The notes below the pieces were generated by a model. The model searched no databases. It saw nothing but the letters and a program-made list of their open reading frames with translations, and was not told where the DNA came from. Below are positions 1 to 64,000 of a stretch of 64,000 nucleotides of DNA, in pieces. A program made the position numbers and the translations under genes. Source of the DNA: a virus (taxonomy: Duplodnaviria; Heunggongvirae; Uroviricota; Caudoviricetes); the IMG/VR virus record IMGVR_UViG_3300028585_000002, positions 15,337-79,336 of that record; one strand, written 5' to 3'. Each line of letters begins with the position of its first letter. Within the stretch, counting starts at the first letter, position 1.

Positions 1-1117
1 AGGAATCCGAGACTCTTAAAAAGGAACTTCCATCGCGATCTAGCAAATACTTAAAGAAAAGCTTAAAAAATATCCTTTGACCGTTACCAATTTTTTTAGA
101 CTCGCCTCGAATATCGTCCAAGAACTTATTTATACGAAGTAGGTCACTCTCCTCAAACTCTAGCTTTGGGGCTAAGGTGTTTATATCGTCAAGCCCTGCA
201 ATAGTTCCTGAAGCAATCAACTCACCAACTGCAGCGCCGAATCCAGTTAATGGCTGACTCTTATTGAAGATCTTATAAACTTCGCGACCGAACGGGTTCG
301 CGGCGGTTCGCATATCTTCATCCACATCGTCTGGATAAATCCATCCAGGAAATTGGACATCAAATGCATGCGACAACGCTTGGTATGAATCAACGAAGTC
401 GGAAAACTCTATTTTTGCAGAGCTTTCATCCGAGATAAATTTAATCGTTCTTACTGTTTGAAGAATATCAACTCTATCAATCGGAAGCTCGTTCTTTTCT
501 AAGAAAGAAGTATATCCTTCGATTAAATCGGAGAATCGATAATCATTTATCGACTTTACCGAACCTTCATCAACCTGACGCAAAATACTGACACCATTTA
601 ACTCGCCGTCTGCGTACTTTGAGAAAAGGATCTCCAATTGATGACGCAATGTCATAGGAGTTTGTCCGGTATTAAGAGTGAGCATGCGATATAGAATACC
701 TGAATCGCTGATCGAGAGATAAGCTTCAATCCTTATCAGGTATTGCTCAGCTAGGCTATCAAAGTGCTCACGATTATTGTTATATACATCGATTATCGAT
801 AGGGTTCGCTGCAAGCCGTCTAATATTTTTAGGTTTCTAAAATCGGCCAATACTTCTTCCAATAGGTCATCGGAAGAACTTCCTTCTTTTAATTGGGAGG
901 TGGAGGCTAGAACAATTGGTGGTACGATACATCCTTTTAGAATATCCTCTTTGAGTAAGCTATATATACTGCCGCTTTTACTTACTCTGTTGCGCTGATA
1001 AGGGTTATTCTCAATAATATTCCCTGCAAGTTCCGCATAGCTTGCTATGTCCATAACAAACTGGATATTTTGCGAATTAACTTTCTTATCCAGTAACGTA
1101 TAAGTAATTTTTTTCAT
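1..1117 (-). CDS. DUF262-family (ParB/Srx-like N-terminal domain, GmrSD/DndB-type) protein; 3' end lies outside the window
   Basis: Minus-strand ORF read by hand from ATG at 1117 (MKKITYTLLDKKVNSQNIQFVMD...) and running off the window start, not in the ORF track because truncated. NPYQRNRV, IVPPIVL and ILDGLQRTLSI resemble the DUF262 QR / DGQQR signatures. About 38-40% GC against about 62% elsewhere. Confidence 0.5.
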   Translation of the reverse strand, partial: MKKITYTLLDKKVNSQNIQFVMDIASYAELAGNIIENNPYQRNRVSKSGSIYSLLKEDILKGCIVPPIVLASTSQLKEGSSSDDLLEEVLADFRNLKILDGLQRTLSIIDVYNNNREHFDSLAEQYLIRIEAYLSISDSGILYRMLTLNTGQTPMTLRHQLEILFSKYADGELNGVSILRQVDEGSVKSINDYRFSDLIEGYTSFLEKNELPIDRVDILQTVRTIKFISDESSAKIEFSDFVDSYQALSHAFDVQFPGWIYPDDVDEDMRTAANPFGREVYKIFNKSQPLTGFGAAVGELIASGTIAGLDDINTLAPKLEFEESDLLRINKFLDDIRGESKKIGNGQRIFFKLFFKYLLDRDGSSFLRVSDS

Positions 1118-1219
1118 GATTTCCGTGGCTTTCAAAAAGCTATTCCTTACATAATCCGCTTACGCGTAAAAAAGGGCACTGATCGCCAGTGCCCTGTCGT
1201 CTTACATCAGACTCCATAA

Positions 1220-1675
1220 TCAGTCACCGGATACCGAATTGTCCGGCTTGAAGGTGGACACCACGTCGAGCAATGCAGCGCGCTCGGCCTCGGTGCGCAG
1301 CTTAGGGTTCGGCACGTTTGACTGGCGGATTGTTTCGATGATTTCGATCTCGTTCTGGGTCAGCAAAGGCGTCTTGAAGACGAAGTCCTTCAGCGCTTCC
1401 CAGGTATCTGGCTCGTATTCCTGCATCGTCAGCTGGAACAGGTACGCAGCATCGACGCCCAGCGCCTTCGCCATAGTGCCAACCTTGGCCATTGGCAGCT
1501 TCGTCTTACCCTGTTTGATCATCGTGATGATGTTCGGCTTGTTGAAGCCAGCCTCGCGGGCGATGTCCAGCTGCTGCTTGCCGCACAGATTGACTTGCTG
1601 CGTGATGTAATCAGCAACTGTGATGTTAGGCTTGCCAGCTTTTTTTGCGAAGACTTTATCGGAGACTGCGTTCAT
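1220..1675 (-). CDS. XRE-family helix-turn-helix transcriptional regulator
   Basis: HTH segment QQLDIAREAGFNKPNIITMIKQGKTKLP. Clear paralog of ORF 42066..42479 (shared ...LFQLTMQEYEP / LFLLAMREYQPE). Sits upstream of, and co-oriented with, the DUF262 gene. Confidence 0.6.
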   Translation of the reverse strand: MNAVSDKVFAKKAGKPNITVADYITQQVNLCGKQQLDIAREAGFNKPNIITMIKQGKTKLPMAKVGTMAKALGVDAAYLFQLTMQEYEPDTWEALKDFVFKTPLLTQNEIEIIETIRQSNVPNPKLRTEAERAALLDVVSTFKPDNSVSGD

Positions 1676-1706
1676 TTGTGGACCTCTTAACAGATGTTGT
1701 ATTTCC

Positions 1707-1724
1707 GTGACTCTATATAGTCAC
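1707..1724. promoter_or_regulatory. Inverted repeat GTGACTctatatAGTCAC (variant of the window-wide palindrome) with embedded TATATA, in the 5' region of the minus-strand XRE gene
   Basis: Read directly from the sequence; position suggests an operator or promoter for gene 1220..1675. Confidence 0.35.
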
Positions 1725-1892
1725 TGCTGATTTATTTTACTAAACCATTATAGCGCGCCAGTTAGCAAAGAATCATTAACTCGACAGCCCCAAGTGGTCA
1801 TAAGTATTTGATTTCCTGAAGATTTATCGTTCCTGAATTATTTTTTATAACTAGAAACAGAACTTTTCATTGTCGCGAAGCTAACATAAAAG

Positions 1893-1914
1893 TAAGTCGC
1901 AACTGATCTATAAT
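1893..1914 (+). promoter_or_regulatory. Degenerate copy of the recurrent motif with TATAAT -10 element (TAAGTCGCAACTGATCTATAAT)
   Basis: Sequence match to the repeated AAGTCAC-N3-GTGA..ACTATAAT cassette. Confidence 0.35.
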
Positions 1915-1976
1915 CCCTTACAATGATTGCGTACCGGACACAAACGATGCGCCTCTAAACTTGGGAGAATTTTGAA

Positions 1977-2168
1977 GTGAGCAACGCAGTAGTCACAAAT
2001 AAGCAACAAATTATTAGCCTTGAAGACTTCGCCGACCTCCTGGATGCCAGCACTGTTGAAAGTGTTCTGGATCTTGGCGGTACGATCCTGCACCGTGTGC
2101 TGCACCCAGTTATGGGTGCCTTGGTCCTGGTGAATACGACTTCGCTGAACGCATACATGGCTCTGTAG
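1977..2168 (+). CDS. small hypothetical protein (GTG start)
   Basis: ORF-track ORF preceded by GGGAG; followed by a strong terminator. Short, with no recognisable domain. Confidence 0.2.
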   Translation: MSNAVVTNKQQIISLEDFADLLDASTVESVLDLGGTILHRVLHPVMGALVLVNTTSLNAYMAL

Positions 2169-2185
2169 TACCGCTGGACCCAACA

Positions 2186-2250
2186 GCCCGTTAGGCACGA
2201 GCGCAGGACAGATACCAAACCTGCTTGCTCGTCCTGACGGGCTTTTTTAT
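2186..2250 (+). terminator. Rho-independent terminator
   Basis: Long imperfect stem GCCCGTtAGGcACGAGC ... GCTCGTCCTGACGGGC followed by CTTTTTTATA. Confidence 0.6.
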
Positions 2251-2297
2251 ACTTGAACCTATCAGTCACTAATGACTTCATAACGGGAGCAAAAAAA

Positions 2298-4397
2298 ATG
2301 GCACAAAACGACCGTATATACATTATGCGAGAGGCTATCACAAAACTGACGCAAATGTTGGCGGGGCGCGGCATTCAGGTTACGCAACGTGGTATTTCTG
2401 CATACGTGAAGGCCGACACCACCGGTCGTCCATATCACGTCAACCTGCCGTACATCCCCGACAACGCGAACATGGAGCTGCTGGATGCCATCCAGGGCTT
2501 CCTCGATCACGAGGTCGCGCACATTCTGTTCACCGAATTCCCACTGATGGGCCAAGCGCAGAAGTTCGGCGCCGGCGGCATGCTGAACCTGATCGAAGAC
2601 AGCCGCATCGAGCGCGCGATGGCCGGGCGTTTCCAAGGTTCGGCGGAAAACATGGCCCGCATGGGTAAGTTCTTCCTCGACAAATACACCACGCCGCACA
2701 TGAATGCAGCGCTGGAGAGTGGCAACGACCAGGAGCTGATCGCTGTGCTGACCGTGCCGCTGGTGCGCATGATGGCGGGGCAGCAGGTGTTCGCTGAATA
2801 TATGCGCGACAAGATGCATCACGTCCAGGAGCTGCACGACAAGATCAAAGACCTGCAGCCGAAGATCGCGGGCGCCGCATCAACGAAGGACTGCCTGGAC
2901 CTGGCGAAGATTATCGTCAAGCGCCTGCGGGACGGTGAGCCGTCGCCATCGGACGAAGAAGAAAGCGGCGCGATGCCGATCCCGATGCCCAAACCGAAGG
3001 GCGGCAGCGGCAGCAAGGCCCCGAAGGGCAAGGACGAAGGCGAAGAAGCGGGTACGGCGACCGGTTCGCCCACTGCCGGCGACGACGACGCGGGTGACGA
3101 AGGCGAGGAAGAGAAAGAAAAGGGCGCCAGCGCCGGCGGCAAGAAGGAAGACGACGACGCGAAGGGCGACGAAGAAGGCGACGACAAAGAAGCACCGGCA
3201 GCTGGCGACGAAGAAGGCGACGATGAAGAGGCCCCTGCGGCCGGTAACTCGGACGAGGAAGTCGGCCCGGAAGAAGCCCCGGCCGGCGACCTGTCGGCAG
3301 GTGGTGATAGCGACGGCGACGGCGACGAAGGTGGCGGCGAGGCGGGCGGTGGCCCGATGCAAGCGCCCAACGCGGAAGAAGAAATCGACATCGCGCAGTC
3401 GTCCTCGATCTCGTGGGAAGCCATCGACCGGGAAACCGCAAAGGACTATGACGATGTGGCTTCGGGTCTGATCACCGACACGACGGCCAAAGCCGCCCTT
3501 GCTGCTGACTACCTTGTCTACACGACGGACGAAGACATCGTCGAACCGCTCAAGATCGGCAGTGGCTACACCGACTCGATGCTGACCGGTCTGCAGGATA
3601 AGGTCGACCACATGATCGGGCCACTGCAGAAAGACCTGGAGCGCGCCATCAGCGCCAAGAGCCTGTCGCACTGGAACCCTGGCCACCGCAGCGGGCGCCT
3701 GAACTCGGCCGCCCTGTCGCGCCTGGCCACGAACGACAGTCGCGTGTTCCGGCGCAAGGTCGAAGCGACCACGAAGGACGTGGCGGTCATGCTGCTCGAC
3801 GACATGTCCGGCTCGATGGACGGTGAGAAGATCCACACCGCGGCCCAGGCGTCGTATGCGCTCGCGTCCACGCTCGACCGCATCGGCATCCCCAACGAGG
3901 TCATGGGCTTTACGACCGGGGCCGGCATGGGTGGTGGCGACCTGAACCTGCTGCGCGCGGAGGAGGCCAAGATCGGGCGCCAGTACAGCCGCTACGAGCA
4001 GCTGTACATGCCGATCCTCAAGACGTTCTCCGAGCGGATGAGCACGGAGGTCAAGAAGCGCTTTGGCTGGTTGCCGTACACCAGCGCCATGCGCAACAAC
4101 GTGGATGGTGAATGCGTGGAGATTGCCGGCCGTCGCCTGCTCGCCCGCCGCGAAACGGGCAAGATCCTCATCGTCCTGTCCGATGGCGCACCGCACGCAT
4201 ACGGCTACACGAACACGCTGCAGCCGCACCTGAAAAAGGTGGTGGAGAACCTGACGCGCGCCGGGGTCAAGGTCATCGGCATTGGCATTCAGTCCAACGA
4301 CGTGAAGAAGTTCTACCCCAAGAACTTCGTGATCAACAAGGTCGACGAGCTGCCGGCTGTCGTCATGAAGGAACTGCGCCAGCTGATCGCCGGTTGA
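2298..4397 (+). CDS. CobT-like protein (aerobic cobaltochelatase CobT architecture): N-terminal CobT-like region, long acidic low-complexity linker, C-terminal von Willebrand factor A domain
   Basis: RBS GGGAG then ATG at 2298. VWA MIDAS motif LLDDMSGSMDG and ...ILIVLSDGAPH. Asp/Glu/Gly-rich middle region. Immediately followed by the CobS-like AAA+ gene. Confidence 0.65.
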   Translation: MAQNDRIYIMREAITKLTQMLAGRGIQVTQRGISAYVKADTTGRPYHVNLPYIPDNANMELLDAIQGFLDHEVAHILFTEFPLMGQAQKFGAGGMLNLIEDSRIERAMAGRFQGSAENMARMGKFFLDKYTTPHMNAALESGNDQELIAVLTVPLVRMMAGQQVFAEYMRDKMHHVQELHDKIKDLQPKIAGAASTKDCLDLAKIIVKRLRDGEPSPSDEEESGAMPIPMPKPKGGSGSKAPKGKDEGEEAGTATGSPTAGDDDAGDEGEEEKEKGASAGGKKEDDDAKGDEEGDDKEAPAAGDEEGDDEEAPAAGNSDEEVGPEEAPAGDLSAGGDSDGDGDEGGGEAGGGPMQAPNAEEEIDIAQSSSISWEAIDRETAKDYDDVASGLITDTTAKAALAADYLVYTTDEDIVEPLKIGSGYTDSMLTGLQDKVDHMIGPLQKDLERAISAKSLSHWNPGHRSGRLNSAALSRLATNDSRVFRRKVEATTKDVAVMLLDDMSGSMDGEKIHTAAQASYALASTLDRIGIPNEVMGFTTGAGMGGGDLNLLRAEEAKIGRQYSRYEQLYMPILKTFSERMSTEVKKRFGWLPYTSAMRNNVDGECVEIAGRRLLARRETGKILIVLSDGAPHAYGYTNTLQPHLKKVVENLTRAGVKVIGIGIQSNDVKKFYPKNFVINKVDELPAVVMKELRQLIAG

Positions 4398-4419
4398 CGC
4401 CCTAAAAATGATCGCTCGG

Positions 4420-4443
4420 ATAAGTCACAAGTGACTTGCTTAT
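4420..4443 (+). promoter_or_regulatory. Perfect palindrome ATAAGTCACaagTGACTTgcTTAT (recurrent motif copy)
   Basis: Intergenic between the CobT-like and CobS-like genes. Confidence 0.4.
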
Positions 4444-4528
4444 CCGGGTGGTCATCGGTATCATGTTTTCTGTTGCAGCACTAATCGAATTTTTACAACG
4501 GGCGAGTAGCCCACCGTGGAGAACCACT

Positions 4529-5722
4529 ATGACCGAAAAAATCACCTGCAAAATCTGTGGCGCGCAAGAGCACGTCATCAAGACCCACCTGACCAAGGAC
4601 CACCCTGAGTGGACCGTCGAGAGCTACCAGACCAAGTTCCCAGAAGCGCCGCTGATGTCCGCGTTCGCCCTGGAGCTGCTGGAGAAGAAGCGCCGCGAAC
4701 GTGACGCTGCGACCACCGCGGCGTCGGCGTCGACGACGATGGAAATGGCCGGCACCGCCACCGCTTCCGTGAGCACCCTGATCCCGAAGGGCCACCCAAC
4801 GAAGCGTCCGCTGCACGAGACTTTCGATCTCGGCCGCGTGAAAGCAGCCCTGAGCGCTAAAGGCGATCCGATCCCGATCAGCGTGCTCACGGCGCACGAC
4901 CAGCAGAACATGGTTCCGCCGATCTCGGACAACTACGTCTATGACATCGACGAATTGAAGAACGTGATCCTGGCGCTCGAGTTGAACATTCCGTGCCTGG
5001 TCTGGGGCCACAAAGGCTCGGGCAAGTCGGAGCTGCTGGAGCAGGTTTGCGCCCGCACGAATCGTCCAATGCTTCGCGTCCAGCACACGGTCAACACCGA
5101 AGAAAGCCACATCGTCGGGCAGTGGACGGTCAAGGGTGGGCAGACTGAATTCGAACTCGGCCCGCTCCCACTGGCGATGATCAACGGCTGGGTCTTCTGC
5201 GCCGACGAATACGATTTTGGTATGCCATCGGTCCTCGCCGTGTATCAGGCCGTCCTTGAAGGTAAGTCACTGGTGATTAAAGAGGCGCCCGCAGATAAGC
5301 GCATCATCAAGCCAGCGGCGGGCTTCCGCTTTGTCTCGACCGGCAACACGAACGGTTCGGGCGACGAGTCGGGCCTGTATCAGGGAACGATGATCCAGAA
5401 CTCGGCCAACTACGACCGCTTCGGCATGGTGATCAACAAGCGCTACATGGAGAAGAAGGCAGAGAGCCAGATCCTCCAGAACCACTGCAAGCTGGTGGCC
5501 GACGACGCCGACAAGATGGTCGAGTTCGCCACGCTGGTGCGCCAGGCATACGACGGCGCCAAGATGAGCGACACGATCTCGCCCCGTACCCTGATCTACG
5601 CGAGCCGCATCGGCGTGATGCGCGGTTCGTTCCGCGTCGGGCTGCAGCTGTCCTTCATCAACAAGCTGGGCAAGATCGACCGCGAAGTGGCAGACGGCCT
5701 GGCACAGCGGATTTTCGGGTAA
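4529..5722 (+). CDS. CobS-like / MoxR-type AAA+ ATPase
   Basis: Walker A GHKGSGKSELLEQ. N-terminal Cys/His cluster KITCKICGAQEHVIKTHLTKDH. Likely start MTEKI at 4529. Partner of the upstream VWA protein. Confidence 0.65.
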   Translation: MTEKITCKICGAQEHVIKTHLTKDHPEWTVESYQTKFPEAPLMSAFALELLEKKRRERDAATTAASASTTMEMAGTATASVSTLIPKGHPTKRPLHETFDLGRVKAALSAKGDPIPISVLTAHDQQNMVPPISDNYVYDIDELKNVILALELNIPCLVWGHKGSGKSELLEQVCARTNRPMLRVQHTVNTEESHIVGQWTVKGGQTEFELGPLPLAMINGWVFCADEYDFGMPSVLAVYQAVLEGKSLVIKEAPADKRIIKPAAGFRFVSTGNTNGSGDESGLYQGTMIQNSANYDRFGMVINKRYMEKKAESQILQNHCKLVADDADKMVEFATLVRQAYDGAKMSDTISPRTLIYASRIGVMRGSFRVGLQLSFINKLGKIDREVADGLAQRIFG

Positions 5723-5746
5723 TTGGCAGTAGAGGGGATTGGCATC

Positions 5747-6496
5747 ATGAATGAAACGCTCAGCTTCAAAGAAAACATCGGCCTGGTCCACTTCCACGCC
5801 AAGCGTGGGTTTGCAAGGGCACAGCAGGCGGGCGTTCCCCTCTCCTACGACGACATGTTCCAGGAGGCGTCGATGGCCTTCGTGATGGCAGCGCGCGGGT
5901 TCGATCCCGAGGCGGGCGTCAAGTTCTCGGCGTATTACACCCGCGCGGCGCACAGCCACTTCAGCAAGGCGATCGGCAAGTTCACCGGCGTGAAGCGCCT
6001 GACCGACGAAATGAAGGTCGAGATCGCCGAGCGCGACGAGGAGAACGCACGTCGCCGCGCAGCAGCGGAGCCGGAGCTGCCGAGCCTGCACTACGCGATC
6101 GCCTCGCGCAACTTCTCGGACATGGAAGCGGCCGGCGACGAGGGCGGTGATCCGTTCGAATCGTCGATCGCGTCCAACAGCCAGTCGCCCGAGGAGATCA
6201 TCGAAACGAAGCAGCTAATGGACCGGGCGATGGCGAACCTGTCGCCCCTGGCGAACCTGATGGTGGACTGGCTGCGCGACCCACCCCCGGAGCTGGTGAG
6301 CGAACTGCGCAGCCAGCGCGCGCACGCCGCTGTTGCCGACGAAGTTGGCGTGCATGCGCGCGCCATGAAGGAAGGACTTTCGCTCATCACCGTCAAGAAG
6401 TTCCTGACGATGCTGGGTGGCGCCACCGAGCGCGAACTGTCGATGGCGGAATGCGAACTGCGCAACGCCGTCAAGTATATCGAGGAAGCAGCATGA
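5747..6496 (+). CDS. sigma-70 family RNA polymerase sigma factor (regions 2 and 4 only; ECF/group-4-like size)
   Basis: Region 2-like DDMFQEASMAFVMAARGFDPEAGVKFSAYYTRAAHSHFSKAI. C-terminal HTH-like segment. Start MNETLSF at 5747. Confidence 0.55.
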   Translation: MNETLSFKENIGLVHFHAKRGFARAQQAGVPLSYDDMFQEASMAFVMAARGFDPEAGVKFSAYYTRAAHSHFSKAIGKFTGVKRLTDEMKVEIAERDEENARRRAAAEPELPSLHYAIASRNFSDMEAAGDEGGDPFESSIASNSQSPEEIIETKQLMDRAMANLSPLANLMVDWLRDPPPELVSELRSQRAHAAVADEVGVHARAMKEGLSLITVKKFLTMLGGATERELSMAECELRNAVKYIEEAA

Positions 6497-7152
6497 TCGA
6501 ACAAAAAGCCCCTGGCTGCTTCGGCGCCGCGAGTGTCTACAGCCAGGATTCATCGGTGTGCAAGGGCTGTGTGGCCTACGACCAGTGCAACAGCGCCTCG
6601 CTGGCCACCCTGGAGTCGATCCGCGCAACGGTTGACGTGCGCGACCTACTCAAGCGCCACGCTGTCGCTCGCGCGAAAGCCGCGCCGGCGCCGGCCCAGA
6701 CCAAGCCACTCGAGAAGTCGCCGATCAAGGTGGCCCAGCCGAAGGTGGCGAACAAGCCGCTGACCCGCACCACGGCCCAGGAGCGCGTGACGTTCGCCAT
6801 GACGGTGGAGATGACCACCACGATCGAGCGGATCGCCGCCCAGAACAAGAAAGCGGCCGACCAGGCTACGACGCTGTGCAAGATGGGTCGCATCAACGAC
6901 ATGCGCTCCATGCTCCCGCAGCGCATGAACCCGTTCGCAGAGGGCGGGCCAGCTTACCTGCGCGTGGTCTGCAACCACCTCATAAATGGCGGTTTCACGC
7001 GCGCTTCCCTGCGCGTCGCAATGGCCCAGGAGCTGGGCTGGAGCGAGGAGACCGCAGCGTCGCACATTTCGATGGCGATAGCGGTGCTGGGCGCGTTCAG
7101 GATTGTTGGTAAGGACGGTGACAACATCGTTCTGCATCCTGGCCTGGGTTGA
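6493..7152 (+). CDS. hypothetical protein with N-terminal Cys cluster (CxxxxxCKGCxxxxQC)
   Basis: Start overlaps the sigma factor stop (ATGA), so translationally coupled to it. Confidence 0.45.
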   Translation: MIEQKAPGCFGAASVYSQDSSVCKGCVAYDQCNSASLATLESIRATVDVRDLLKRHAVARAKAAPAPAQTKPLEKSPIKVAQPKVANKPLTRTTAQERVTFAMTVEMTTTIERIAAQNKKAADQATTLCKMGRINDMRSMLPQRMNPFAEGGPAYLRVVCNHLINGGFTRASLRVAMAQELGWSEETAASHISMAIAVLGAFRIVGKDGDNIVLHPGLG

Positions 7153-7191
7153 GAGAATTACCGTATCACAACACACAAGAAAGGACACACC

Positions 7192-7425
7192 ATGAACGGT
7201 GGAACCTACAGCGAGGCCCTAAAAGTTGGCTTCAGCGAGCAGCAGGCGGGCTTTCTGGGCCGGCTGGGCGCAGAGACCTACAGCGAGACGCTGGAAGAAG
7301 TTGAACAGCGCCTGCAAGCGGCAAATAGCAAGCGTAACAGCATGCACATCGGCATGGCGATCACCGGCTTCGCGCTGGTAGTGGCCCTGCTCGTGGGCGT
7401 GGCAATCGGGAAGGCATTCGCATGA
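7192..7425 (+). CDS. small membrane protein (single C-terminal TM helix)
   Basis: IGMAITGFALVVALLVGVAIG hydrophobic stretch; stop overlaps the dnaE start. Confidence 0.4.
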   Translation: MNGGTYSEALKVGFSEQQAGFLGRLGAETYSETLEEVEQRLQAANSKRNSMHIGMAITGFALVVALLVGVAIGKAFA

Positions 7426-10400
7426 ACATCAATCACGCCCTGTCAGTACGCAGCGACTTCTCCATCGGGCAGTCGCTGCTGCAGGCAGATCACATCATCG
7501 ACGAGGCCAAGAAGCACGGCTACGAGTCGGTCGCCCTGGTGGACGACATGTCGATCCACAACATGGTCGACTTCTCCAACAAGTGCAAGAAGGCCGGCAT
7601 CAAGCCGATCATCGGCTGCCGCCTGCGCGTCGTTGATGATCCGACCTACCGCAAGCCGAGCAAGGCGTCGGGCGAGGCGGAGAAACCGAACCCGCTCGTC
7701 ATGCTCAAGGTGTACGCCGTCGACGAGACCGGCATCCAGAGCCTGCTCAAGCTGCTCACGAAGGCCAACAGCGCCGAATACTTCTACTATCACAGCCGTT
7801 GCGGCTGGAAGGACGTGATGGAGATGAAGGGCGTCGTTGTCACGACCGGCGACTTCTACAACCTGTTTAGCCACCCAGGCCACGAGGACATCATCGGCGA
7901 CCTGGCGCACCGGTTCGAACACTTCTACTGCGAGCTGACGCCGATCAACACGCCGCTGTTCGACACGCTGAACGCAAAGGCGCTCGCGATTGTGCAGGCG
8001 AACCCTGGCATGAAGACCCTCGTCACCTATCCGTTCATGTACCGCGACGACGCCGACGCCGACACGCTGGAGGTGCTGAACGTCATCACGACGCAGAACA
8101 AGATGTCGACCCCTTGGCGCCCGAAGCAGGCAGTCAAGGAGTTCGGCTTCAAGGCCCCGCTCGACATCGGCAAGCGCATGCTCGCCGCCCACAAGCGCGC
8201 CGCCCAGTGGAGCGGCGTGTCCGCGCCCGACCTGTGGAAGCAGGGCCTGGTCAACATCGAGAAGGTCGCGGGCCTGTGCGCCTACGAATTCAAGAAGCAC
8301 CCGGTCTCGCTGCCGCAGATGGCGCCCAACGAGTTCGAAGCGCTTGGCCAGAAGTGCATCGCCGGCTGGAAGAAGCGTTTTGGCCAGGAAGTGCTGGGCC
8401 ACCGCCCGGCCGCCGCCGACATGCCCACGTATCAGGCCCGCCTGAAGTACGAGCTGTCCGTCTTGAAGAAGATGGGCTTTGCCGGCTACTTCCTCCTGGT
8501 CGAGGATCTGGTCATGTGGGCCAAGAACAACGGGATCATCGTCGGCCCTGGCCGGGGTTCCGTGGGCGGCTCGCTGGTCGCGTACCTGATCGGCATCACC
8601 GACGTGGACCCGATCCGCTTCAACCTGCTGTTCGAACGCTTCATCAACCCCGAACGCCTCGACTTGCCCGATGCCGACTTGGACTTCATGTCCACGCGCC
8701 GCCACGAGGTCATCGAGTACCTGACGGCCAAGTATGGCGCCGACCGCGTCGCCGGCATTTCGAACTTCTCGACCCTGGCGTCGGCGTCTGCCCTGCGCGA
8801 CACCGGGCGCGTGTACGAGCTGGACAACCTGGCCCTGTCGGTGACGAAGCTGGTGCCGAAGGAGCATGGCCAATCCATGACCCTGACCAATTCGGCCGAC
8901 GCGGTCGCTGACATCGAAAAGTTCCGCGATGACCACCCCGGCATCTGGGGCCACGCCCTCAAGCTGGAAGGCGTCATGCGTAACTTCGGCCAGCACGCCG
9001 CGGGCACGGTCGTCGCCGGCGAGCCGCTGGTGAACCGCGCCGTCATCGAGACGCGCAGCGATGGCATCCCGGTCACGAATTGGGACAAGCGCGTCGTCGA
9101 GGACTGGGGCCTGGTCAAGATGGACATTCTGGGCCTGTCCACGCTCGACGTGCTGGAGATCGCCCGTAAGTACATCAAGGACCGTCACGGCAAGGACATC
9201 AGCTACGTGAACCTGCCGCTCGAGGAGCCGGACGTGATGGCGGCCTTCGCGCGCGGTGACACGACTGGCGTGTTCCAGTTCGAATCGCCAGGCATGAAGA
9301 AGCTGCTGAAGGACTTGGCCAAGGGCGGCCCGCTCACGTTCGAAGACATTTCGGCTGCCACTGCGCTGTACCGGCCGGGTCCGATGGATTCGGGCATGCT
9401 CGAGGACTTCGTGGCCATCAAGCAGGGTCGCAAGTCGCCGTATTACGAGCACCCGAACATGGAAGCGGCGCTGTCGTCGACAGGTGGCGTGGTCGTGTAC
9501 CAGGAGCAGGTCATGCAGCTGTCCGTCGACCTGGCCGGCTTCACCGGCGCCGAAGCAGACAACCTGCGGAAAGCGATGGGCAAGAAGGACGCCGACAAGA
9601 TGGCGGAAATGCGCGACAAGTGGGTCAAGGGCTGCGAGGACAAGTCGAGCATGGATCCGATGACGGCGGGCCAGCTGTTCGACAAGATCGAGTCGTTCGC
9701 CGGCTACGGCTTCAACAAGTCGCACTCGGTCGAGTATTCCGTGATCTCGGTGTGGACGATGTGGGTGCGCGTGCGCTACCCAGCCGAATACTTCGCTGCC
9801 TGCCTGTCGATCGTCGGCGACGAGAAGCTGACCGGCCTTGTCAACGATGCGCGCAGCTGCGGCATCGAGGTGCTGCCGCCGGACATCAACATGTCCAGCG
9901 ACCGCTTCACGATCCCGGACGACAAGCACCTGCTGGCACCGTTCAGCAAGGTCATGGGCATTTCGGAGAACACCGCGCGCCGCATCGCTGAACTGCGAGA
10001 GCGTAACCGCGACTGGAAGGTGGCGCGCATCAAGAAAAAGCGCGACGGCACGACGGAGGAGGTATGGGAGCCGGATGACACCTGCCCGATCAAGGGCCGC
10101 TTCGACACCATCGACGAGTTCCTGCAGACCGCTGCGCAGCCGGGATCGAAGGTCAATGCCCGCGTGGTGGAGAACCTGCGTCTGGTCGGCGCCCTTGCCG
10201 CGATCGAGCCTGGCGCCAAGCCGGCCCGCGACCTGTCGCGCCGTAAGGACCAGACCGAGCTGATGCCGGGTCTGATCATCGACGCGGTCAAGGCTGACCG
10301 GACCACGGACGTGACGGAACCCTTCGTGAAGGCGAAGATCATTCACATCGTCCAGGACTACCGCGGCTGCCAAGCCTGTGATCTGTCCGGCCAGCCGCAC

Positions 10401-10874
10401 CCGGCGATCCGGATGAAGTCGAACGTCAAGTTCATGGTCGTGTCCGACTGCCCGAACTGGCAAGAGGAGAAGGCCAACAAGCTGATGGAAGGCGACACCG
10501 CTGACTGCGTGAAGACCGCGATCAAGGAAGCGGGAATCGCACCGGGCGACGGGTATTTCACGACTCTGGTGAAGGCCAAAAAGAATGACAAGTTCTTGAC
10601 CAACCAGCAGATGAATGGCTGCGCGCAGTACCTGTCCCGCGAGCTGGACGTGCTGAGGCCGCCGATCATCGTGGCACTGGGCGCCGCGTCGATCAAGCGC
10701 TTCCTGCCTGGTCACAAGGGCGGCACCACGGAGCTGATCGGCAAGGCGATCTACGACGCGAAACTGGACGCAACCATCGTGTGCGGACTGAACCCGCAGC
10801 AGATTTACCACGACCCGGCGAAGCAACTCGTCCTCAACGACGTGTTCGCAAAAGTAGCCGAGATTTTGAGCTAG
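7422..10874 (+). CDS. dnaE: DNA polymerase III alpha subunit (DnaE-type, PHP domain) with a C-terminal uracil-DNA glycosylase family-4-like domain
   Basis: [71 protein letters not shown] is the canonical Pol III alpha palm motif. The C-terminal ~185 aa (CQACDL...[12 protein letters not shown]...[13 protein letters not shown]...CGLNPQQIY) parallels family-4 UDG. Confidence 0.9.
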   Translation: [1150 protein letters not shown]

Positions 10875-10885
10875 GCAATGTGCGC

Positions 10886-10906
10886 GGGAGGGGTGCCCCT
10901 CCTGCG
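10886..10906 (+). terminator. GC-rich hairpin GGGAGGGGtgCCCCTCC after dnaE (no U-tract)
   Basis: Read directly from the sequence. Confidence 0.3.
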
Positions 10907-10957
10907 TGCGATATGTACCATTAACCTGTAGCAACACTCTCAACTGGAGAAATAAAC

Positions 10958-12154
10958 ATGGCAACCGCACAAAAAGAAATCCCGATCGGCGACGACGAGC
11001 TTGACGACCTGATGGCCCAGCTGGAGGCTGAAACCGCCAACGTGGTCGACGCACCCGCAGCCTCACCGGTGACGGCCGCCGCCGCCGCTGACGACGACCT
11101 GGACGCCCTGGCGGCGGAACTGAATGGCGACCCTGTCCAGGCGGACGACGCCCCGTTTGAACCTGTCGCGACCACCGACAAGGACGCCGTGATGGAAGCG
11201 GAGCTGGCCAGCATCGCCGCCGAGCTGGAGAGCAAGCGCGCAGCGGCCGCGCCGGCGCCGGTCGAGAGCGATCCCGATGCCGAGCTGGCCGCCCTGGCTG
11301 CAGAGCTGGACGCGACCCCGGCCCAGGATGCGAAACCTGTGACCCCGCCGCCGACGCCGGCCGCCAAGCCGACTGCCCTGGAGCTGGCCAAAGCTGCGCG
11401 CGCCAAGGTCGTGACCGAGGAAGTGTCGATCACCGAAGCTGCACCGCCGCCAAAACCGGCCCCGACGCCGAAGCCGGCCCCTGTCGCTGCCACGCCCACC
11501 CCGGAACCGGAACCCGAGCCGATCATTCACCTGGAAGGCGAAGATGCCCTGGCGGCCGTCGCTGCGTCGCTGGAGCGTGAAGCCCCGACCCTGCGCGCGG
11601 CACCGACCCCGACCCCGACGCCCACCCCGACGCCGGCGGCCGCCGCAGCAGCGCCGAAGAAGGAGCTGAACCACTACATCGACATGGCAGAGTTCCGCGA
11701 TGAAATCAGGGTCTCGGTCAACACCCTGGACGACGCCATGATGCAGCAGGCAGGTCTGCGCGCATACCACGGCGAACAGGCGGCCCACGCTGACGCGCAG
11801 CACTCCCGCCTGAAGCTGCGCCACGAAGTCGTCGAAGCACGTCTGTACGACAAGCACCGCAAGGCCCTGGCCCTGACCGGCGAGAAAGTCACCGAGAAGA
11901 TGGTGGAGAACGCGGTCAAGCAGGATCCGGAATACGTGTCGTCCAAGAATCGCGTGATCGAAGCCGAGACCATTGCTGCTGTGCGCCGCTCCTGCACCGA
12001 CGCGCTGCGCGACCGCAAGGACATGCTGGTGCAGCTGGGCGCCGACCGCCGGGAAGAAGGCAAGGGTCAACTGCGCATCCTCGCTGCCGAAGGCAACCAC
12101 CTCGACAAGCGCGCTGCCGCTGCTGCTGCCGTCGGCGGTCTTCGCAGCGCCTAA
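10958..12154 (+). CDS. hypothetical protein: acidic/Ala/Pro-rich N-terminal low-complexity region with conserved C-terminal coiled-coil domain
   Basis: ORF-track ORF in the correct strand and context; PAPTPKPAP repeats; no recognisable catalytic motif. Confidence 0.5.
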   Translation: MATAQKEIPIGDDELDDLMAQLEAETANVVDAPAASPVTAAAAADDDLDALAAELNGDPVQADDAPFEPVATTDKDAVMEAELASIAAELESKRAAAAPAPVESDPDAELAALAAELDATPAQDAKPVTPPPTPAAKPTALELAKAARAKVVTEEVSITEAAPPPKPAPTPKPAPVAATPTPEPEPEPIIHLEGEDALAAVAASLEREAPTLRAAPTPTPTPTPTPAAAAAAPKKELNHYIDMAEFRDEIRVSVNTLDDAMMQQAGLRAYHGEQAAHADAQHSRLKLRHEVVEARLYDKHRKALALTGEKVTEKMVENAVKQDPEYVSSKNRVIEAETIAAVRRSCTDALRDRKDMLVQLGADRREEGKGQLRILAAEGNHLDKRAAAAAAVGGLRSA

Positions 12155-12185
12155 GATCACTTTTGCCTCCCTGTGGCTGCAAAAG

Positions 12186-12208
12186 TAAGTCACAGGTGAG
12201 CTATAATG
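12186..12208 (+). promoter_or_regulatory. Recurrent cassette TAAGTCACaggTGAGCTATAATG
   Basis: Palindrome half-sites plus TATAAT. Confidence 0.5.
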
Positions 12209-12274
12209 TGAATGCCCGATGACGAAAGTCTGACGGCACCTAACTTACTGACAAACCAACCCACGAAAGAACTC

Positions 12275-13108
12275 ATGGACAAGAACAAACTGATGGAAAT
12301 GATGCTGGCGAAGAAGCAGTCCCTCAAAAAGACTGAAAAAACCGCCAAACTGGAAGCTGGCGAGAACCGTGTTGTGATCCTGCCGGGCTGGCGCGCCGAA
12401 GACCCAACGTGGTATCACGACTTCGGCCAGCACTTCATCAAGGACGAAGCCGATCAGATCAAGGCTGTGTACCTCTGCACGCACGCCACGTTCGAAAAAG
12501 ACTGCGCTGTCTGCTCGGCCCTGGCCGCTGCAACCCGCGCTGCCGCCGACGACTCGCTCACCGAAGTGCTGGGCAAGGCAAAGGCGAGCCGCACCGTTCT
12601 GGTCAATGCCCTGATGCTCGACTCGAAAGAGCCGAACACCCCGGTCATCCTGGAACTGAAGCGCGGCATCTTCGAACAGATCCTGGACATCGTGATCGAG
12701 TACGAAGGCGCACCGCTGGACCCGAACGCTGCGATCATCCTGAAGCTGTCCCGCGACGGCAAGGGCCTGAACACCAAGTACAGCGCCATGCCGACTGCCA
12801 AGACCCTCAAGGTTCCGGCTGCCGTGCTGGGCAAGCTGCACAACCTGGATGACTACGTCAAACAGGAATCGGAAGAACAGGAACGTCGCGCGATCGGCGC
12901 CATCAACAGCGTTGCAGGCGTGCTGCCGGCACCGGGCACTGGCGCAGATGCACCGCGCACTCGCCCATCGGCACTGAGCGCACCGAAAGGCGCGTCGGCT
13001 GACTTCGAAGACGTGCCTGACTTCGACGCCACCCCGATCGCATCGGGTGCTTCCGATCCGTCGCTGGATTCGGACATTGACGCGCTTCTCGGCGAACTTC
13101 CCGAGTAA
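12275..13108 (+). CDS. T4 gp32-like single-stranded DNA-binding protein
   Basis: Zn-binding arrangement H-x15-C-x9-C-x2-C (QHF...YLCTHATFEKDCAVC) as in gp32 His64/Cys77/Cys87/Cys90; basic N-terminus. Start chosen downstream of the promoter motif; 12212 possible. Confidence 0.5.
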   Translation: MDKNKLMEMMLAKKQSLKKTEKTAKLEAGENRVVILPGWRAEDPTWYHDFGQHFIKDEADQIKAVYLCTHATFEKDCAVCSALAAATRAAADDSLTEVLGKAKASRTVLVNALMLDSKEPNTPVILELKRGIFEQILDIVIEYEGAPLDPNAAIILKLSRDGKGLNTKYSAMPTAKTLKVPAAVLGKLHNLDDYVKQESEEQERRAIGAINSVAGVLPAPGTGADAPRTRPSALSAPKGASADFEDVPDFDATPIASGASDPSLDSDIDALLGELPE

Positions 13109-13128
13109 GTCGTTAGTGACTGAATGAG

Positions 13129-13156
13129 GAGCCGGCCGCGCGCCGGCTCTTTTTCC
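13129..13156 (+). terminator. Rho-independent terminator AGCCGGCcgcgcGCCGGCT + CTTTTTCCC
   Basis: Perfect 7-bp stem plus T-run. Confidence 0.65.
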
Positions 13157-13170
13157 CTTCGGAGATACAA

Positions 13171-14076
13171 ATGGCACAAAAGATTCTTCTGATCGACGGT
13201 AATGCGATCGGCTATGCAGCACAGCAGGCAACCAAACTGAACGCGGGAGGCATGGAAACCCAGGCAGCGTTCGGTATCACCAAGACGATTCGCGAGCTGC
13301 GGATCGAAAACCGCTCCTTCGTGCCGATGGTCCTCTGGGACGGCCGCGCCGAATGGCGCTTCAAGCTCCACCCCGAATACAAATCAAACCGCCGCGACAC
13401 GCCCGAGAAGGTCGCGATGAAGGCGGCATACGCCAAGCAGAAGCCACACATCGAGCGCCTGCTGTCCACCCTCGGCGTGCGCCAGATGACGGCATACGAC
13501 CGCGAGGCGGACGACTTGGCCGGCTACTTCGTGCGCAAGCTCTCCGCTGACCCGGCCAACGAGATCGGTCTGATCACCGGTGACGGCGACTGGATGCAGC
13601 TGGTGCGCCGCAACGTGTGGTGGAAAGACCCGCGCAACGACGCGAAGCTGACCACCGCGGCGAACTTCTACAACAAGACCGGCTGCAAATCCCCTTTCGC
13701 CTACCTCGAGACGAAGATCCTGACGGGCGACACCTCCGACTGCATTTCGGGCGTGGGCGGTATCGGTGAAAAGGGGGCGCCAGAGTTCATCGCTGAGTTC
13801 GGTAGCGTGCGCAACTTTTGGCAGCGCTGTGACAGCGGTGACTTCAAGCCCCGACTGAAAAAGCACATCGGGCTGGCATCGCCCGAGGGACGCGCGATCT
13901 ACAAGCGCAATTTCCAGATGATGCAGCTGCTGCAGGTGGAGCCGCCACCGAAAGCAGTGACCAAGATCGACACAGGCAAGTTCGACAAGGAAGCCTTTGC
14001 GAACGCATGCGAGGAACTGGCCTTCGGCTCAATCCTTCGCAACCTGGACGAATTCACCAAACCGTTTTTGAATTAA
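13171..14076 (+). CDS. 5'-3' exonuclease / flap endonuclease (T4 RNase H / T5 D15 family)
   Basis: KILLIDGNAIGY N-terminus; acidic metal-binding residues (YDREADDLAGY, ITGDGDWMQL, ILTGDTSDCISGVGGIGEK). Confidence 0.8.
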   Translation: MAQKILLIDGNAIGYAAQQATKLNAGGMETQAAFGITKTIRELRIENRSFVPMVLWDGRAEWRFKLHPEYKSNRRDTPEKVAMKAAYAKQKPHIERLLSTLGVRQMTAYDREADDLAGYFVRKLSADPANEIGLITGDGDWMQLVRRNVWWKDPRNDAKLTTAANFYNKTGCKSPFAYLETKILTGDTSDCISGVGGIGEKGAPEFIAEFGSVRNFWQRCDSGDFKPRLKKHIGLASPEGRAIYKRNFQMMQLLQVEPPPKAVTKIDTGKFDKEAFANACEELAFGSILRNLDEFTKPFLN

Positions 14077-14085
14077 AGGAACACC

Positions 14086-15090
14086 ATGACCGCAGCAGCA
14101 CTGATCGCAGCCTTCGACAAAGAATTCGGTGGCAACTCCGAGCTTGAGGCAATCCAGTACCTCGACACCGGCTTCGCGCCGCTGAATTACGCGATCTCGG
14201 GCAAGTACGACGGCGGCCTGGCGTACGGGCGCATGTATGAAATCTTCGGCGAGTCGGGCACCGGTAAAACCGCGATCGCCACCGAACTGATGACCGCAGC
14301 GCAGCGCCTGGGCGGCGCCGCCGGCTTCGTGGACTGGGAGCGCACCTTCAACGAGGAGCTGGCCCAGCATGGCTACGGCCTCAAGACCGACAAGCCGCTC
14401 TGGTTCTACAAGCGCCCCGCCACCTGGGAAGAAGGCAACACCCTCGGCGCCAAGTATTGCCAGTGGATCCGCGCCAACAAGGTGATCGCGGAGACCGCGC
14501 CGATCGTGCTGACCTTCGACTCGATCGCCAGCGCCATCCCGCAGTCGATGGCAGAGAAAGAGTTCAATGAATACAGCATGAACGACACGACGGCCCTGGC
14601 CCGCGTCACGTCCACGACCCTCAAGTCGATGGCCATGTTCGCCGAGCGCTTCAACGCCATCTTCGTCTACCTGAACCAGATGCGCCTGAAGCCGGGTGTG
14701 GTCTACGGCGACCCGCGCACCACCCCAGGCGGCAAGGCGATGGAATTCTACGCCACCGCGCGCTTGGCGCTGGGCAAGGAGAAGGTCATGCAGCAGGTGG
14801 CCGGCCAGAAGGAATTCGTGGGCCAGAAGATCGGCATCCAGGTCGTCAAGACCAAGCTGACAAAGCCGTTCAAGGAAACGTCGATGCGCATGTCCTTCGA
14901 TGAAATGGGCATGGCCTTCTTCGACAAGGAATTCTCCCTGATCGAGGAGCTGGTCGACGCCAAGAAGCTGACGGAACCGCGCAAGGGCTTCTACGACTGG
15001 AAGGGCACGCAGTATTCCAAGAAGCAGCTGGCCGAGAAGGCGCGCGCCGAAGGCCTGGGTCCGGAACTGATCGCGATGCTCACCAGCTAA
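14086..15090 (+). CDS. RecA-family recombinase (UvsX/RecA-like)
   Basis: Walker A GESGTGKT, RecA-like core, size 334 aa. Confidence 0.75.
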   Translation: MTAAALIAAFDKEFGGNSELEAIQYLDTGFAPLNYAISGKYDGGLAYGRMYEIFGESGTGKTAIATELMTAAQRLGGAAGFVDWERTFNEELAQHGYGLKTDKPLWFYKRPATWEEGNTLGAKYCQWIRANKVIAETAPIVLTFDSIASAIPQSMAEKEFNEYSMNDTTALARVTSTTLKSMAMFAERFNAIFVYLNQMRLKPGVVYGDPRTTPGGKAMEFYATARLALGKEKVMQQVAGQKEFVGQKIGIQVVKTKLTKPFKETSMRMSFDEMGMAFFDKEFSLIEELVDAKKLTEPRKGFYDWKGTQYSKKQLAEKARAEGLGPELIAMLTS

Positions 15091-15151
15091 GCGCCTGGGT
15101 TGTTACTGGACCGCTCACTATAATTCATCGGGGAATCACCCCTGATGGATT

Positions 15152-15517
15152 ATGGAGATCGAAGTGCAAGTTCAAGTATTTGGTTTCATCCCGCCGATCG
15201 CCGGCGTGGACGACGAGTTCAACACCTTCCGCCTGGGTCACACGATGCTGAAACGTGTTGCGCCAGGCGATGAGGTCTTCCTGATGGACGAGAAGACCAA
15301 GATTGTATTCGGACGCGCTCGTGTGGAGAGCGTCGAGGGCGGCACGCTTGGAGAGCAGTGCCTGCTGCATGCGGACAAGAACCACCGGGAAGTGGGCAGC
15401 GATGCCCCGGAAACCGCACCGGAAAGGTTGTTTGCCTACATGCAGAAGATTTATGGTCCGCACATCGCAAAGCACAATAAGCGTAGTTGCGTTGTATATC
15501 TCAAGAGGTTGGAATGA
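15152..15517 (+). CDS. hypothetical protein
   Basis: ORF-track ORF with high GC3 and in operon context. Confidence 0.4.
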   Translation: MEIEVQVQVFGFIPPIAGVDDEFNTFRLGHTMLKRVAPGDEVFLMDEKTKIVFGRARVESVEGGTLGEQCLLHADKNHREVGSDAPETAPERLFAYMQKIYGPHIAKHNKRSCVVYLKRLE

Positions 15518-15900
15518 GCGTTGAATTTACCGATATTCTGCAGTTACCGAAACACAAGGGCAAGACGGTCCAGCAGGTGTTCGATACCGAGCCGAGCTAC
15601 TTGCTCTGGCTGCGAGACCAGAAACTAGCCAACGGGCGAAGCGACTACTTTGACCCGACCGTGCTCAAGGCCCTCAATGGCGTGCTGGCGAAGGACAAGA
15701 AGCTGGCCGCCAAGTGGACACAGTGGACCGAGCTGAAGGACGGCAGGTTCTCCCCAGTCAGGCCGGGCAGCATGGCCGCCATGCCAAGCAGCGCCGCTGC
15801 CGATGAACCCGAGGAAGAAGAACGCCGCCCGAGCCTGGCCGAGATCACCGAGGCTCAGCAGCGCCAGCGCATGTACGCTGAATCGTGGGGGAGCTTCTAA
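15514..15900 (+). CDS. hypothetical protein
   Basis: ATG at 15514 preceded by AAGAGG; start overlaps the upstream stop. Confidence 0.45.
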   Translation: MSVEFTDILQLPKHKGKTVQQVFDTEPSYLLWLRDQKLANGRSDYFDPTVLKALNGVLAKDKKLAAKWTQWTELKDGRFSPVRPGSMAAMPSSAAADEPEEEERRPSLAEITEAQQRQRMYAESWGSF

Positions 15901-16266
15901 GTGGCCAGCCGCGAACAGCACAAAGTCGCAGGCCGGTTCTACGGCGTCTGGTACACCACGCAGGGCGGCAACAGGCTCTACCTGGCCCACCGCAAGCGTG
16001 ACGCCATCTGGCGCGAGAAGAATGCCTGGTGCCTCGACATCTACACGCTGGAGCGGTGCCGCGAGCAGGGCGTCGAAGTGATCGGCATCATCATCAAAGA
16101 CGGCTCCCAGCGCCTGATTTGGCTCACCCTGGTCGAGGACTTCTTCGGCCCGAACAGCTTCTCGCACTTCGCGCGCGTGCGTCAACGTGGGCTGCCGCTG
16201 CCGTATTTTCGGGTCGATCCCATGAAATCAGCGAAAGTTATTGCAAAGTCGTTAAGGATTAAGTAG
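15901..16266 (+). CDS. hypothetical protein (GTG start)
   Basis: ORF-track ORF abutting the upstream stop. Confidence 0.35.
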   Translation: MASREQHKVAGRFYGVWYTTQGGNRLYLAHRKRDAIWREKNAWCLDIYTLERCREQGVEVIGIIIKDGSQRLIWLTLVEDFFGPNSFSHFARVRQRGLPLPYFRVDPMKSAKVIAKSLRIK

Positions 16267-16343
16267 ATTAATAAGTCATTCATGACTCATTCCTGACTGC
16301 AGCGGGTATCATGGTTGTAGCTCAACGACACAGAAAGGACAGC

Positions 16344-16712
16344 ATGATCGCAGCAGCACTTCTTTGTTTGGCGTCGGCCGTGTACCATGAGGCCCGCGGC
16401 GAATCGACCGCAGGCAAGCAAGCGGTAGCGTTGGTAACGATGAATCGAGCGCGCGGCAATCCCCGCCGCGTCTGCCCGGAGGTTCACAAGACAGGCCAGT
16501 ATTCCTGGGTAGGCAAGGGTCTACCGAAAAAGGAACGCGAAGCCTGGCTACGCAGCCGCGAGATCGCAGCTGATGTCCTCTACGGGCGGGTCGATGACTT
16601 TACCGGCGGCGCGACCTACTTCCACGCAAGGACTGCGCGACCAGTCTGGCGGCACAAATTGAAATACCTGATGACCATTGGAGGTCATCGTTTTTATCGT
16701 CCATACAAGTAA
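16344..16712 (+). CDS. SleB-like cell wall hydrolase (hydrolase_2 domain)
   Basis: AVYHEARGES...AVALVTMNRA signature; RBS AAAGGA before ATG 16344. Confidence 0.6.
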   Translation: MIAAALLCLASAVYHEARGESTAGKQAVALVTMNRARGNPRRVCPEVHKTGQYSWVGKGLPKKEREAWLRSREIAADVLYGRVDDFTGGATYFHARTARPVWRHKLKYLMTIGGHRFYRPYK

Positions 16713-16735
16713 GTCACCACTGAGGAATGAATATG
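16709..16735 (+). promoter_or_regulatory. Degenerate recurrent motif TAAGTCACcacTGAGGaatgaATATG overlapping the stop of the hydrolase gene
   Basis: Read directly from the sequence. Confidence 0.3.
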
Positions 16736-17800
16736 GAAAAACCATTTGGACTGATCAGCGACACGCACAACCATGCCTGGTCAGCGTTCGCTGAAACCCT
16801 GCCGACGGGCGTGAACAGCCGCCTGCAGCAGATCTTGGACGAGACCGTGCGCGCGGCCGTCGAAGTCAAGCGGGCCGGCGGCGACACGCTGTACCACGGC
16901 GGCGACCTGTTCCACGTCCGCGGTTCGATCGCGCCGAGCGTGCTGAACCCAACGCGCGACTGCTACAAGCACATCGTCCAAAAGCTGGGCGTGCGCGTGG
17001 TCATCAACGCAGGCAATCACGACCTGGAGGGCAAAGAAGCGGCCCGTATCTCGTCGGCGATCACCGCGCTCGAGGATGTCGGCTGCGTCGTCGTCAACCA
17101 GCCGGAATACGGCCGCTTTGACCACATGGTCGTCATCCCCTGGATCGCCAGTATCGAAAAGCTCAAGGAAGCGATCGAGCACGTCGACCCGGTGGACCGC
17201 GCCGGCACCGACCTGTTGCTGCACGCACCGGTCGACGGCGTGATCCCAGGCCTGCCCGACCACGGCCTCACCGCCGAATACCTGGCCAGCCTGGGCTACC
17301 GCCGCGTGTTCTCGGGCCACTACCACCACCACAAGCCGATGGAAGACGGCAAGGTCTTCTCGATCGGCAACCTGACCCCGCAGACCTGGAGCGATGTCGG
17401 CACCAAGGCCGGCTTCATGGTCGTGGCCGGCGACGAGGTGACGTGGTTCAAGAGCCATGCGCCAGGCTTCGTCGAGATCGACGGCGCCACCGATCCGGAC
17501 GAAGTGCCGCTGATCGCCGACGGCAACTACGTGCGCATCAAGACCAGCAGCACGAAGGTGGCTGACCACGAGGCGCTGCGCCAGTTCCTGACCGACTCGG
17601 GCGCCGCCGGCGTGACGATCATCCCGGTGAAAGACCCATCCAGCGCCGCCACCGCGCGCGCAGGTGGCTCGATCCTGAAAGCCGGCGCCACGCTGGAGCA
17701 GTCGATCGGCGACTTCATCACCGCCAAGGGCTTTGCGCGCGCGCCCGACCTGTCCAAGCTGTGCGCCGAAATCCTCGCAACCGTGCGGAGCGTCGCATGA
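16733..17800 (+). CDS. sbcD: SbcD/Mre11-family nuclease (T4 gp47-like)
   Basis: Phosphoesterase motifs ISDTHNH, GGDLFH, GNHD. Confidence 0.8.
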   Translation: MEKPFGLISDTHNHAWSAFAETLPTGVNSRLQQILDETVRAAVEVKRAGGDTLYHGGDLFHVRGSIAPSVLNPTRDCYKHIVQKLGVRVVINAGNHDLEGKEAARISSAITALEDVGCVVVNQPEYGRFDHMVVIPWIASIEKLKEAIEHVDPVDRAGTDLLLHAPVDGVIPGLPDHGLTAEYLASLGYRRVFSGHYHHHKPMEDGKVFSIGNLTPQTWSDVGTKAGFMVVAGDEVTWFKSHAPGFVEIDGATDPDEVPLIADGNYVRIKTSSTKVADHEALRQFLTDSGAAGVTIIPVKDPSSAATARAGGSILKAGATLEQSIGDFITAKGFARAPDLSKLCAEILATVRSVA

Positions 17801-18117
17801 GCCAGATCGGATCGACCATCACCATCGACGAGCTGGCGCCAGGCCAAAGCTGGGCACTGATTGCGCATTCGGCTATCGACTGTAGCGCTGGCGGGACCGG
17901 CTGCGGCGGCGTCATGGCCGGTAGCTGCGACATCGAGGCAATCATCAAGGCTGACGGCATCGAAAACCTGTTTATCTTCCCGATGGACCGGGAGCCGGCC
18001 GGCCTGTACCTGTGGCGCGGCACGCTCGACGAGGACAGCGACCAGATCGGCACGACCGAGCGCTTACATCCAGAGAGCATGCAGCACTGGATCGACCATA
18101 GCGGGACCGCGCCATGA
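17797..18117 (+). CDS. hypothetical protein
   Basis: ATGA overlap with the sbcD stop; RBS GCGGAG. Confidence 0.4.
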   Translation: MSQIGSTITIDELAPGQSWALIAHSAIDCSAGGTGCGGVMAGSCDIEAIIKADGIENLFIFPMDREPAGLYLWRGTLDEDSDQIGTTERLHPESMQHWIDHSGTAP

Positions 18118-18308
18118 AGCTGTCGCCGAACATGGATTACTTCCTGGTCGGGGTGCCGAAGGATGCCGCCCTGTGGCCATCGGAACAGATCGACATGCTG
18201 CGCACTGCCGTTCGGTCGAACGACTTCTCGGAGCGACGCGGCAATCCGCACTACGTATCGAAACTCGACCCATCAAAAATCACGGTCAAGCCATTCAAGG
18301 GAAAATAA
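18114..18308 (+). CDS. hypothetical small protein
   Basis: ORF-track ORF; ATGA/TAATG overlaps link it to its neighbours. Confidence 0.3.
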   Translation: MKLSPNMDYFLVGVPKDAALWPSEQIDMLRTAVRSNDFSERRGNPHYVSKLDPSKITVKPFKGK

Positions 18309-20251
18309 TGGACATCACCAACCTCTCTATCCGCAACTTCCTGACCGTGGGCCAGGCGGAAATTCAGCTCGACCAGCGCGGCCTGATCCTCATCCAGGGC
18401 GAGAACACCGATGACACGTCGGCCGCATCCAACGGCGCCGGCAAGTCGTCCATCGTCGATGCGGTCTGCTGGGCGCTGTACGGCACCACGGCGCGCGAAG
18501 TGTCGGGCGACGACGTGGTCAACACGACGGCCAGAAAAGATTGCAGCGTCGAGGTACTGCTTGACGACGATGGCAAGCTCTACCGCGTCACCCGCTACCG
18601 CAAGGACAAGGTCCACAAGAACCAGCTGTTCGTGCATCAGCAAGACGGCAGCGCCTGGATCGACATTTCGAAGGGCACCGACAAGGAAACCCAGGAAGTG
18701 GTCCGCAAGGTCATGGGCTGCAGCCTGGAAGTGTTCGTCGGGGCGATCTACGCGGGCCAGGAGGCGATGCCGGACCTGCCGGGCATGACCGACAAGCACC
18801 TGAAATTGCTGATCGAGGAAGCAGCCGGGGTCGAGGAGCTGGCTGCAGCGTACACGGAAGCCTCCAAACGGGCGCTGGTGGCCAAGAAGGACTGGGACGC
18901 GGCCGGTGCCGCAGTCAAGTCGCTCAAGCAGCGCCTGGACACGATTAGCGGGGAACTGACCGCTGCGGAGAGCCAGCACCAGCTGTTCGAAGACGGTCGC
19001 AAGGATCGCGCTCGCGCCGAGCTGGCCAAGGTCAAGCCGATCAACGAAGCCATCGCCACGCGCCGCGCCCAGCTGGAGAAGTTCGACCAGGCGGCGCTGA
19101 CCGCGCGCCGCGACGAGCTGAATACCGCCCTCGCCGGCCGCAAGGCAGAAGAAGTCGAGCAGCGCCGCCTGCAGGGTGAAGCGACGGCGGCAGATCGCAA
19201 GATGCAGATCCATCGCACCACCGCCGAGGGCGCCAAGCGCCAGCTGGACACCCTGGAGCGCGACCTGGCCAACATCGACGCAAAGATCGGCTCGCCCTGC
19301 GGTGAGTGCGGCAAGGCGTACTGCGCACACGACATGGAAGCGGCCCGCGCTGCGCGCCAGGCGTCGATCACCGAGAAGAAGGTGGAGCTGGCCGGCGCGC
19401 TGCGTGCGTACAAGGAAGCCAAGACAGCGGCAGAGGGAGCGCTCGCTGTGGCCAACACCTTCACGGCCAACATGACCGACGTGTCGGCGGCGGCCGCCGA
19501 GCTGGCCACCGTGAACACCGGGCTGCAGTCCATCACCGCCCTGAACAACGCCATCGCCGGCCACGAGCGGGACATCGCACAGGTGAACGTGGACGCTCGC
19601 TTCAAGCTGACCGAGCCGAACCCCTGGCAGCGCGTGGTCGAGAGCAAGCGTGAAGATCGCCAGCGTGCCGAGAACCAGATCGGCCTGGCCGAAGATGAAG
19701 CCAAAAAGCTCGAGGACATCGCTGACCTGTACGACAACGCAGCAAAGGTCTTCGGCCCTGCGGGCGTCCGGGCGCACATTCTCGATACCGTCACGCCATT
19801 CTTGAACGCGCAGACCACCGAGTATCTGGGCGCACTGGCGGACGGGAACATTCATGCGACGTGGTCGACCCTGGCGAAGACGGCGAAGGGTGAGCTGCGC
19901 GAGAAGTTCAACATCGAGGTGGAGAACGACAAGGGCGGCAAGACCTTCAAGGCCCTGTCCGGGGGTGAGAAGCGCAAGGTTCGCATCGCGACGAATATGG
20001 CACTGCAGGACATGGTCGCGTCACGCGCCGAGAAGCCCATCAACCTGTGGATCGGCGACGAGATCGACCACGCGCTGGACGAACCGGGTCTCGAGCGCCT
20101 GATGACCGTGCTGGACCGCAAGGCGAAGGAACGCGGCACCGTGCTGGTGATCAGCCACAACGCCCTGACCGACTGGATCGACAACGTCATCACCGTCAAG
20201 AAGACGGCTGGCGTATCGGTCGTGTCTGGTGCCACCCATCGTGGCTTCTAA
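18308..20251 (+). CDS. sbcC: SbcC/Rad50-family ATPase (T4 gp46-like)
   Basis: N-terminal Walker A NGAGKSSIVDAVCWALYG; long coiled coil; C-terminal signature LSGGEKRKVRIA and Walker B LWIGDEIDHALD. Start ATG 18308 after AAGGGA. Confidence 0.8.
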   Translation: MDITNLSIRNFLTVGQAEIQLDQRGLILIQGENTDDTSAASNGAGKSSIVDAVCWALYGTTAREVSGDDVVNTTARKDCSVEVLLDDDGKLYRVTRYRKDKVHKNQLFVHQQDGSAWIDISKGTDKETQEVVRKVMGCSLEVFVGAIYAGQEAMPDLPGMTDKHLKLLIEEAAGVEELAAAYTEASKRALVAKKDWDAAGAAVKSLKQRLDTISGELTAAESQHQLFEDGRKDRARAELAKVKPINEAIATRRAQLEKFDQAALTARRDELNTALAGRKAEEVEQRRLQGEATAADRKMQIHRTTAEGAKRQLDTLERDLANIDAKIGSPCGECGKAYCAHDMEAARAARQASITEKKVELAGALRAYKEAKTAAEGALAVANTFTANMTDVSAAAAELATVNTGLQSITALNNAIAGHERDIAQVNVDARFKLTEPNPWQRVVESKREDRQRAENQIGLAEDEAKKLEDIADLYDNAAKVFGPAGVRAHILDTVTPFLNAQTTEYLGALADGNIHATWSTLAKTAKGELREKFNIEVENDKGGKTFKALSGGEKRKVRIATNMALQDMVASRAEKPINLWIGDEIDHALDEPGLERLMTVLDRKAKERGTVLVISHNALTDWIDNVITVKKTAGVSVVSGATHRGF

Positions 20252-20909
20252 GCGCGACGATTTTCTTGATGCTGTGGGATACCTGCTGGCGACGCCAGGC
20301 TCCCGCAGCAGCGACCCAATCTTCCAGGCTCGGCCCGCCAAGGGCGCGGGGCCTGGCGGTGTATGGGACGGCGTCTACGGTGCGCTGGCGCTCGACCGCG
20401 AGGCTCGGCAAACCATGACACCGGAGGAATTTAACCGGCTTTACAACGTGGAGTTCAACATGAGCAAAGAAGCACAATCAGGAGTATCACAGGCGCTCGA
20501 TGCGCTTGCCACCCGCATGACCGACTACTTCGCCGAGCAAAGCGAATCGGACGTGTCAACGACGCTGCTCTCGCCTGGTCAGCTGACGGTCGAAGTACCG
20601 GGCAAGGGCTACCGCAAGCAGAACCACATCGGCGGCGAGGAGTTTGTCGCATCGACCGTGCGCCAGGGCGCCGGCGGCAAGCTGATCTTCGTGTTCAAGC
20701 CGACAGCTGCATCCCAGTACACGAAGATGGAAATGAACGAGATCGACGCGGCCGCCAACATGGACGGCTTCCGCGCGACGATGAACCTGGCCGCCGGCGG
20801 CGACTTCTTCGCCGAGATCCGCTCGATCCGCTCGTTGGCCACGAAGGAGAAGGAAGCGAAGGAGGTCGTCGAGAAGGCGGCCGTATATGCCGATTTTGGC
20901 TCTTGGTAA
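20229..20909 (+). CDS. hypothetical protein (start uncertain; internal ATG at 20461 has a better RBS)
   Basis: ORF-track ORF overlapping the sbcC end. Confidence 0.4.
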   Translation: MPPIVASKRDDFLDAVGYLLATPGSRSSDPIFQARPAKGAGPGGVWDGVYGALALDREARQTMTPEEFNRLYNVEFNMSKEAQSGVSQALDALATRMTDYFAEQSESDVSTTLLSPGQLTVEVPGKGYRKQNHIGGEEFVASTVRQGAGGKLIFVFKPTAASQYTKMEMNEIDAAANMDGFRATMNLAAGGDFFAEIRSIRSLATKEKEAKEVVEKAAVYADFGSW

Positions 20910-20924
20910 AACGAAAGGTAGAAA

Positions 20925-21554
20925 ATGAGCAACATTATGAAGATCGTAGGCATGGACCCATCCATGTCCAATTTTGGCCTGGTGCGCGCGGCCCTGGACA
21001 TCGACACCATGAAATTCACGGTGCAGAGCATGGAAGTGGTGCGCACCGAGCCTGAGAAGGACAAGAAGGCGCGCAAGCAGGTGCGCAAGAACAGCGAAGA
21101 CCTGGACCGGGCGCGCCTTCTGTACTGCGGGGCGATCGGCGCCATCGAGGGCGCGTCGATGGCCTTCGTCGAGGTGCCGGTGGGCAGCCAGTCGGCGCGC
21201 GCGATGGCATCCTACGGGGTCTGCCTGGGCGTGATCGCCGCAGTCGCGGAAACCCTGCCGATCATCCAGGTCACGCCCAACGACGTGAAGCTGGCCGGCT
21301 GCGGCATCAAGACCGCGACCAAGGGCGAAATGATCGACGCCATGGTGGAGAAGTATCCTGACGCGCCATGGCCCCGCTACCAGCAGAACGGAAAGGGCTT
21401 CAAGAAAGGCGACATCCATGCCGGCGAAGCCGAGCACCTGGCTGACGCACTGGCAGCGATCGAGGCGGGTCTGGTCTCGGACGAGTTCAGGCAAACGATG
21501 GCAGTATTGAAATCTTCGCCGCTGTTCAAGAGCCTCATGAAAGCAACTGCCTAA
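20925..21554 (+). CDS. RuvC-like Holliday junction resolvase
   Basis: IVGMDPSMSNFGLV (catalytic Asp), AFVEVPVGSQSARAM...GVIAAV (Glu), EAEHLADALAAIEAG, paralleling E. coli RuvC motifs. Confidence 0.65.
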   Translation: MSNIMKIVGMDPSMSNFGLVRAALDIDTMKFTVQSMEVVRTEPEKDKKARKQVRKNSEDLDRARLLYCGAIGAIEGASMAFVEVPVGSQSARAMASYGVCLGVIAAVAETLPIIQVTPNDVKLAGCGIKTATKGEMIDAMVEKYPDAPWPRYQQNGKGFKKGDIHAGEAEHLADALAAIEAGLVSDEFRQTMAVLKSSPLFKSLMKATA

Positions 21555-21567
21555 TTGCGTCCACATA

Positions 21568-21605
21568 GATAAGTCACGACTGAACTATAATGTGTCGTGA
21601 CTTAT
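21568..21605 (+). promoter_or_regulatory. Extended cassette ATAAGTCACGAC-tgaacTATAATgt-GTCGTGACTTAT: 12-bp perfect inverted repeat arms flanking TATAAT
   Basis: Read directly from the sequence. Confidence 0.55.
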
Positions 21606-21622
21606 CGAAGCAGGAGCAATCA

Positions 21623-21976
21623 GTGGCCAAATTACTCAGCAACATCTTCAAGCCGGGCTGGTCTACGAGCAAGCCTGGCGACATGAAGAACCCCTCCCAC
21701 ATGGGCATGGATCACATCAGCAATCGCATGCCGCACCTGGCCAAGCGGTCCATGACGACTTCGGTAAAGCCGACTGGTGTTTTCACTGCCGGCCTGGAGA
21801 AGATGAATGCCGACGAGAGTCGTCGACGCAACCAGGAGAAGCTGCACAGGGACTTCGCGGAAATGCTCGCATCGACCCATGTCCGCCAGCTCGCGGCGGC
21901 AGAGGCCCAGCTCGCAGAAGAAGCCGCACAGCGCAACAATCCCGACCGCCCGCAGACCGCAATGGACGCGTGGTAG
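21623..21976 (+). CDS. hypothetical protein (GTG start after AGGAG)
   Basis: In frame with ORF 21590; RBS AGGAGcaatcaGTG. Confidence 0.4.
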   Translation: MAKLLSNIFKPGWSTSKPGDMKNPSHMGMDHISNRMPHLAKRSMTTSVKPTGVFTAGLEKMNADESRRRNQEKLHRDFAEMLASTHVRQLAAAEAQLAEEAAQRNNPDRPQTAMDAW

Positions 21977-21994
21977 TTTTTTCGTCCCATATAG

Positions 21995-22020
21995 TAAGTC
22001 ATCCGTGATTTAACTATAAT
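21995..22020 (+). promoter_or_regulatory. Recurrent cassette TAAGTCATccgTGATTTAACTATAAT upstream of nrdA
   Basis: Read directly from the sequence. Confidence 0.55.
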
Positions 22021-22055
22021 CCCAACCCCAACCAAGCAACGAAGGAAGAAACAGA

Positions 22056-24341
22056 ATGCAAGTCACTAAGCGCAACGGTTCGCGTGAGCCGCTGGACATC
22101 GCCAAGATCCATAAGCAAGTCGAATACGCATGCCGCGGCCTGAACGTTTCGCAGTCGGAACTGGAGCTGGGCGCCAACCTGCAGTTCTTCGACGGCATCA
22201 AGACCAGCCAGATCCACAACGCCATGATCGGCAGCGCCGCCGGCATGATCTCGCTCGAGTGCCAGGACGCGACGTTCGCCGCCGCCCGCCTGGTGCTGCT
22301 GTCGGTCTACAAGGAAGCCTGGAACGACATCAAGTACCCGCACTTGGCCACCTACATCGAGGCCGGCATCGGCTCCGAAAAGCTGCACCCGTCGCTGGCG
22401 CGCCTGTTCGTGCTGGAAGACCTGAACGACGCCATCCGCCCTGAGCGCGACGAGCAGTTCAACTTCATCGGCATCCAGACCCTGGCCGACCGCTACCTGA
22501 TCCGCAACAAGGCTCGCCGCCTGATCGAGCTGCCGCAGCACTTCTTTATGCGTGTGGCAATGGGCCTGGCCCTGCGTGAAGCCGAGCCGACCGCGCGCGC
22601 CATCGAGTTCTACAACGTGCTCTCCACCTTCGACTTCATGTCGTCGACGCCGACCCTGTTCAACGCCGGCACCAACCACAGCCAGCTGGCCAGCTGCTTC
22701 CTCAACACCGTCAAGGACCAGATTTCGGCCGGCCCGAACGACCCGCAGTTCGCCTCGATCTACGGCACCATCGAAGAATGCGCGAACCTGTCGAAATACG
22801 CCGGCGGCATCGGCACCGACTGGACCCCTGTGCGCGCTGAAGGCGACTGGATCCGCGGCACTGACGGCATCAGCTCGGGCATCGTCCCTTACCTGAAAGT
22901 CTACAACGACACCGCCGTCGCCGTGAACCAAGGCGGCAAGCGCCAAGGCAGCTTCGCACCGTACCTGGAGCTGTGGCACCCGGACGCCTACGACTTCATG
23001 GACCTGAAGAAGGAATCGGGCGACGAGCGCCGCCGCGCGCACGACATCTACCCTGCCTGGTGGGCGTCGGACCTGTTCTTCAAGCGCGTCGAGCAGCGCG
23101 GCACCTGGTCCTTCTTCTCGCCGAAGGATCACCCGGAGCTGCATGAGCTGTTCGGCGACGCCTTCGAAGCGCGCTACGTCGAGCTGGAAGCCGAAGGCAA
23201 GTTCGTTCGCACCGTGCCGGCCATCGACATGTGGAAGCGCATGCTGGCATCCCTGTTTGAAACTGGCCACCCCTGGATCACGTTCAAGGACGAGATCAAC
23301 CGTCGCAACCCGCAGCAGCACGTCGGCGTGGTTCATTCGTCGAACCTCTGCACTGAGATCACGCTGAACACGTCGGACGACGAAACCGCCGTCTGCAACA
23401 TCGGTTCGATCAACGTGGCAAACCACGTCAAGGACGGCAAGCTCGACGCCCAGAAGCTGCGCGCCACCGCCCGCGTCGCCATGCGCATGCTGGACAACGT
23501 CATCGACATCAACTTCTACCCGTCGCACCGCGCCAAGAAGTCGAACCTGCGCCACCGCCCGGTCGGCCTGGGCATCATGGGCTACACCGAGTATCTGGTC
23601 CAGTTGGGCCAGGACTGGGAGAGCCAGGGCCACCTGGACGCTGCTGACGAGCTGATGGAGCACTTCTCGTTCTACGCCATCGAGGCGTCGTGCGACATGG
23701 CCCGCGAGCGTGGCGCCTACAGCAGCTTCCCTGGCTCGCTGTGGTCGCAAGGCATCCTGCCGATGGACACCGGCGCCAAGGATGTGCGCGCCGAGCTGGT
23801 GACGCCGCGCGAACTGCTGCCGTGGAACCAGCTGCGCCAGAAGGTCGTGACCTATGGCATGCGCAACAGCAACACGATGGCGATCGCCCCGACCGCAACG
23901 ATCAGCAACATTGTCGGCACCACCCCGACCATCGAGCCGATCTTCCAGCGCGAGTACACGAAGAAGAACCAGTCCGGCTCCTTCGTCGTGGTCGATCCGT
24001 GCCTGCGCTATGGCCGCCCTGAGCTGTGCAAGGAGTCGTTCGAAATTCACCCGTTCTGGATGATCGACGCCGGCGCCGTTCGCCAGTTCTGGCTCGACCA
24101 GGCCCAGTCGCTCAACATCTTCGTCCCGTTCGGCGTCAAGGGCAAAGACCTGAACGACATCTACATGCGCGCCTGGAAGCGCAAGCTGAAAACCACGTAC
24201 TACCTGCGCGGGCAGAGCGCGGCGGCCCAGCCGGAAAAGCCAGTCATCGCCGAAGCGACGGCGCCGGCCGTGATCGACGACGAGGACATGTCCAACAAGC
24301 TGTGCAGCCTGGACAACCCGGATTGCGAGTCCTGCCAGTAA
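22056..24341 (+). CDS. nrdA: ribonucleoside-diphosphate reductase class I alpha subunit
   Basis: ATP-cone N-terminus; full NrdA-length catalytic core; C-terminal CSLDNPDCESCQ redox cysteines. Confidence 0.9.
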   Translation: MQVTKRNGSREPLDIAKIHKQVEYACRGLNVSQSELELGANLQFFDGIKTSQIHNAMIGSAAGMISLECQDATFAAARLVLLSVYKEAWNDIKYPHLATYIEAGIGSEKLHPSLARLFVLEDLNDAIRPERDEQFNFIGIQTLADRYLIRNKARRLIELPQHFFMRVAMGLALREAEPTARAIEFYNVLSTFDFMSSTPTLFNAGTNHSQLASCFLNTVKDQISAGPNDPQFASIYGTIEECANLSKYAGGIGTDWTPVRAEGDWIRGTDGISSGIVPYLKVYNDTAVAVNQGGKRQGSFAPYLELWHPDAYDFMDLKKESGDERRRAHDIYPAWWASDLFFKRVEQRGTWSFFSPKDHPELHELFGDAFEARYVELEAEGKFVRTVPAIDMWKRMLASLFETGHPWITFKDEINRRNPQQHVGVVHSSNLCTEITLNTSDDETAVCNIGSINVANHVKDGKLDAQKLRATARVAMRMLDNVIDINFYPSHRAKKSNLRHRPVGLGIMGYTEYLVQLGQDWESQGHLDAADELMEHFSFYAIEASCDMARERGAYSSFPGSLWSQGILPMDTGAKDVRAELVTPRELLPWNQLRQKVVTYGMRNSNTMAIAPTATISNIVGTTPTIEPIFQREYTKKNQSGSFVVVDPCLRYGRPELCKESFEIHPFWMIDAGAVRQFWLDQAQSLNIFVPFGVKGKDLNDIYMRAWKRKLKTTYYLRGQSAAAQPEKPVIAEATAPAVIDDEDMSNKLCSLDNPDCESCQ

Positions 24342-24375
24342 TTGCGGAAAGCCGTAAAGCAGTAAATCTTTAAAT

Positions 24376-24401
24376 GGGAGCGGCACTTGCCGCTCCCTTT
24401 C
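24376..24401 (+). terminator. Hairpin GGGAGCGGCacttGCCGCTCCC + TTTC between nrdA and nrdB
   Basis: Perfect 9-bp stem. Confidence 0.5.
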
Positions 24402-24415
24402 AACTAGGAAGCCAA

Positions 24416-25426
24416 ATGAGCAACACCCTGATCGAGAAAGTCAACAACCGCCGCCTGATCGAAGGCCCAGAAGACCGCGTCATGTGCATTTCGCCACTCA
24501 AGCACCCTTGGGCCATGGACGCCTTCAAGCAGTTCCGCAAGAACGACTGGTATCCGGAATCCATCGCCATGGGCGACGACGTGAACTGCTACCGCAACAA
24601 GCTCGACGACGCCGAGCGCCGCATGTACGACAAGGGCCTGGCCTTCCTGTCGAACCTGGACGCGTTCCAGTTCGAAAACCTGACCACCAACATTAGCGTT
24701 CACGTCACCAGTCCGGAAGTGCAGATGGCGTTCTCGCGTCAGGCGTACGAAGAGGCCAACCACGTCACCGCCTATTCCCTGATGGCTGAAGCCGTCTCGG
24801 GCAACCCGCTGGACATCTACGGCATGTATGAGAGCGACCCGGTGCTGGCGGCCAAGAATCAGCTGGTGCTGGACCAGAACGACGATCTGCGTGGCGAATT
24901 CACTCCCGAGAAATTCGCCCTGGCGATCGTGTCCAACATTTGCCTGGAAGGCATCTACTTCTACAGCGGCTTCTTCGCCTTCTACCTGTTGGCCAAGGGC
25001 GGCAAGATGCTCAAGTCCGCGGACCAGATCAAGTACATCAACCGGGACGAGGAGGCGCACCTTGGCTTCTTCATCGACATGTACCACTGCCTGAAGCAGG
25101 AACGGCCTGAAATCTTCACCCCCGAGTTCTACGCCAAAGCGCAGAACATCATGCGCGCAGCGGTCGGACTGGAGACCGCGTGGGGCAAGCACATCATCAG
25201 CGGGGGCGTGCTGGGCGCGACCGACACTATCGTCGAGCAGCGCATCAAGTGGCTGGCGAACAAGCGGGCAGAACGCCTGGGCTGGGAACCACTCTACCCT
25301 GGCGTGACGAACCCGACGCCTTGGGTCGAGAAGATCAGCGCCATCAATGGCGTCGAGGTGAACTTCTTCGAAGGCAAGCCAACGGACTACCAGACCGGCG
25401 GCGCATTGACTTTCGAAGACTTTTGA
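24416..25426 (+). CDS. nrdB: ribonucleoside-diphosphate reductase class I beta subunit
   Basis: Diiron-tyrosyl ferritin-like motifs (EEANHVTAY, ...EGIYFYSGF...); start ATG 24416 after AGGAAG. Confidence 0.9.
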   Translation: MSNTLIEKVNNRRLIEGPEDRVMCISPLKHPWAMDAFKQFRKNDWYPESIAMGDDVNCYRNKLDDAERRMYDKGLAFLSNLDAFQFENLTTNISVHVTSPEVQMAFSRQAYEEANHVTAYSLMAEAVSGNPLDIYGMYESDPVLAAKNQLVLDQNDDLRGEFTPEKFALAIVSNICLEGIYFYSGFFAFYLLAKGGKMLKSADQIKYINRDEEAHLGFFIDMYHCLKQERPEIFTPEFYAKAQNIMRAAVGLETAWGKHIISGGVLGATDTIVEQRIKWLANKRAERLGWEPLYPGVTNPTPWVEKISAINGVEVNFFEGKPTDYQTGGALTFEDF

Positions 25427-25433
25427 GTCCGCA

Positions 25434-25489
25434 TAAGTAAGTCACGACTGAACTATAATGTAAGTGTGAGCGGGGCAACATGCCCCGCA
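25434..25489 (+). promoter_or_regulatory. Recurrent cassette TAAGTAAGTCACgacTGAACTATAATG followed by hairpin GCGGGGCAacaTGCCCCGC
   Basis: Read directly from the sequence. Confidence 0.55.
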
Positions 25490-25505
25490 GATGAAGGAGT
25501 AGGAA

Positions 25506-25802
25506 GTGGGAACCGTTGTCGAACTATTCAAAGCACGCCCTCAAGCAAAGCCTGCAGCCGCCCCGCGCGCGCCAGCGCCGGCCGAGCAGCGTGAGCAAGG
25601 CCCGACCATCCTGGCCAACGCGGGCATGCTCGCCGCCGCCGGCATGGAAGGGCTGAATCAGCTGGAGCAGGAGGGCACCGCGATGCAGGTTCTGTCGGCG
25701 CTTCTCTTCTACGCCCACCAGGGGCAGGACGGTGGCAAGCGCGCGCGCCGCGCAGTCATCGCGATGCAGGAGCTGTTGGGCGGATCGCCCGAAGCCGCTT
25801 AA
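25506..25802 (+). CDS. hypothetical protein (GTG start)
   Basis: ORF-track ORF after AGGAGtagGAAGTG. Confidence 0.35.
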   Translation: MGTVVELFKARPQAKPAAAPRAPAPAEQREQGPTILANAGMLAAAGMEGLNQLEQEGTAMQVLSALLFYAHQGQDGGKRARRAVIAMQELLGGSPEAA

Positions 25803-25855
25803 TCGCCGGTTTCGATTTCATAAAATCGTATCACCTCAAATACAGAAATACAGAA

Positions 25856-26767
25856 ATGAGCATTTCCGCAAAAATCATTGAAGACAGCATCGCCCCGAAC
25901 GGCAAGCGGCTGACCACGTTCATGTTGAGCTACCCGCGCTTCATCCACGCCGAAGCCAAGACGCACCGCGTCATCAGCTCGGGCGACAACATGGTCGAGC
26001 TGCTGGAAGAAGTCAGCCTGATGGACGACACGAACCTGTCGCGCAATGCCAGCTCGTCCCGCGCCATCCCTGTCAAGAAGATGATTGAGCGCACCCTGTC
26101 GGATCCGGCGTTCTTCGAACACATCGGCAAGAACCAGGCGGGCATGCAAGCGAAGGAAGAAGTCAGCGACGAGATCAAGGCCAAATTCAAAGCCGAGTGG
26201 CTCGAGTTGGCCGGCATCGTTGCTACCTATTCCGAGCGCTGGGCGATTGAATACGGCATCCACAAGCAGGTGGCCAACCGCGCGCTGGAACCGTGGCAAC
26301 ACATCAGCGTGGTCGTCACGGCAACCGAATGGGAAAACTTCTTCCAGCTGCGCAACCACACCGACGCCCAGCCGGAAATCCACGTTCTGGCCAAGCTGAT
26401 GCAGGCAGCGATGGATGCCTCTACCCCGGTCCTGCGTCTGCCGGAGCACAAGGACATCGCCCACGGCTGGCACCTGCCGTTTGTGAGCGACGCCGAGCGC
26501 GACGCTTTCAGCACCGACCCGCAATACCTGGCCCAGCTGTCGACGGCGCGCTGCGCACGCACCAGCTACCTGAACCACGACGGCACCAACCCGAACGTGG
26601 ACAAGGACTTGCAGCTGTTCCTCGATCTGGTCGGCGCCGAGCCGCTGCACGCCAGCCCAACCGAGCATCAGGGCCATCCGCTGCAGTCGTCGACCCAGCG
26701 CAGCAAGAACCTCGTTGGCTGGTCCCAGTTCCGCGAACGGGTCGAGTACGCAAGCCGCAACTTCTAA
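25856..26767 (+). CDS. flavin-dependent thymidylate synthase ThyX-like protein
   Basis: YPRFIHAEAKTHRVIS...SRNASSSRAIP parallels the ThyX segment P-I-F-V-A-R-Q-x-x-R-H-R...S-x-R-Y, with an insertion. Sits between nrdAB and mazG. Confidence 0.5.
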   Translation: MSISAKIIEDSIAPNGKRLTTFMLSYPRFIHAEAKTHRVISSGDNMVELLEEVSLMDDTNLSRNASSSRAIPVKKMIERTLSDPAFFEHIGKNQAGMQAKEEVSDEIKAKFKAEWLELAGIVATYSERWAIEYGIHKQVANRALEPWQHISVVVTATEWENFFQLRNHTDAQPEIHVLAKLMQAAMDASTPVLRLPEHKDIAHGWHLPFVSDAERDAFSTDPQYLAQLSTARCARTSYLNHDGTNPNVDKDLQLFLDLVGAEPLHASPTEHQGHPLQSSTQRSKNLVGWSQFRERVEYASRNF

Positions 26768-26795
26768 CACCCCAACAACCTGAAGGAGTACCACC

Positions 26796-27062
26796 ATGTT
26801 CACCAAGAAAACCACCGCAACTGTCCTCGCCGGCTTTAACCGCACCTTGGCCGACCTGCAGGCGGTCGAGCGCGAACACACCGCGGAAGCAGAGAACAAG
26901 CGCATCGAAGCCGAGCAGGCCCAGGCTGCCCACCAAGCGGCGCTGAGCGAGGCAGCTGCCGCGCGCACTGTTGCCGGTCGTATCGAAGCTCTGCTGGCCA
27001 CCAGCGGCCTGGCTGATGACGAAGACATTGGCGCACCAGAACCGCTGCGCGCTGTCGCCTGA
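26796..27062 (+). CDS. hypothetical coiled-coil protein
   Basis: ORF-track ORF; RBS GGAGtaccaccATG. Confidence 0.35.
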   Translation: MFTKKTTATVLAGFNRTLADLQAVEREHTAEAENKRIEAEQAQAAHQAALSEAAAARTVAGRIEALLATSGLADDEDIGAPEPLRAVA

Positions 27063-27139
27063 CAGCCGAACCCGTTGATTTAACCCATACCAGCGGCGCC
27101 AGTCGGCGCCGCGCCCCGTATCCAAAACAGGAGCAACAC

Positions 27140-27784
27140 ATGCAATCCCAAGAATACATCCCCCAGGCAATCCGCACCGAAGCGGTGCCGGCGCAACTGA
27201 ACGTGAACGAAGTGGCCTTCCACGCCGTGCTCGAGATCGCCATCGCGGCCGCCAAGCTGGCTGACCAGTTCAAGCGCCGTCTGTACTACCCGACCCTGGA
27301 AAAGGATGTGCGTCTGGACCGCGAGAAAATGCTCGAGAGCCTGGGCACCCTGCACGGTCTGTCGACGTTTCTGGGCGGCGCCCTGGAATCTGGCATGGAC
27401 TTCAACGACCGTATGTCGAGCGACGAACTGACCCGCATGACTGCGGGCCTGCCGCCGGAAGTGCGCGACTTCCACCTGGACAAGCTGAACGTGCGCCTGA
27501 ACCACACCGGTCTGGGCTGCTTCACCGAATCGGGCGAGCTGCTGGAAGCGATCAAGGCGCAGTACGAGACCGGCATCATCGACAAGGTCAACTTCGGCGA
27601 AGAAGTGGGCGACATCGAGTGGTATCAGGCGATCGGCTTCGACGAAACCGGCGTGAGCGAAGCGTCGTGCCGCGAGAAGAACATCGCCAAGCTGCGCAAG
27701 CGCTATCCTGAGAAGTTCACCAGCTTGGACGCACTGAACCGCGACCTGGCCGGCGAGCGCGCGATCCTCGAGAAGGGCGAATAA
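27140..27784 (+). CDS. MazG-like nucleoside triphosphate pyrophosphohydrolase
   Basis: EExGELLEAIK and EEVGDIEWY metal-binding motifs. Confidence 0.6.
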   Translation: MQSQEYIPQAIRTEAVPAQLNVNEVAFHAVLEIAIAAAKLADQFKRRLYYPTLEKDVRLDREKMLESLGTLHGLSTFLGGALESGMDFNDRMSSDELTRMTAGLPPEVRDFHLDKLNVRLNHTGLGCFTESGELLEAIKAQYETGIIDKVNFGEEVGDIEWYQAIGFDETGVSEASCREKNIAKLRKRYPEKFTSLDALNRDLAGERAILEKGE

Positions 27785-27786
27785 TC

Positions 27787-28101
27787 GTGGCCAGCAAAAA
27801 GACCAAGTTCCCGCGCAAGATGTTCCAGCTGACCCCCAGCATGAACGTGCGCGAAATCACCCTGACCGGGCCGGCGTTCAGCAAGGGCTGGAATGGCCAA
27901 CCTGGCGTTCAGCGCTATGGCTATGCCGTCGACGAAAAGGGCAAGCAGCATTACGTCGCCTGGCTGCACGACACCAAGGGTGACGCCGTGAAGGCAGGCG
28001 AAAAGACGATGGCGGAGCAGGAAGCGCGTCTTGTGAAGGCCCAGACGAACGTAGCCAAGCGCCGCGCGAACCTGGAGAAGGCGAAGGGGGCCGCTGCATG
28101 A
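27787..28101 (+). CDS. hypothetical protein (GTG start)
   Basis: ORF-track ORF. Confidence 0.35.
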   Translation: MASKKTKFPRKMFQLTPSMNVREITLTGPAFSKGWNGQPGVQRYGYAVDEKGKQHYVAWLHDTKGDAVKAGEKTMAEQEARLVKAQTNVAKRRANLEKAKGAAA

Positions 28102-28730
28102 TTGGACTGATCGGCGGACACCGCGTCGGGAAGACCTCCCTGGCGAAGGCGTACGCGGAGAAGAACGATGCCGTCTTCCTGGAGACTTCGGTCTCCGCGA
28201 TGTTCAAGGACATGGGCCGCGACCCGGCCGGCACGTTCGATTTCGCCACGCGCTTGGCCATCCAGGAGGAGATCCTGAAACGCCTGGATGCGGTGTATGC
28301 GGCACAGCCGGTCGATCAAGTCGTCATCACCGACCGCACGCCCATCGACCTGCTTGGCTACACGATGGCTGAAGCGATCGGCATGACGGTGTCGACGGCG
28401 CTGCAGGACCGATTCGATGCCTACGTGCGCGACTGCTTCCGGGTACTGAACAAGCGCTTCGCCACCGTGGTGCTGGTCCAGCCAGGGATCGCGCTGGTCG
28501 GCGCCGAAGGCAAGGCAGCGATCAACAAGGCCTACATCGAGCACCTGAACAGCCTCATGTTCGGCTTGATGATGGACGAGCGGACCCGGCCGGCCCACTA
28601 CTACATCCGGCGCACCATGCTGGACTTCGACGACCGCATTGCGGCGCTGGAGAGCGCAGTAGGCAAGGCAGAGCGCTCGGCCCATGAAGCGGTCGGCGCC
28701 TACCTCTCGGCAGGTGGTCATATCCAGTAG
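28098..28730 (+). CDS. P-loop NTPase, putative (deoxy)nucleotide kinase
   Basis: Walker A GGHRVGKTS at the N-terminus; ~210 aa; Walker B-like VVITDRTPID. Confidence 0.4.
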   Translation: MIGLIGGHRVGKTSLAKAYAEKNDAVFLETSVSAMFKDMGRDPAGTFDFATRLAIQEEILKRLDAVYAAQPVDQVVITDRTPIDLLGYTMAEAIGMTVSTALQDRFDAYVRDCFRVLNKRFATVVLVQPGIALVGAEGKAAINKAYIEHLNSLMFGLMMDERTRPAHYYIRRTMLDFDDRIAALESAVGKAERSAHEAVGAYLSAGGHIQ

Positions 28731-28742
28731 GATTCGTCAGGC

Positions 28743-28766
28743 TAAGTCACCGGTGACTTGTAAGTC
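28743..28766 (+). promoter_or_regulatory. Palindrome TAAGTCACcggTGACTTGTAAGTC
   Basis: Read directly from the sequence. Confidence 0.4.
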
Positions 28767-28828
28767 CTGATTTTTCCCGTTAAGATGATTCTTATCGGTA
28801 ACGCGCAAAGTCGCGCAAGGAATAACAA

Positions 28829-29023
28829 ATGTCACATACGCAAATCGCACTCTCCATCTGGGGCGCGCTGGGCGCTGCCGTCGTGCTGTGCTTAATCGCA
28901 ACGCTGGGCCAATTGTTCGGGCACAGGAATGTGCTCGGCGCGCTGCTTGGCGTGGTCGTGATGTGGGGCGGCGGAATTAGTCTGGTCCTCTACACCCTCT
29001 GGGCAATCTTTGGTGGGCACTGA
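28829..29023 (+). CDS. small membrane protein (two TM helices)
   Basis: Hydrophobic segments LSIWGALGAAVVLCLIATL and ALLGVVVMWGGGISLVLY. Confidence 0.4.
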   Translation: MSHTQIALSIWGALGAAVVLCLIATLGQLFGHRNVLGALLGVVVMWGGGISLVLYTLWAIFGGH

Positions 29024-29025
29024 CC

Positions 29026-29457
29026 ATGAGCGCGCCTGAAGTCCCAATTCTGCAAGACGAGATCAACCGCAAGGCGTTCGAAACCGTCGAATTCCTCTAC
29101 AACGGGCTGGACAACGGCAAGCTGACGGCACCGCAGTTCTCGACGGGTCTGGACGCGCTGTTCATGGCAGTCTCGGGCCTGGTCAACCGCGGCGTCATTG
29201 ACCTGATCACTGCCGGCAGCGACTACGTCCAGGAGCGAAAGGCCGAGCTGATCGCCAAGCGCGCGCTGTACGGCGCCGACGGCACGGTCGTGGTGCTGAC
29301 CCGCCAGCTGGGCAGCGACACCTTCCTAGTCGAGATTTACCGCGCCGGCCGCCGCATCAAGCAAGAGGTCAAGGACTACACCCTGGCCAAGCAGGCGACG
29401 GACGCCATGAACATCATGACGGACAAGCTGCTCGCCGCCGGCTACGCTGAACTGTAG
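29026..29457 (+). CDS. hypothetical protein
   Basis: ORF-track ORF abutting the upstream stop. Confidence 0.4.
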   Translation: MSAPEVPILQDEINRKAFETVEFLYNGLDNGKLTAPQFSTGLDALFMAVSGLVNRGVIDLITAGSDYVQERKAELIAKRALYGADGTVVVLTRQLGSDTFLVEIYRAGRRIKQEVKDYTLAKQATDAMNIMTDKLLAAGYAEL

Positions 29458-29463
29458 GGCGCC

Positions 29464-29892
29464 ATGAGACCCGCAACCTCTACCGCCGCCAACAACTCGC
29501 TGGACCTGAACGAGCTGGAGCAGCTGGTGCTGGACGTGATCGAAGGGGCCGGTGCCACCGGCTGCATATCGGACGAGATTCGGGGCGCCTACCCGGACCT
29601 GTCCTACTCGTCGATTACGGCCCGTTTCGCGGCCCTGGAGAAGAAGGGCGCTATCTACCGGGCGGGAGATACCCGATCTGGCAAGTCGGGCAGGAAGCAG
29701 CTGGTCATGCGCATGGCGTCGTTCTCGACCGCCGTGCCCAGGATCAAGCCACCGCCGGCGCCGAAGAAGAAGCGCAGCGGCTTTCTCAAGGGCCTCATGT
29801 ATGCAACCAGGATCGTCCTGAACGAGCCGGACCTGCATTCCGCGAAGAAGGCCCTGCGCAAGGAGATCGTGAAAGCCGCAGGGAAAACATAG
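29464..29892 (+). CDS. putative winged-helix DNA-binding protein
   Basis: LEQLVLDVIEGAGATGCISDEIRGAYPDL...ARFAALEKKGAIYRAG resembles a MarR/wHTH fold; basic C-terminal tail. Confidence 0.3.
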   Translation: MRPATSTAANNSLDLNELEQLVLDVIEGAGATGCISDEIRGAYPDLSYSSITARFAALEKKGAIYRAGDTRSGKSGRKQLVMRMASFSTAVPRIKPPPAPKKKRSGFLKGLMYATRIVLNEPDLHSAKKALRKEIVKAAGKT

Positions 29893-29932
29893 ATAAGTCC
29901 GCAAATATAAGTTTCGAACGCAGTATAATTAG

Positions 29933-29949
29933 TAAGTCATCGGTGACTT
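29933..29949 (+). promoter_or_regulatory. Palindrome TAAGTCATcggTGACTT preceded by TATAAT (29925-29930) and a partial copy ATAAGTCC at 29893
   Basis: Read directly from the sequence. Confidence 0.4.
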
Positions 29950-29973
29950 TAGCCGAATAACCTGGAGAAGATA

Positions 29974-30276
29974 ATGAGCACTGAAAGCAACGCCGTCGTG
30001 TACAACCCGAACCACCTGCTGGACATCCTGCTGTCCAAGATGCAGCTCAAGAACGACGCGGCACTGTCGCGCATGCTGGAAGTGGCACCGCCTGTCATCA
30101 GCAAGATCCGTCACAACCGCCTGCCGGTCGGAGCTTCAATGCTGATCCGCATGCATGAATGCACCGGCATGAGCATTCGTGACCTGCGCGACCTGATGGG
30201 CGACCGCCGCACCAAGTACCGCCTGTCGAACGCACAGGGCAACCCAGCCAAGACCTCGGGCGCGGCGCATGTCTGA
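29974..30276 (+). CDS. small HTH DNA-binding protein (phage CI/Cro/CII-like regulator)
   Basis: HTH NDAALSRMLEVAPPVISKIRHNRLPV. Confidence 0.45.
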   Translation: MSTESNAVVYNPNHLLDILLSKMQLKNDAALSRMLEVAPPVISKIRHNRLPVGASMLIRMHECTGMSIRDLRDLMGDRRTKYRLSNAQGNPAKTSGAAHV

Positions 30277-30781
30277 TCGCGACATCTTCATCCCGCCGCT
30301 GGGTGCGAAGCTGGTCCTGGCCGAAGACTGGCACTTCGACCTGCCGGGCGACCATCGCAACAGCACGATGATGCGCCTGATGCACCCGAAGTCGCCGATG
30401 AACTACTTCGACAAGGCGGTCATCGAAGGCAACATGCTGGCGGCCGGCACCGAACTGACGGTGCGCACCATCGACATTCGCCAGGGGCAGCGTGGCCATG
30501 AGGTCATCGCCTTCTCGGTCAAGGTCGGCAAGAAGCCTGCGACGCGCTTCTTCGTGCGTCTGGACTGTGCGAACAAGATCGTGACCGTGCCGGCGCCGGT
30601 CAAGAGCAATGCCGCAGTCGCTGCGATCGCCTACGCCCTGGAGGTCTGCGACGATTCGCACGATGCACAGGACTTCCTGCGCTACTGGAACGAAGGCGAG
30701 TTCGATGTCCTTCGCCGCAACTGGGAGGACATCCCGGACGAGGTCTTCATCGGCGTCGACCCGCTTTTCAAGCCGAAATAA
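30269..30781 (+). CDS. hypothetical protein
   Basis: ORF-track ORF overlapping the upstream stop. Confidence 0.4.
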   Translation: MSDRDIFIPPLGAKLVLAEDWHFDLPGDHRNSTMMRLMHPKSPMNYFDKAVIEGNMLAAGTELTVRTIDIRQGQRGHEVIAFSVKVGKKPATRFFVRLDCANKIVTVPAPVKSNAAVAAIAYALEVCDDSHDAQDFLRYWNEGEFDVLRRNWEDIPDEVFIGVDPLFKPK

Positions 30782-30838
30782 GTTTTGCCACATTTGCAGT
30801 TTTACATTTTTACGACAACCCGCTATTAAGGAAGCACC

Positions 30839-31147
30839 ATGAAAGTCACGAAACACCAAGCTAAAGACGGTTCCCTGCACGACAACGCCAAGCTGTGCGA
30901 AGCGCACAACCGCAAGCTCAAACTGGCGCCGGCAATGGAGAAGTTCGTCAACGGCCTGGCCGCCGATGCACCGGGCCTGGGCAAGACCGACAGCGACCAT
31001 CCGGTGATCTACCTGGAAGACCTGCCGGCATTCCTGACCGCGCACGCCGACCTGCTGCAGGCTGCGATCGTCAACGCCACCATCGTGCGTAAGCCGCGCA
31101 AGGCCAAGACCGCGGCCGCCAACGACAGCCAGGCAGCTGCAGCGTAA
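30839..31147 (+). CDS. hypothetical protein
   Basis: RBS AAGGAAG before ATG. Confidence 0.4.
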   Translation: MKVTKHQAKDGSLHDNAKLCEAHNRKLKLAPAMEKFVNGLAADAPGLGKTDSDHPVIYLEDLPAFLTAHADLLQAAIVNATIVRKPRKAKTAAANDSQAAAA

Positions 31148-31320
31148 TGGCCCGGCAGAGCGACGGCGGCAAAGGCAGCGATCGCCGCCGCGAGGACGGC
31201 GACGCCTACCGCCAGAACCACGACCTGATCGACTGGACCAAGAAGCCTGCCCAGCCGCCCAAGCCCGTCCCGGTTCCGACCCAGCGCTGGCCGTTCGGTG
31301 TCTATAGCCAAGACGAATAA
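31147..31320 (+). CDS. small hypothetical protein (57 aa, below ORF-track cutoff)
   Basis: TAATG overlap with the upstream stop; high GC3; followed by a hairpin. Confidence 0.25.
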   Translation: MARQSDGGKGSDRRREDGDAYRQNHDLIDWTKKPAQPPKPVPVPTQRWPFGVYSQDE

Positions 31321-31328
31321 ATCCATCG

Positions 31329-31356
31329 CATACGGTTGTCTCCAAGCAACCGTATG
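31329..31356 (+). terminator. Hairpin CATACGGTTGtctccaagCAACCGTATG (10-bp perfect stem)
   Basis: Read directly; lacks a U-tract; followed by motif copy CAGTCACtaaTGAGTT at 31360-31375. Confidence 0.4.
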
Positions 31357-31385
31357 ATTCAGTCACTAATGAGTTAGGAGAGCAA

Positions 31386-31586
31386 ATGGCGCTATTTCGT
31401 GTCGCAATCTTACTGCTGATCCTGTTTCTGATCGCCCTGGCGTTCGTATGGGCAGTGAGCAGCACGCCGTTCTTCAACAAGGACCGGCTCATGAAGATTC
31501 TCAAGTGGGCCGCGATCGGAGCCGCAGCCCTGGCGCTGACCTGCATCGTGTTCGCCATGATCTTTTCGTTTGACCACGCCGTATAA
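31386..31586 (+). CDS. small membrane protein (two TM helices)
   Basis: VAILLLILFLIALAFVWAV and AAIGAAALALTCIVFAMIF. Confidence 0.45.
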   Translation: MALFRVAILLLILFLIALAFVWAVSSTPFFNKDRLMKILKWAAIGAAALALTCIVFAMIFSFDHAV

Positions 31587-31613
31587 CCACAACCCCTGAA
31601 AGGAAGCACCACT

Positions 31614-32417
31614 ATGAACAAATCCAAACGCATTCTCTCCGCACTGCTGTTCGCCGCTGCCGCCATCGGCCTGACCGGCTGCTACGGCACCATCGAGACA
31701 GGCAATGCCGGTCTGCGCACCAACTTCAACGGCACCACGGACCAAAAGGTCGAGTCGGAAGGCTTCTACACCAGCCTCACCGGCCACGTCGACCAGTACA
31801 CCCTGAAGGAAGTCGGCGTCGATCTGCCGAACCTGCAGCCGAAGGCGAAGGACAATCTGTCCCTGCGTGACCTGGACGTGTCGATCTTCTACCGGGTGAA
31901 CAGCCCGGAAGCGCTGCGCGGCCTGGCCACCAAGTACACCGGGCAGTCGGTGCAGCCGAAAGACTCGCATGTCTACTTCCCGGCGTACCGCCTGGTTGAA
32001 TCGCTCGGCAAGAGTGAGGCCGCGAACGCCGTCTCCAAGCACGACAGTCTGACCATCCACACCCAGCGCAACATGCTGGAGTCGGAGATCCAGGAGGGCC
32101 TGCAGAAGACGCTGAATGCATCCGACCCGAACTCCTTCACCGTCACCAAGGTCGTCGTCCGCCAGATTCTGACCGACCCGACTGTCGAGCAGTCGATCCG
32201 CAACGTCGTCGCCAAGGGCAAGGAACTGGAAGCTGCCACGCTGCAGGTCCAGGTGGCCGAGAAGAACGCCGAAGCCGTCGCCATGACCGCGAACACGCTG
32301 ACCCCGGCCTTCCTGCAGCATGAATACAACCAGGCGCTGCTCAAATTCGCCGAGAAGGGTGGCACCGTGATCCTTGACGGCTCGTCGAGCGGCAAGATCA
32401 TCAACGTGGGTCGCTAA
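31614..32417 (+). CDS. lipoprotein (signal peptide + lipobox LTGC), function unknown
   Basis: MNKSKRILSALLFAAAAIGLTGC lipoprotein signal. Confidence 0.5.
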   Translation: MNKSKRILSALLFAAAAIGLTGCYGTIETGNAGLRTNFNGTTDQKVESEGFYTSLTGHVDQYTLKEVGVDLPNLQPKAKDNLSLRDLDVSIFYRVNSPEALRGLATKYTGQSVQPKDSHVYFPAYRLVESLGKSEAANAVSKHDSLTIHTQRNMLESEIQEGLQKTLNASDPNSFTVTKVVVRQILTDPTVEQSIRNVVAKGKELEAATLQVQVAEKNAEAVAMTANTLTPAFLQHEYNQALLKFAEKGGTVILDGSSSGKIINVGR

Positions 32418-32439
32418 TCCTGGGTTGAGTCTTTACCAT

Positions 32440-32467
32440 ACACATAAGTCATTCGTGACTTGTGTGT
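32440..32467 (+). promoter_or_regulatory. Extended palindrome ACACATAAGTCAttcGTGACTTGTGTGT
   Basis: 12-bp near-perfect arms, upstream of the exonuclease gene. Confidence 0.45.
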
Positions 32468-32495
32468 ATCAGTAAGGGTTTAACAGGAGAGCATC

Positions 32496-33062
32496 ATGAG
32501 TTTCTTAATCAACGGTATCGACACCGAAACCACCGGCGTAGACCAGGCGAAGGGCGACCGCATCATCGAGGTCGCGATCCTCACCTTCGACTTCGCCACC
32601 CGCAAGCTGGTTGACAAATACGTCCAGCGCATCGACCCCGAGCGCCCGATCGCCGCTGCGGCCCAGGCAGTTCACGGCATCGCCTACAACGATTTGGTGG
32701 GCATGCCGAAGTGGGATGCGGTGGCGCCGGAAGTGTCCCGCCGCTTGAGCATGGCCCCGGTCGCGGTGGCTCACAACATGAACTTCGACGGCCCGTTCAT
32801 CGCCGGCGAGCTGGCCCGCCTGGGTCTCGCAGTCCCGAACATCGAGCCGTTCTGCACGATGGAGAACGGGCGCTGGGCAACCTTCGACGGCAAGTCGCCC
32901 AAGCTCGGCGAGCTGTGCTTCGCGCTGGGCGTGCCCTACGACAAGTCCAAAGCCCACGCTGCTGACTACGACGTGATCGTGATGATGGCGTGCTTGTTCA
33001 AAGCGATCGACCGCGGCTTCTACAAGCTGCCCGAGATCGAGCTGGCGCGCGCAGCAGCATGA
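32496..33062 (+). CDS. DnaQ-like 3'-5' exonuclease (DEDDh; Pol III epsilon-like proofreading subunit)
   Basis: Exo I GIDTETTG, Exo II HNMNFD, Exo III HAADYDV. Confidence 0.8.
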   Translation: MSFLINGIDTETTGVDQAKGDRIIEVAILTFDFATRKLVDKYVQRIDPERPIAAAAQAVHGIAYNDLVGMPKWDAVAPEVSRRLSMAPVAVAHNMNFDGPFIAGELARLGLAVPNIEPFCTMENGRWATFDGKSPKLGELCFALGVPYDKSKAHAADYDVIVMMACLFKAIDRGFYKLPEIELARAAA

Positions 33063-33361
33063 GCGCCGACGACACCGAACTGATGGCCCGCCGGGGCCGC
33101 TACCTCACCGAGTTCGCCACGCGCATCGGTTGGGACAAGGACGGCGCCGAGGGAGCCTTCGAATACGTCCAGCGCGCCAGCTACGCGCAGGGCCTGGAAG
33201 ACGCAGCGAAGGCAGGCTGGAAGGAGGCGGCGATCGCCTGGCGCGTGTGCGGGAGCATCCACCTGCAGTACGCCAGGGGCAAGGACGCGCTGTTCACGAC
33301 CAGGCAGGCCGACTACCAGCGGCACTACGACAAGGCCATCGGGAAGCTCGGCGATGGATGA
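33059..33361 (+). CDS. hypothetical protein
   Basis: ATGA overlap with the exonuclease stop. Confidence 0.4.
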   Translation: MSADDTELMARRGRYLTEFATRIGWDKDGAEGAFEYVQRASYAQGLEDAAKAGWKEAAIAWRVCGSIHLQYARGKDALFTTRQADYQRHYDKAIGKLGDG

Positions 33362-33575
33362 CTGGACCAATAAGGGCGTGCCGAAGGTGGGAGTCCACCG
33401 CACAGCCAGTCACTACTCGCAATTGGATTTACCCAAGCCGCTCTATCAGCACTGGAACGGCCGGCACTGGGGTCAGGTAGGTCTGACCATCGACGAAGCC
33501 CTTGGCTTCGCGGACATGAAAACATCATTTAGCCCGCTGGCGTGGCGGGCACCACAAGGAGAACTCTGCACATGA
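33354..33575 (+). CDS. hypothetical protein
   Basis: ORF-track ORF. Confidence 0.3.
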   Translation: MDDWTNKGVPKVGVHRTASHYSQLDLPKPLYQHWNGRHWGQVGLTIDEALGFADMKTSFSPLAWRAPQGELCT

Positions 33576-33895
33576 AGGGCGAACGCTTCCGCGACACATT
33601 CGCTGGCAAGGGATCGGCGCTGCACGACGCGCTGATCAACAACGACGGCCGCGCCGCAACGCGCATCTACAACGAAACCACGGCGCGCTTCGACGCGCTG
33701 TACCCAGGCGCGAAGGACGACCGCCGCTGGTTCGAAAACTGGAACGAGGCCGACGACCTGGCCAAGCTGAAGGTGGCGGGCCTGATCGAGATCACTGCCG
33801 CTGACGCTGCCATGCTGGTCGACCTGCAGGAGAACCCGCGGGCGCCGAACGAAGCGATGCAGCGCGCCTTCAAGCGCTTCCAGGAGCGCGCATGA
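33572..33895 (+). CDS. hypothetical protein
   Basis: Start overlaps the upstream stop. Confidence 0.4.
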   Translation: MKGERFRDTFAGKGSALHDALINNDGRAATRIYNETTARFDALYPGAKDDRRWFENWNEADDLAKLKVAGLIEITAADAAMLVDLQENPRAPNEAMQRAFKRFQERA

Positions 33896-34407
33896 ATGCT
33901 GCGTTCAAGGCTGCCGCTGATTTCTATGGCGATCGCCGCGCGCGGCGCAGCCAGGTTCTTCTCCTGGACCATATCGTGGAAGGGCTGACCGTTCTCGACA
34001 CCATCAAGGCGACCCAGGCGGCGAAGGATGCGTTCTGCCTGCACCCGCTGTTCCAGGGTGACGCCGACCTTGTCGCGAACATGGGCCGCCTGGCCGAATT
34101 CAGCCCGACGGTGGCTGCGCTGGTGATGGAGTACCGGTCTCAGGCCAATTCTGCACTGTCCGACCGCGTCGTCTTGCAGCGTGGCCAGCCGGTATGGATC
34201 GGCGCACCCGCGACACCCGGCCCGCTGCCGGAGGTGCGCGACATGCTCATTGCCGACAAGGTGCAGAACTACGCCGACTTCCTGATCTATCACGCTGACA
34301 CGCACCCGCGCAGCGCCGAACTCGACTTTTACTTCAAACACTGGCTGACGCAACTGCACATCGGCCGCAACAAGTACGCCAATCTGGTTGAAAGGATGAA
34401 AGCATGA
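33892..34407 (+). CDS. hypothetical protein
   Basis: ATGA overlaps at both ends. Confidence 0.4.
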   Translation: MNAAFKAAADFYGDRRARRSQVLLLDHIVEGLTVLDTIKATQAAKDAFCLHPLFQGDADLVANMGRLAEFSPTVAALVMEYRSQANSALSDRVVLQRGQPVWIGAPATPGPLPEVRDMLIADKVQNYADFLIYHADTHPRSAELDFYFKHWLTQLHIGRNKYANLVERMKA

Positions 34408-34841
34408 CCTGTACGTGTCCATACTGCAGCAAGCCGGCCAAGCTCGTCACCGGCAAGACGATCTACCCGCACCGGCCCGACCTGCACGACAAGAAGTTCT
34501 GGCACTGTGCGCCATGCCAGGCCTATGTGGGCTGCCACCGCACCGGCAATGGTGAGGCCCCGCTGGGCCGCCTGGCCAACGCCGAGCTGCGCATGTGGAA
34601 GATGCGCGCGCACGAAGCCTTTGACCCGCTCTGGAAGGAGCTGGTGGAGAAGGAGATCGAGGTCCGCGGTGGCCAGACCCCGAAAGGCATCAAGCAGCGG
34701 CACCGTACCGACGCCTACAAGAACCTCGCCCAGGATCTCGGCATCGCGCTCGAGGACTGCCACATCGGCATGTTCGACGTGGCGACGTGCCAGCGCGTGG
34801 TCGCAATCTGCAACTCCTGGACTGGCGGAATTCCAGCATGA
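34404..34841 (+). CDS. zinc-ribbon protein (CPYC...C-x2-C...C)
   Basis: MTCTCPYCSKPAKL...FWHCAPCQAYVGCH. Confidence 0.45.
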   Translation: MTCTCPYCSKPAKLVTGKTIYPHRPDLHDKKFWHCAPCQAYVGCHRTGNGEAPLGRLANAELRMWKMRAHEAFDPLWKELVEKEIEVRGGQTPKGIKQRHRTDAYKNLAQDLGIALEDCHIGMFDVATCQRVVAICNSWTGGIPA

Positions 34842-35167
34842 CGCGCGTGAGCATCCCCGACTACGTCGCCGGCTGCGACGAGGACCAGCTGGCCAACCTG
34901 ATCAGCAAGGCCAATGCGCGCCTCGAGGAGATCAAGAAGACCGGCTGGGTGCGCCTGTGGACCCTCAACGTCAGCTGGGCCAACGTCGCCTGGTTCGCGG
35001 AGGACGACTACCAGGCAGCGGTCGAGCACTTGTGCAACATGGCGCGCGAAGTCGGCGCCAAGCATCCCGGCAAGGGCATCGAAATTGAAATGAGCCTGGA
35101 GCGCTACCGGCCCGACGAGGTCGAGCGCCTGCTGTCCCACACCCCAAAGAAGGAAAAGAAATCATGA
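34838..35167 (+). CDS. hypothetical protein
   Basis: ATGA overlap. Confidence 0.4.
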   Translation: MTRVSIPDYVAGCDEDQLANLISKANARLEEIKKTGWVRLWTLNVSWANVAWFAEDDYQAAVEHLCNMAREVGAKHPGKGIEIEMSLERYRPDEVERLLSHTPKKEKKS

Positions 35168-35457
35168 GCCAAGACCTGATCAAGCGCCTGCGTGCGCGTC
35201 CCTGCGAGAACATCGGCCCGCCGGCGATCGAGCTGGAGGCGGCCGACCGCATCGAGACCCTGATGGCCGGCCAGGCGCAGCTCGCCGGCTACGACCTGGC
35301 CAAGCTGAAGGCCCTGGCCCAGGCGGCAGAGACCGGCGGGCAGCACATCTTCACGAACCCGCGCGACTCCAACGCCTGGCAGGCCAACGACGCATGGCAC
35401 CAAGCGGCGACGCCGGAGCTTTTCCTGGCCTTGTTCAACGCGATCGGCGCGCGCTAG
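35164..35457 (+). CDS. hypothetical protein
   Basis: ATGA overlap. Confidence 0.4.
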   Translation: MSQDLIKRLRARPCENIGPPAIELEAADRIETLMAGQAQLAGYDLAKLKALAQAAETGGQHIFTNPRDSNAWQANDAWHQAATPELFLALFNAIGAR

Positions 35458-35548
35458 GCCCGCGTAGAGGCGGGGCGCAGTCCTGACCCCCTCGCCAAGA
35501 ACCAGTCGCGATAATGCAGTCTCTTAACCACGAACGGGAGTAACCAAA

Positions 35549-35758
35549 ATGCAACAAGCACAGACCATCACCGCAGCCACCATCACCGACCCGACCTTCG
35601 CATACGTGACGGCCGCCTCGACCGACGTGACCCGCACCTTCAAGAAGCACGGCTGGACGACCCCTGATCGCACCAAGCAGCGCGCAATGAAGCGCCTGCT
35701 GAACCAGCTCGACAACATCGACGACCTGGATGCGCAGCTGAATTCGGCACGCCTGTAA
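35549..35758 (+). CDS. hypothetical protein
   Basis: RBS GGGAGtaaccaaaATG. Confidence 0.35.
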   Translation: MQQAQTITAATITDPTFAYVTAASTDVTRTFKKHGWTTPDRTKQRAMKRLLNQLDNIDDLDAQLNSARL

Positions 35759-35760
35759 GC

Positions 35761-35785
35761 ATAAGTCACGAGTGAACTATAATGG
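35761..35785 (+). promoter_or_regulatory. Recurrent cassette ATAAGTCACgagTGAACTATAATGG
   Basis: TATAAT overlaps the annotated ATG of the next ORF. Confidence 0.5.
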
Positions 35786-36225
35786 CAAAAGTTCTATATC
35801 AGGACCGCGACGGCAAGCGGATCGACAACGCAGCCTACAACGTTCGCCGCGCCGATCCCGAGTATGTCGATGTGCGGGCCTACGACAACAATCAGGTGCG
35901 CGCCAAGGTCGAGTGGATCGGCCGGATCGTGGACCCGCAGGACCAGTTCCCGGACTACTACAAGCTGTTCCGAGTCGACGTGTGGAATTACACCGAGGGC
36001 GGCGAGCTGGCCAGGGATCCTGCCTACCCGCAGTTCTTCAATAACGAGGCGGCCGCCATCAAGGAATACGAGGCGTTCGTCGAGCGCTGGACCGAGGCCG
36101 AGCGCATGGCCGATGGCGAGCTGCTGGAGCACGGCAACACGCTGTTGCCACCGCCGCCGCCCAACCCTGACGCGCCGGCATCGGCCCCGATGGATGACGA
36201 CGTTGCGGGGGTAGGAGCATGGTGA
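35782..36225 (+). CDS. hypothetical protein (start ambiguous: ATG lies inside the TATAAT element)
   Basis: ORF-track ORF with high GC3; no RBS. Confidence 0.4.
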   Translation: MAKVLYQDRDGKRIDNAAYNVRRADPEYVDVRAYDNNQVRAKVEWIGRIVDPQDQFPDYYKLFRVDVWNYTEGGELARDPAYPQFFNNEAAAIKEYEAFVERWTEAERMADGELLEHGNTLLPPPPPNPDAPASAPMDDDVAGVGAW

Positions 36226-36279
36226 TACGCGGCATGGCACACCGGACAATCGCCGAGCGCGAGAAAGAAGAGGCATTGC

Positions 36280-36501
36280 ATGGCTAAAAGGAACCGCTAC
36301 TCGGCGTCGGACAAGATCAATGAGATCGTCCGCGCGCTGATCAAGGCAGGGTGGGAGCTGATCCGCCACAAGCGGCACCCGCGGTTGCGCTCCCCGGACG
36401 GGAAGACCCACCTGACAGTCCCGTTCACGCCGAGCGACCACCGTGCGGAGCTGAACTGGATCAGCCAGATACGCCTCCAGGGCGTTGTGGTGCCAGCATG
36501 A
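36280..36501 (+). CDS. HicA-like toxin (YcfA family mRNA interferase)
   Basis: LIKAGWELIRHKRHPRLRSPDGKTHLTVPF parallels HicA GW..vrq.GSHh.f.hp..g.vtvP. Confidence 0.5.
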   Translation: MAKRNRYSASDKINEIVRALIKAGWELIRHKRHPRLRSPDGKTHLTVPFTPSDHRAELNWISQIRLQGVVVPA

Positions 36502-36728
36502 GCATAGAGGAGGACAGAGTCCCTGTGCGCGTCCTCGAGGCGACTGGGCAGGCCCGCAACTGGGCCTACGCCCTATGGGTCTGCAACGGCTACAACCCCT
36601 GCGACAGCGTGTTCTGGGGCATCATGAAGTCCAAGCCGCCCAGCGATCGCGCCTGGGCCATCTGCAGCCCCTGGATCGTGGAGAAGTTGGGCGACATCGT
36701 TCTTGTTCCACGCAACTTTTGTAACTAA
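36498..36728 (+). CDS. hypothetical protein, possible cognate partner of HicA
   Basis: ATGA overlap with the hicA stop; no recognisable domain. Confidence 0.3.
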   Translation: MSIEEDRVPVRVLEATGQARNWAYALWVCNGYNPCDSVFWGIMKSKPPSDRAWAICSPWIVEKLGDIVLVPRNFCN

Positions 36729-36753
36729 CCAACCGGGACACCAGCACAAGGAA

Positions 36754-37062
36754 CTACTTGGCCGCCAGCACCTCCAGCAGCCAGGTCTGCGCCATGTACT
36801 TGTTGCTGACAGGATCGTGCTGCTGTCCCGTAACCGAAATGAACTCGTCCTTCATGTAAAGCACCTCGGCCCTGTACAGGTCAATCCGCTCCGACCCGTC
36901 GCTGGGAAAGAGGCTCGCCATCATTACGTGAGAATTGAGCGCTCTTGCCATCGCTTGTGCCAGGACGAACTTCCCCTCCACTACCTTCTCGCGCTCCAGG
37001 CCCTCTCGCCACTTCGGTAGAGGTCGGCCTTCCTCGTACATAAACTGAGCGAATACTTTCAT
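36754..37062 (-). CDS. hypothetical protein (minus-strand cargo operon)
   Basis: ORF-track ORF convergent with flanking plus-strand genes. Confidence 0.4.
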   Translation of the reverse strand: MKVFAQFMYEEGRPLPKWREGLEREKVVEGKFVLAQAMARALNSHVMMASLFPSDGSERIDLYRAEVLYMKDEFISVTGQQHDPVSNKYMAQTWLLEVLAAK

Positions 37063-37228
37063 GGTGGAAATGCTGTATAAAAATACAGTATAGCACCCCT
37101 GCAGACGCCTTTTGTGATGCTGGGATGGACTAGGAAGTCCGTTGGTTAGTTACCAATACATAGGGATGGCGATCCAGCGGCGTTTGACCGGCAGGTTTCG
37201 ACCCAAAGCAGTCGTTCGTGAATAGTTC

Positions 37229-37723
37229 CTACAGGCCCAATTCAGACAGGCCAGGGTGATCATCCGGGCGCCGTCCGAGCGGCCAGTGGTATTTGCGTTC
37301 GGATGCCAGGATAGGCTTGTCATTGATGGAGGCATAGCGGTTTGTCATCAGGCCATCTGCATCAAATTCCCAGTTCTCATTTCCATATGAACGGAACCAA
37401 TTGCCGGAGTCGTCGTGCCACTCGTAGGCGTAGCGAACACCAATGCGATTCTCGGAGAATGCCCACAATTCTTTGATCAACCGGTAGTCAAGTTCTTTTG
37501 CCCATTTGCGCTCAAGCAAATGCTGCGCTTCGGACCGGCTTGTGACAAATTCGGCACGGTTGCGCCATTTTGTGTCCTCGGTGTACGCAAGCGCTACGCG
37601 CGCGGCGTCGCGGCTGTTCCAGCCGTCTTCAGCCAGGCGAACTTTTTCGGTAGCGCTGGCGAGAGTGAAAGGCGGCAATGGCGGACGGATGGCTGAGTTG
37701 GTGGGCATAATGCTTACTTTCAT
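37229..37723 (-). CDS. DUF1348 (NTF2/SnoaL-like fold) protein
   Basis: [13 protein letters not shown]...[38 protein letters not shown] matches the conserved DUF1348 core. Confidence 0.55.
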
Positions 37724-37740
37724 GGGTGAGTAGGTGCAAG

Positions 37741-38310
37741 TTAGTCGGGTAGCAAGGCAGCGGCGATACGCGCCGCGCGCGGCGCAGCTGCGCGGTCGCC
37801 GGTTACCAATGCGACGGTAATAGCGCCGTCGATAAGGATGAGAAGTTGCTGAGCCAGTTCGTCGGCTGGCACCTTTGCGATGCCCGCCTCATTGACGACT
37901 TGGCGCAAGTAGTGCAGCAGGCGCAGCTTGTGCGCTTTTGCCACTTGCCGGATGACGTCTTGAGCGTCGCCGGTTTCCCCGGCAGCATTGATGAAAGCGC
38001 AACCACGGAAGTCGGGCGTGTCGAACCAGGTTTCCAGTGCCTCGAACATTGCCTGAATCCGCAGCGGCAATGGCATGCCGGACGGCGACGCCGCTTCAAA
38101 CCAGGTCATCCAATGCGCGTCGCGCTGCATCAAGGCACCTGCTACTAACGCTTCTTTGGTCTCGAAGTAGCGATAGATAGTTTTGCGTGCCACTCCGGAC
38201 TCCTTGACGATGCGGTCCATCCCGGTGTTGGCAATGCCAGACTCGTAGATTAGTTGCTCGGTAGTGGCCAGCAGCCTGGCGCGGGTGTCAATGAGAGGTG
38301 GCGATTTCAT
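37741..38310 (-). CDS. TetR/AcrR-family transcriptional regulator
   Basis: N-terminal [39 protein letters not shown]; start taken as MKSPPL (ATG 38310) rather than the upstream TTG. Confidence 0.7.
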
Positions 38311-38321
38311 GTACAGATGGT

Positions 38322-38335
38322 AGAACGATCGTTCT
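38322..38335. promoter_or_regulatory. Perfect 14-bp palindrome AGAACGATCGTTCT in the tetR 5' region (candidate TetR operator)
   Basis: Read directly from the sequence. Confidence 0.45.
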
Positions 38336-38667
38336 CCATTTGTCAACCGATTTTATTCATATGCTTCATTGACCAAGGTCCGGTTTTGGCCGATTGCGGA
38401 AGTTCACCGCCGTTAGTGTAACTCATAAAAATCAGGGTTCCTGCAGCGCGGCATCGTCCTGTCGCCTGCCCTTCCCCGCCTGGTGGATCGCTTTGCGTGC
38501 CTGGCCTCAACCCGTAAAGTTCATACATCGACAACGCAGCAATAAAGCGAGATCGACGCAGCAAGGGGGTCGACAGTAGCCAAGCAAACAGCTTCTACCG
38601 CCGCAAACCGGTCTGCATACTACAGTCATCGCGACGTGCGAATTAACCAACAAATGGAGTTTTGAAC

Positions 38668-39720
38668 ATGGCAAAGAAAACCACCCCGGCAGCGGCAGAT
38701 ACCACCTTCAACATGACCGCCATGGTCGACACGGCAGCCGCAGTGGCGGGTCCGGAAGATGCGGTGTTGGCCGGCCTACTCGAGGAGCTGGAAGGGAACG
38801 ACCCGACCGTCGGCGCCGCTGCTGCTGACGAGATCATCGAGCCGGAAGCGATCGACGCTGCCGACGCTTTGATCGACTCGGTTAGTGCGGAAGCGGCCGA
38901 CACTGTCGCCGCTCATGACACCGACGCCGGTCTGACGGTGTGGAATAAGGCGATGGGCAAGAGCGACGACGCCGATGAGCTGAACCTGGAAGCCCTGCTC
39001 GACGACGTGACCGCGACTGCGGCACCGGTCGACGCAGCTGCCGCCGACAACGATCTGGTCGACGACCTGCTGGACGACGTAGCCCAGCAAGCGGCCAGCA
39101 TCGAGGCGAAGCAGAAGCTCTACGCCGAACAAGACGCGCCCGAAGTCGGCAGTGGTGACGATGCTCCGCAGACCGATGCCGACGCTGTCGCGGCCGACAC
39201 CAAGAAGCCACGCAAGAAGAAGGATGCGGCGCCGAAGGAACCGAAGGCTACCCGCCCGACCAGCGTCACCCATAAGCCGGGCGACCTGCTGCTGGCCAAG
39301 CTGGGCACGAAGGCTGGCGACTACCTGATCTTCTCTGCCGACCCTGCCGAGAATGAGACCAAGGTGGCTGACTTCATCGCCAGGATGAACGACCGCGAGG
39401 CAATTGCCGAGAAGGTCCGCGAGAAGATCATCATGCTCATGACCTGGATGGCCGGTGGCCGCACCGGCGCGCTCAACGAAGTGCTGCGCCGCACGTTCAC
39501 GGTGCTGTCGAAGGACGGGACGCTCACCTCCGGCGACAAGGGCAACCTGCAACAGGATCTCCTGGCCAAGCCGTACAGCATGGGCACCGCACGCAGCCAG
39601 GCGAACCAAATGTTCATGGCGCTGCCCGAGCTGGGCCTGACGCTCAAGAGCAAGGGCGCCATGACCCCGAACCCGGACAGCATCATGCTGCAAGCCATCA
39701 ACGCTCAGCTGGGCCTGTAA
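38668..39720 (+). CDS. hypothetical protein with acidic Ala/Asp-rich N-terminal region and conserved C-terminal domain
   Basis: ORF-track ORF; start MAKKTTP after GGAGttttgaac. Confidence 0.45.
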   Translation: MAKKTTPAAADTTFNMTAMVDTAAAVAGPEDAVLAGLLEELEGNDPTVGAAAADEIIEPEAIDAADALIDSVSAEAADTVAAHDTDAGLTVWNKAMGKSDDADELNLEALLDDVTATAAPVDAAAADNDLVDDLLDDVAQQAASIEAKQKLYAEQDAPEVGSGDDAPQTDADAVAADTKKPRKKKDAAPKEPKATRPTSVTHKPGDLLLAKLGTKAGDYLIFSADPAENETKVADFIARMNDREAIAEKVREKIIMLMTWMAGGRTGALNEVLRRTFTVLSKDGTLTSGDKGNLQQDLLAKPYSMGTARSQANQMFMALPELGLTLKSKGAMTPNPDSIMLQAINAQLGL

Positions 39721-39777
39721 TCAAACAAGGGGAGGCCCTCGCCTCCCCGCATCACTCACGAATGACTTAGGACTATC

Positions 39778-40122
39778 ATGAAAGACAAACTCAACGCTTT
39801 ACCGGACGACGCTCTGATCCGCCTGAAGATGCAGATCGACGCTGAATTCAAGGCCCGCCGCTCTCGCATCTTTGCCCCAGGCAAGCTGGCCACCTTCTTC
39901 TCGGAGAAGTATGACCGCGATGTGCTTCTGAAAATCACCGGCAAGGGGCCGAAGAACTACTTGGCCAACGAGTGCGACAAGTTTGGCAATCCAGTCGGTC
40001 GCGCGCAGTGGCGGATCCACCCTAGCTTCCTAATGCCTGTGCTGCCCGAGGTCAAAGCGGCGGCGCCAGCGGTTGGTGCTGGCAAGGATCGTCCGGCAGC
40101 GACCGCAGCAGGATCGTGGTGA
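39778..40122 (+). CDS. hypothetical protein
   Basis: ORF-track ORF. Confidence 0.35.
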   Translation: MKDKLNALPDDALIRLKMQIDAEFKARRSRIFAPGKLATFFSEKYDRDVLLKITGKGPKNYLANECDKFGNPVGRAQWRIHPSFLMPVLPEVKAAAPAVGAGKDRPAATAAGSW

Positions 40123-40331
40123 TGGGCCAAAACAGCGAGCAGATCCTCACCGACCTGCACAACCTGGACATGGACCGGCGCGAGGTCGCTCTGAGCGACT
40201 TCAAGGACGACCTGCGGGACTTCAACGAGGAGCAGCTGACCCTGCTTGCCGAGAATCTGCAGCGCATCAAGAGCCTGGTGCTCGCCACTCGCCGTGCGCG
40301 GTGCAAGGCGATCGCCCGACAAGCAACCTGA
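40116..40331 (+). CDS. hypothetical protein
   Basis: ORF-track ORF; ATGA overlap. Confidence 0.3.
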   Translation: MVMGQNSEQILTDLHNLDMDRREVALSDFKDDLRDFNEEQLTLLAENLQRIKSLVLATRRARCKAIARQAT

Positions 40332-40343
40332 AAGAGGAACCAG

Positions 40344-40616
40344 ATGGACCACAATATCAAACGCCGCAGCTTCAACAATACTGCCGCTGCCCTGATCGAA
40401 TACGACGCCGGCAAGGCAGCGCGCGACAGCGCCTGGAACAAGGTCGAGAAGAACCAGGATGTGGAAGCGTGCGAGGCGGCCGAGAAAGAGGCGTTACGCA
40501 AGGTGCAGGAGGCCTTCCACAAGGATACCCATGATATCAACTCTCTGGATCACTGCTACCTGGCCGACCTGGCGTTCATGCGCCGCATGACACTGCCCGA
40601 TCTCGTCGCCTGCTGA
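40344..40616 (+). CDS. hypothetical protein
   Basis: RBS AAGAGGAAccagATG. Confidence 0.35.
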   Translation: MDHNIKRRSFNNTAAALIEYDAGKAARDSAWNKVEKNQDVEACEAAEKEALRKVQEAFHKDTHDINSLDHCYLADLAFMRRMTLPDLVAC

Positions 40617-40677
40617 CGCCCTTCCCTTGCGCCCATTCGGGCGCCTTTTCTTGTCTACAAAACAGCCTTGGCCAGTA

Positions 40678-40770
40678 GGTGGATCGTTTTGAGTAGATGC
40701 GGTGGATCGTTTTGAGTAGTGACTGGTGGATCGTTTTGAGTAGCGTGGCCAGGTGGATCGTTTTGAGTAA
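40678..40770 (+). repeat. Iteron array I: 4 direct repeats of GGTGGATCGTTTTGAGTAG at 23-27 bp spacing
   Basis: Copies at 40678, 40701, 40725 and 40752, all in the same orientation. Confidence 0.8.
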
Positions 40771-40792
40771 AAGGCGAATTAGGCCTGCCTTT

Positions 40793-40820
40793 AAGGTTAA
40801 AGAGGGTTAAAGATGGTTAA
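40793..40820 (+). repeat. AT-rich tandem AGrGGTTAA x3 between the iteron arrays (candidate DNA-unwinding element)
   Basis: AAGGTTAAAGAGGGTTAAAGATGGTTAA. Confidence 0.45.
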
Positions 40821-40876
40821 CGGATGTGGACAACGACGCTAACTCCTTGATCTTTCTTGCGTTCTGGGAACACTCC

Positions 40877-41010
40877 GGTGGATCGTTTTGAGCAAACGGC
40901 GTTTCGAATTGAGCAAACGGTGTTTCGAATTGTGCCGGAGGTGGATCGTTTTGAGTTCCTATTCATCCTGCGGTGGATCGTTTTGACCTGTAGGTGGATC
41001 GTTTTGAGCT
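40877..41010 (+). repeat. Iteron array II: 4 further GGTGGATCGTTTTGA(G/C) copies plus a 21-bp direct repeat GAGCAAACGG(C/T)GTTTCGAATT x2 (40890-40931)
   Basis: Copies at 40877, 40940, 40972 and 40993; the last two overlap the 3' end of the Rep gene. Confidence 0.8.
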
Positions 41011-41995
41011 GGTGCGCCGGCCACAGCGCGCGTTACCTTCACAAGTTTTCCGCTACTGCGCGAATCGACCAATTCGCCTTTCGACAAAACGCCTGCACTC
41101 ACCAATTCAGCCAGGTAGCGCCGCATTACGCGCGGCGTATCCTTCTTGCTGATCTCCAGCCCCAGCATTTTTGCTAGTGACTCGGCGAGCACGTCATTAG
41201 GCTGACGGTGACTGCCGAAATATGACTGCAGGCGCCGTGCGCCTGCGGAAAGACCCTTTCTCGCTTCGAAGTCCACCAGTGTGAGATAGGACTCGGCGAA
41301 AAGTGTGACGAGTTTTTTGTTCAGCTTAATTTCCCAGGACAGATTGCCTTGGGGGATGCCATTTACGTCAGGTGATCCTCCAGTGAAGACCGGATCGCCA
41401 TCAATTAGCGACATCATCATGCCGCTCATTTTGTCGTTCGCCGTGAGCAGGCCCAGCTCCTCGCGCCGTTGGTATTCCTCCAGCTCGGCATACAGCTCAT
41501 CGAGCACTTCGGGGGCCGCTCCCGCCTCTCGAGCGCGTTCGCAGGCGAGGGCCTTGGTCAGCCGGCCGGAATAGACGGTAATGACGCCGCCCTTCAGGCG
41601 CTCGATGGTGCGGTAGATCTCGGTGTAGTAGTGCTGCATCTGCCGCTTGCCGGTCAGCTTGCATAGCTGGGCGTTGGAGACGCACACTGTCAGGTCGTCC
41701 ACCGACAGCTTGCGCGCCGCATGCACGAGGGCCAGGAACACGTCCTCGTCGTTGCTGCGCAGTTCTTCGCCTGTATAGGTCACGGCGCCGGTGCCTAAAA
41801 CGAATAGCTTCTCGTTCTTGTGCAGTCGTCGAGGCTTGCGCACATCGGCGCATGAGAACAGGGCCGAGCGCGCCAGCTCGTTCGCAATGGCTCGACGCTC
41901 CTCTGGCCAGAAGGCCATTTGGACCGGCGTGAACTTGCTCATTTGCGCAGCGGCGACGCGCTGCTTCAATTTGTCGGTGAGTGCCTTGGTTGCCA
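40959..41995 (-). CDS. iteron-type replication initiator protein (plasmid TrfA-like Rep)
   Basis: ~345 aa minus-strand gene directly abutting 8 iterons; C-terminus QNDPPTGQNDPP is the translation of two iterons. Family assignment by architecture and recalled similarity only. Start taken as MATKALTDKL. Confidence 0.5.
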
Positions 41996-42065
41996 TAAGA
42001 GTGCGCGGCTGAAAAAGAAAGCCAAGGATACGCCATGCGCACCTTACCGGCAAACTATCATTAGA

Positions 42066-42479
42066 TCATGAGGCGCTTACTTCTTTGGCGTATGCGCGCA
42101 GCGCCGCGACAGTCGCGCGGACCTCTTTTACGTCGAGCTGGAGGGACTTGATTATCAGGATAAGTTCTTGATCATCCTCCGACACGCCACAAGCGGAAGG
42201 AGGTGTGTAGAGGCGGTTCATTACATCCAATAGTTCAGGCTGGTACTCGCGCATGGCGAGCAGGAATAGCTCCGTCGGATCAGCCTTAAATTCTTCTGCA
42301 AATTGCTGAACTCGCACCAGTGGAAGTTTAGCTTTGCCGGCCAAGATCATCGACAACAAATTAGGTGGAATTCCAATAGCTTCCGCTATGGCAGCACGCG
42401 TCCGATGAGCAATTATTTTTTGAAGATGCCGGTCCAGATATGCCACGATCGACTCTGGATGATTGGGATTTTGTTTCAT
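42066..42479 (-). CDS. XRE-family HTH transcriptional regulator (paralog of 1220..1675), upstream of and co-oriented with Rep
   Basis: HTH RAAIAEAIGIPPNLLSMILAGKAKLP; shared C-terminal block with the left-end regulator. Confidence 0.6.
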   Translation of the reverse strand: MKQNPNHPESIVAYLDRHLQKIIAHRTRAAIAEAIGIPPNLLSMILAGKAKLPLVRVQQFAEEFKADPTELFLLAMREYQPELLDVMNRLYTPPSACGVSEDDQELILIIKSLQLDVKEVRATVAALRAYAKEVSAS

Positions 42480-42676
42480 ACATTAACTATAGGCAATATC
42501 CAGAAAGGGGTCAACGGGAGGTGTATTTTGCACCGTAAGTACCCATGCCTGTTGCATGAATCGAACGCTGTGATGTTGGAGTGACATTGTAATAGCAGCG
42601 TACCCATATCCCGTCCAGGGGCTGTAATCGCTTCTGGCCATCTCCTCGGCACGCATCTGTGGCTGCGCACATGGAG

Positions 42677-42723
42677 ATAAGTCATTGGTGACTTGTAGGT
42701 AAATCACGGATGACTTATCATGT
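42677..42723 (+). promoter_or_regulatory. Double palindrome ATAAGTCATtggTGACTTgtaggtaAATCACggaTGACTTATcATG in the divergent region between the XRE gene and plus-strand ORF 42736
   Basis: Read directly from the sequence. Confidence 0.5.
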
Positions 42724-42735
42724 GGTTGTCGCGAC

Positions 42736-42996
42736 GTGCGACCTAACGAGAGCATCACAATGACATCACAAGCAACTATGGAAATCGACATCCAGGAGCA
42801 TGACGCGATCCGCATGCTAAAAGAGATCGAGCGCACCCGCGCCGTGGGTCTGAAGTCACGCGAGAACGCATCGGTTCCGCCGGACTGTCACGCCTACCAG
42901 ATCACCGCCGACGGCACGCCGGTTGGCATCTTCGTCAACATGTTCGTGAACGGCACCTGGAACGCCAGCGCGAACTTCGACCTCGGCGAATACTGA
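42736..42996 (+). CDS. hypothetical protein
   Basis: ORF-track ORF. Confidence 0.35.
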   Translation: MRPNESITMTSQATMEIDIQEHDAIRMLKEIERTRAVGLKSRENASVPPDCHAYQITADGTPVGIFVNMFVNGTWNASANFDLGEY

Positions 42997-42997
42997 C

Positions 42998-43444
42998 ATG
43001 GGCAAGATCCACGATCGCTTCAAGGCCCAGGTCCAGCTGGTCCACCAGCAACCGGCGCCACGCCAATACTTGCTGCACGGTGGCCGCACGGTCGGCAAAT
43101 CCTACGCGGTGCGCATTGCCCGGCTGCTCAACACGCTCGACAGCATGCGCCGCACTCCTAACCTCGGCACGATGGAGCGCCACTCGACCATGCAGGGCCT
43201 GGCCGGCGAGGCGAAGAAGCTGGGCCTGAAGGGGCGCTGGAACATGCTGTGCAATCGTACCCAGTGCCTGGCACCCGACGCCGTCTTCTACAACCGCGGC
43301 AGCTACGCCTTCTACTGCGCCAGCTGCGCGCGCGAGCTGAACCGCGTCAACGCGCGCGATGCCGAGCGGCTGGGTGACGGCGGGCCGCTTTTGCGGCAAA
43401 TCGTAAATGCGGAAGAGGCTGCAGACCTGCACTGCATGCCGTAG
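42998..43444 (+). CDS. hypothetical Cys-rich protein
   Basis: CNRTQC...YCASCAREL. Confidence 0.4.
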   Translation: MGKIHDRFKAQVQLVHQQPAPRQYLLHGGRTVGKSYAVRIARLLNTLDSMRRTPNLGTMERHSTMQGLAGEAKKLGLKGRWNMLCNRTQCLAPDAVFYNRGSYAFYCASCARELNRVNARDAERLGDGGPLLRQIVNAEEAADLHCMP

Positions 43445-43536
43445 GAGCTGTGACGGCTGGTCGAACCCAGCCAGCAACATGCCAGTATCGGGTCGAGATA
43501 ATAGACCCATCGCAACAGATAACAGAAAGCAACACA

Positions 43537-43817
43537 TGGAACACAGCATCGTCGGGCAGGTGTCGCCCACTCAATTCGTCCACCGCGCATACGAAGAAAG
43601 TCATGTCCGCATTCGCTTGGTCAGCTTCGCTGACGCGGCCGATCCAGACAAGATCGTCGGCATGTCTGTCGACACCCGCGTCGGCGACCCGAACGGCATC
43701 GGCGACTGCCGCTACACGTCTCAGTTGTTCGGCCTGTCGTCCCAGCAGCGCGACTACGCCAGCGACGCCTACAAGAAGACGGTCGGCGACTACATTCGTC
43801 GGGGGATCCTGGCATGA
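43537..43817 (+). CDS. hypothetical protein
   Basis: ATG at 43537 within ORF 43407..43817. Confidence 0.35.
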
Positions 43818-44248
43818 GCACGACCCGAAAAGCCTACCACGCGCTCGACACGACGCTCAGCAAGTTCATGCCGCGCGCGCAGCGCATGGTCCTGACCTCT
43901 CAGCTGGCCGGCGAGGAGGGCGAGGGAATCGCCGAGATCGTCAACGCAGTCGCCAAAGTGATCGCGGAGATGCCCGAGACCTACCAGACCGAAGGACAGG
44001 GGCTGAACGCGCTGGCTCACCTGCACTACTTCATTGCCGGCGTCGAGGCCTGGATCGTCGAGAAGGATCGCGGCGACCCGAATAATGGCGACACGTCCCA
44101 GACCCAGGCATACGGCATGGTCACGATGACCGGCAACGTAGAAGATGGCCAGGTCGGCTACGTCAGCATCGAGGAGCTGGTCGAAGCCGGCGCCGAGCTG
44201 GACCTGTACTGGACGCCCAAGACCCTGGCCCAGGTCCGGGAGGGCTAG
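43814..44248 (+). CDS. hypothetical protein
   Basis: ATGA overlap. Confidence 0.4.
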   Translation: MSTTRKAYHALDTTLSKFMPRAQRMVLTSQLAGEEGEGIAEIVNAVAKVIAEMPETYQTEGQGLNALAHLHYFIAGVEAWIVEKDRGDPNNGDTSQTQAYGMVTMTGNVEDGQVGYVSIEELVEAGAELDLYWTPKTLAQVREG

Positions 44249-44250
44249 GC

Positions 44251-44889
44251 GTGAGCGTGTATTTGCAACTGCGCGACCCCGGCGTGATGCGCGCATTGCG
44301 CCACCCTGCCCTGAAGGGACTGCCTCGCCTGGCGCGCGGCGCCTTCTGTGCCGTCTACGACAAGGGCGACACCGTCCTCAAGCTGACGTGTGACCCGGTC
44401 TCCTACGAGTTCGCGGCCGGGTTCGCGCGTCCGCTGGGCGACCACTTCCCGCAGCTGGTGGATGATTTTGACCGAGTTGGCGAGACCCGCGCCGGCGACC
44501 CGCTCTACCTGTTTGAAGTGGAGAAGCTGCAGCCGATCCGCCGAGAGACGCCGCGCGAGGTCAAGCTCTCGGCTGGCCGACTGTGCGAATCGGTGGACGT
44601 GACCTGGTCGAAGTATCGCTGGTCGGCGCGCAAAGGCGAAAACGACTGCATCGCCAGCTACCGCGCGCTGCAGGAGGTGGCCGCCGACACCACGGTGCCG
44701 GAGACCATGCGCGAGGCGCTGGGCGAGCTGGCCCTGTTCGCCGGCTGCCACGACGCCGTCATCGACTTCCACCAGGCGAATGTCATGCTGCGCGGCGACA
44801 TGATCGTCCTGAACGACGTAGTCGTGGGAGACGCGGCCCTGGAGAAGTTGCAGAAGAAGCGCAACCCACGCGGCTACCGGTTTGGATAA
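44251..44889 (+). CDS. hypothetical protein (weak kinase-fold-like motif IDFHQANVMLRGD)
   Basis: ORF-track ORF; stop TAA is part of the motif copy at 44886. Confidence 0.4.
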   Translation: MSVYLQLRDPGVMRALRHPALKGLPRLARGAFCAVYDKGDTVLKLTCDPVSYEFAAGFARPLGDHFPQLVDDFDRVGETRAGDPLYLFEVEKLQPIRRETPREVKLSAGRLCESVDVTWSKYRWSARKGENDCIASYRALQEVAADTTVPETMREALGELALFAGCHDAVIDFHQANVMLRGDMIVLNDVVVGDAALEKLQKKRNPRGYRFG

Positions 44890-44971
44890 GTCACCGGTGA
44901 CATTGAAGTGCCTGTATCTGGGCGCGACAATGAGAACTCGACAATAAAAGCGCAAAAGCGCAAATGAGGAA

Positions 44972-45169
44972 ATGATGCAAACCTTAATTACGGAAAACCG
45001 GAAGAAGCCTGGTTGTGGCTGGCAAATGGCCCGTCAGCTGCCTGCAAACGACCCGAGCTGGTCGCCTGCCGACTGCGCCTGGATCGACACCCTGATGGAG
45101 ACCGGTGACGACACGCTGACCGTCGGCGACACGATGTATCAGCAACAGTGGACCCGCAACCCGACATGA
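44972..45169 (+). CDS. hypothetical small protein
   Basis: Preceded by a GCGCAAAAGCGCAAA element and AGGAAatgATG. Confidence 0.3.
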   Translation: MMQTLITENRKKPGCGWQMARQLPANDPSWSPADCAWIDTLMETGDDTLTVGDTMYQQQWTRNPT

Positions 45170-45183
45170 ACCTGGAGAACAAC

Positions 45184-45393
45184 ATGGCAACTACCACCCA
45201 AGATCAGCCGCCGATGACTGAAGCGGAATACTCGGGCGTCGGCGGGAACTGCTGCCCTTTCTGCCGCAGCGAGAACATCACCGGCGGCAGCGTGGAGATC
45301 AACAACGGCGGCGCTTACCAGACGGTCGGCTGCGACGACTGCGACAAAGAATGGACCGACACCTACGCCCTGACCGGCTACGAGGAGACCTGA
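45184..45393 (+). CDS. zinc-ribbon small protein
   Basis: CCPFC...CDDCD; RBS GGAGAacaacATG. Confidence 0.35.
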   Translation: MATTTQDQPPMTEAEYSGVGGNCCPFCRSENITGGSVEINNGGAYQTVGCDDCDKEWTDTYALTGYEET

Positions 45394-45728
45394 TGTTTAA
45401 TAGCCAAGAGAAGGCCCTGATCCTGGCCGGCCTGCGCACCCTGCAGGAGAACATGGTCAACGGTGGCACGAAATATCTGTCGCAGGGCGTGCTGGAGATC
45501 CTGGATGAAGCCGACCTCGGCGAGGGCGTCATCGACTCGATCGACAGCCTGTGCGAGAACGTAAATATGGACGACTTCGCCGAGCGCGCACTGAACGTCA
45601 TCACGACGCTGCACGCCCGCTTGGCCGGCTGGGTCGAGATCGCGGACGAGGAGGACAAGCGCGAACTGGATGACGTGGCCCTGGACGAAGCGCGCGACTT
45701 CCTGCTCGAGGCGGGCCGGGAACCATGA
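45393..45728 (+). CDS. hypothetical acidic protein
   Basis: Start overlaps the upstream stop. Confidence 0.4.
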   Translation: MFNSQEKALILAGLRTLQENMVNGGTKYLSQGVLEILDEADLGEGVIDSIDSLCENVNMDDFAERALNVITTLHARLAGWVEIADEEDKRELDDVALDEARDFLLEAGREP

Positions 45729-46147
45729 CTGTGTCGATGCCTGCGGCCGGCAGCCGCGAACATGAGCCGATCGAGGCCCTGGAGGTGGGCGAAGACGCCA
45801 CCTGCTGCACCCACTGCGGCAGCAGGACCGAGATCAAGCGCGACTTCGGCGTCGAGCGCATAGAGCGTTGCCTGAATTGCAAGCAGAGCTTTGTCGTGAC
45901 CGATGCGGCGGATGACGCCTTCGACCCGGCCGACCCTGGCGAGATCGACGTGGTGGATGACGCCGGCAACGTGGTCGGCACCACCGCGGCGCCGAAGCCC
46001 GGCATGGAAACGCCCGAGCTGGACAAGCTGCTGATCGAGCTGATGGACGACGTGCCGATGGCCAGCCAGGACGACCTGAACCATCTGTTCGGCATCAAGC
46101 CGGCGCCACCCAGCCCGTACGGCGATGACTTCGGGAGCTTCGGATGA
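45725..46147 (+). CDS. zinc-ribbon protein
   Basis: CCTHCGS...CLNCKQ. Confidence 0.4.
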   Translation: MTVSMPAAGSREHEPIEALEVGEDATCCTHCGSRTEIKRDFGVERIERCLNCKQSFVVTDAADDAFDPADPGEIDVVDDAGNVVGTTAAPKPGMETPELDKLLIELMDDVPMASQDDLNHLFGIKPAPPSPYGDDFGSFG

Positions 46148-46362
46148 CCGCGACCCAGCCCATGCAGGAGAACGCCTGGAACGACATCAAGGAGGTGGAG
46201 AAGCCGGCCGGCTGGGACGCCTGCGACAAGTGCGGCGCCGGCGTGGCCCTGCTCAAGGAGGTGAAGTTGTCGGACGGGCGCCAGCGCTACCACTGTGTCG
46301 CCTGCATGCAGCGCTACAACGTACGCTTGCACCGGTATGTGGACTTCGGTGCGTTCGGGTAA
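46144..46362 (+). CDS. zinc-ribbon small protein
   Basis: CDKCGAG...CVACMQ. Confidence 0.35.
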   Translation: MTATQPMQENAWNDIKEVEKPAGWDACDKCGAGVALLKEVKLSDGRQRYHCVACMQRYNVRLHRYVDFGAFG

Positions 46363-46477
46363 TCCCGCCGCGGTGTCGCGCTCACCTGCCTGACGTGGCC
46401 CGCGATAATAGCTCTGTCGCAAATGCGATTAGTCGCAAAAGCGCAAAAACTTAAAACATCATTCACGGAGAACCGCA

Positions 46478-46794
46478 TGACCACCGCCTTCATCTTATTC
46501 CCGCCGTCGTACTTGCTGCGCGACGCTTTCTTCGCCAGTTCGCAGCCGCAGCTGATCGCGGCCTACGAGGACAACCGCTACAGCCAAGTGGCCGCGGTGC
46601 CGGTGGGCGAGCTGGCCGGAATGTCGGCGGCCGACGAATGCTTCGACCTGACCAACAATCCGCACCGCCAGGTCGAGCGCGAGGAGAAGTACGGGCGCGG
46701 CCGCTCGGTCTCGGTCGGCGACATCGTGAAGGTCGATGGTCAGGTGTTCCTGTGCCAGAGCATGGGCTGGCTGGAAATCATCAAAGCCGCATAA
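46478..46794 (+). CDS. hypothetical protein
   Basis: RBS CGGAGaaccgcATG; preceded by GTCGCAAA...GCGCAAAAAC elements. Confidence 0.4.
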
Positions 46795-46825
46795 CCTTAA
46801 ATCCTCAATTGCAGAAAGGCGTAAA

Positions 46826-47042
46826 TATGGACGACGACAAGCAGGCCCTGCGCTGCCCGAAGTGCGGCAGCGAAGGCGACTTCAAGATCGCGGCGACGGT
46901 GTGGGTGGAGGTAGCCGGCGCCGACATGCTCGACATCATCAGCGAACACGGCGATCGCGAGTACGGCAGCGAGGACGCATGCCGCTGCGGCGACTGCGGA
47001 CACCAGGCTCGCCTGGGTGACTTTCACAAGGACGAACAATGA
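46826..47042 (+). CDS. zinc-ribbon small protein
   Basis: CPKCGS...CRCGDCGH. Confidence 0.35.
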
Positions 47043-47290
47043 CCACGACAGCAACAAAGCCCGCCGACTACAAGCACGTCGCCGTGTGGGGCCGACAGAT
47101 GGGTTCGTTCGCCTACTACATCAAGAGGCAGCAGGAACTCGCCTTCGAGGCCGGCGCGCCGATCAACGCAATCTTCGAACGCTACGCCAACGACGGCAGC
47201 GGCCCGACCGGCGAATGGGCTACCGCCGACACGATCCAAGACGACGAGCGCCGCGCCCACCTCGAGGCCGAAGTGGCGAAGCTCAAATAA
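47039..47290 (+). CDS. hypothetical protein
   Basis: ATGA overlap. Confidence 0.35.
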   Translation: MTTTATKPADYKHVAVWGRQMGSFAYYIKRQQELAFEAGAPINAIFERYANDGSGPTGEWATADTIQDDERRAHLEAEVAKLK

Positions 47291-47334
47291 GGAAAGCCGT
47301 AAAACCTCAAAACTTCAAAGGAGCAAAACTGTAA

Positions 47335-47595
47335 ATGCAGACCATCGAATGTAAGCGCGTGGACCTGTGGGACGGCGGCGATCGCCACAACTTCGGGTTC
47401 CGGATCGCGGTCGACGTGCCTGACGAACTGATCAAGCGGAAGGTTCCACACTGCATGATCACGAAGGAGGTGATCACCGTGTTCAATAGCATGGAGGAGG
47501 TCGCCGAGAACAGCGTGCAGAACCTGCGCAAGTCGGCCTGGGCCAAGCTCTCGCCCCAGGAGCGCAAGGCCCTGAACCTCCAGGAGCCGAAGTAG
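47335..47595 (+). CDS. hypothetical protein
   Basis: RBS AGGAGcaaaactgtaaATG. Confidence 0.35.
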   Translation: MQTIECKRVDLWDGGDRHNFGFRIAVDVPDELIKRKVPHCMITKEVITVFNSMEEVAENSVQNLRKSAWAKLSPQERKALNLQEPK

Positions 47596-47697
47596 GAGGG
47601 CTGTCGCCTTCCGGGTTGCCTGCGCCCATCGCCTGTGTGTGGTTGAGAAAATACCAACATCAAAACAGCGCACAGCGCGAACAACCTGGAGAGCAAC

Positions 47698-48021
47698 ATG
47701 CTTTGGATCATCATGACAGACCACTCAGAGACGCAACAGCAGGGCCGAGTCAGCGCCGACACCCGAGCGCAGCAGGCAGCATGGGACGGTGCGCCAAGCG
47801 AGGCGCGCGATACCATCCGGTCGACGTGGGCCGAAATGTGCGAGACCGAATTCCGCCTGCTCGACGACGATGACCATGTCTGCTATGAAGGCGTGTGCCA
47901 TGATCTCGACAACCAGGACGGCGACAGCGCGTTCGAACCGCTGGACTGGGCCGAGGGCATTGTCGGCGCCACGACCATGGAATACCGTCTCAAGGGAGAG
48001 AGCGTATGGAAAATCCTGTGA
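47698..48021 (+). CDS. hypothetical protein
   Basis: RBS GGAGAGcaacATG. Confidence 0.35.
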   Translation: MLWIIMTDHSETQQQGRVSADTRAQQAAWDGAPSEARDTIRSTWAEMCETEFRLLDDDDHVCYEGVCHDLDNQDGDSAFEPLDWAEGIVGATTMEYRLKGESVWKIL

Positions 48022-48284
48022 TCGCCAAAGCGCCCGTCGGCATCATGGGCGAGACCCTGGCCAGGCAGTTCAAGACCGCCAAGTTCGACGACAAGATGCA
48101 CGCCGGCCGCAACCCGACGCTTCCTGCGCTGCCGACCGGACCGGTGCGCCTGCTCTTTCGCGGGATGGTCTCCAACGCGGTGCGCGGGCGGATCGAGGCA
48201 GTGTTCTCCTGTTACGCCTCGAGCGAGGAGAGCAGCTTCATCGGGCACTACTACTCCGACGCCCTGAAGGACTTCACGCTGTGA
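48006..48284 (+). CDS. hypothetical protein
   Basis: ORF-track ORF. Confidence 0.3.
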   Translation: MENPVIAKAPVGIMGETLARQFKTAKFDDKMHAGRNPTLPALPTGPVRLLFRGMVSNAVRGRIEAVFSCYASSEESSFIGHYYSDALKDFTL

Positions 48285-48664
48285 GCGCCGTCTTCGACAT
48301 CACCGATGAAATGGTGCGCCAGGCGATCGCCCTGCCCGACCCTGTTCAGGCCATCTTGAGCCTCATGGACCGGGTTGGTATGCGGGAGAGCCACTTTGAG
48401 ATCGACGCAGCCCAGCAGGATGCATGGGTGATCAGCGGGCCTCACGCGCGCATGGCGATACTGGTCTACTGGCGCACATTGGAGCAGCTACGCGAGCCTG
48501 AGCTGTGTTTCTAGGCTGACAACGATACGATTTCCAAAGCAGACTGTGCGTCGTGGTAATTGCCGCACTGCCGGCTGCTTCGTTTGGAGCAGTGGCCCTG
48601 ACGAACTTCCGCTTTCAGCCAAGAGCGGTAGTTCGCTCAGTCGGCAGCTGCTATTCCGATCTAA

Positions 48665-49156
48665 TCACTGAATAACGAATTTATTATCAACCAGTTTCAA
48701 AGTGTATTTGACTGATTTTGTTGGGCGGTGCGGCTCATCCTTGGGACCATAAGATATTCCTGTGAGCAAAAGCAGCCCCGTTTTAGTTGCCGTCATAGTC
48801 GTCAAAGCAACCATCTTTAATTCCGGAAATTTGTAGTCGATAACTACTGGATCAGCAGCAGGAGACCCAGCTTTTTCAACCACTGTGAAATTCGGCCCTA
48901 TCGTCCCGTTTCCTCCCGCACACCCGAGATCACCCTGCCAGAACACAACAAATTTCGCACCTAATCCATTCAATTCAGCGTCGCCTTTGTCAATGCGTAC
49001 AGCCTTGTACTGGGTAGGCTGGTCAGCGTTGTCTTCGAGCTGACACGCCACAGTTTCACTATATTTTTTCGCTAAGGCAGCAGCAGAGCGTTCATCCAAG
49101 GCATAAGCACTATAGGACATCGCAAAAAGGGTAACGCTAAGACATATGTTTTTCAT
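48665..49156 (-). CDS. secreted protein of unknown function (Sec signal peptide), in a low-GC island
   Basis: MKNICLSVTLFAMSYSAYA signal peptide; local GC about 45%; only minus-strand gene between 42.5 and 54.4 kb. Confidence 0.5.
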   Translation of the reverse strand: MKNICLSVTLFAMSYSAYALDERSAAALAKKYSETVACQLEDNADQPTQYKAVRIDKGDAELNGLGAKFVVFWQGDLGCAGGNGTIGPNFTVVEKAGSPAADPVVIDYKFPELKMVALTTMTATKTGLLLLTGISYGPKDEPHRPTKSVKYTLKLVDNKFVIQ

Positions 49157-49683
49157 AATATTTCTCGACCGGCTGATAAAGCTGAACACTGTAGTCCAAA
49201 TTTCCGTACGGAAACAGTAAATTCATGGAAGTGTTGCAATTTAGCAGTCCACTAAATTTCTACGACGCAGTGGTGGCTAATGACGGCACCGTGTCGCGGC
49301 CCTTCCCAGAATGCTCGTACAGCGTCCGGCGCCACTACTTCACGCGCCCAACTTCCTCGCAACCGACAAACAAAACAGGCCACTCACGCCTGTTTTCGTG
49401 TGAGATTTATCAGCCTTGGAAAAGATCAATTAAATCAATGGGTTACGCCAACACCAGTGCAGAGAAGTTGCTTGCCAAACGCTGGTCTCCTGGTGGGGCA
49501 GGTCAGCACAGAATACCCGCTCATCAATAGCGTCAGGCAAGGGCACCAGATCGACGTACACGCCCTTGGAATGACCTCGTCGATACCGTCGCACCACCCG
49601 AAACCCCGACGCCCTAGAAGCCCGATTTTGACCCCGGCATGCATAAGTGATCCTGGCCCGATCCGCGGTATTATTGCGATAAT

Positions 49684-49702
49684 CAGTCATCGGTGACATA
49701 TC
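49684..49702 (+). promoter_or_regulatory. Motif copy CAGTCATcggTGACATATC upstream of ORF 49719
   Basis: Read directly from the sequence. Confidence 0.35.
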
Positions 49703-49718
49703 AAGCAAGGAGCGAACA

Positions 49719-50063
49719 ATGGAACACAATCAGGGAACAACCATGCGCATTCATGGAGTGACGTGCCGACCAGCCGGGAAATTAGACATCGCGCTGTACC
49801 AGGACGTGACGCGCCCGGCAGTGGAGTGGGCGAACGAGAACCTGACGAAGGAGATGATCGACGAAGCACGCCCGCCGGTCGAGCTGATCACCCTGACGAA
49901 GAAGGCAAAGGCAGAGCTGGAGCGCCTGGGCTTCATGTACACGCCGATCGGGTTGTTTGTCCGCGATGAACCGGACATCTTGAAAGACAGTGACGAACAG
50001 CTCATCGCGGACGGGAAGAACAAAGCCGAGATCGTACTGGCTCGGATCATGCAGATGAAGTAG
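49719..50063 (+). CDS. hypothetical protein
   Basis: RBS AAGGAGcgaacaATG. Confidence 0.4.
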   Translation: MEHNQGTTMRIHGVTCRPAGKLDIALYQDVTRPAVEWANENLTKEMIDEARPPVELITLTKKAKAELERLGFMYTPIGLFVRDEPDILKDSDEQLIADGKNKAEIVLARIMQMK

Positions 50064-50272
50064 CACCGGCGCTCCGTGCGGGGTAAAGGCGCCTCACAAA
50101 AGTCAGTGGACAAGAACACGCCTGCTGGCGCACCAGGATTATAGCGCTGACAAGACTTATCACCGCCGGCACTCCCCTAAAGTATTTAAGTATTTAAGGG
50201 TTTAAGTTTTTACAGGTATGAAATACCTATAGAAAGGGGTGGACAGCCCCAAGCTCCAAGAGGAACACCGGA

Positions 50273-50752
50273 ATGGCCAAGAAAGCACCCATCCACTACA
50301 TCGCATTCCCGGACAAGAGCTGGATCGACGCCGAGGGATATGCCAACTACCCAAGCGAGCACCGGATCAAACTAGACGGCTGCGCCTGCATGCTCGAGAA
50401 GGACTTCAAGAGCGGCGCCTACCGGGACAACAAGTTCTGGAACCCGACACAGATCGGAAAGAGGATCAGCCTTCCGAAGATGCACTTCATCGTATGGAGA
50501 GTGAAGTACCAGACCGGCAGGACATCGGTAGCGGCCCAGGACAAGGACCAGTTCACGGCGTACCTCAAGAACGACCCTACCCACTTCGAAGGCGCGGCCT
50601 GTGTGCGAGCAGTGTCGATCGGACAGGCGGAAGCAATCGCCCAGCAGGACAGCGTCTGGAACCCGGTAGACGAACAGATCATCGAGCAGGCCCAGAAGAA
50701 GAGCAGGCAAGAGAGAGCCGCAAGGCGCAGTCACTACCCGGAAGTCTGGTGA
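50273..50752 (+). CDS. hypothetical protein
   Basis: RBS AGAGGAAcaccggaATG. Confidence 0.4.
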   Translation: MAKKAPIHYIAFPDKSWIDAEGYANYPSEHRIKLDGCACMLEKDFKSGAYRDNKFWNPTQIGKRISLPKMHFIVWRVKYQTGRTSVAAQDKDQFTAYLKNDPTHFEGAACVRAVSIGQAEAIAQQDSVWNPVDEQIIEQAQKKSRQERAARRSHYPEVW

Positions 50753-51155
50753 AACCGTATAGACACAAACAAGGCAATGCGGAATACCTCAAATACGGAA
50801 ATCTGCAAATCCTCAAAACCGTATAAAGGAAAGACATCGGAGACAAACAAGACGAGGAACAACGGAAAGACGAACAACCGGGAGGGAGAAGACGACACCT
50901 ATGCCTACGATCACATAGACATAGATGCCTGTAGGAAGTGAGCCTGACACACGTCACACAACACGTCGGACATCACAGAGCGGCACATGTAAGTTTTGCG
51001 TGGCTACGTATAGCACTCATCAATCCACGCCATTCCCCGGCAATCCTCATACCGCAGGCCTGATACCACGGCGCCAGGCCGCTCCCATAGAGGAAACGAC
51101 CAGGCCAGGCGACCTCCAGGCCATCGAACCGGCCACCAGGAGCAGGCCTGGCTCG

Positions 51156-51250
51156 TATAAGGGCGTCGCCAAGGATCTATAAGGGCACCTTACACATCGG
51201 ATCGAAATGTATAAGGTCGCATCCTGACTATACCCCGGAAATCTATAAGG
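51156..51250. repeat. Four direct copies of (C/T)NTATAAGG(G/T)C at 51156, 51178, 51210 and 51244 inside a 630-bp noncoding region
   Basis: Read directly; related TATAAAGG at 50822. Confidence 0.5.
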
Positions 51251-51387
51251 TCGAGGTTCTGCCACGGAGAAAACGATCTTTTGGATCGCCTTGGCCGCCC
51301 GACCAGGAGAGCTGCACCGAGCCACACGCACGCCTGACCTGGCTCTCTACCATACACATATCGACAACACAGCACAGGGAGCAAATC

Positions 51388-51723
51388 ATGATCACGCAAG
51401 CGCAGAAAGAGGTCTTACAGGTGGCCGGTTACTCGGTCGAAGACATGGGCGCTGAATGGGGCAAGGACTTCGCAGGGCAGTACCGCTGGATGAACGACAC
51501 GCACGAGCCAGGAGGCGGTGACGGGTTCGGCGTGATCCAGTACAGCATCGAGGCGGCATGGGACGACGCGCTGCAGTTCCAGGAGCAGGCTCTGGGCATC
51601 CCGGTGTTCGTGCCCGAGGACGACTGCATCAACGGCATTCACTCCTGGACGAGCGAAGTGGGCCTGCTGCCACCTGAGACCAAGTGCGCCTACTGCAACG
51701 AGCTGTACGGCCACCCGGACTGA
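51388..51723 (+). CDS. hypothetical protein
   Basis: RBS GGGAGcaaatcATG. Confidence 0.4.
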   Translation: MITQAQKEVLQVAGYSVEDMGAEWGKDFAGQYRWMNDTHEPGGGDGFGVIQYSIEAAWDDALQFQEQALGIPVFVPEDDCINGIHSWTSEVGLLPPETKCAYCNELYGHPD

Positions 51724-52200
51724 TCGCCAGCACCAGGCGCGCGCTGTGCAGGACCGGCAGCGGCGCCGAAGGGCTATTCCGGCTTTCACGCAAGACGTGA
51801 GCTTCGGCGACGGTCTATTCCGGATGCATCGTGCGCGCACGCCGCCGCAGGCGCTCCGGTCTGGCCCAGGATCTTCCAAGGATCCGCCTGGCCAGCGCCG
51901 ACCACCTCCCAGGCGACGCCTCGGCAGCTGCAGGCAACCTGGTCGGCGAGATGCACCGGTCCGGTCACACGCCTGCATGTGACCGTCATACTGCTAACTC
52001 ACCACTGACTTAAAGGGCAGCACCATGAGCACCACCATCAATTTCGTCGACTACGAAGAAGGAACCGACGAGTTCAACACGCAGATCATGCATGAGGGCG
52101 TCGAGATCGCAGCGATGATCCCCGCCTGCTTGATCCCGAAGCTGACCGGCGAGAGCGGTGAGCCTACCGAGTTCATCGGGCGCACGTTCCTGGTGTAAGG

Positions 52201-52335
52201 GCAGGGTGGGCAGGCGCCCACCAGGCCGCAGGCCACCTTCAGGCCTAGGCAAGTCCGACAGGCCATCAGGCTGCAGGCCGGCAGCAGGCCAGGCCAAGGC
52301 GTATCCGAGGCCACCAGGCCAGGCGAGCGGACCGC
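52201..52335. repeat. Degenerate microsatellite-like array of about 15 CAGGCC / CCAGGCC units
   Basis: Read directly; a similar short array lies at 51095-51150. Confidence 0.45.
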
Positions 52336-52450
52336 CCTGAAGGCGAACATCACAGCGCCACCCAGCGCCAGCCACATGCCTGTTTCTGGTTGAGAACATG
52401 ACGTTACTGCAGCACGACGCAGCAGCGACCAACCTCACAGAGAGAGCATC

Positions 52451-52642
52451 ATGAACGTCACCATCGCCGCCATCGCCCGCAACCTGAACCAGCGCACCGC
52501 CCGCGCATCGGCAGCGTTATTACCCTTTGCGATCACCTCGCACCTGGTCCTGGACAACGACACCGGCGCCGTCGTCGGCACGCAGCGCAGCATGACGGTC
52601 AAGGGCCGCCTGTTCAACACCTCGATCACGCCAGTGCAGTAA
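52451..52642 (+). CDS. hypothetical small protein
   Basis: RBS GAGAGAGcatcATG; weak. Confidence 0.25.
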   Translation: MNVTIAAIARNLNQRTARASAALLPFAITSHLVLDNDTGAVVGTQRSMTVKGRLFNTSITPVQ

Positions 52643-53035
52643 TGAGCGCCGACCTGATCACCCAGTACCGGGCCAAGCTGCGACGCATGGGACGCTGGAT
52701 GCGACCACGCTACCTGCGCAATCAGGGCGTCGCCTTCAATGACGCCTACTTCATCATCTTCGGGCGCGCGCCACGCTTATAGCGACGCTGCCTGACCGAG
52801 CACACAAGAGGGCGCCTGCGGGCGTCCTTTCTCTTGCGCCACACCTTGCCGAGGATGCGCCAAGGCGACGCCGTGGACCAGCGCCAGCACGCCCACCACG
52901 AGAGCAGGACGGCACCAGGGGCGCCAGCTTCGGCGACGGTATTTTGGCGTTTTCTTTGCTCGCCAGCTTCGGCGACGAAACTTTGGGGCTTTCTCCGGGT
53001 TCGCTCGCCGAGGATGCGCCGGGCCGCCTGTCCGG

Positions 53036-53105
53036 CCCAGGAATGCGCCTGCACCTCGCCATGGCGAAAACCGACCCAGGAATGCGCCTGCATCCCGCCA
53101 TGGCG
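53036..53105. repeat. Tandem ~31-bp repeat CCCAGGAATGCGCCTGCA(C/T)C(T/C)CGCCATGGCG x2
   Basis: Read directly; the same region has GAGGATGCGCC x2 and CAGCTTCGGCGACG x2 (a third copy is at 51797). Confidence 0.6.
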
Positions 53106-53225
53106 CAACTGAATAACTGTGCAGGCGGGCGCGCACGCGACTACAGGTCCGATCAGGGTCCGTCAAGCGATCCGCTGGAATACAACACAAAATCTCACGC
53201 AAAAATAATTCACGCAAACCCTTGT

Positions 53226-53250
53226 TAAGTCAGTCGTGACTGACTATAAT
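53226..53250 (+). promoter_or_regulatory. Recurrent cassette TAAGTCAGtcgTGACTGACTATAAT upstream of the AT-rich gene (about 150-nt leader)
   Basis: Read directly from the sequence. Confidence 0.55.
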
Positions 53251-53398
53251 TACTACATCGAATCACACAACGCTGATTCAAAAGCAGGTAGCAGCAAAGC
53301 TCTTTAACAATTTAGCGTGTCAAGTAATAGGGCAAAGTCCCGCAGATGAAACGACACAAAACACAATTTCAATTCACTACATATTAAGAGGTTACAAA

Positions 53399-54070
53399 AT
53401 GGGTAAAGCAATGAAAGCATCGACGATCGTCAACAAACTCGCAGCGTCGGTATCGAACCGGGTTCAATTATTAGTTGACGCGGGCGAACACGTCGCAAGC
53501 GAATTCAAAAAGATCAACGAACTGTATCAAGCTGATGGTAAGCATCGCGGTTCGTTTGAACGTGCAGTCGAAACGGTGAAAGATCAGATTGATTTTGATC
53601 TCTTACTGAAAATCATCGGTAAAGCAAAGCAAGATGGTGCGAACGATAGCAACTACGTGCAAGCGAAAGTGATCGAGAAAATCAACAAACTGATTTTCGC
53701 ACTTGCGAATAAAGACCTGCGTGCTACCGATAACCATACTCGCTCGCTCATGGTCAATGCGATGCTGAACGGGAAACTGTCGAGCAAAGCAGCGTTTGCA
53801 ACGCTGGTTAAGGTCGAATGGGGTGACGAAATCAGCGAAATGCTGCGCGAGCGTAACAACTACACAGCAGGGACGGGCAGCACGCAACTGTCGAGCACGA
53901 AAGAAACAATGCGCATTCTCGGTCTGAGCGCTAACGCGAAGGGCACGAAAAACGCTGATTTTACTTTCACCGAAGAAGGGCAAGCGCTGTTCTGTGAGCG
54001 CTTCGAAAAGATCGCAGCGCTTGTGCAAAGCGCTGAACAGATCGAAGAAGAACTGAGCACTGAAGAATAA
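53399..54070 (+). CDS. hypothetical protein encoded by an atypical low-GC (about 48%) gene with AAA/GAA-biased codon usage
   Basis: RBS AAGAGGttacaaaATG; codon usage differs sharply from flanking genes (Lys AAA, Glu GAA rather than AAG/GAG); stop TAA is part of a motif copy, followed by a hairpin. Confidence 0.55.
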   Translation: MGKAMKASTIVNKLAASVSNRVQLLVDAGEHVASEFKKINELYQADGKHRGSFERAVETVKDQIDFDLLLKIIGKAKQDGANDSNYVQAKVIEKINKLIFALANKDLRATDNHTRSLMVNAMLNGKLSSKAAFATLVKVEWGDEISEMLRERNNYTAGTGSTQLSSTKETMRILGLSANAKGTKNADFTFTEEGQALFCERFEKIAALVQSAEQIEEELSTEE

Positions 54071-54084
54071 GTCACAAGTGAGTT

Positions 54085-54106
54085 AGCAAGGGCAAGCGCC
54101 CTTGCT
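54085..54106 (+). terminator. Hairpin AGCAAGGGCaagcGCCCTTGCT after the AT-rich gene
   Basis: Perfect 9-bp stem; weak U-tract. Confidence 0.45.
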
Positions 54107-54456
54107 ACTCTCAACATACAAGGGCATGACATGCAAAGCGAATATCTGAAGCAAGAGAGAGCGGGCAAGGGTAGCGCGCTTATGGTCGCACTAGCACTAG
54201 GGTTCTGTGCGCTTGATGTCGCATTGATTGCGCGCTACCTGTAAAAGATAGTCGGGCGCGCGTCGAGCGCCCAAAGGTCGAAGTCCTAGAAAAAACGTCG
54301 ACCCTCGTAGGCCCTGCCTTCCTCAACTTCCGGGTCGGAACACCCCTTCCTTATATTTCCGGGGCCGGCCGAAACGTCCTATCCTTATACTTCCCCGCCA
54401 ATGGCCCCGGCACCCAATTCCCCAAGTCCCGGCGTCCCAATTCCCCTATCCCCGAT

Positions 54457-54873
54457 TCAAACGTTGCATTCCCGGCTGCCGGCGAGCCAGCGCTGGACCC
54501 CGGCCGCATACCTGGCAGCAGGCTGGGCAGTCGAAATGAGCACTTCCGTGGATTGCTCGCCCTGCGCCTTCAGGTCGATGACCGTCAGGGTCTGGGCGCC
54601 CAGACCGCCATGGAGCGTGGTGGTGATCGTGCCCGACTGGAGGTCCGTGAACAGATCGCCCTGGACGACCGACGACGCCGTGATCATGCCCGCCTGCTCG
54701 CAAGCTCGCTGGCGTTCCAGGATCGCGCGATAGGCAGCCTGGTAGTTCTGGGGCAGGGTGAACGACGCTTTGTGATCTGGCGACGTGTTGCGCAGCTCTG
54801 TGGGCGTCACCGCGCAGCCAGTGAGCGATACGAGCAGACCCGCGAGGGTGAGGTACATGGACTTCTTGAGCAT
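54457..54873 (-). CDS. lipoprotein of unknown function
   Basis: MLKKSMYLTLAGLLVSLTGC lipobox; RBS GGAGAAcatccgATG on the minus strand. Confidence 0.45.
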   Translation of the reverse strand: MLKKSMYLTLAGLLVSLTGCAVTPTELRNTSPDHKASFTLPQNYQAAYRAILERQRACEQAGMITASSVVQGDLFTDLQSGTITTTLHGGLGAQTLTVIDLKAQGEQSTEVLISTAQPAARYAAGVQRWLAGSRECNV

Positions 54874-55017
54874 CGGATGTTCTCCGTGTAGTTGATGCGA
54901 GATTCTACCTTGCCGAGCAGCAAGAACAAAGGCGCCAGCCCTTGCCAAACCGGCAAAACTCAAATACGATTCGCCTTATTACCGGATTACCGTAAATCCG
55001 CTTTTGAGGAGACCCTG

Positions 55018-55650
55018 TTGAAAGTCATCGCATTCCTGAATCAGAAGGGCGGCGTCGGAAAGACCACGCTGGCCGTTGGCATTGCCACCTTCCTCTCCCG
55101 CCTGGGCCACCGCGTTCTGCTCATCGACGCCGACCCCCAAGGCAGTGCCCTGGACTGGGCGGCTGCGCGCGCTGGCGATCCCATGTTCCCAGTAGTGGGT
55201 CTGCCGCGCGCGACCATCCACCGTGAGATTGACCAGATCGGCGCCGACTACGACTACGTGGTCATTGACGGCCCGCCGCGCGTGACGGACCTGGCCCGCA
55301 GCGCCATCATGGCCGCCCACCTGGTCGTGGTGCCGGTACAGCCTTCGCCGTACGACGTGTGGGCCGCCGAGGAGATCATCAAGCTGATCGAGGAAGCGCG
55401 CATCTACAAGGAAAGCCTCAAAGCTGTGTTTGTGGTGAATCGCAAAATCGCAAATACGGCGATCGGTCGGGACGTGGGGGAGATTTTGAACCAGTACGCA
55501 CTGCCAACCCTGGCCGCGACAGTCACCCAGCGCGTCATCTTTGCCGAGGCAGCTGCGGAGGGCAAGGCGGTCTTTGAGATCGACCCGGAAGGTCCGGCAA
55601 CCCTGGAGATGGCCGAGCTGACGGCCGAGATCGAGAAGGTGCTGGGATGA
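55018..55650 (+). CDS. parA: ParA/ParF-type partition ATPase (small type Ib ParA)
   Basis: Deviant Walker A NQKGGVGKTT; LLIDADPQGS; ~210 aa. TTG start after GAGGAG (only in-frame ATG is far upstream at 54892). Upstream TTACCGgaTTACCG repeats. Confidence 0.75.
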   Translation: MKVIAFLNQKGGVGKTTLAVGIATFLSRLGHRVLLIDADPQGSALDWAAARAGDPMFPVVGLPRATIHREIDQIGADYDYVVIDGPPRVTDLARSAIMAAHLVVVPVQPSPYDVWAAEEIIKLIEEARIYKESLKAVFVVNRKIANTAIGRDVGEILNQYALPTLAATVTQRVIFAEAAAEGKAVFEIDPEGPATLEMAELTAEIEKVLG

Positions 55651-55928
55651 ACAAGAAGATCCAATTTGGCCCTCGACCAGGGCACGGCGCGGCCCCTGCG
55701 CCAGACCCGGAAGCGTGGATCCGGGACCGGGGTGGCGTCGACGAAGCTGCAGCGCCGGCACCGGCGCCAGAACCTGAAGCGCCTGCTGAGCCGACCAAGC
55801 GCTTGACGTTCGACATCCCGGCGAGCCTGCACGCCGCGGTCAAGTCGACTTGCGCCATGGAGGGTCGGAAGATGAACGAGGAGATCATCAAGCTGCTCGA
55901 GGCCCGGTTCAGGCCAAAGCAGTCGTGA
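55647..55928 (+). CDS. ParG-like ribbon-helix-helix partition protein (centromere-binding partner of ParA)
   Basis: ATGA overlap with parA; Pro/Ala-rich flexible N-terminus; C-terminal KRLTFDIPASLHAAVKSTCAMEGRKMNEEIIKLLE RHH-like. Confidence 0.45.
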   Translation: MNKKIQFGPRPGHGAAPAPDPEAWIRDRGGVDEAAAPAPAPEPEAPAEPTKRLTFDIPASLHAAVKSTCAMEGRKMNEEIIKLLEARFRPKQS

Positions 55929-55963
55929 TATGCTCTAGTTAATACTTTCACAAGGAGATTGTC

Positions 55964-56386
55964 GTGAGCGGACACTACAAGGAAGCGCTGGGCTGGATCA
56001 AGAAGAACCCCGGCACCGGCGGCGCCGGCAGTCTGGCCAAGATGGTTTTGTCGCTCTACAACAGCGAGTGCGGCTTCGCCTTCAGCGAGTGCGTCGGCAA
56101 TCTCGACGGCAATCTCACCGCCCTATGCATCAAAATGTGCGAAGACTACTCGCGCGATGGCGAGACCGAGGAGCTACGTCAGGTGGGCAAGGAGCTGGCC
56201 GATAGCCTGTACCCGCGCCTGTGGGAGCAGGGAGAGGCCATGAACAGGGCGCGGCAGCAGCTGCAGGCGAGGTGGGATGGCGAGCGGAGTCGTCAGCTGG
56301 AGGAAGAACGGGAAGAAAATCGCGCAGACGACAAGATCATCGAACAGCACGACATTCTTCGTGGAACCTACCGCGGACCTTACTGA
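55964..56386 (+). CDS. hypothetical protein (GTG start)
   Basis: RBS GGAGAttgtcGTG. Confidence 0.35.
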   Translation: MSGHYKEALGWIKKNPGTGGAGSLAKMVLSLYNSECGFAFSECVGNLDGNLTALCIKMCEDYSRDGETEELRQVGKELADSLYPRLWEQGEAMNRARQQLQARWDGERSRQLEEEREENRADDKIIEQHDILRGTYRGPY

Positions 56387-56405
56387 TGAACCGAGCGCTG
56401 GCCCC

Positions 56406-56861
56406 TTACCTCATACGGGTCAGCGTTGGTCTTCCGACGACACGTCGAAATGGGGCCTGCACATTCGTGACGACGCCGAAACTTAGCGAATAGGGTACGT
56501 GGACCGTAATGCCGCGCATGAGGAAGTCCCGCTCGTTCCGCGTCACCAGCGGAAGGTCGCGGACCTTGGCGGTCGCAGCAATGATGGCGTCGGGCAGTTT
56601 GATCTTCGGTGGCACCGTCAAGCTGAGCTTGCGCAGAGCGATTGCCTCGTCGGTAATCGCCTGGTCGATCTGAATCACCTCAAACTCGGCTAGCACCGCG
56701 TCCAGAATTGGCTTTTCTTCAGGGCGCTCACCGGAGCGCAGCTCCATGTATGTGATGATGCTGATGGCCGGGTTGTCGTACTGAGCCAGCTCAATGGTCG
56801 CCTGTTCGGCGCCATTGAGCATGTCGATGAAGATATTTGTGTCGAAGAGGATCAGCGCCAT
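56406..56861 (-). CDS. vapC: VapC-family PIN-domain toxin
   Basis: MALILFDTNIFIDML...ITYMEL...LPDAIIAATAKVRDLPLVTRNERDF: PIN acidic residues conserved. Confidence 0.7.
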   Translation of the reverse strand: MALILFDTNIFIDMLNGAEQATIELAQYDNPAISIITYMELRSGERPEEKPILDAVLAEFEVIQIDQAITDEAIALRKLSLTVPPKIKLPDAIIAATAKVRDLPLVTRNERDFLMRGITVHVPYSLSFGVVTNVQAPFRRVVGRPTLTRMR

Positions 56862-57043
56862 TCGGCCCTCAGTTGCTGCTGAAATTCGACGCCATCCCGC
56901 GGAATGTCGCTGCGGTTCTTCCACAGTCCCTGCGCGGCCTGCAGCGCAGCCAGACGGCGCCGGCGTGGCGAATCCTGCAGGGTAACGACCGACGACTTAT
57001 CAGCCTGCTCCACGTCTGGATTTCTCTGTTTGGCGGCACCCAT
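56852..57043 (-). CDS. VapB-like antitoxin (small, positioned upstream of vapC with overlapping stop/start)
   Basis: RBS GGGAGGgcgacATG on the minus strand; 64 aa; TGA overlaps the vapC ATG. Confidence 0.45.
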   Translation of the reverse strand: MGAAKQRNPDVEQADKSSVVTLQDSPRRRRLAALQAAQGLWKNRSDIPRDGVEFQQQLRAEWR

Positions 57044-57132
57044 GTCGCCCTCCCTTACTTGAAGTGATGATTCAGTGTACCGCATCCGATGCCCGCTGTC
57101 GTCGTCGGCCAGCAGGCGCGTTGACGTTTCCG

Positions 57133-57462
57133 CTACGGGCGCATGGGTACGCGGAACTGCTCGAGGCTGCCGCCGGCGGCGAGTGCCTGCTGTAGCCAAG
57201 CCGGCCGCTTCCCGCGACCGCCCCAGGTGTTCTCCGCGTTGGCAGGATCTTGGTAAACATTCCCCGGCGTCGTCGCCTTGCGAGACTTGCGTTTCTCGTC
57301 CATCGCCAACAGCGTATGCAGCGGTATGCCGAACTGGTGGGCGAGGCTGTATATCTGGTCGATCGCAGCCTGACGCTCATGCTTCTCCCGCTTCTCCGCT
57401 TCCTTCGACACCTGATCCAGCAACTCACGCAGCTGGCCAAGGTTCAGTCCCGATAAGTCCAT
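57133..57462 (-). CDS. H-NS-family nucleoid-associated protein (xenogeneic silencer-like)
   Basis: C-terminal DNA-binding signature NTWGGRGKRPAWL; N-terminal coiled coil; 109 aa. Confidence 0.55.
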   Translation of the reverse strand: MDLSGLNLGQLRELLDQVSKEAEKREKHERQAAIDQIYSLAHQFGIPLHTLLAMDEKRKSRKATTPGNVYQDPANAENTWGGRGKRPAWLQQALAAGGSLEQFRVPMRP

Positions 57463-57630
57463 TTCGCTTCCTCTAAAGTAAGTGTTACGTGATTATCATA
57501 GTGCAGATCACACTTATTTTGCCGGACACGGCCATTTTTCAACGTGCCATACATAACAGAAGCCGCCGTAGCTCATATACTTGTCGGACCAGCGTCACTT
57601 AACGTCATTTAACTGGATCAAAGGGTCTCC

Positions 57631-58323
57631 ATGGATCAGAACGGCAAAAATACCCAAAGGGCGTCAGCTCTTATCAGGTTGATCTCTGAAGAAAAATGGT
57701 ACACGGCATCGAGAAATGGCGACATGCTGCTGCGAACCCCTCATTATTTCAGAAACAAGGAAGATCCAGGCAGAGGCGATAGACACGAATCTTGTGTCGG
57801 GTACTGGAATAAGAAACAGGGTCATGAAATGCCAACTATATCAAGAGATGGCGCCCCAATGGATATGACAGACGTGGAAACTCTTCTAATGTATCCGATA
57901 GACGAGCAGAAAGACGCTTGGATGCAATCGTGGTCCATTATCGGAACCGATAATTATTATGAAGAGTCGCTACAGCGCTTGGTGAACGAATTCGGGCCTT
58001 ACTTCCTCATAATGCCTGTAAAGCACATCGCGACTTACGTCGCCATGCTTGAACAAGCCACTGGCTTATCGGTTCGCGGCGGCCCGGTTCAATATTCGGA
58101 TGATCCTATGCAACGCTCTCTTACCGTGAAGGATTCGGAATTCGCCTATCAGAAGGAATTTCGGTTCTTCGTAGGCGAATGCTCCAAGTTCGAAACGCAG
58201 GATAAGGAAATCCACCTGGAGGGCATTGACAGAATTCTCTCCATTGGCGAATCGCTGAAATTTGAAACAGCAGGGAAGAAGACGTATTTCGCCCTCGGTC
58301 AGAAAACGATTATTTGCGCCTAA
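57631..58323 (+). CDS. hypothetical protein in a low-GC (about 47%) island, function unknown
   Basis: ORF-track ORF; AGA/ATA codons atypical for the element. Confidence 0.45.
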   Translation: MDQNGKNTQRASALIRLISEEKWYTASRNGDMLLRTPHYFRNKEDPGRGDRHESCVGYWNKKQGHEMPTISRDGAPMDMTDVETLLMYPIDEQKDAWMQSWSIIGTDNYYEESLQRLVNEFGPYFLIMPVKHIATYVAMLEQATGLSVRGGPVQYSDDPMQRSLTVKDSEFAYQKEFRFFVGECSKFETQDKEIHLEGIDRILSIGESLKFETAGKKTYFALGQKTIICA

Positions 58324-58396
58324 ATCACCAGGCCAGCTCCGTGGGCGTGGCCGGCGCTGACGACCGGTTCGAACGACTGCGGTCGAAGATCGGAGG

Positions 58397-58762
58397 TCAA
58401 AGATTCATTTTTTTGGCTTTACAAACCCCTGTTGCCTGTTTTGCGGAGCTGTGAAGGCTTGAAAAACTTCCATAAGAAGCAGAAAACTCGAACTGGCCTG
58501 TCTCCCGATTGATAGTCATTGAGGATGATTCACCCATACTTTCCGTTCCAAACAAATCGCGTACCACGTAGGTTGAACCCTCCGCTACCAAGGCGTTGTT
58601 CGGGATGTTCATCACATCCCCAACCTTTAAATCAGCAACCGGTTTGGTGGCGCCCCTTCCGCTTACGGTCTTTACTTCGCATGCCAAAACACGATCCTGA
58701 GAATGGGCTGCCGCGCAAAACAACGATCCCGCGAGAACTACGGCTTGTAAAAGATTTTTCAT
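58397..58762 (-). CDS. secreted small protein (signal peptide), unknown function
   Basis: MKNLLQAVVLAGSLFCAAAHS signal peptide; low GC. Confidence 0.45.
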   Translation of the reverse strand: MKNLLQAVVLAGSLFCAAAHSQDRVLACEVKTVSGRGATKPVADLKVGDVMNIPNNALVAEGSTYVVRDLFGTESMGESSSMTINRETGQFEFSASYGSFSSLHSSAKQATGVCKAKKMNL

Positions 58763-58881
58763 GTTAGTTAAAATGAAATTATTGGATAACGGAAGGACGT
58801 GAGTGTCCTAACGCGGCACTATTCGAACTTTACTCCAAAGGTTTCTATGTGGCAATACTAGTTATCTTTTGAAGCAACGTC

Positions 58882-59070
58882 TCACCAGTGATCCCCGCCG
58901 AACTTGGCCAGGGCCTGCGCGCGCTGCGCGGCGACGGCGCGCAGTTGGCCCAGCATGTTCTCCTGGGCGTCCGGCTCGCAGCCGTCCCAGACACTTTCCG
59001 CCAGGGCGCCGTGGTCGTCGTCAAAGCCGCACAGGATGCGCAGCTGCCGGTACTGCGTGTAGGTGCTCAC
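58882..59070 (-). CDS. hypothetical small protein (GTG start overlapping the upstream stop)
   Basis: Read by hand; frame shared with artefactual ORF 58882..59559. Confidence 0.25.
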   Translation of the reverse strand: MSTYTQYRQLRILCGFDDDHGALAESVWDGCEPDAQENMLGQLRAVAAQRAQALAKFGGDHW

Positions 59071-59381
59071 CAGACCAGCTCCACGACGGTCGCCGGCGCG
59101 TCCGGATCGGTGGTGCGCTTCTTGGCAATCGCCTCCAGCTCGTCTGGCGCCGGCGCGTACCAGGTGCCATCTTCGCGCCGCGCGACTTCGCACCAGTTGC
59201 CGGAGCCGACCAGGCTGAGCGCATCCCTGAAGTTCCAAGGGCAGACGCTGCGCACCTGGCCGTCCAGGGACATCGCGCGCCGGAGCGTGCAGCTGTCGCT
59301 GTCGTCGGGGAATTCGAACTCGACGTGGTGGATCCTGTCGTTGATCGGCAGGGCACCGGCCTTCATGAACATGCGCCTCAT
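59067..59381 (-). CDS. hypothetical protein, downstream partner of the RHH gene
   Basis: High GC3; ATGA overlap with the RHH stop. Confidence 0.4.
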   Translation of the reverse strand: MRRMFMKAGALPINDRIHHVEFEFPDDSDSCTLRRAMSLDGQVRSVCPWNFRDALSLVGSGNWCEVARREDGTWYAPAPDELEAIAKKRTTDPDAPATVVELVW

Positions 59382-59662
59382 TGCGCGCCCGCGCGCTCAA
59401 GGATGGCGGCCAGCTCGTCCGGAGGCAGGTTCTTGAGCTTGGCCAGGGTCTCGCGGGCGGCTGCGCGCTGAGCCAGCTTCTCCTGACGCTTGCTCTTGAG
59501 CAGGCGGTCGAACAAGGTATCCGGCTCTGGCATGTCGATGTCCTCCACCAGCACCTCAATCACCTCGCCTTGCGTCAGCTGGTAGGCCTTGGCCAGGCGG
59601 TGCAGGCGGTCGCGCGCGACCGGGTCGAGGTCGATGGTGTAGCGGGTGGTCTTGGTGGTCAT
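59378..59662 (-). CDS. ribbon-helix-helix (CopG/Arc-like) DNA-binding protein
   Basis: RYTIDLDPVARDRLHRLAKAYQLTQGEVIEVLV RHH fold; RBS GGAGAGcatcATG. Upstream ATATAATCACtcatcaGTGATT motif variant at 59679-59701. Confidence 0.5.
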   Translation of the reverse strand: MTTKTTRYTIDLDPVARDRLHRLAKAYQLTQGEVIEVLVEDIDMPEPDTLFDRLLKSKRQEKLAQRAAARETLAKLKNLPPDELAAILERAGAQ

Positions 59663-59774
59663 GATGCTCTCCATAATCAAATCACTGATGAGTGATTATA
59701 TCGCGCGATGATTTTATCTCACGCAAAAAAAAAGCGCTCATAAGAGCGCTTGAGGAGACACATCAATGTCAGGG

Positions 59775-59975
59775 TCAGGCCACAACGTCGGCTGTGAAGC
59801 CGATCGGCCTTGATTCGTCTTCGTCATCCCTCTGGGAGAAGAAGCCAGGCTGCGCGTTCATTGGAAACGGCAGCAGGAAGGTTAGAGCCAGCAGAGCCAG
59901 CGGGTTGTGCTCGCTGAAAATCACGAAACACACAGCAAGGACGATCAGGGTGTTGATGATCAAAGTATGCTTCAT
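59775..59975 (-). CDS. small membrane protein
   Basis: LIINTLIVLAVCFVIF TM segment; low GC; weak. Confidence 0.3.
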   Translation of the reverse strand: MKHTLIINTLIVLAVCFVIFSEHNPLALLALTFLLPFPMNAQPGFFSQRDDEDESRPIGFTADVVA

Positions 59976-60450
59976 GGCGTCTTAAGTAAGTCAGCAATGA
60001 GTGAAGAATATCACGCGTGTAGCCGTGATGCAAGTAGCATTCGCCAAAAATGTATAGTTCCTCTATACTGTACGGATATACAGTGCTTTTGACGCCTCAG
60101 ATTGTGCGCCAGCAAATAGTTGTTGCAAGGTTGAACATTTTCGTCTACGATTTCAGTCCGCATTGGAATGTTTCCTTTGCGACTCTTTTACGGATTGTTG
60201 TTCCAAATGTTTCCAGCCTGCATAGGTCTACACCTTAGACAAAGAAGATTCGGGTCTTAATTGACCCAGTCTTTTACCGAATTGATTCCGCTTTAGTGTC
60301 GGATAGATCCCGGTTTGTCTAAAAGTTTGTGCTTATGCGTTTGCTGCTCGCCTTATGGAGTCGAATGTGAGTTTTCACACTCGATAAGGCGAGGATAAGC
60401 GTCTGTTTCCCGATTTTGGGAATGCTAATCGTCAATTTAAAGGAACAACA

Positions 60451-60711
60451 ATGAAATCCGAATACAAAATCCTCCTCACTTCCGCAACGGACTCGAATGA
60501 TTGTGAGTCCGAGTTCTTCGCGTTCAACACATCGCTCACTCCGGCCAATGACGCGATCCTCGCTCAGGTAGTAGTCGACACCATCGCCAGGCTGTACGAG
60601 AAGCAGGAGCGCGAAATGCTCTGCGTGTGGGAGCTAGACGTGCTGGACAACGAATGTGCGTTCTTCCAAGCCAACCCCCAAAATTCCCAGGCGTGGCAGT
60701 CCCGCGCGTAG
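60451..60711 (+). CDS. hypothetical protein
   Basis: RBS AAAGGAAcaacaATG; lower GC. Confidence 0.3.
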   Translation: MKSEYKILLTSATDSNDCESEFFAFNTSLTPANDAILAQVVVDTIARLYEKQEREMLCVWELDVLDNECAFFQANPQNSQAWQSRA

Positions 60712-60728
60712 ACGCCAGGTGGCCGTCG

Positions 60729-62471
60729 TCAGGCGGCCAGCTTCACCTTCTGGGGAAAGCCCATCGACGCCAGGTCGAAGTCGCAACCGTTCTCGTAGAT
60801 GAACCGTTCGAAGCCTGGCGTGCCTTTGATGATTTCCTGGCGTTGTTTGGCGTGGCCAACCAGGTAGTCGTTGAAGGCGTCGGCAAAGTCCGTGACGTAG
60901 CAGACGTTCGGGCCGACCTTCTTGGCGCGCAGCCCGCGACCGATGCGCTGACGTAGCGCCACCTCTGCCTTGCCACCACCGGCGAGGAAAACATGGCCCA
61001 CGGCCGGCACGTCCACACCCACATCAAGGATGGTGGTCCCGATAAGCACGTCGATCATGCCGGCGGACAGCTTCTTCAATGCGCGCTTGCGTCCCTCCTG
61101 GTCGTCTTCGCCCCGGATGAACTCGACGCGCAGCCCAACCTCACGCATGGCCGCCTCCAATACCTCTCCGTGACGGGTCTGCTGGATCAGCACCATTGAC
61201 GTGAGACCGTGGTCAGCCATGCGCCGGCACTCGGTCACGATGATCTCGTTGCGGTGCTCATTGTCCACGATGCCCAGACGGTATGCCGACTGCCAGCCGG
61301 TGCCGCGCGCCAGCTTGGCGGGCTTCTGCCGGAGCGGGATGAACTTGAAGTGCGGCTGGGCCAGGATGCCGCGGTCGATCAGCATCTGCTCGGTGATCTT
61401 GATGGCGATCGGGCCGGAGCACGCCATCAGGCGCATGTTCGATTCTTCGTCGCCCTTCATGAACGGGGTGGCCGTCAGCGCCAGGCGGTAATGGGCGTTT
61501 TTGCAGTGGCGCAGGATCTCGTAGTAGCTGTTGCCTGACGCCTCATGCGCTTCCTCGAGGATGACCAGGCCGAAGCGCTCGAGCAAGGCGATCGTGCGCG
61601 CGCGCTCGCGCATGTGGGTCGATACCTTCACCGCGGCGTCGGCGCGCATGCTCTCGGCCAGCTTCTTGCGCTCGGCGGTCTGACGCGCTTCGAACACCTT
61701 CAGCTTCTCCTTGCGCGCGGCCAGCGTGCCGCCCAGCGCCAGCAACTGGGTCTCGTAGGCCTTGTATTCCTTCAGTTCCTTCTTCACCCGCGCATCCATC
61801 ATCTTTTCCAGCTCGCCGTCGACGGTCTTTTCCTCGAGGCGCGCGATCAGGGTCTGGACCATCCCGACGCACATCTTCTTGACCGCCTGGCGGCCGTCGG
61901 CCGTGGTGTGCCCGAACTGGCCGTCGCCCAGAACCGAGACCGCCGTGCCCATTTCTTCGAAGGCGTCTTTCATCTGGTACATCAGGATGCCGCGCGTGGT
62001 CAGGAACAGGGTCGGCAGGTTGATCGAGGCGAAGGCCATGCGCGCGATCCGGCTCTTGCCGCCGCCGGTGGCCACCTGGGCGATGATCTGGCCGTGCTTG
62101 CGCAGACGCTTGACCACCTCCGGCTGGTAGTCGTAGCGCGGGTCGTAGCCGAACGAGTCGATCTCGGGCAGCTCGGGGCCTTGCGGCTCGGGCAGGGCCT
62201 TACGCGCGTGGCGAATCTGGTAGCCCTGCTGACGCAGCTTCGCTGAGACGTAATGGACGAAGCCGGCGGGGAAGGTGCCCAGCTTGAAATCGAGGAAGGA
62301 CGAGCGGCCGTCCCAGTTGCCGCGCTTGAAGGCGATGCTGTGTTCGGCGCCGCCGACGGCGTACGACAGGATGTCCTGGACCGCCAGCTTAACCTCGCGG
62401 CTCGGCTCATGCAGTTTGGCGACGGTGGCGTTACTTGCGATGGTGATTGTGAGGCTCATTAGGCTTGCCAA
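60729..62471 (-). CDS. superfamily-2 DEAH-type DNA helicase with unknown ~100-aa N-terminal domain and a coiled-coil insertion
   Basis: Motif I ATGGGKS, motif II ILEEAHE, motif III TATP, motif VI QRIGRGLR. Confidence 0.75.
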   Translation of the reverse strand: MASLMSLTITIASNATVAKLHEPSREVKLAVQDILSYAVGGAEHSIAFKRGNWDGRSSFLDFKLGTFPAGFVHYVSAKLRQQGYQIRHARKALPEPQGPELPEIDSFGYDPRYDYQPEVVKRLRKHGQIIAQVATGGGKSRIARMAFASINLPTLFLTTRGILMYQMKDAFEEMGTAVSVLGDGQFGHTTADGRQAVKKMCVGMVQTLIARLEEKTVDGELEKMMDARVKKELKEYKAYETQLLALGGTLAARKEKLKVFEARQTAERKKLAESMRADAAVKVSTHMRERARTIALLERFGLVILEEAHEASGNSYYEILRHCKNAHYRLALTATPFMKGDEESNMRLMACSGPIAIKITEQMLIDRGILAQPHFKFIPLRQKPAKLARGTGWQSAYRLGIVDNEHRNEIIVTECRRMADHGLTSMVLIQQTRHGEVLEAAMREVGLRVEFIRGEDDQEGRKRALKKLSAGMIDVLIGTTILDVGVDVPAVGHVFLAGGGKAEVALRQRIGRGLRAKKVGPNVCYVTDFADAFNDYLVGHAKQRQEIIKGTPGFERFIYENGCDFDLASMGFPQKVKLAA

Positions 62472-62492
62472 GTTACTAGATTAGGAATAAAG

Positions 62493-62516
62493 TATAAGTC
62501 ACGACTGACTTACATG
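62493..62516 (+). promoter_or_regulatory. Recurrent palindrome TATAAGTCACgacTGACTTACATG
   Basis: Read directly; lies in the divergent region between the helicase and the ParB-like gene. Confidence 0.45.
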
Positions 62517-62531
62517 CAATCAATCTTAGGT

Positions 62532-63182
62532 ATGCACCAAATACTCATGCAGGAAGCGGACCCGCGGTCCTTGAAGCCGAATCCGTGGAACACGAACGTG
62601 GTCTCGCCAGACAACGAGGCAAAGATCGACGCCTCGATCAAGCGATTGGGCATGTTCAAACCGATCATCGTGCGCATCCTCCCGGATAAAACGCTGCAAA
62701 TTCTGGGCGGCGCCCACCGTCGCGATTCCGCGATCCGCTTGGGCATGTCTTCGGTCCCGGTGATGAACCTGGGCCACATCGACGACAAGAAGGCCAAGGA
62801 GATCGGCATCGTCGACAACGGTCGCTATGGCGAAGACGACACGCTGGGCCTGGCCGAGTTGCTGGACTCCCTCGGCGGCGCCGATGAACTGGCGGCCTTC
62901 ATGCCGTTCACCGACGCTGACTTCAGCTCGATCTTCGCTTCTAGCAATATATCGCTCGATGATCTTGAACTCCCGGACGACGACGGGTCAGCCCCAAGTG
63001 CCCCGGCGCCGAAGGCGGCCCAGACGCACGCCGTCATGCGCTTCAAGGTGCCGTTGGGCGACGACTCGACAATCGCCGACGCCATCGCGAAGGTCCAGAA
63101 GGAGCAGGGCTTCACCGACGAGGACATGCTGTCCAACGCCGGCAATGCCCTGGTCCACATCATCAAGCGTGCGGGGTACTGA
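62532..63182 (+). CDS. ParB/Srx-like nuclease-domain protein
   Basis: LKPNPWNTN...IIVR...ILGGAHRRDSAIRLGMSSVPV ParB N-terminal domain signature. Start uncertain (62514, 62532 or 62550). Confidence 0.55.
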   Translation: MHQILMQEADPRSLKPNPWNTNVVSPDNEAKIDASIKRLGMFKPIIVRILPDKTLQILGGAHRRDSAIRLGMSSVPVMNLGHIDDKKAKEIGIVDNGRYGEDDTLGLAELLDSLGGADELAAFMPFTDADFSSIFASSNISLDDLELPDDDGSAPSAPAPKAAQTHAVMRFKVPLGDDSTIADAIAKVQKEQGFTDEDMLSNAGNALVHIIKRAGY

Positions 63183-63183
63183 C

Positions 63184-63354
63184 ATGGCGTCCGAACGCTA
63201 CGAGTTCTGCGACAGCTGCGTGAACGCCGACATCCCCTACGAGTGCCGGCGCTGCCACGACGGCGACCTGTTCGAAGCCATTGATCTGGTCGAGGAGCTG
63301 TCGGTCCACGAGCTGCGCTTCATGTCCAATCCGAACCACCGAGAGGACGAATAA
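63184..63354 (+). CDS. small zinc-finger protein
   Basis: CDSC...CRRCHDGD; in frame with the tail of ORF 62827..63354. Confidence 0.3.
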   Translation: MASERYEFCDSCVNADIPYECRRCHDGDLFEAIDLVEELSVHELRFMSNPNHREDE

Positions 63355-63540
63355 ATGATCGACTGGTGGCTCTTTCCCCTGCTTTGCACCATCGGCGCGG
63401 CGTTCCTGCTCGCGGTGATGCAGCGCGACTGCAGCAAGCCATGCCGCGCCTTCGTCATGACGGCGGTGCTGTTCGTGCTCACGCCGATCCTGGCCCTGAT
63501 GTGGCTGTTCTGCTTCCTTATTTCCCTGGCCTACCCATGA
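63355..63540 (+). CDS. small membrane protein (two TM helices)
   Basis: WWLFPLLCTIGAAFLLAV and VLFVLTPILALMWLFCFLI. Confidence 0.35.
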   Translation: MIDWWLFPLLCTIGAAFLLAVMQRDCSKPCRAFVMTAVLFVLTPILALMWLFCFLISLAYP

Positions 63541-64000
63541 CCCAAGAAATCAAATCCAACATCCAGCTGTGGGACACCACCCGCATCAAGCCCTACGGCC
63601 AGAACGCCAAGATCCACAACGAGACGCAGGTCGCCAAGATTGCTGCCTCGATCGAGAAGTTCGGCTGGCGTGGCAATCCAATCGTCGTCGACGAGAACGA
63701 TGAGATCCTGGCCGGCCACGGTCGGCGCCTGGCTGCCATGAAGCTCGGCCTGGCCAAGGTGCCGGTCCTGCAGATGACCGACATGACCGAGGACGAGAAG
63801 CGCGCCTTCCGCCTGGCCGACAACCGCGTGGCCATCTCCGACATCGACGCCGACATCCTGGCGAAAGAGCTGGCCGACCTGGACTTCGACCTGACCGGCA
63901 TGTTCGACGCGAAAGAGCTGGACTTCGTCACCGCCGACCTGGGCGAGCTGAACCCGGACGCCTTCGTCACCAACATGGATGTCGAACTCGAGCACCAGGC
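63537..64000 (+). CDS. second ParB-like nuclease-domain protein; 3' end outside the window
   Basis: IKPYGQNAKIHNE...NPIVVD...ILAGHGRRLAAMKLGLAKVPV ParB N-terminal signature; ATGA overlap start at 63537. Confidence 0.55.
   Translation, partial: MTQEIKSNIQLWDTTRIKPYGQNAKIHNETQVAKIAASIEKFGWRGNPIVVDENDEILAGHGRRLAAMKLGLAKVPVLQMTDMTEDEKRAFRLADNRVAISDIDADILAKELADLDFDLTGMFDAKELDFVTADLGELNPDAFVTNMDVELEHQ

Follow-up and report, generated by a model that had tools for sequence, protein, structure and literature searches.

The 18-bp near-palindrome that recurs throughout the window, meaning the whole 64,000-nucleotide stretch of DNA analyzed here, would best be explained as a set of dispersed operators and "stoperator-like" sites of a phage-encoded immunity repressor, the predicted product of the minus-strand gene at 1220-1675. 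Judging from the sequence, we give this reading a probability of roughly 0.55. The window is part of a siphovirus-type phage-plasmid of ~110 kb, and its closest match is a 113-kb Massilia contig. An XRE operator had been one of the alternatives in an earlier note on this DNA, and it is favored here on the basis of the enrichment of the motif, its placement, and its co-variation with the XRE gene.

1220-1675, minus strand: XRE-type HTH gene, 151 aa (Pfam HTH_3/HTH_19), candidate site-binding protein

Enrichment and placement of the motif

The consensus of the motif is T(A/C)AGTCA-N4-TGACT(T/G)A, with 2 bases between 7-mers. The earlier note had spelled it AAGTCAC-N3-GTGACTT, for which there were 0 matches with 2 mismatches allowed; the letters at the positions it named read (T)AAGTCAC-N2-GTGACTT, that is, AAGTCA-N4-TGACTT, and the spacer is actually N2. 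A copy was present at every start that it gave, at an offset of 0 to 5 nt. When the window was searched for AAGTCA-N4-TGACTT with up to 2 mismatches, 26 matches were found versus 1.33 expected, a count reached by 0 shuffles, and TAAGTCA-N4-TGA with up to 1 mismatch gave 42 strand-hits versus 1.33 expected. A site matrix built from relatives alone and applied at a threshold of ≥14 bits returned 28 plus-strand and 24 minus-strand matches versus 0.35 expected. These merge into 30 distinct sites, in line with the original claim of more than 20 recurrences, and include copies previously overlooked at 16272, 39752, and 51995 as well as one within a gene at 5263. The question raised earlier of whether copies are confined to intergenic DNA was answered by the same scan: 29 of the 30 sites are intergenic, while the non-coding share of the window is only ~19%, and the majority are oriented along transcription. 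The scan of the window placed no sites ahead of parA or the toxin/accessory block at 54.1-59.6 kb. The sole coding copy encodes EGKSLVIKEA of the AAA ATPase, which is conserved protein-coding sequence in all relatives.

5263-5280, plus strand: look-alike inside the AAA ATPase gene, not regulatory

The left arm of the motif is almost invariant, and deviant copies carry no compensating change on the other arm. The extended arms described previously at 21568, 32440, and 42677 are present, and the leading TAA is indeed the upstream stop codon at 13106, 16710, 44887, and 54068; ORF 16311-16712, whose stop is the TAA of the 16710 site, was shown to be real.

Registers between the motif and promoter elements

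The register analysis took in 364 non-redundant sites. Hexamers resembling a -10 element were found at offset 15/16 in 76 of these and at offset 38 in 50, each compared to a background of 2 to 3. In class A, the -10 lies at offset 15/16, there is no -35, and the palindrome is centered at about -19.5; in class B, the -10 lies at offset 38, a TTG -35 overlaps the right arm, and the center is at about -41.5. Among the 364 sites, -10-like hexamers were also in broad excess at -20 to -2, indicating that those sites cover the transcription start, and further sites are promoter-less and lie immediately ahead of ribosome-binding sites. The proposed tie of the element to promoters and gene boundaries was borne out, with two of its details revised. 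TATAAT had been reported at a fixed spacing in seven copies; five have it at offset 16 (1893, 12186, 21570, 25438, and 35762), and the other two have it at offsets 19 to 20 (53226 and 21995). The placement of the palindrome within the -35 to -10 spacer describes one geometry, and at least two others occur. Canonical sigma-70 promoters in the window number 2 versus 4.7 expected. The sites in the window, with the terminator-like hairpins that are separate from the motif, are as follows.

1717-1734, minus strand: weak site at the promoter of the XRE gene itself; -10 TATATA (1714-1719) at offset 15 on this strand
1893-1910, plus strand: class A site (TAAGTCGCAACTGATCTA), TATAAT at offset 16, upstream of the small conserved ORF 1977-2168
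2227-2242: terminator-like hairpin, 5' of the 2262 site
2262-2279, plus strand: directly 5' of the ribosome-binding site of the VWA/CobT-like gene; downstream of -10-like TATACT (2248-2253), would span about +6 to +23
4421-4438, plus strand: class B site before the AAA-ATPase/sigma-like/DnaE genes; -35-like TTGCTT (4436-4441) overlaps the right arm, 17-nt spacer, -10 TATCAT (4459-4464)
12186-12203, plus strand: class A site, TATAAT at offset 16, upstream of the gp32-like SSB gene
13106-13123: TAA is the stop of gene 12275-13108
13134-13148: terminator-like hairpin, following the 13106 site
16272-16289, plus strand: intergenic site, 5 nt past gene 15901-16266
16669-16690: terminator-like hairpin, 5' of the 16710 site
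16710-16727, plus strand: TAA is the stop of ORF 16311-16712; SbcD-like gene 5 nt on
21570-21587, plus strand: class A site, TATAAT at offset 16; a further right arm downstream is likewise complementary to the left arm (13-bp arms 21568-21580/21594-21606 around the -10)
21995-22012, plus strand: TATAAT at offset 20, upstream of the RNR large-subunit gene
25438-25455, plus strand: class A site, TATAAT at offset 16
28743-28760, plus strand: class B site, -35-like TTGTAA, -10 TAAGAT at offset 38
29933-29950, plus strand: just 3' of TATAAT (29924-29929) and so over the predicted start site; upstream of HTH gene 29974-30276
31359-31376, plus strand: offsets 15/16 and 38 lack a -10; directly adjoins the ribosome-binding site of gene 31386-31586
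32445-32462, plus strand: extended 14-nt arms (32438-32451 and 32456-32469)
35762-35779, plus strand: class A site, TATAAT at offset 16, fills a 23-nt intergenic gap
39752-39769: degenerate left arm; gene 39778-40122 starts 8 nt on
42678-42717: tandem sites 22 bp apart (42678-42695 and 42700-42717), in a region divergent to the trfA-side genes
44887-44904, plus strand: TAA is the stop of gene 44251-44889
49683-49700, plus strand: 3' of -10-like TATTAT and 5' of a ribosome-binding site
51995-52012: gene 52025-52198 starts 12 nt on
53226-53243, plus strand: TATAAT at offset 19
54068-54085, plus strand: TAA is the stop of gene 53399-54070; GC-rich hairpin 3' of the site
59678-59695, minus strand: degenerate site directly 3' of TATAAT, upstream of minus-strand gene 59378-59662
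59987-60004, plus strand: intergenic site adjoining the start of minus-strand gene 59775-59975
62495-62512: perfect 18-bp palindrome separating the divergently oriented helicase (minus) and ParB-like (plus) genes

The tandem pair shares a -10, TATCAT at 42716-42721, which lies at offset 38 of the first site and offset 16 of the second. Both register positions are thus filled at one promoter, which supports the repressor reading.

Conservation of the sites and the XRE gene in relatives

The motif is kept family-wide, in ~85 metagenomic relatives, in A. baumannii plasmids of ~108 kb, and in Rhizobium phage RHEph10. In the annotated Acinetobacter relative, there are 36 sites versus 4.5 expected, and 31 of the 36 fall in the intergenic 12% of the genome; sites occur there even in gaps of 36 to 39 nt inside the late structural operon, which leave no room for a promoter. 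The pre-VWA site (2262) has an orthologous copy in all relatives, the 4421 site a class B copy in 16 relatives, and the 12186 site a class A copy in about 10 relatives and the Acinetobacter plasmid (85163); the last is present in E. coli PhiR41_1 as a TAAGTAA variant. Sites occupy orthologous positions in relatives of 50 to 70% protein identity although their flanks have diverged, which points to a binding site held under purifying selection and not to copies made recently.

Almost all relatives, and the Acinetobacter plasmid as well, retain the XRE gene in a syntenic and divergent position. The gene diverges from the early operon with three to four sites between, the layout of an immunity region, both in the window (1717, 1893, and 2262) and in Acinetobacter (74719-75561). 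The protein also matches PHROG transcriptional regulator/repressor families, and the best solved-structure sequence match of its HTH domain is 8bny, the Rco repressor of pLS20. On unrelated plasmids, the genes that encode its distant homologs are preceded by a GCAGC-N4-GCTGC palindrome. Homologs of the small ORF below, 36 to 46% identical, occupy the same position in most relatives, and no family match was found for it.

1977-2168, plus strand: small ORF, conserved in relatives; takes up the "cro position" within the control region

Two XRE paralogs had been suggested previously, but no similarity could be detected between the second HTH protein (29974-30276) and the first, and the second is missing from the Acinetobacter relative.

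Co-variation of the recognition helix and half-site

Changes in the XRE recognition helix track a GTCA-to-GTAA change of the half-site in several lineages. By totals added up by hand, loci with an x(K/R)PN..(T/S)M helix have 208 AGTCA-N4-TGACT palindromes versus 14 AT-type or hybrid sites, and loci with an xN(P/R/A)N or ..TL helix have 6 such palindromes versus 36 sites containing AGTAA/TTACT. The N-type helices arise at at least four places on the AAA-ATPase tree. In E. coli PhiR41_1 (helix KNANNLSL), TAAGTAA occurs 10 times on the gene strand, with 9 of the 10 intergenic, and TAAGTCA occurs once. Both arms shift together between lineages (TAAGTCA..TGACTTA versus TCAGTCA..TGACTGA). The association of helix and half-site points to the XRE product as the candidate for binding the sites. 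The correlation is partly confounded by shared ancestry and is imperfect, with locus L182 combining an N-type helix and three CG palindromes, and the right arm of the E. coli variant shows little conservation, in poorer agreement with a symmetric dimer.

Proposed mechanism and alternatives

The sites share their 5-N4-5 geometry with Cro/CI-type operators, for example, those in phage 434. In the plasmid-prophage state, a dimeric XRE/Cro-CI-type repressor would occupy about 30 sites in the window, and probably at least 40 in the whole genome, silencing almost every lytic transcription unit at once. Bound over the -35 (center about -41.5), over the spacer and -10 (center about -19.5), or in the start region (about +1 to +23), it would block initiation. 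In the promoter-less gaps before ribosome-binding sites, it would stop elongation as a roadblock to read-through, like the "stoperators" of mycobacteriophage L5, and the weaker sites at the XRE gene's promoter would give negative autoregulation. Counting against the repressor reading, class A promoters have a perfect TATAAT but no -35 and might need a positive factor to drive them. Relatives L132 and L134 also run counter to a role for XRE, having no syntenic XRE gene and yet sites at normal density and strength; the gene may have been lost recently, by analogy with lytic mycobacteriophage D29, or another factor could read the sites.

Those two relatives are also in keeping with a possible but doubtful alternative, that the palindrome binds an activator, either XRE itself or another conserved phage protein, which recruits host RNA polymerase to lytic promoters in a layout resembling the P1 Lpa-dependent late promoters or class II activators centered at -41.5. 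Sharp registers (15/16 and 38, the latter centered at about -41.5) are expected of an activator touching RNA polymerase, and the weak TTGnnn -35 elements of class B, the perfect TATAAT of class A with the palindrome just upstream, and the scarcity of canonical sigma-70 promoters in the window all agree with this. The registers could equally be explained if few of them permit the arm and hexamer consensuses to overlap. Repression rather than activation is suggested by the presence of the motif upstream of early replication, late structural, and lysis genes and the XRE gene alike, so that it marks no single temporal class, and by the many sites 3' of the -10, over the start or 5' UTR, or in the promoter-less 36- to 39-nt gaps, where an activator would be functionless. 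An activator required at every lytic promoter also poses a bootstrapping problem. The early operon includes a gene for a sigma-like protein, which most relatives keep.

5747-6496, plus strand: sigma-like protein, only region 2 detected (Pfam Sigma70_r2, phrog_351)

It is unlikely to be the reader of the motif, and we regard as very improbable the proposal that the motif is a promoter or upstream promoter element read by RNA polymerase with this protein. Class A promoters do resemble those of sigma factors lacking region 4, such as T4 gp55, whose promoters have no -35. The site, however, is symmetric and its arms change together, whereas sigma-factor elements are not palindromic; the motif lies at at least three different positions relative to the -10; and its variants go with the type of XRE helix and not with whether a sigma-like gene is present. 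In E. coli PhiR41_1, the interval from the CobS-like to the DnaE gene contains no sigma gene, and the variant motif and class A geometry (TAAGTAAGCACTGATCTATCAT) are still there, contrary to the earlier idea of a promoter class of the element's own sigma factor.

A function in RNA, as a terminator or attenuator, a 5' or 3' stabilizer, or a processing or translational-operator hairpin, is likewise very improbable. The "stem-loop" of the original description is palindromic, and some of its arms are extended; the outer flanking arms of the pre-AAA-gene site co-vary among relatives, the Acinetobacter arms are 7 bp long, with sites following the major capsid gene, and some copies abut an upstream stop codon or a ribosome-binding site (offsets 17 to 19), the latter being mostly the orthologous pre-VWA site once the conserved coding look-alike is removed. 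The predicted hairpins are nevertheless weak in most copies (minimum free energy, 0 to -5.7 kcal/mol), and about one-third of the window copies (-1.4 kcal/mol or weaker) are essentially unstructured and unable to form one, indicating that sequence and not structure is conserved. Arm deviations are uncompensated, class A copies retain the left arm but sacrifice pairing to hold the -10, and precise spacing from -10 and -35 hexamers is a feature of the DNA. No Rfam family matches the element. The suggested role as a gene-end hairpin is not supported, as there is no U-tract, and the actual terminator-like hairpins are separate neighbors. Highly improbable, finally, are PeSL-like mobile promoter cassettes spread by recombination and marking module boundaries without a common trans-acting factor. 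Several window copies are indeed identical over as many as 24 bases (21570 and 25438), and an upstream T-run and CGTCC block are common to four, but there is little similarity beyond the 18- to 22-bp core, and the orthologous positions within diverged flanks described above argue against mobility, as does a genome that is not T4-type.

Comparison with known systems

In PeSL cassettes, by which T4-type myoviruses shuffle their modules, an entire early sigma-70 promoter comes after the stem-loop. The likeness noted earlier extends to short, repeated intergenic cassettes with an inverted repeat and a -10-containing promoter; it breaks down in that the palindrome here overlaps promoter elements in two fixed registers, covers the start, or is promoter-less, with weak hairpins and fixed orthologous positions, in a siphovirus-type phage-plasmid. 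The OR/OL operators of lambda and those of phage 434 have in common with the sites here two-fold symmetry over 14 to 18 bp, a separation of the half-sites by about one helical turn, the clustering of several copies between a divergent repressor gene and the early operon, and an HTH_3-type protein. Lambdoid phages, however, have about 6 operators in two promoter regions, compared to about 30 sites in 64 kb here, extending into every module.

P1 is a plasmid-prophage in which a single repressor runs many transcription units via operators scattered through the genome. These operators, about 17 to 20 in number, are asymmetric 17-mers, and C1 is not known to be of the XRE/Cro type; motif and protein are unrelated to those of the window. 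C1 is the primary repressor of P1 (PMC10695390). The combination of a plasmid-prophage and a single repressor with dispersed operators is the one proposed here. In P1, moreover, an inverted repeat of 9 bp is present at 11 late promoters (PMC10695390). These Lpa-dependent promoters have a -10, an upstream inverted repeat, and no -35, the same architecture as class A; unlike them, the palindrome here also lies at -41.5, over start sites, and where there is no promoter, and it precedes early, late, and repressor genes.

In mycobacteriophage L5, the site is an asymmetric 13-mer that a monomer contacts via HTH and "stoperator" domains, compared to a near-palindrome of 14 to 18 bp here, and L5 gp71 is unrelated to the 151-aa XRE-type candidate. 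To our knowledge, no sharp -41.5 and -19.5 registers have been described for L5. Unlike the cluster A mycobacteriophages to which L5 belongs, the present element is a phage-plasmid with hosts among the Proteobacteria. Lytic mycobacteriophage D29 seems to have arisen by deletion from a temperate parent (PMC5712189), and L132 and L134 similarly keep sites without the repressor gene. Cluster A phages carry more than 20 copies of one repressor site genome-wide (L5 gp71, TipsytheTRex repressor), located in promoters and short intergenic gaps, with an orientation that correlates with transcription (PMC9283540). Dispersal, placement in promoters and gaps, and orientation bias are all common to these operators and stoperators and to the sites of the window.

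Form, frequency and placement of the site

The repeat had been written in the earlier note as AAGTCAC-N3-GTGACTT, a form that is absent from the window even when two mismatches are allowed. When the copies were re-read at their listed positions, the centre was found to have been miscounted; the element is (T)AAGTCAC-N2-GTGACTT, which is the same as AAGTCA-N4-TGACTT. In this form, with up to two mismatches, 26 matches were found in the window compared to 1.33 expected, and TAAGTCA-N4-TGA with up to one mismatch gave 42 strand-matches compared to the same expectation of 1.33. A weight matrix trained on sites of other genomes only, and not on the window, gave 28 plus-strand and 24 minus-strand matches of at least 14 bits where 0.35 were expected, which corresponds to 30 distinct sites in 64 kb. 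Every position at which a copy had been reported does carry one, and three further sites that had been overlooked lie at 16272, 39752 and 51995.

By our own gene calls, in which the coding fraction of the window is about 0.81, 29 of the 30 sites are intergenic, in agreement with the confinement that such a matrix scan had been proposed to check. The lone coding copy, at 5263, encodes EGKSLVIKEA of the AAA ATPase, a sequence present in every relative, and is a coding look-alike rather than a site. The leading TAA is indeed the stop codon of the upstream gene at 13106, 16710, 44887 and 54068, all three copies said to have extended arms exist, and gaps of 23 to 39 nt without a promoter contain sites. 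The better-scoring strand agrees with the direction of the genes at approximately 23 to 25 of 28 sites, as a single preferred orientation would have it, the asymmetry being modest since the site is near-palindromic. Minus-oriented sites accompany minus-strand genes (the XRE gene and 59378-59662). The window scan placed no sites in front of parA and the accessory/toxin block (54.1 to 59.6 kb), as expected of genes that need to stay on in the plasmid state.

Regulatory and plasmid-type features of the window
1220-1675, minus strand: gene for an XRE-type helix-turn-helix protein of 151 aa
37741-38220 (minus), 40959-41996 (minus), 55018-55650, 56406-56861 (minus) and 57133-57462 (minus): plasmid/accessory block, with a TetR-family regulator, a TrfA-type initiator and ParA

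The accessory block also has a PIN-type toxin and an H-NS-like protein, both recognised by eye only. A CGTCC block lies 8 to 12 nt 5' of four sites (16698-16709, 21558-21569, 21983-21994 and 25426-25437), preceded in three of the four by a T-run; the site at 21570 has TAATTG there instead. A (T/C)CCTG block recurs in relatives at an offset of approximately 23 to 27 of the class B promoters described below. Either block may represent a degenerate half-site (AGTCC) or some other signal; the idea that the upstream CGTCC block is an ECF-type element was dropped, as no consistent -35 partner accompanies it.

Registers relative to promoter signals

With offset 0 set at the first T of the site, -10-like hexamers were unevenly placed relative to the site in pools of 158 and then 364 non-redundant sites. 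In the larger pool, 76 sites have a -10 at offsets 15 or 16 (30 and 46, respectively), compared to a background of 2 to 3 per offset. For this arrangement, class A, no peak of -35 hexamers was found at any offset among the pooled sites; the palindrome is centred at approximately -19.5 and its right arm gives way to the -10 (TGAACTATAAT). TTG-like hexamers 22 to 23 bp 5' of the -10 at the SSB promoter were considered as a -35 and are too distant for sigma-70. In class B, represented by 50 of the 364 sites, the -10 stands at offset 38, the last two T's of the right arm TGACTT double as the start of a TTGnnn -35 (TTG at offset 15 in 14 of the 158 sites of the first pool), a 17-nt spacer separates this from the -10, and the palindrome is centred at -41.5. 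The two registers are thus 22 bp, or about two helical turns, apart. Tandem sites at 42678 and 42700 (region 42676-42721), themselves 22 bp apart, stand around a single TATCAT at 42716-42721, which is at offset 38 of one and offset 16 of the other. This region faces trfA-side genes on the opposite strand. A perfect -10 at fixed spacing had been claimed for seven copies; TATAAT does stand at offset 16 in five of them, and in the other two it stands at offsets 19 to 20.

A third group has its -10 at 2 to 20 nt 5' of the site, which places the site over the start or the 5' untranslated region; among these are the site that precedes the VWA gene in every relative and, in the window, 29933, 49683 and 59695 (minus strand). 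A fourth group has no promoter at fixed offsets and its sites adjoin the ribosome-binding site, Shine-Dalgarno-like words peaking at offsets 17 to 19; once the AAA-gene coding look-alike is removed, most of these sites are the orthologous copy before the VWA gene, itself a member of the third group as well. Canonical sigma-70 promoters (TTGACA-17-TATAAT type) are rarer in window positions 1-20000 than in shuffles (2 versus 4.7 expected).

Two other promoter assignments were rejected. TAAGTC or ATAAGT as a -10 hexamer fails at A-11 or T-7, and Acinetobacter has TCAGTC; TAAGTCACGACTGAACTATAAT as a promoter of a T7-type single-subunit polymerase conflicts with a palindromic site in several registers. 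No gene for such a polymerase was noted among the called genes, approximately 20 of which were scanned against family libraries. Just 3' of the class B promoter, at ~4470-4482 and at orthologous positions in relatives L119 to L135, a conserved TGT(C/T)GCAG(C/T)A lies in the 5' leader of the operon encoding the AAA ATPase, the sigma-like protein and DnaE.

DNA site or RNA hairpin

The observations speak for a DNA site that is recognised by its sequence. The conserved part consists of the left arm and TGA, the remaining right arm is variable, and deviations in one arm occur without compensation in the other. Minimum free energies of the predicted hairpins range from 0 to -5.7 kcal/mol in most copies and are -1.4 kcal/mol or weaker in about one-third, no U-tract follows the arms, and Rfam gave no match at the gathering score over the whole window. 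The gene-end hairpin or terminator role proposed by the earlier note is not borne out by these weak hairpins without a T-run; the terminator-like hairpins picked up by a terminator scan are separate neighbours of three sites. The base-exact registers with the -10 and -35 hexamers are also a property of the DNA. The exception, and the point on which an RNA hairpin might draw, is the class B site before the AAA gene (orthologs of 4412-4450), where outer arms flanking the site co-vary among relatives. This suggests that a longer hairpin may matter at that locus alone; as an explanation of the sites in general, an RNA hairpin is less likely than either a repressor or an activator.

Co-varying outer arms at the class B site before the AAA gene in three relatives
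L119, ~9877-9925: CCTGCCCGGA/TCCGGGCAGG
L120, ~5590-5640: CTGTCAGGA/TCCTGACAG
L134, ~9890-9940: TTACAGGA/TCCTGTAA

Genome, host and spread of the family

The window carries genes for replication and repair (Pol III alpha, a gp32-like SSB, a 5'-3' exonuclease, a RecA-like protein and SbcCD), for RNR, a ThyX-like protein, CobT/CobS-like VWA and AAA proteins and a sigma-70 region-2 protein, and for the plasmid-type and regulatory proteins TrfA-type replication initiator, ParA and XRE-type helix-turn-helix protein. No close relative at the DNA level was found among deposited phages, megablast of 24 kb giving short matches in conserved genes only, and tblastn of the sigma-like protein against phages gave no matches. 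Among annotated elements, A. baumannii plasmids of ~108 kb come closest (DnaE 60% identical). NZ_CP140432.1, one such plasmid, shows synteny to the window and has a complete siphovirus structural and lysis module on board; the element is therefore a phage-plasmid. Since the AAA ATPase of a 113-kb contig of Massilia sp. TN1-12 is 93% identical to that of the window, the host is probably Massilia or a near relative. Window positions 1-2000 have a G+C of 0.43, compared to ~0.60 elsewhere in the window. The open reading frame at 2-1135 (minus strand) has no homolog among 18 relatives, and this part of the window is probably cargo gained recently next to the immunity region.

An exact-pattern scan of IMG/VR for the motif plus TATAAT returned more than 115 stretches with a G+C of 0.40 to 0.67, and many contigs of ~100 to 118 kb were matched several times. 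Among 17 loci found through the AAA ATPase (62 to 85% identical), each has 6 to 11 co-oriented copies per ~20 kb, except L122 (3 copies) and the short locus L124 (1 copy). The Acinetobacter plasmid has the variant TCAGTCA-N4-TGACTGA, with 36 sites in 108 kb compared to 4.5 expected; 31 of the 36 fall within the intergenic 12% of the genome, and they span the replication, structural and lysis modules, including gaps of 36 to 39 nt at the terminase/portal and tape-measure/tail genes. Rhizobium phage RHEph10 has TCAGTCA-ATAT-TGACTGA. The comparison of related genomes that had been suggested places sites at orthologous junctions despite diverged flanks, and the motif is a family trait. An Hfq homolog of the Acinetobacter phage-plasmid lies directly 3' of a class A-type site (L117 12666-13205, which is NZ_CP140432.1 62666-63205).

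The XRE-type protein as candidate binder

The site is two-fold symmetric (AGTCA-N4-TGACT), and its arms change symmetrically between lineages, TA...TA in some and TC...GA in others, which points to a dimeric protein and not to a sigma factor. In the window, the XRE gene is divergent and adjoins three to four sites (1717/1734, 1893 and 2262); in Acinetobacter, several sites (74719-75561) lie between the divergent XRE gene and the early operon, and nearly every relative has the gene at the syntenic position. Wherever the motif is invariant the helix-turn-helix region is nearly so, and the best sequence match among solved structures is Rco, the repressor of plasmid pLS20.

A scan with the XRE alignment gave 65 loci on the shared backbone. 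Loci with helix x(K/R)PN..(T/S)M have 208 AGTCA-N4-TGACT palindromes versus 14 of AT-type or hybrid form, and those with xN(P/R/A)N and/or ..TL have 6 versus 36 with AGTAA or TTACT. The variant motifs of motif-negative loci were found by inspecting orthologous promoters, k-mer counts being dominated by GC-rich coding repeats; the L199 promoter before the AAA gene, for instance, has AAGTAA-GGCG-TTACTT in class B geometry. On a tree of the AAA ATPase, N-type helices appear at at least four separate places, and the M-to-L change appears twice, with GTCA palindromes wholly lost each time. The ~108-kb E. coli phage-plasmid PhiR41_1 (L203, PV340561.1) has helix KNANNLSL and carries TAAGTAA 10 times on the gene strand, 9 of them intergenic, versus TAAGTCA once; its left arm TAAGTAA is conserved and its right arm poorly so, and class A geometry is found before the gp32-like gene (TAAGTAAGCACTGATCTATCAT). 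A shift from G:C to A:T preference upon a change from Lys/Arg to Asn at the start of a recognition helix would be in line with general rules of protein-DNA recognition. The correlation between helix and half-site is partly confounded by shared ancestry and is imperfect, as L182 has an N-type helix yet three CG palindromes.

Compared to L154, L132 has a clean deletion of ~1.65 kb (~7326-7423) that removes the XRE gene and the control region, the two being otherwise 83% identical, and L132 may represent a virulent derivative of natural origin. The syntenic place is without an XRE gene in L134 as well, and both L132 and L134 keep strong sites; no difference in site decay was found between XRE-less L132 and XRE-positive L154. 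XRE homologs on unrelated alphaproteobacterial plasmids (Cereibacter and Ruegeria) have N-type helices and no AGTCA sites, and so do not qualify as an independent positive control. Two of these homologs, of Cereibacter p4 and a Ruegeria megaplasmid, have a conserved GCAGC-N4-GCTGC palindrome just 5' of their own start (L205 ~11880-11928 and L206 ~11970-12015), with the 5-N4-5 geometry of the phage-plasmid sites and a different sequence. The Cereibacter p4 homolog adjoins a type I-U CRISPR-Cas locus.

Proposed mechanism and alternatives

We favour, at a probability of approximately 0.55, control by a dimeric immunity repressor of the XRE type that acts on dispersed operators through initiation block, roadblock and autoregulation. 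As read from the sequences, the protein would bind these operators as a dimer and block initiation where a site overlaps the -35, the -10 or the start; where a promoter-less site lies within an operon, it would be a putative roadblock to elongation, and the XRE protein would regulate its own promoter through a weaker site. A wider proposal, which we advance tentatively, is that stoperator-like silencing of a whole genome occurs outside the actinobacteriophages, a dimeric XRE repressor occupying at least 40 palindromic sites of a ~110-kb phage-plasmid, some at promoters in two fixed registers and others in gaps that have no promoter. In this proposal one or two residues at the start of the recognition helix (K/R versus N, M versus L) would set the half-site (GTCA versus GTAA) and hence the immunity groups, and the family so divided might comprise the A. 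baumannii plasmids of ~108 kb, the E. coli relative of ~108 kb, which has SSU5-like gene content, the Rhizobium phages and many uncultured relatives.

Positive control of the kind exerted by P1 Lpa or by a class II activator is the chief alternative; it is kept alive by the sharp registers and by class A promoters without a -35, and we regard it as unlikely. A promoter specific to the element's own sigma factor, which the earlier note had offered, ranks below both repressor and activator: such a promoter would not be expected to be palindromic or to occur in at least three registers, and PhiR41_1, whose early operon has no sigma gene between the CobS-like and DnaE genes, keeps the motif variant and class A geometry, which argues against it. 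The likeness to the mobile PeSL cassettes of T4-type phages, also put forward there, is superficial, as class A has no -35, the palindrome overlaps the hexamers and many copies are promoter-less; unlike T4-type genomes with PeSL, the relatives here have a siphovirus-type structural module and plasmid genes. A mobile cassette of this kind is likewise less probable than repressor or activator.

Significance and comparison with known systems

Clinical Acinetobacter and Enterobacteriaceae commonly carry phage-plasmids of the ~110-kb size class, and one source indicates that phage-plasmids as a class often bear antibiotic-resistance genes (PMC9600943). Neither the motif nor the regulation of this family of phage-plasmids was found described in the incomplete set of literature that was searched. 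If the repressor reading is true, one motif and one candidate repressor would provide a map, open to testing, of almost every transcription unit in the family and a predicted rule for its immunity specificity, site and repressor together would be a simple handle with which to engineer or induce phage-plasmids, and the many-site, silence-everything strategy of L5 and P1 would have evolved anew around an ordinary dimeric protein of the XRE type. This would not be a new principle; on a reading that we put somewhat above even odds, it is a silencing regulon of many sites that centres on a dimeric XRE repressor, conserved from Acinetobacter to Massilia and Rhizobium phages with a variant in E. coli. 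The family is widespread and clinically relevant, and the regulatory map is directly testable.

Class A promoters resemble in architecture the late promoters of P1 controlled by Lpa, where a -10 and a nearby upstream inverted repeat occur without a -35 (PMC10695390). Unlike those, they are not restricted to late genes, and in the window they precede SSB-like, RNR and ThyX-side genes and the XRE gene. As a two-fold symmetric site of 14 to 18 bp with half-sites approximately 10 bp apart, the site is like a Cro/CI-type operator; the control region is lambdoid in layout, but with about five times more sites, which reach all modules. Functionally closest is the operator/stoperator regulon of cluster A mycobacteriophages (L5 type), and the C1 regulon of the plasmid-prophage P1 is also close. 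The cluster A regulon numbers more than 20 sites, found at promoters as well as in short gaps between genes and oriented in relation to transcription (PMC9283540); the sites here are likewise more than 20 (30 in the window), lie at promoters and in short gaps, often touching stop or start codons, and are oriented with transcription. Unlike L5 gp71, a monomeric two-domain repressor with an asymmetric 13-bp site, the present system has a palindrome of 5-N4-5 to 7-N4-7 and a candidate protein of the HTH_3/XRE type. The palindromic site and the XRE-type candidate therefore make it a member of neither the L5 nor the P1 family, but a functional analogue of both.

What the first reader, a model, noticed from the sequence alone, without database searches (positions are those of the whole stretch)
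40678..42479. Iteron-type origin (8 x 19-bp repeats in two arrays split by an AT-rich GGTTAA tract) abutting a TrfA-like Rep gene and an XRE regulator
Four GGTGGATCGTTTTGAGTAG copies (40678-40770) and four more (40877-41010) flank an AT-rich tandem AGrGGTTAA x3 (40793-40820) and a 21-bp direct repeat x2 (40890-40931). This is the classic layout of an iteron-controlled plasmid or phage origin: initiator binding sites plus a DNA-unwinding element. The adjacent minus-strand gene (40959-41995) encodes a ~345-aa protein whose C-terminus (QNDPP-TG-QNDPP) is translated from iterons. It is preceded in the same orientation by an XRE regulator paralogous to the one at the left end. The window also has ParA (55018-55650, with TTACCG direct repeats upstream) and an RHH ParG-like gene (55647-55928), VapBC, HicA, an RHH protein and an H-NS-like protein. 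Together these suggest the element is maintained as an extrachromosomal prophage (a phage-plasmid). It carries this alongside a full T4-like replication and recombination toolkit.
Basis: partly seen in the sequence, partly recalled or inferred. Interest (0 to 1): 0.72.

Follow-up and report, generated by a model that had tools for sequence, protein, structure and literature searches.

The report
TrfA iteron origin of a phage-plasmid
A 2-kb plasmid-type replication cassette (a small repressor-like gene, a TrfA initiator gene and its repeated binding sites) sits inside a 111-kb tailed-phage genome related to the SSU5 and Acinetobacter phage-plasmids and most likely lets the phage persist as a plasmid. 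It is a clean example of a known kind of element, not a new one.

Summary
Eight same-strand copies of GGTGGATCGTTTTGAG (seven exact, one with one mismatch) lie at 40678-41008, where shuffles give 0.67 matches. They flank a 10-bp-period GGTTAA x3 tract and overlap the 3' end of a 345-aa minus-strand gene. That gene is a true TrfA: Pfam PF07042 scores 69.5 bits against a cut-off of 22, it is 51% identical to a Herbaspirillum plasmid TrfA, and its model has an RctB/Rep-like fold.

Comparison of about 20 homologous loci shows a conserved origin layout. Iterons start inside the trfA 3' end and run in 21/32-bp phase. An IHF-like site, a DnaA box and three TTTAACC repeats follow, then one or more distal iterons. 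Its '21-bp repeats' are degenerate iterons.

The host genome is a ~111.5-kb, circularly assembling siphophage of the SSU5/AB phage-plasmid supergroup. Its capsid protein is 75% identical to those of Acinetobacter phage-plasmids. It also carries ParA, an RHH protein and toxin-antitoxin genes.

The XRE-trfA-oriV cassette is an indel. It is present in a 113-kb contig of a Massilia isolate, absent at the same site in two closer backbone relatives, and a Duganella relative is integrated at a tRNA gene instead.

Plasmid maintenance itself is inferred, not shown.

The parts
40629..40644 (+). Terminator-like hairpin plus T-run that ends the converging + strand gene (40344-40616). It marks the left boundary of the origin region.
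   Evidence: GCGCCCATTCGGGCGC CTTTTCTTGT
40678..40767 (+). Distal iteron array: four exact copies of GGTGGATCGTTTTGAG starting at 40678, 40701, 40725 and 40752 (spacing 23, 24, 27 bp). Proposed copy-control (handcuffing) sites.
   Evidence: The homologous position holds six copies in the Massilia contig and a single copy in most other clade members.
40795..40821 (-). Proposed DNA-unwinding element. Three heptamers at an exact 10-bp period (GGTTAAA, GGTTAAA, GGTTAAC; on the trfA-sense strand GTTAACC n3 TTTAACC n3 TTTAACC). 39% G+C.
   Evidence: The block is conserved in 12 homologous origins whose iterons differ, including the Herbaspirillum plasmid. It is analogous to the four 13-mers TAAACnTTnTTTT of RK2 oriV (PMC4081077).
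40825..40833 (-). DnaA box TTGTCCACA, one mismatch from TTATCCACA, 3 bp from the heptamer repeats.
   Evidence: The same position holds TTATCCACA or TTGTCCACA in most homologous origins. A single box is not significant alone; its conserved position is the evidence.
40840..40852 (-). IHF-like site GATCAAGGAGTTA (consensus WATCAAnnnnTTR, one mismatch at W), between the proximal iterons and the DnaA box.
   Evidence: The alignment of 12 origins gives the conserved columns ATCAA n4 TTA. The IHF consensus is from general knowledge, and binding was not tested.
40877..41008 (+). Proximal iteron array of six units in helical phase. Starts are 40877, 40898 (degenerate, 11/16), 40919 (degenerate, 11/16), 40940, 40972 (15/16) and 40993, spaced 21, 21, 21, 32 and 21 bp. 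The last two lie inside the trfA coding sequence.
   Evidence: The same 21/32-bp rhythm, starting inside the trfA 3' end, is seen in L006 and L011-L016.
40959..41996 (-). trfA: 345-aa replication initiator of the TrfA family, with an iteron-encoded C-terminal tail QNDPPTGQNDPPQDE.
   Evidence: Pfam PF07042, E = 3.3e-19, 69.5 bits against a cut-off of 22. tblastn finds 514 plasmid records, the best 51% identical. The Massilia TrfA is 80% identical, with dN/dS 0.116. The AlphaFold model has pLDDT 79.9, and its best PDB match is RctB domains 2-3, E = 2.7e-9.
42066..42479 (-). 137-aa XRE/HTH_3-like regulator, the first gene of the putative xre-trfA operon.
   Evidence: HTH_3 E = 1.6e-4 (22.1 bits, just under the cut-off of 23) and PHROG transcriptional-regulator families at E = 2e-6. 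It is 75% identical and syntenic in the Massilia contig, with dN/dS 0.11. A paralogue lies at 1220-1675.
42486..42514 (-). Promoter-like site TTGACC-17-TATAGT. The xre ATG begins 7 nt after the -10 hexamer and there is no Shine-Dalgarno sequence, which suggests a leaderless mRNA.
   Evidence: Both hexamers and the start codon are conserved in the Massilia contig while the spacer diverged.
42677..42718 (.). Conserved inverted repeat ATAAGTCAT n24 ATGACTTAT, with a third AAGTCA between the arms, just upstream of the divergent + strand gene at 42736. Candidate operator of the XRE protein.
   Evidence: The alignment with the Massilia contig shows these blocks invariant in an otherwise diverged spacer. 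The function is inferred.
55018..55928 (+). Partition module: a 210-aa ParA ATPase (55018-55650) and a 93-aa weak Arc/RHH-like partner (55647-55928). No convincing centromere repeats were found.
   Evidence: Pfam AAA_31/CbiA and PHROG 164 'ParA-like partition protein', E = 4.8e-53. The RHH match has E = 9.4e-5. There are only two TTACCG copies upstream.

Best explanation
The segment 40.63-42.52 kb is a self-contained plasmid-type theta replicon (xre-trfA-oriV) carried by a temperate siphophage of the SSU5/AB phage-plasmid supergroup. It most likely replicates the ~111.5-kb phage genome as a low-copy plasmid prophage in an Oxalobacteraceae host, probably Massilia.

Proposed mechanism:
1. The xre-trfA operon is transcribed from a conserved, probably leaderless promoter at 42514-42486.
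2. TrfA monomers bind the six in-phase proximal iterons (40877-41008), which begin inside the trfA 3' end.
3. An IHF-type bend at 40840-52 and host DnaA at the box at 40825-33 help melt the adjacent three-heptamer unwinding element at 40795-821.
4. By analogy with RK2, TrfA also holds one strand of the melted element, and the host helicase is loaded.
5. The four distal iterons (40678-40767) pair with other iterons through TrfA (handcuffing) and limit copy number.
6. ParA with its RHH partner, and the VapC/HicA toxin systems, stabilise inheritance.

Shown here:
- The repeats, their phase and their conservation.
- TrfA family membership.
- The conserved origin layout across the clade.
- Purifying selection on trfA and xre.
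- Phage structural genes on the same circularly assembling molecule.
- The indel nature of the cassette.

Inferred: protein-DNA binding, unwinding, handcuffing, the role of XRE, and the plasmid state itself.
For: **The repeats are not chance.** There are 8 copies against 0.67 expected, all in one orientation.

**TrfA membership.** Pfam gives 69.5 bits against a cut-off of 22. There are 514 homologous plasmid trfA genes. The model matches RctB domains 2-3, the WH-like domains of an iteron-type initiator.

**The layout is conserved.** Iterons inside the trfA 3' end at 21/32-bp spacing, ATCAAn4TTA, TTrTCCACA, three TTTAACC repeats and then distal iteron(s) recur in about 12 loci. Their iteron sequences differ with TrfA divergence. 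One of the loci is a bona fide conjugative-type Herbaspirillum plasmid.

**Selection.** Between the window and the Massilia contig, synonymous sites are saturated (dS 1.12) and dN/dS is 0.116. The iteron 14-mer is nevertheless exact 8 and 13 times, and the promoter hexamers are kept.

**Phage identity.**
- TerL, portal, scaffold and capsid genes lie on a contig 100% identical to the window.
- The capsid protein is 75% identical to Acinetobacter AB-type phage-plasmids and 57% to SSU5.
- The exonuclease has relatives on many 104-118-kb contigs.

**Plasmid-like state.**
- An ENA contig of 111,606 bp is circularly permuted relative to the window with a 141-bp end overlap, and a Logan contig spans its ends.
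- The Massilia sp. TN1-12 isolate assembly holds the syntenic element as a separate 112,962-bp contig that starts mid-gene.

**The cassette is accessory.** It is absent from the same site in backbone relatives L028 and L029 and in Nickievirus. It therefore cannot be the backbone's essential lytic origin.

**Other maintenance genes.** ParA, an RHH protein, PIN, HicA and H-NS genes are in the window.
Against: - No experiment or read-level data show an extrachromosomal state. A circular assembly is equally expected from a terminally redundant, circularly permuted virion genome.
- A tyrosine recombinase (PF00589; PHROG 'integrase') lies 1-2 kb left of the window. A collinear relative is integrated at tRNA-Ser in a Duganella chromosome. 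An integrative lifestyle exists in the lineage.
- ParA is 13 kb from the origin and no centromere repeats were found.
- NCBIfam gave no hit for the TrfA, and the XRE HTH_3 score is just below Pfam's cut-off.
- The DnaA box and the IHF-like site each carry one mismatch, and alone they would occur by chance.
Confidence: 0.72

Rival explanations
1. The cassette is the phage's lytic (early theta) origin, used like lambda O/ori-lambda to start vegetative replication rather than to maintain a plasmid prophage.
For: - As in lambda, initiator-binding repeats lie inside the initiator gene next to an AT-rich tract (PMC4081077 lists ori-lambda among origins with repeated AT-rich motifs).
- No other initiator was recognised in the window.
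- trfA transcription runs into the origin with no terminator before 40644.
Against: - The closest backbone relatives (L028, L029), Nickievirus and the Duganella prophage lack the cassette at this site yet keep the DnaE, gp32, UvsX and SbcCD replication-recombination genes.
- The cassette sits on the opposite strand from the surrounding lytic gene array, behind its own XRE gene and promoter.
- No TrfA is found in 50,697 deposited phage genomes, while its nearest complete relatives are plasmids.
Confidence: 0.15
2. The phage is an integrative temperate phage that uses the tyrosine recombinase, and the TrfA cassette is a captured plasmid fragment that is a passenger, redundant or only transiently used.
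For: - An integrase-family gene lies next to the window.
- A related backbone is integrated at tRNA-Ser in Duganella.
- Exonuclease relatives occur on contigs of 1.29 and 1.7 Mb.
Against: - trfA and xre are under strong purifying selection, and the iterons are exact in two lineages with saturated synonymous divergence.
- ParA/RHH and toxin-antitoxin genes accompany the cassette.
- The recombinase has only the catalytic domain and is unrelated to the Duganella P4-type integrase, E = 0.17. It could be a dimer resolvase, as Cre is in P1 (general knowledge).
- The Massilia copy is a stand-alone contig of genome length.
Confidence: 0.09
3. The repeats are not TrfA sites. They would instead be a partition centromere, a DnaA-titrating array (each repeat contains ATCCAC, the core of a DnaA box) or XRE operators.
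For: - The reverse complement of the iteron, CGATCCACC, matches 6 of 9 positions of TTATCCACA (read).
- No centromere was found next to parA.
Against: - The repeat sequence changes with TrfA divergence. For example it is CTAAAAACGACACAC with the 65%-identical TrfA and GAAAACGACACA or TCAAAATGACTA in others. Position, phase and overlap with the trfA 3' end are kept, also in loci without this ParA or XRE.
- The canonical DnaA box is a separate, conserved element.
- Candidate XRE operators are a different motif at 42677-42718.
Confidence: 0.04

Closest known systems
RK2/RP4 (IncP-1) oriV with TrfA
   Same: - The initiator belongs to the same Pfam family, PF07042.
- Direct iterons of about 17-19 bp lie roughly two helical turns apart.
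- Host DnaA box(es) are present.
- The AT-rich unwinding element has a short repeated motif. RK2 has four 13-mers, TAAACnTTnTTTT, bound by TrfA as single-stranded DNA (PMC4081077).
- RK2 also has a second iteron cluster that lowers copy number (general knowledge).
- TrfA architecture is a DNA-binding domain plus WH1 and WH2 (PMC8034659). This fits the RctB-like model found here.
   Different: - TrfA identity to enterobacterial-type plasmid TrfAs is only about 27%.
- The iteron sequence differs.
- oriV abuts and overlaps the trfA 3' end.
- One DnaA box and an IHF-like site lie between the iterons and the unwinding element. In RK2, four boxes lie on the far side of the iterons (figure legend).
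- There are three 10-bp-period heptamers instead of four 13-mers.
- There is no evidence for two TrfA forms from internal starts.
- The carrier is a phage, not a conjugative plasmid.
TrfA/oriV of Oxalobacteraceae plasmids (Herbaspirillum huttiense ZXN111 plasmid NZ_CP103873; Massilia sp. MP_M2, Herbaspirillum sp. RV1423 contigs)
   Same: - TrfA is 50-58% identical.
- Iterons begin at the trfA stop codon.
- The same ATCAAn4TTA, TTATCCACA and three TTAAC(C/T) block follows.
   Different: - The Herbaspirillum replicon is an 89-kb plasmid with type-F transfer genes and ParAB upstream of trfA.
- Its iterons occur in both orientations.
- Its unwinding block is followed by a GC-rich stretch instead of a second iteron array.
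SSU5-supercommunity and AB-type (Acinetobacter) phage-plasmids
   Same: - Genome size of about 100-125 kb.
- The major capsid protein is 75% identical to AB plasmids and 57% to SSU5.
- DnaE, CobS/CobT, RNR, recombination genes and the DnaQ-like exonuclease are shared (group descriptions in PMC7969092 and PMC12977533).
- The general rule of a conserved phage core with variable plasmid genes applies.
   Different: - The described groups are typed mainly as IncFIB replicons. This element uses TrfA.
- The host is probably a betaproteobacterium (Massilia), not Enterobacterales or Acinetobacter.
- Replication and partition genes lie 13 kb apart.
- A formal gene-repertoire relatedness (wGRR) was not computed.
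Bacteriophage lambda O protein and ori-lambda
   Same: Initiator-binding direct repeats lie within the initiator's own coding sequence, next to an AT-rich region. Transcription of the initiator gene runs into the origin.
   Different: The O protein is not a TrfA-family protein. Lambda's repeats lie mid-gene and serve lytic replication. Here only the last two iterons are coding, and the cassette is dispensable for the backbone.
P1 plasmid-prophage replicon (RepA, incC/incA iterons, ParAB, Cre-lox)
   Same: - It is a phage maintained as a plasmid through an iteron-controlled replicon.
- It has two iteron arrays, one in the origin and one for copy control.
- It has a partition system, addiction modules and a tyrosine recombinase that resolves dimers (general knowledge; P1 group).
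   Different: - RepA of P1 belongs to a different initiator family.
- P1's arrays flank repA rather than the unwinding element.
- P1 is a myovirus with an unrelated backbone.

Membership tests
TrfA family of plasmid replication initiators (Pfam PF07042) | The sequence matches the family HMM above the curated gathering score. | tested here: met
   69.5 bits against a cut-off of 22, E = 3.3e-19, in two stretches. All 59 close homologues carry PF07042. NCBIfam gave no hit.
TrfA family of plasmid replication initiators (Pfam PF07042) | Near full-length homology to genes annotated trfA on plasmids. | tested here: met
   tblastn finds 514 plasmid records, 205 of them covering at least 80% of the query. 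The best is 51% identical, from Herbaspirillum huttiense.
TrfA family of plasmid replication initiators (Pfam PF07042) | Rep-type fold with tandem winged-helix domains behind an N-terminal DNA-binding region (PMC8034659). | tested here: met
   The model has pLDDT 79.9 and pTM 0.76. Foldseek's best PDB hits are RctB domains 2-3, E = 2.7e-9, TM 0.55-0.67. describes these domains as WH-like. A sequence-profile search of the PDB found nothing.
TrfA family of plasmid replication initiators (Pfam PF07042) | Sequence-specific binding to its iterons and support of replication. | not testable with these tools
   The only evidence is indirect. The iteron sequence covaries with TrfA divergence across loci.
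Iteron-controlled theta origin | Three or more direct repeats of about 17-22 bp, in one orientation, in helical phase, next to the rep gene. | tested here: met
   There are 8 strong and 2 degenerate copies. The proximal array is spaced 21, 21, 21, 32 and 21 bp.
Iteron-controlled theta origin | An AT-rich unwinding element with short repeats, and host-factor sites (DnaA box, IHF), adjacent to the iterons. | tested here: met
   The tract at 40795-40821 is 39% G+C with three heptamers. The DnaA box is at 40825-33 and the IHF-like site at 40840-52. The positions are conserved in 12 origins.
Iteron-controlled theta origin | Autonomous replication of the cloned rep-plus-origin fragment. | not testable with these tools
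   This needs a cloning experiment.
Phage-plasmid (as defined by Pfeifer et al. 2021) | Phage structural and packaging genes together with plasmid replication and partition genes on one replicon. | tested here: met
   TerL, portal, scaffold and major head genes lie on a contig 100% identical to the window. The window holds TrfA with iterons and ParA.
Phage-plasmid (as defined by Pfeifer et al. 2021) | Extrachromosomal maintenance during lysogeny. | tested here: inconclusive
   In favour: the assemblies are circularly permuted with a 141-bp overlap, and the Massilia isolate holds a stand-alone 112,962-bp contig. Against: a tyrosine recombinase is present, and a relative is integrated in Duganella.
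SSU5/AB phage-plasmid supergroup | A shared persistent core of structural and recombination genes. | tested here: met
   The capsid protein is 75% identical to AB-type plasmids and 57% to SSU5, with homologues in 954 plasmid records. DnaE is 36-38% identical to Klebsiella SSU5-like elements. The exonuclease is 65-66% identical to A. baumannii proteins. wGRR and tyPPing typing were not run.
SSU5/AB phage-plasmid supergroup | An IncFIB-type replicon, typical of the described enterobacterial groups. | tested here: not met
   The initiator here is TrfA. The IncFIB typing of the SSU5 supercommunity comes from PMC7969092. The element is therefore a relative with a different replicon, not a member of the typed groups.

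The most novel reading that the evidence does not exclude
The 2.1-kb xre-trfA-oriV unit may be a portable 'plasmidisation' cassette that decides the lysogeny mode of one phage backbone. Oxalobacteraceae relatives carry three alternatives: this cassette, a 27%-identical TrfA placed with ParA next to cobT, or a P4-type integrase at tRNA-Ser.

In this reading the leaderless XRE gene acts as the prophage repressor and is co-transcribed with trfA. Repressor level and plasmid copy number would then be coupled. trfA transcription and translation reading through the first iterons would feed back on origin firing.
Probability: 0.25. Interest if true: 0.55.

Novelty: new member of a known kind. Interest (0 to 1): 0.35.

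Why it matters
The element extends the SSU5/AB phage-plasmid supergroup to soil or root betaproteobacteria (Massilia). It also extends it to a replicon type, TrfA, that I did not find reported for phage-plasmids in the papers searched. TrfA is absent from 50,697 deposited phage genomes.

It gives a compact, sequence-defined origin layout for a whole TrfA clade: iterons, an IHF-like site, a DnaA box and three TTTAACC repeats. This could serve as a replicon for genetics in Oxalobacteraceae and for testing TrfA binding to single-stranded DNA.

One phage backbone is seen with three alternative lysogeny modules. That is a natural comparison set for studying how phages switch between integration and plasmid maintenance. 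None of this overturns current understanding.

Tried and rejected
**Searches that found nothing or little**
- blastn of the region against phages found nothing, and against plasmids found one short hit. The cassette has no close DNA relative in the curated collections.
- The IMG/VR scan with the single protein found nothing. It succeeded only with the alignment.
- NCBIfam gave no TrfA hit.
- The profile search of PDB sequences gave nothing.
- Rfam and tRNA scans of the window were empty.
- Look-ups with mechanically called TTG starts failed.

**Ideas tested and dropped**
- The flanking genes (352 aa and 144 aa) have too few phage relatives for synteny with isolate phages. The Nickievirus region only shows a one-strand array without the cassette.
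- I looked for centromere repeats around parA. There are only two TTACCG copies and nothing else convincing.
- I looked for an iteron-like operator in the xre-trfA promoter, which would allow TrfA autoregulation. None exists within 3 mismatches.
- I considered that the repeats are DnaA-box arrays or a centromere. I rejected this because of the covariation with TrfA.
- I considered that the AB-type or SSU5 phage-plasmids already use a TrfA. The divergent TrfA of L018 hits Burkholderia and other plasmids. No Acinetobacter or Klebsiella phage-plasmid appears among the records listed. The full hit lists were not intersected.
- GATC inside every iteron looked like a Dam/SeqA link. However, GATC is about twice over-represented across the whole window, so I make no specific claim.
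Full report
**Observation**

The 16-bp core GGTGGATCGTTTTGAG occurs eight times between 40678 and 41008, all on the + strand. Seven copies are exact and the one at 40972 has one mismatch. The rest of the 64-kb window holds only three matches with up to 3 mismatches. Dinucleotide shuffles give a mean of 0.67 matches and a maximum of 4.

The left array starts at 40678, 40701, 40725 and 40752. The right array starts at 40877, 40940, 40972 and 40993. The '21-bp direct repeat x2' (40890-40931) consists of two degenerate iterons, 11 of 16 matches each, starting at 40898 and 40919. With them, the right array becomes six units spaced 21, 21, 21, 32 and 21 bp. That is two or three helical turns, so all units face the same side of the helix.

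Between the arrays, GGTTAA recurs three times at an exact 10-bp period (40795, 40805, 40815). This tract is 39% G+C in a 61% G+C genome.

The minus-strand ORF runs 40959-41996, 345 aa from the ATG that homologues share. Its last residues, AQNDPPTGQNDPPQDE, are read from two iterons. The upstream gene at 42066-42479 (-) is a weak HTH_3/XRE protein. It is paralogous to the gene at 1220-1675.

**The initiator**

The 345-aa protein matches Pfam TrfA at 69.5 bits against a gathering score of 22. tblastn finds it in 514 PLSDB plasmids. Most of these are conjugative and annotated trfA. The best hit is 51% identical, on an 89-kb Herbaspirillum huttiense plasmid, and enterobacterial plasmids are about 27% identical. 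It finds no match in 50,697 deposited phage genomes.

An AlphaFold model built on 20 homologues has pLDDT 79.9. Its only significant PDB neighbours are domains 2-3 of RctB, E = 2.7e-9. The TrfA literature describes these as the winged-helix-like domains of an iteron-type initiator (PMC8034659). Family membership is therefore solid.

**The origin, by comparison**

The large protein database gives 59 close TrfA relatives. Fetching their loci and scanning IMG/VR and GTDB genomes added more. Together they yield about 20 homologous origins, and they share one layout. Read in the trfA sense, it runs as follows:

1. Iterons begin 20-65 nt before the trfA stop codon. This is why many clade members end in ...QND.
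2. Five to eight iterons continue at 21/32-bp spacing.
3. A block follows that is conserved independently of iteron sequence: ATCAA-n4-TTA, TT(A/G)TCCACA, AGC, GTTAACC-n3/4-TTTAACC-n3/4-TTTAACC, TTAAA.
4. At least one further iteron lies beyond the block.

ATCAAn4TTA fits the IHF consensus WATCAAnnnnTTR. That consensus is general knowledge, and binding was not tested. TTrTCCACA is a DnaA box. In the window these elements are at 40840-40852 and 40825-40833.

The iteron sequence itself changes with TrfA divergence:
- CTCAAAACGATCCACC in the window and in the 80%-identical Massilia copy.
- CTAAAAACGACACAC with the 65%-identical TrfA.
- GAAAACGACACA, GAATCGACAC and TCAAAATGACTA in others.

This covariation is what initiator-binding sites should show. 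It argues against a centromere or a DnaA-titration role.

The Herbaspirillum conjugative-type plasmid has the same IHF, DnaA and three-TTAAC block, followed by a GC-rich stretch. The phage's origin is therefore a plasmid-type oriV.

The three-heptamer element parallels the four 13-mers (TAAACnTTnTTTT) of the RK2 unwinding element. TrfA binds those as single-stranded DNA, and all of them are needed for origin activity (PMC4081077).

**Selection**

Between the window and the Massilia contig, TrfA has dS 1.12 (saturated) and dN/dS 0.116. XRE has dN/dS 0.11. The iteron 14-mer is nevertheless exact 8 times in the window and 13 times in the Massilia contig, while the spacers differ.

The promoter-like TTGACC-17-TATAGT (42514-42486) and the xre start codon are also conserved in an otherwise diverged spacer. 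The ATG lies 7 nt after the -10 hexamer and has no Shine-Dalgarno sequence, which suggests a leaderless transcript. This is an inference.

A conserved inverted repeat, ATAAGTCAT-n24-ATGACTTAT (42677-42718), sits in front of the divergent + strand genes. It is a candidate XRE operator.

**What carries the cassette**

The window is 100% identical to pieces of an ENA metagenome contig of 111,606 bp and to Logan contigs of run SRR8466254. The two coordinate mappings onto the ENA contig differ by 111,465, which equals 111,606 minus 141. The contig's ends therefore overlap by k = 141. They fall inside the thyX-like gene near window position 26,342. Both the window and a Logan contig read straight through that point. 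The genome thus assembles as a ~111.5-kb circle. This fits either a circular replicon or a circularly permuted virion genome.

PHROG and Pfam annotation shows the following genes in the window:
- a DnaE-type polymerase and a DnaQ-like exonuclease;
- a gp32-like SSB, a UvsX/RecA-like recombinase, SbcCD-like and RuvC-like nucleases, and a UvsW-like helicase;
- RNR, ThyX and MazG;
- CobS/CobT and a sigma-like factor.

Just right of the window lie the terminase, portal, scaffold and major head protein genes.

The head protein is 75% identical to those of ~110-kb Acinetobacter baumannii plasmids (the AB-type phage-plasmids). It is 57% identical to SSU5 and 63% to Stenotrophomonas siphophages. The exonuclease has relatives on dozens of 104-118-kb contigs. 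The element therefore belongs to the SSU5/AB supergroup of siphovirus phage-plasmids (PMC7969092 and PMC12977533).

Maintenance genes in the window include ParA (55018-55650) with a weak RHH partner, a PIN toxin, a HicA-like gene and an H-NS-like gene. The proposed TTACCG centromere is only two copies.

**The cassette is an indel**

- **Present.** A 112,962-bp stand-alone contig of the Massilia sp. TN1-12 isolate assembly is syntenic around the cassette. It has XRE at 75% identity, TrfA at 80%, the same iteron, and flanking genes at 46-86%.
- **Absent.** Two metagenomic relatives with closer backbone genes (exonuclease 78% and 84% identical) have the same flanking genes in the same order, all on one strand. 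They have no xre, trfA or iterons between them. The Nickievirus region also lacks the cassette.
- **Different module, different place.** Three IMG/VR contigs with the same backbone (DnaE 51-59%, CobS 47-70%) carry a TrfA that is only 26-27% identical. It sits together with XRE, ParA and an RHH gene beside cobT.
- **Integrated.** In Duganella sp. FT27W a collinear relative of window 24.4-34.8 kb ends at a P4-type integrase next to tRNA-Ser and housekeeping genes. It is an integrated prophage.

One phage backbone is thus found with alternative lysogeny modules. [quoted passage not shown]

**Mechanism and its rivals**

The best reading (confidence about 0.7) is a functional TrfA/iteron theta replicon that maintains the prophage as a plasmid. 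It would work much as RK2 oriV does. TrfA binds the phased proximal iterons. IHF and DnaA assist melting of the three-heptamer element. The host helicase is loaded. The distal iterons provide handcuffing control.

Binding, melting, handcuffing and the plasmid state are all inferred.

The rivals are:
- **A lambda-O-like lytic origin (0.15).** It is weakened because the cassette is dispensable for the backbone.
- **A passenger cassette in an integrative phage (0.09).** The tyrosine recombinase 1-2 kb left of the window keeps this alive. That protein has only a catalytic-domain match and is unrelated to the Duganella integrase, so it could be a dimer resolvase.
- **Repeats with another function (0.04).**

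**Novelty**

Nothing here lies outside known categories. It is a textbook iteron origin with a TrfA-family initiator, on a member of a known phage-plasmid supergroup.

The new elements are:
- The combination. No TrfA-type phage-plasmid is described in the papers I could search, and none is in the deposited phage collection. However, 12 IMG/VR viral contigs carry TrfA relatives.
- The probable host clade.
- The explicit origin layout of this TrfA clade.

I rate it a new member of a known kind, with interest 0.35.

Noticed in passing
L004 438-1499 (about 1.1-2.1 kb left of window position 1); also L004 2542-3696: A 353-aa tyrosine recombinase lies just outside the window, with only a catalytic-domain PF00589 match and a PHROG 'integrase' match. 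A GmrSD_N-like gene and a 40-46% G+C island are next to it. The recombinase could be an integrase or a plasmid-dimer resolvase.
   Followed up: partly
L031 (Duganella sp. FT27W, WHIV01000002.1 96499-117047): A collinear relative of window 24.4-34.8 kb (41-71% aa identity) is integrated in a 1.29-Mb chromosomal contig. It ends at a P4-type integrase beside tRNA-Ser(gct), aspartokinase, tilS and accA. No trfA is present in the 10 kb seen.
   Followed up: yes
L018, L019, L020 (IMG/VR contigs of 111, 24 and 116 kb): These have the same phage backbone (DnaE 51-59%, CobS 47-70%) but a very divergent TrfA (26-27%). It is clustered with XRE, ParA and an RHH gene next to cobT. In L018 the iteron-like repeats appear upstream of trfA (PQNPI...PHNPI in the upstream reading frame).
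   Followed up: partly
L007, L009, L010 (JGI/IMG-VR contigs, 44-98 kb): A 65%-identical TrfA with a different iteron sits in an unrelated, lambdoid-looking context (lambda-P-like, YbcO, DUF1064, HNH and H-NS genes). This TrfA clade has therefore entered more than one kind of phage-like element.
   Followed up: no
window 42477-42514 and 42677-42718: The xre gene appears leaderless, since its ATG lies 7 nt after a conserved -10 hexamer. A conserved inverted repeat, ATAAGTCAT-n24-ATGACTTAT, lies before the divergent gene at 42736. Together they look like a small repressor-operator switch.
   Followed up: partly
window 42027-42043 (- strand), between xre and trfA: A terminator-like hairpin (7 pairs plus a T-rich tail) lies in the 69-bp gap between xre and trfA. 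It is a possible attenuator that sets the XRE:TrfA ratio. trfA also lacks an obvious Shine-Dalgarno sequence.
   Followed up: no
window 7422-10874 and 32496-33062: The replicative polymerase is a 1150-aa DnaE (Pol III alpha, with a PHP domain) plus a separate DnaQ-like exonuclease. It is not a T4-type family B polymerase. The best isolate-phage relatives are Rhizobium RHEph10-like phages at 44% identity.
   Followed up: yes
window 36754-38346 (- strand): This is a second opposite-strand island encoding a TetR regulator, a DUF1348 protein and a 102-aa protein. It is absent from relatives L028 and L029 and looks like an accessory (moron) insertion.
   Followed up: partly
L028 17071-17949 and L029 14212-15111: GIY-YIG/NUMOD3 homing-endonuclease genes sit between the homologues of the 352-aa and 114-aa genes in both cassette-free relatives. 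The window has none there.
   Followed up: no
whole window; iterons at 40678-41008: GATC occurs 463 times in 64 kb, about twice the number expected from base composition. Every iteron and the IHF-like site contain one. No methyltransferase was looked for.
   Followed up: no
window 62514-63182: A 222-aa ParB_N-domain protein (PHROG 723) lies next to the UvsW-like helicase, 7 kb from parA. It is more likely a ParB-like nuclease or DNA-binding protein of the phage core than the partner of ParA.
   Followed up: no
window 48000-54000 and 57000-61000: These stretches have lower G+C (50-56%) and short ORFs on mixed strands. One is a 223-aa ORF at 53399-54070 with no family match. They are probably accessory islands.
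   Followed up: no

Follow-up and report, generated by a model that had tools for sequence, protein, structure and literature searches.

The window analysed here, a 64-kb stretch of phage DNA, carries one gene whose composition sets it apart from all the others. The locus raises the question of whether this gene is a recent import from a foreign donor, as a sequence-only reading had proposed, or an old gene of the phage whose composition has another cause. The coding sequence (53399-54070, + strand) encodes a protein of 223 aa and 24.6 kDa, and the coordinates and composition first given for it (GC of about 48%) were borne out. Its GC-content is 0.484 and its GC3 is 0.54, versus GC3 values of 0.68-0.93 in the other 83 called genes of the window. 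Scored by codon log-likelihood, it is a discrete outlier (+0.58, with all other genes at or below -0.30). The preference for AAA and GAA, which the same reading had described as unlike that of the neighbours, is real (Lys AAA 71% vs. 18% in the bulk of phage genes; Glu GAA 86% vs. 41%) and is accompanied by a similar preference for Gln CAA (78% vs. 19%). The alanine codon GCC, which makes up 43% of alanine codons in the bulk, is used for none of the 26 alanines. Neither the window nor ten related loci yielded a tRNA gene; within those sequences, the codon choice is therefore not explained by tRNAs of the phage.

The low GC3 is common to a unit rather than confined to one gene. Downstream co-oriented ORFs have GC3 values of 0.51-0.77. 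They include a small ORF of 37 aa that is probably co-transcribed with the target gene and has counterparts 3′ of the hairpin in the related loci L002 and L001 (MQSEYLKQ/MKSEYLKQ). ORFs located just upstream of the promoter mostly have GC3 values of 0.69-0.94, with the exception of a short repetitive ORF in L001 (0.49). The 1.7-kb noncoding stretch reported beside the gene resolves into two gene-free stretches of about 0.76 kb (52643-53398) and 0.65 kb (54245-54891), with small ORFs of GC3 0.84-0.89 at 52025-52198 and 52451-52642. The upstream gene-free gap recurs across related loci.

The comparisons below are based on 14 related loci carrying orthologues of 89% down to 40% amino acid identity, which make 15 copies together with the window. 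Thirty homologues of the protein were found (98-45% identity), and a metagenome scan contributed only four further loci. One related locus lies inside a 743-kb contig of Herbaspirillum huttiense, assembly GCA_031583705.1. The elements identified around the gene are listed in Table 1.

Table 1. Sequence elements of the predicted expression unit, in window coordinates.
Feature	Position	Strand	Basis
A-rich stretch with two direct copies of TCACGCAAA (53195-53203, 53210-53218)	53195..53218	+	Read from sequence
Predicted sigma-70-type promoter, TTGTTA, 17-nt spacer, TATAAT	53222..53250	+	Consensus scan, 10/12 matches
Perfect 8+8 palindrome AGTCAGTC-GT-GACTGACT in promoter spacer	53228..53245		Sequence
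5′-proximal stem-loop GAATCA-CACAACGC-TGATTC, boxB-like, conserved loop	53260..53279	+	Leader fold, covariation
rrn-type boxA GCTCTTTAACAA	53299..53314	+	Consensus match, comparison with E. coli rrnH
Remainder of leader, A/C-rich, largely unstructured	53315..53385	+	Fold, composition
Shine-Dalgarno sequence AAGAGG, 7 nt before ATG	53386..53391	+	Read from sequence
Motif copy TAAGTCAC-AA-GTGAGTTA overlapping the stop codon	54068..54085		Sequence
Stable 3′ hairpin AGCAAGGGC-AAGC-GCCCTTGCT	54085..54106	+	10 bp, dG -22.5 kcal/mol, z -4.6
Small ORF, 37 aa, hydrophobic segment	54131..54244	+	GC3 0.55

The description of the gene as an autonomous promoter-leader-ORF-hairpin unit was upheld, and the signals within it are those predicted for strong expression. 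The promoter is the only strong sigma-70-like site revealed by the consensus scan between 51000 and 55500, and equivalent promoters occupy the same place in L001, L002, L007, L009, L010, L012 and L100. The A-rich stretch in front of it could be an UP element or a factor-binding site; a doubled CACGCAAA/TTTGCGTG motif also precedes the promoter in L001, L006, L009, L010, L015, L100, L101 and L102. The palindrome in the spacer is a variant of the phage-wide motif TAAGTCA-N4-TGACTTA, sites of which can also be written as TAAGTCAC-NN-GTGACTTA. The cassette promoter family of the phage has the form TAAGTCAC-N3-TGA-N2-TATAAT and does not include a -35 element. The target promoter had been taken for a perfect copy of this cassette; it differs in possessing a -35 element, in being 3 nt longer and in its perfect 8+8 palindrome.

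The leader, measured from the predicted promoter, is about 142 nt long with a GC-content of 38%, in agreement with its earlier characterisation as long and AT-rich. The suggested check for RNA structure was positive for its 5′ end and negative for the leader as a whole. The 5′-proximal stem-loop is the sole stable element of the leader fold, and five of its six pairs change on both sides among seven leaders. The covariation score, for windows picked by eye, is 0.73, versus 0.19 for shuffled alignments (0/500 reach 0.73) and at most 0.10 for slid controls. Taken in full, the leader is no more stably folded than shuffled sequence (z +0.87), and a structured leader or riboswitch was rejected since nothing beyond the 5′ hairpin exceeds the shuffled level. 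A search of Rfam (E up to 1) over 50500-56000 returned no known RNA family. The Shine-Dalgarno position is occupied by AAGGGA or AAGAGG in the orthologues.

In the rRNA operons, boxA is the loading site of NusB/NusE. The window contains GCTCTTTAACAA in exact form only once, as GCTCTTTAACA at 53299-53309, and boxA with the following TTTA makes up 16 nt identical to the E. coli rrnH leader. The element is located 49 nt downstream of the predicted -10 box (the start site being predicted as well) and precedes the Shine-Dalgarno sequence by about 75 nt; it is largely unpaired in the centroid fold. It also agrees with the published boxA consensus GYTCTTTAANA (PMC5725501). The same consensus is found in the 16S-23S spacer of Polynucleobacter (Burkholderiales), taken as a stand-in for the phage host, where GTTCTTTAAAA follows tRNA-Ala (L021). 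Exact boxA sequences are present at the same position in 4 of the 15 leaders (the window, L006, L012 and L100); with the copies one base off in L010 and L101 and two bases off in L005, the total is 7/15. The other eight leaders (L001, L002, L102, L007, L009 and L013-L015) have none, including that of L002, in spite of a protein 85% identical. The element must therefore be dispensable or replaceable, and it persists in leaders of proteins that share only 40-50% identity. The leader boxA may recruit host Nus factors.

At the 3′ end, the sequence TAAGTCACAAGTGAGTTA begins with the TAA stop and departs from the palindromic motif of the phage by a single mismatch; the stop codon is thus indeed embedded in a motif copy, as first noticed. 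The same motif lies directly 3′ of the stop in L002, L005, L007, L009, L013, L014, L015 and L100. The hairpin that follows is kept in L002, L100, L101 and L102. It had been called a clean hairpin and taken for a terminator; the strong 10-bp hairpin stands, its reading as a canonical terminator does not. The hairpin is followed by ACTCTCAAC instead of a U tract, and the scan calls no + strand terminator there. Without a U tract, it is not a canonical intrinsic terminator, and its likely role is to stabilise the 3′ end of the mRNA, to stop transcription in part or to serve as a site of processing. The L007 orthologue has a canonical terminator.

The protein product was expected to be largely helical and to match nothing recognisable. 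The AlphaFold2 model (pLDDT 85) is helical, and no significant match was obtained in Pfam and none in NCBIfam, PADLOC or PDB sequences. The searches left the protein outside annotated families and connected it by HMM to two PHROGs, phrog_4202 (E 2.5e-11) and phrog_9272 (E 4.3e-08), both with function unassigned. Matches to phrog_4202 were obtained for 73 of 81 family members and matches to phrog_9272 for 63; the family comprises about 141 clusters at 50% identity. Foldseek gave no significant match for the model in the PDB, and neither the target nor any of the 81 members gave a hit in Pfam or NCBIfam, HTH and MarR profiles included. Fold comparison of the model indicates a MarR-like winged-helix core, the similarity spanning only 70-94 residues at 5-18% identity. 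The protein contains an invariant block, R-x2-Y-x2-GTGSTQLSSTKE, and the predicted recognition helix falls within the block of highest conservation. The core is basic (pI 9.1) and the C-terminal tail is acidic. The modelled fold suggests a nucleic-acid-binding winged-helix protein, most likely an abundant regulator or DNA-coating factor, rather than the host-takeover, anti-defense or superinfection-exclusion factor that the sequence-only reading had put forward as possible.

The best-surviving alternative concerns the palindromes. The protein may be a global transcription factor acting on TAAGTCA-N4-TGACTTA and regulating its own gene, either as a repressor similar to P1 C1 and produced in the lysogen, or as an activator similar to T4 MotA. 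Palindromes of the form AGTCA-N4-TGACT (with up to one mismatch) occur 23 times in the window, in intergenic positions, where 1.1 would be expected. They are found at the cassette promoters lacking a -35 element, in the spacer of the gene's own promoter and 3′ of its stop codon; in most loci the gene is flanked by the motif on both sides, and both the motif and the putative recognition helix are conserved across the clade. The spacer of L100 carries GTCAGTCA-TCTC-TGACTGAC. ParA/ParB, PIN toxins and the copy in the Herbaspirillum assembly suggest that the phage is temperate or a plasmid-prophage. However, the spacer of L101 contains an unrelated palindrome, CACGGCA-GT-TGCCGTG, in combination with the same recognition helix, and no motif copies occur in L010 and L012 (about 6.6 kb each). 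The motif may equally be an RNA hairpin at gene ends, the promoters without a -35 element could be explained by the phage's own sigma factor (5723-6496), and the pairing of protein and motif is putative. Given L101, L010 and L012, binding of the AGTCA palindrome with self-repression is a minority rival, and we consider it unlikely, though it is the strongest of the competing accounts.

The cause of the codon bias was approached through the hosts. In Massilia, Duganella and Pseudoduganella, the hosts compared, GC3 is likewise lowered in tuf and ribosomal-protein genes, with 0.53-0.67 for rplL/rplJ versus 0.86-0.91 for ordinary genes. Highly expressed host genes shift toward GCA/GCT, GAA, AAA, CGT, GGT and GTT, as the target does. 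The direction of the shift is the same for Ala, Glu, Lys, Arg, Gly and Val and opposite for Thr, Ser and Asp, where the host genes prefer the ACC, TCC and GAC codons that the target avoids. The codon-shift correlation of the target with highly expressed host genes is r = 0.08, and r = 0.45 with rplJ/rplL only. On the target, the advantage of tuf-derived codon models over the phage bulk never exceeds 0.06 bits per codon; the tuf profile of Burkholderia favours ACG, GCA and GAA and disagrees with the target on Lys and Gln. The notion that the codon usage is that of highly expressed host genes is only partly supported.

A by-product of expression is also conceivable: very heavy transcription could have driven GC-to-AT mutation, leaving a low GC3 that was never selected. 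The distribution of the bias fits this, as the whole unit 3′ of the promoter is affected, unrelated small ORFs included, and the sequence upstream is largely spared. The pattern of the bias does not. It is codon-specific rather than a uniform AT shift: AAC (86%), ATC (75%), CGC, AGC, ACG and TCG are kept, but GCC, TCC and ACC are almost eliminated. The effective number of codons (Nc) is 44, 16 below the 60 expected from GC3, and third-position A gains more than T (+0.16 and +0.11), the opposite of what deamination of non-template cytosines predicts. We regard the mutational account as improbable. Still less can be said for a function at the DNA level, in which the AT-rich unit would be kept as an easily melting site or a target of H-NS-type silencing, for instance in a prophage. 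Compared with the 61% GC genome, the promoter, the leader and the coding region are each rich in AT, and one relative is part of a bacterial genome assembly, but the pattern follows the reading frame and is specific to codons, the ORF contains no repeats or origin-like features, and the dinucleotide odds ratios (CC 0.41, GG 0.60, with CG and GC enriched) are unlike those needed for pure AT tracts.

The orthologues answer the question of recent import. The gene was found in all 15 loci and is syntenic wherever the flank read was long enough; in L001, L002 and L007, for which 10-kb flanks were available, it lies upstream of the same helicase/ParB block. The 15 copies have GC3 values of 0.47-0.73 and their neighbours about 0.75-0.9, and GCC accounts for 17 of 402 alanine codons across the copies, compared with 43-46% in the bulk. 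Synonymous divergence between copies ranges from dS 0.84 to saturation and dN/dS from 0.11 to 0.27; the gene is under purifying selection. A relic of recent transfer would have drifted to the composition of the genome over such distances, and the same codon set has been kept. The target is an old, conserved gene of the phage group, and the proposed recent acquisition does not hold. In Rhizobium phage RHEph10, the distantly related member of the family has a GC3 of 0.87, so the bias is specific to this clade, and low GC3 as a family-wide trait was rejected. When GenBank phages were searched at the near-DNA level and by tblastn, neither the region nor the protein nor the distant members P0036 and P0046 gave a match, and a candidate paralogue at 38662-39720 (phrog_3932) was dismissed as distant and not significant (E 0.15). 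That the gene is a moron lately taken from an AT-richer donor and still bearing the donor's composition is the least credible reading and largely refuted: it is a clear compositional outlier within an autonomous cassette, bordering a variable region where downstream genes differ among relatives and are often of low GC (L002 11014-13774), but every locus carries it down to 40% identity with the codon set intact, no lower-GC homologue was found outside phages, and the family is of phage type.

The explanation that we favour, with moderate confidence, is that the target has long belonged to the core genes of a clade of ~110-kb phages infecting Oxalobacteraceae (Herbaspirillum and relatives) and heads a self-contained unit built for strong and probably early expression by unmodified host RNA polymerase. 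The unit would consist of a sigma-70 promoter placed after an A-rich stretch with a doubled motif, a leader opening with a conserved stem-loop and bearing an rRNA-operon boxA in otherwise unstructured sequence, a strong Shine-Dalgarno sequence and a stable 3′ hairpin; the boxA may bring in Nus factors. Throughout the unit, A-ending Lys, Glu and Gln codons and GCA, GGT and CGT are favoured, and NCC codons and CC/GG avoided. This codon set would be maintained by selection on expression rather than left over from a foreign donor, possibly through efficient translation, weak mRNA structure or a scarcity of C-rich Rho-loading sites. The product would be a basic protein of helical fold whose winged-helix core resembles that of MarR; it would include an invariant putative recognition helix, end in an acidic tail, and presumably be made in abundance and bind nucleic acid.

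A more specific version of this explanation is put forward only tentatively. The hairpin and the rrn boxA would form a nut-like site that loads the host rRNA antitermination complex without an N-like protein, the C-poor, CC-depleted coding sequence of the unit would deny loading to Rho, and the abundant winged-helix product would act on the palindromes. A non-lambdoid phage of Betaproteobacteria would in this way drive a single, probably immediate-early, unit. A functional boxA would mean that host Nus/rrn machinery is used on a protein-coding mRNA by a phage that is not lambdoid, and would tie phage gene expression to the ribosome-synthesis apparatus of the host. More generally, compositional outliers in phage genomes need not be recent imports; here, the odd composition predates the divergence of the clade and tracks a transcription unit, not a transfer event. 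The uncharacterised phage family to which the protein belongs can be marked as a probable abundant winged-helix nucleic-acid-binding factor.

Comparison with known systems places the locus between several of them. Like phage morons, the unit is autonomous, deviates in GC and lies beside a variable region; unlike them, it is clade-wide, under purifying selection and stable in composition over saturating synonymous divergence, and is neither recent nor sporadic. The product differs from MarR, PadR and ArsR winged-helix proteins in giving no sequence-profile match, in being about 80 residues longer and in having a long loop, modelled with low confidence, ahead of the putative recognition helix as well as the acidic C-terminal tail.

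The leader resembles the rrn leaders and lambda nut sites in that a hairpin is followed by a boxA predicted to be single-stranded (at a distance of 11-24 nt) just after a predicted strong promoter, and lambda nutL and gene N in that the gene whose leader carries the element is the first of its unit. It differs from both in belonging to a protein-coding gene of a non-lambdoid phage of Betaproteobacteria, and in that boxA is missing from about half of the orthologous leaders. The order of hairpin and boxA is that of rrn and not of lambda; the lambda boxB loop differs from the loop of the target hairpin (CACAACG), no N-like protein was found for the target phage, and boxC is doubtful. E. coli suhB, likewise a protein-coding gene, carries a consensus boxA in its 5′ UTR (Baniulyte et al. 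2017, PMC5725501), although the target boxA sits well upstream of its Shine-Dalgarno sequence. The suhB boxA represses expression instead of boosting it (PMC5725501); accordingly, the effect of the target boxA could have either sign.

As regards T4 gp32, an example of the early phage proteins that bind nucleic acid, are strongly expressed and have special leaders, the protein itself is different, since gp32 adopts an OB fold and the target is predicted to be a helical winged-helix protein. The phage already has a gp32-like SSB (12212-13108), and the identification of the target as an SSB, considered in view of its acidic tail and presumed high expression, was rejected on these two grounds. The organisation of the two genes is nevertheless alike: T4 gene 32 also has its own promoter and a long, mostly unstructured leader with a structured 5′ element, combined with strong codon bias and a product ending in an acidic C-terminal tail.

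The target gene has a GC-content of 0.484 and a third-position GC (GC3) of 0.54, compared with a GC-content of ~61% for the window and GC3 values of 0.68-0.93 for its other 83 genes, called with a simple codon-model gene caller. The per-codon log-likelihood ratio is +0.58 for the target and -0.30 or lower for every other gene, with no intermediates. The composition check thus bears out the sequence-only reading of the gene as an outlier, and the codon table contains the AAA/GAA preference reported there, along with CAA (78%), GGT (54%), CGT (33%) and GAT (73%). None of the 26 alanine codons is GCC, which makes up 43% in the bulk of the other genes, and serine is encoded by AGC and TCG only. 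Most distinctive is the depletion of dinucleotides (odds ratio 0.41 for CC and 0.60 for GG), and the coding strand contains 21.7% C versus 31.4% in the bulk. With an Nc of 44 against 60 predicted from GC3 alone, the excess codon bias of the target is the second in the window. The largest belongs to the SSB gene (Nc 32 versus 50 expected; GAA accounts for 82% of Glu codons).

A protein database search yielded 30 homologues of 98-45% identity, and DNA was retrieved for 14 orthologous loci. In the three loci with 10-kb flanks (L001, L002 and the Herbaspirillum huttiense locus L007), the same minus-strand helicase and ParB are found downstream of the gene, and a gene-free gap, mostly of a few hundred nt, stands 5' of it across the loci. 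GC3 is reduced in every copy (0.47-0.73; neighbours about 0.75-0.9), and GCC is avoided in each of them, at 17 of the 402 Ala codons overall. The Herbaspirillum copy, 51% identical to the target, uses GCA at 58% versus 14% in its neighbours, GAA at 81%, CAA at 83%, CGT at 33% and no TCC. The dS of the target is 0.84 to L002, 1.58 to L001 and 1.77 to L007 and is saturated to L005, with dN/dS values of 0.11-0.27. The bias has therefore persisted through a turnover of synonymous sites, and a gene-specific force must keep it. The low GC3 and GCC avoidance of all copies, this turnover and the shared synteny leave the proposal of a foreign, recently acquired moron unsupported. The target unit belongs to the core of the clade and carries signals for strong expression, from which we infer the expression itself. 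In Rhizobium phage RHEph10, the distant family member is normal in GC3 (0.87); hence, the low GC3 is a trait of this clade's unit and not of the protein family. In the RHEph10 genome (NC_034248.1), the RefSeq frame of gp103 at 96170-97060 is apparently wrong (GC1 0.84, GC3 0.45); the phrog_4202-family homologue (HMM E 1.7e-16) corresponds to the ORF 96195-96953, in another frame with a GC3 of 0.87.

Small co-oriented ORFs just 3' of the hairpin have GC3 values of 0.51-0.77 and vary between phages; those just 5' of the promoter have values of 0.69-0.94, with the exception of one short repetitive ORF in L001 (0.49). The bias therefore follows the transcription unit. The downstream ORF set is shuffled between phages and includes a membrane peptide (MQSEYLKQ..) and MTELEQAMREF..GVWYVGGF, with low GC3 in most. 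Plain mutational GC-to-AT drift does not fit, as AAC, ATC, CGC, AGC, ACG and TCG are kept and third-position A is raised more than T. Host highly expressed genes were represented by tuf and the flanking ribosomal-protein operons of Massilia, Duganella and Pseudoduganella, where GC3 is 0.53-0.67 for rplL/rplJ and 0.72-0.74 for tuf versus 0.86-0.91 for ordinary genes. Like the target, these genes shift to GCA/GCT, GAA, AAA, CGT, GGT and GTT; however, ACC, TCC and GAC are strongly favoured in them and avoided in the target. The codon shifts correlate with r = 0.08 overall and 0.45 against rplJ/rplL only, and none of the tuf-based codon models, from 35 taxa, accounts for the target better than the phage bulk does. 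We conclude that the bias is maintained by selection on expression, translational selection being only a part of the explanation; plausible further contributions would come from weak structure of the mRNA or from avoiding C-rich sequence that loads Rho.

The AlphaFold2 model of the protein (31 sequences; pLDDT 85, pTM 0.84) is all-helical with a short beta-hairpin. Its topology is like that of MarR, with a long N-terminal helix, a helix-turn-helix, a wing and two C-terminal helices. Foldseek found nothing significant in the PDB and matched two uncharacterised phage proteins in BFVD, and a full HMMER scan yielded 141 clusters of similar length, all in phrog_4202/9272 (function unknown). The most conserved block, R152-x2-Y-x2-GTGSTQLSSTKE, reaches into the putative recognition helix, and T159 and Q163 are invariant across 81 distant family members. 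The protein has a basic core (pI 9.1) and an acidic C-terminal segment of 18 residues. The product, an uncharacterised protein that is probably winged-helix, is predicted to bind nucleic acid. An SSB role was discarded, being already filled by the gp32-like SSB.

The target promoter combines a -35 element with a spacer that holds a perfect 8+8 palindrome. It is related to the phage's cassette promoters but is not the perfect copy described in the sequence-only reading: the cassette promoters have a perfect -10 and no recognisable -35 hexamer at 17-nt spacing, and 5' of the -10 they carry one half of the phage palindrome. This palindrome, AGTCA-N4-TGACT, usually TAAGTCAC-NN-GTGACTTA, occurs in 23 copies versus 1.1 expected in the window, nearly all intergenic, and in about 1-6 copies per 10 kb of related phage contigs; it may act as a protein operator or an RNA hairpin. 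The idea that the target protein reads its extended form, TAAGTCA-N4-TGACTTA, is attractive but unproven. The abundance and intergenic placement of the motif, its retention across the clade, its overlap with the -35-less promoters and its position on both sides of the target gene favour this idea; however, L101 has the same recognition helix and a different spacer palindrome, no motif copy was seen in L010 and L012, and the cassette promoters may be explained by the phage's own sigma factor. The stop codon does begin a motif copy, with one mismatch. The clean hairpin that the sequence-only reading placed 3' of it is stable (-22.5 kcal/mol) but has no U tract and was not called by a terminator scan.

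Coordinates of features in the window and, where named, in related loci
Feature	Position (strand)	Remarks
Target ORF	53399-54070 (+)	223 aa
Target promoter	53222-53250	Sigma-70-like; TTGTTA, 17 nt, TATAAT
Cassette promoters	1893, 12186, 21570, 25438, 35762 (+); 62491-62512 (-)	TAAGTCAC-N3-TGA-N2-TATAAT
Palindrome, examples	2264, 4423, 16274, 28745, 29935, 32447, 42680, 44889, 62497	
Shuffled small ORFs	L001 10747-11421; L100 2250-2474; L102 2291-2694; L012 3749-3910	After target hairpin
CobT/CobS-like genes		
Phage sigma factor	5723-6496 (+)	Pfam Sigma70_r2, 26.4 bits vs cutoff 24; after CobT/CobS-like genes, same place as RHEph10 gp045
gp32-like SSB	12212-13108 (+)	PF08804, E 2.4e-17; cassette promoter immediately 5'
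DnaE-type polymerase; SbcC; ribonucleotide reductase		
ParA	54892-55650	
DEAD-box helicase	60729-62471 (-)	
ParB	62514-63182	
Low-GC end	1-2000	GC 40-46%, far under remaining window
Conserved non-coding block	53125-53195	..GCGCGC..CTGCGCG..CCGTCAAGCGATCCGC..AATACAACRCAAAA
Two direct-repeat pairs	52922-52994, 53035-53108	CGCCAGCTTCGGCGACG twice, CCCAGGAATGCGCCTGCAYCYCGCCATGGCG twice
Conserved non-coding element	54280-54400	AAGTCCTAGAAAAA..GGCCCTGCCTTCCTCAACTTCCG..CCTTATA..TTCCGGGG
Repeat array	40668-41016	GGTGGATCGTTTTGAG, at least 8 copies; families D3/D4/D15

The window belongs to a large phage genome, and no close DNA relative of it was found among GenBank phages. The polymerase shares 41-45% identity with those of ~110-120-kb siphophages of Rhizobium (RHEph10, B1VFA), Stenotrophomonas and Pseudomonas (nickie), and the gene order matches that of RHEph10. 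A 743-kb contig of Herbaspirillum huttiense (GCA_031583705.1, JAVLSJ010000001.1) contains, at 492-513 kb, a related element in which the helicase/ParB/thioredoxin/terminase order is the same, and another homologue was recovered from a Telluria MAG; the host thus probably belongs to the Oxalobacteraceae. The location within a bacterial contig and the ParA/ParB and PIN genes present in several relatives suggest a temperate or plasmid-prophage lifestyle.

The strongly conserved non-coding block 5' of the promoter recurs in six loci (L009, L010, L012, L014, L015 and L007) whose adjacent proteins share only about 45% identity, and has no Rfam match. The direct repeats in the GC-rich upstream gap resemble iterons, and similar GGATGCGCC / CCATGG repeats are present 5' of the L007 and RHEph10 orthologues. 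The element between the target cassette and parA, also found at L007 10820-10940 and 3' of the gene in L014 and L015, ends on the minus strand with a terminator-like hairpin and a T run (54313-54300). A small RNA is one possible identity for it, and the partition site/promoter of the ParA operon (54892-55928) another. The dense repeat array and the 3' end of the minus-strand ORF 40959-42053 (phrog_26900) overlap; the array resembles iterons and may mark a replication origin.

In the aligned upstream regions, the promoter position and a start region of the type TACATC/TTCATG are conserved. Immediately 3' of the latter is a stem-loop with the conserved loop C(A/G)(C/A)AACG(A/C), whose stem covaries, both sides having changed in 5 of 6 pairs among seven leaders. 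The covariation score, for 20-nt windows chosen by eye, is 0.73 versus 0.19 in shuffles (0 of 500 reach 0.73), and slid controls give 0.10 or less. The remainder of the leader is A/C-rich, is no more stable when folded than shuffled sequence (z +0.87) and ends with AAGAGG, 7 nt before the ATG. The boxA GCTCTTTAACAA, 11-24 nt beyond the stem-loop, is the sole exact copy in 64 kb and fits the BoxA consensus GYTCTTTAANA (Baniulyte et al., PMC5725501); with the next TTTA, it forms 16 nt identical to the E. coli rrnH leader. A Polynucleobacter rrn spacer (Burkholderiales) carries GTTCTTTAAAA 3' of tRNA-Ala, so the host order uses the same consensus. Exact copies occupy the same leader position in L100, L012 and L006, the latter two encoding proteins only 40-50% identical to the target, and near-copies are one base off in L101 and L010 and two in L005. 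The boxA is absent from 8 of the 15 leaders, including that of L002 (protein 85% identical); in L001, L002 and L102 the leader is long but of a different kind, and in five loci it is short. Judged from these leaders, boxA is inessential to the unit. Given these absences and the repression of suhB by a BoxA in its leader (PMC5725501), it may by analogy modulate rather than boost expression.

With its hairpin, boxA and open leader, the layout corresponds to that of rrn antitermination leaders, and, like lambda nutL, the element lies in the leader of the first gene of its unit. Among known kinds, the target unit resembles BoxA/nut-type leaders and winged-helix phage regulators.
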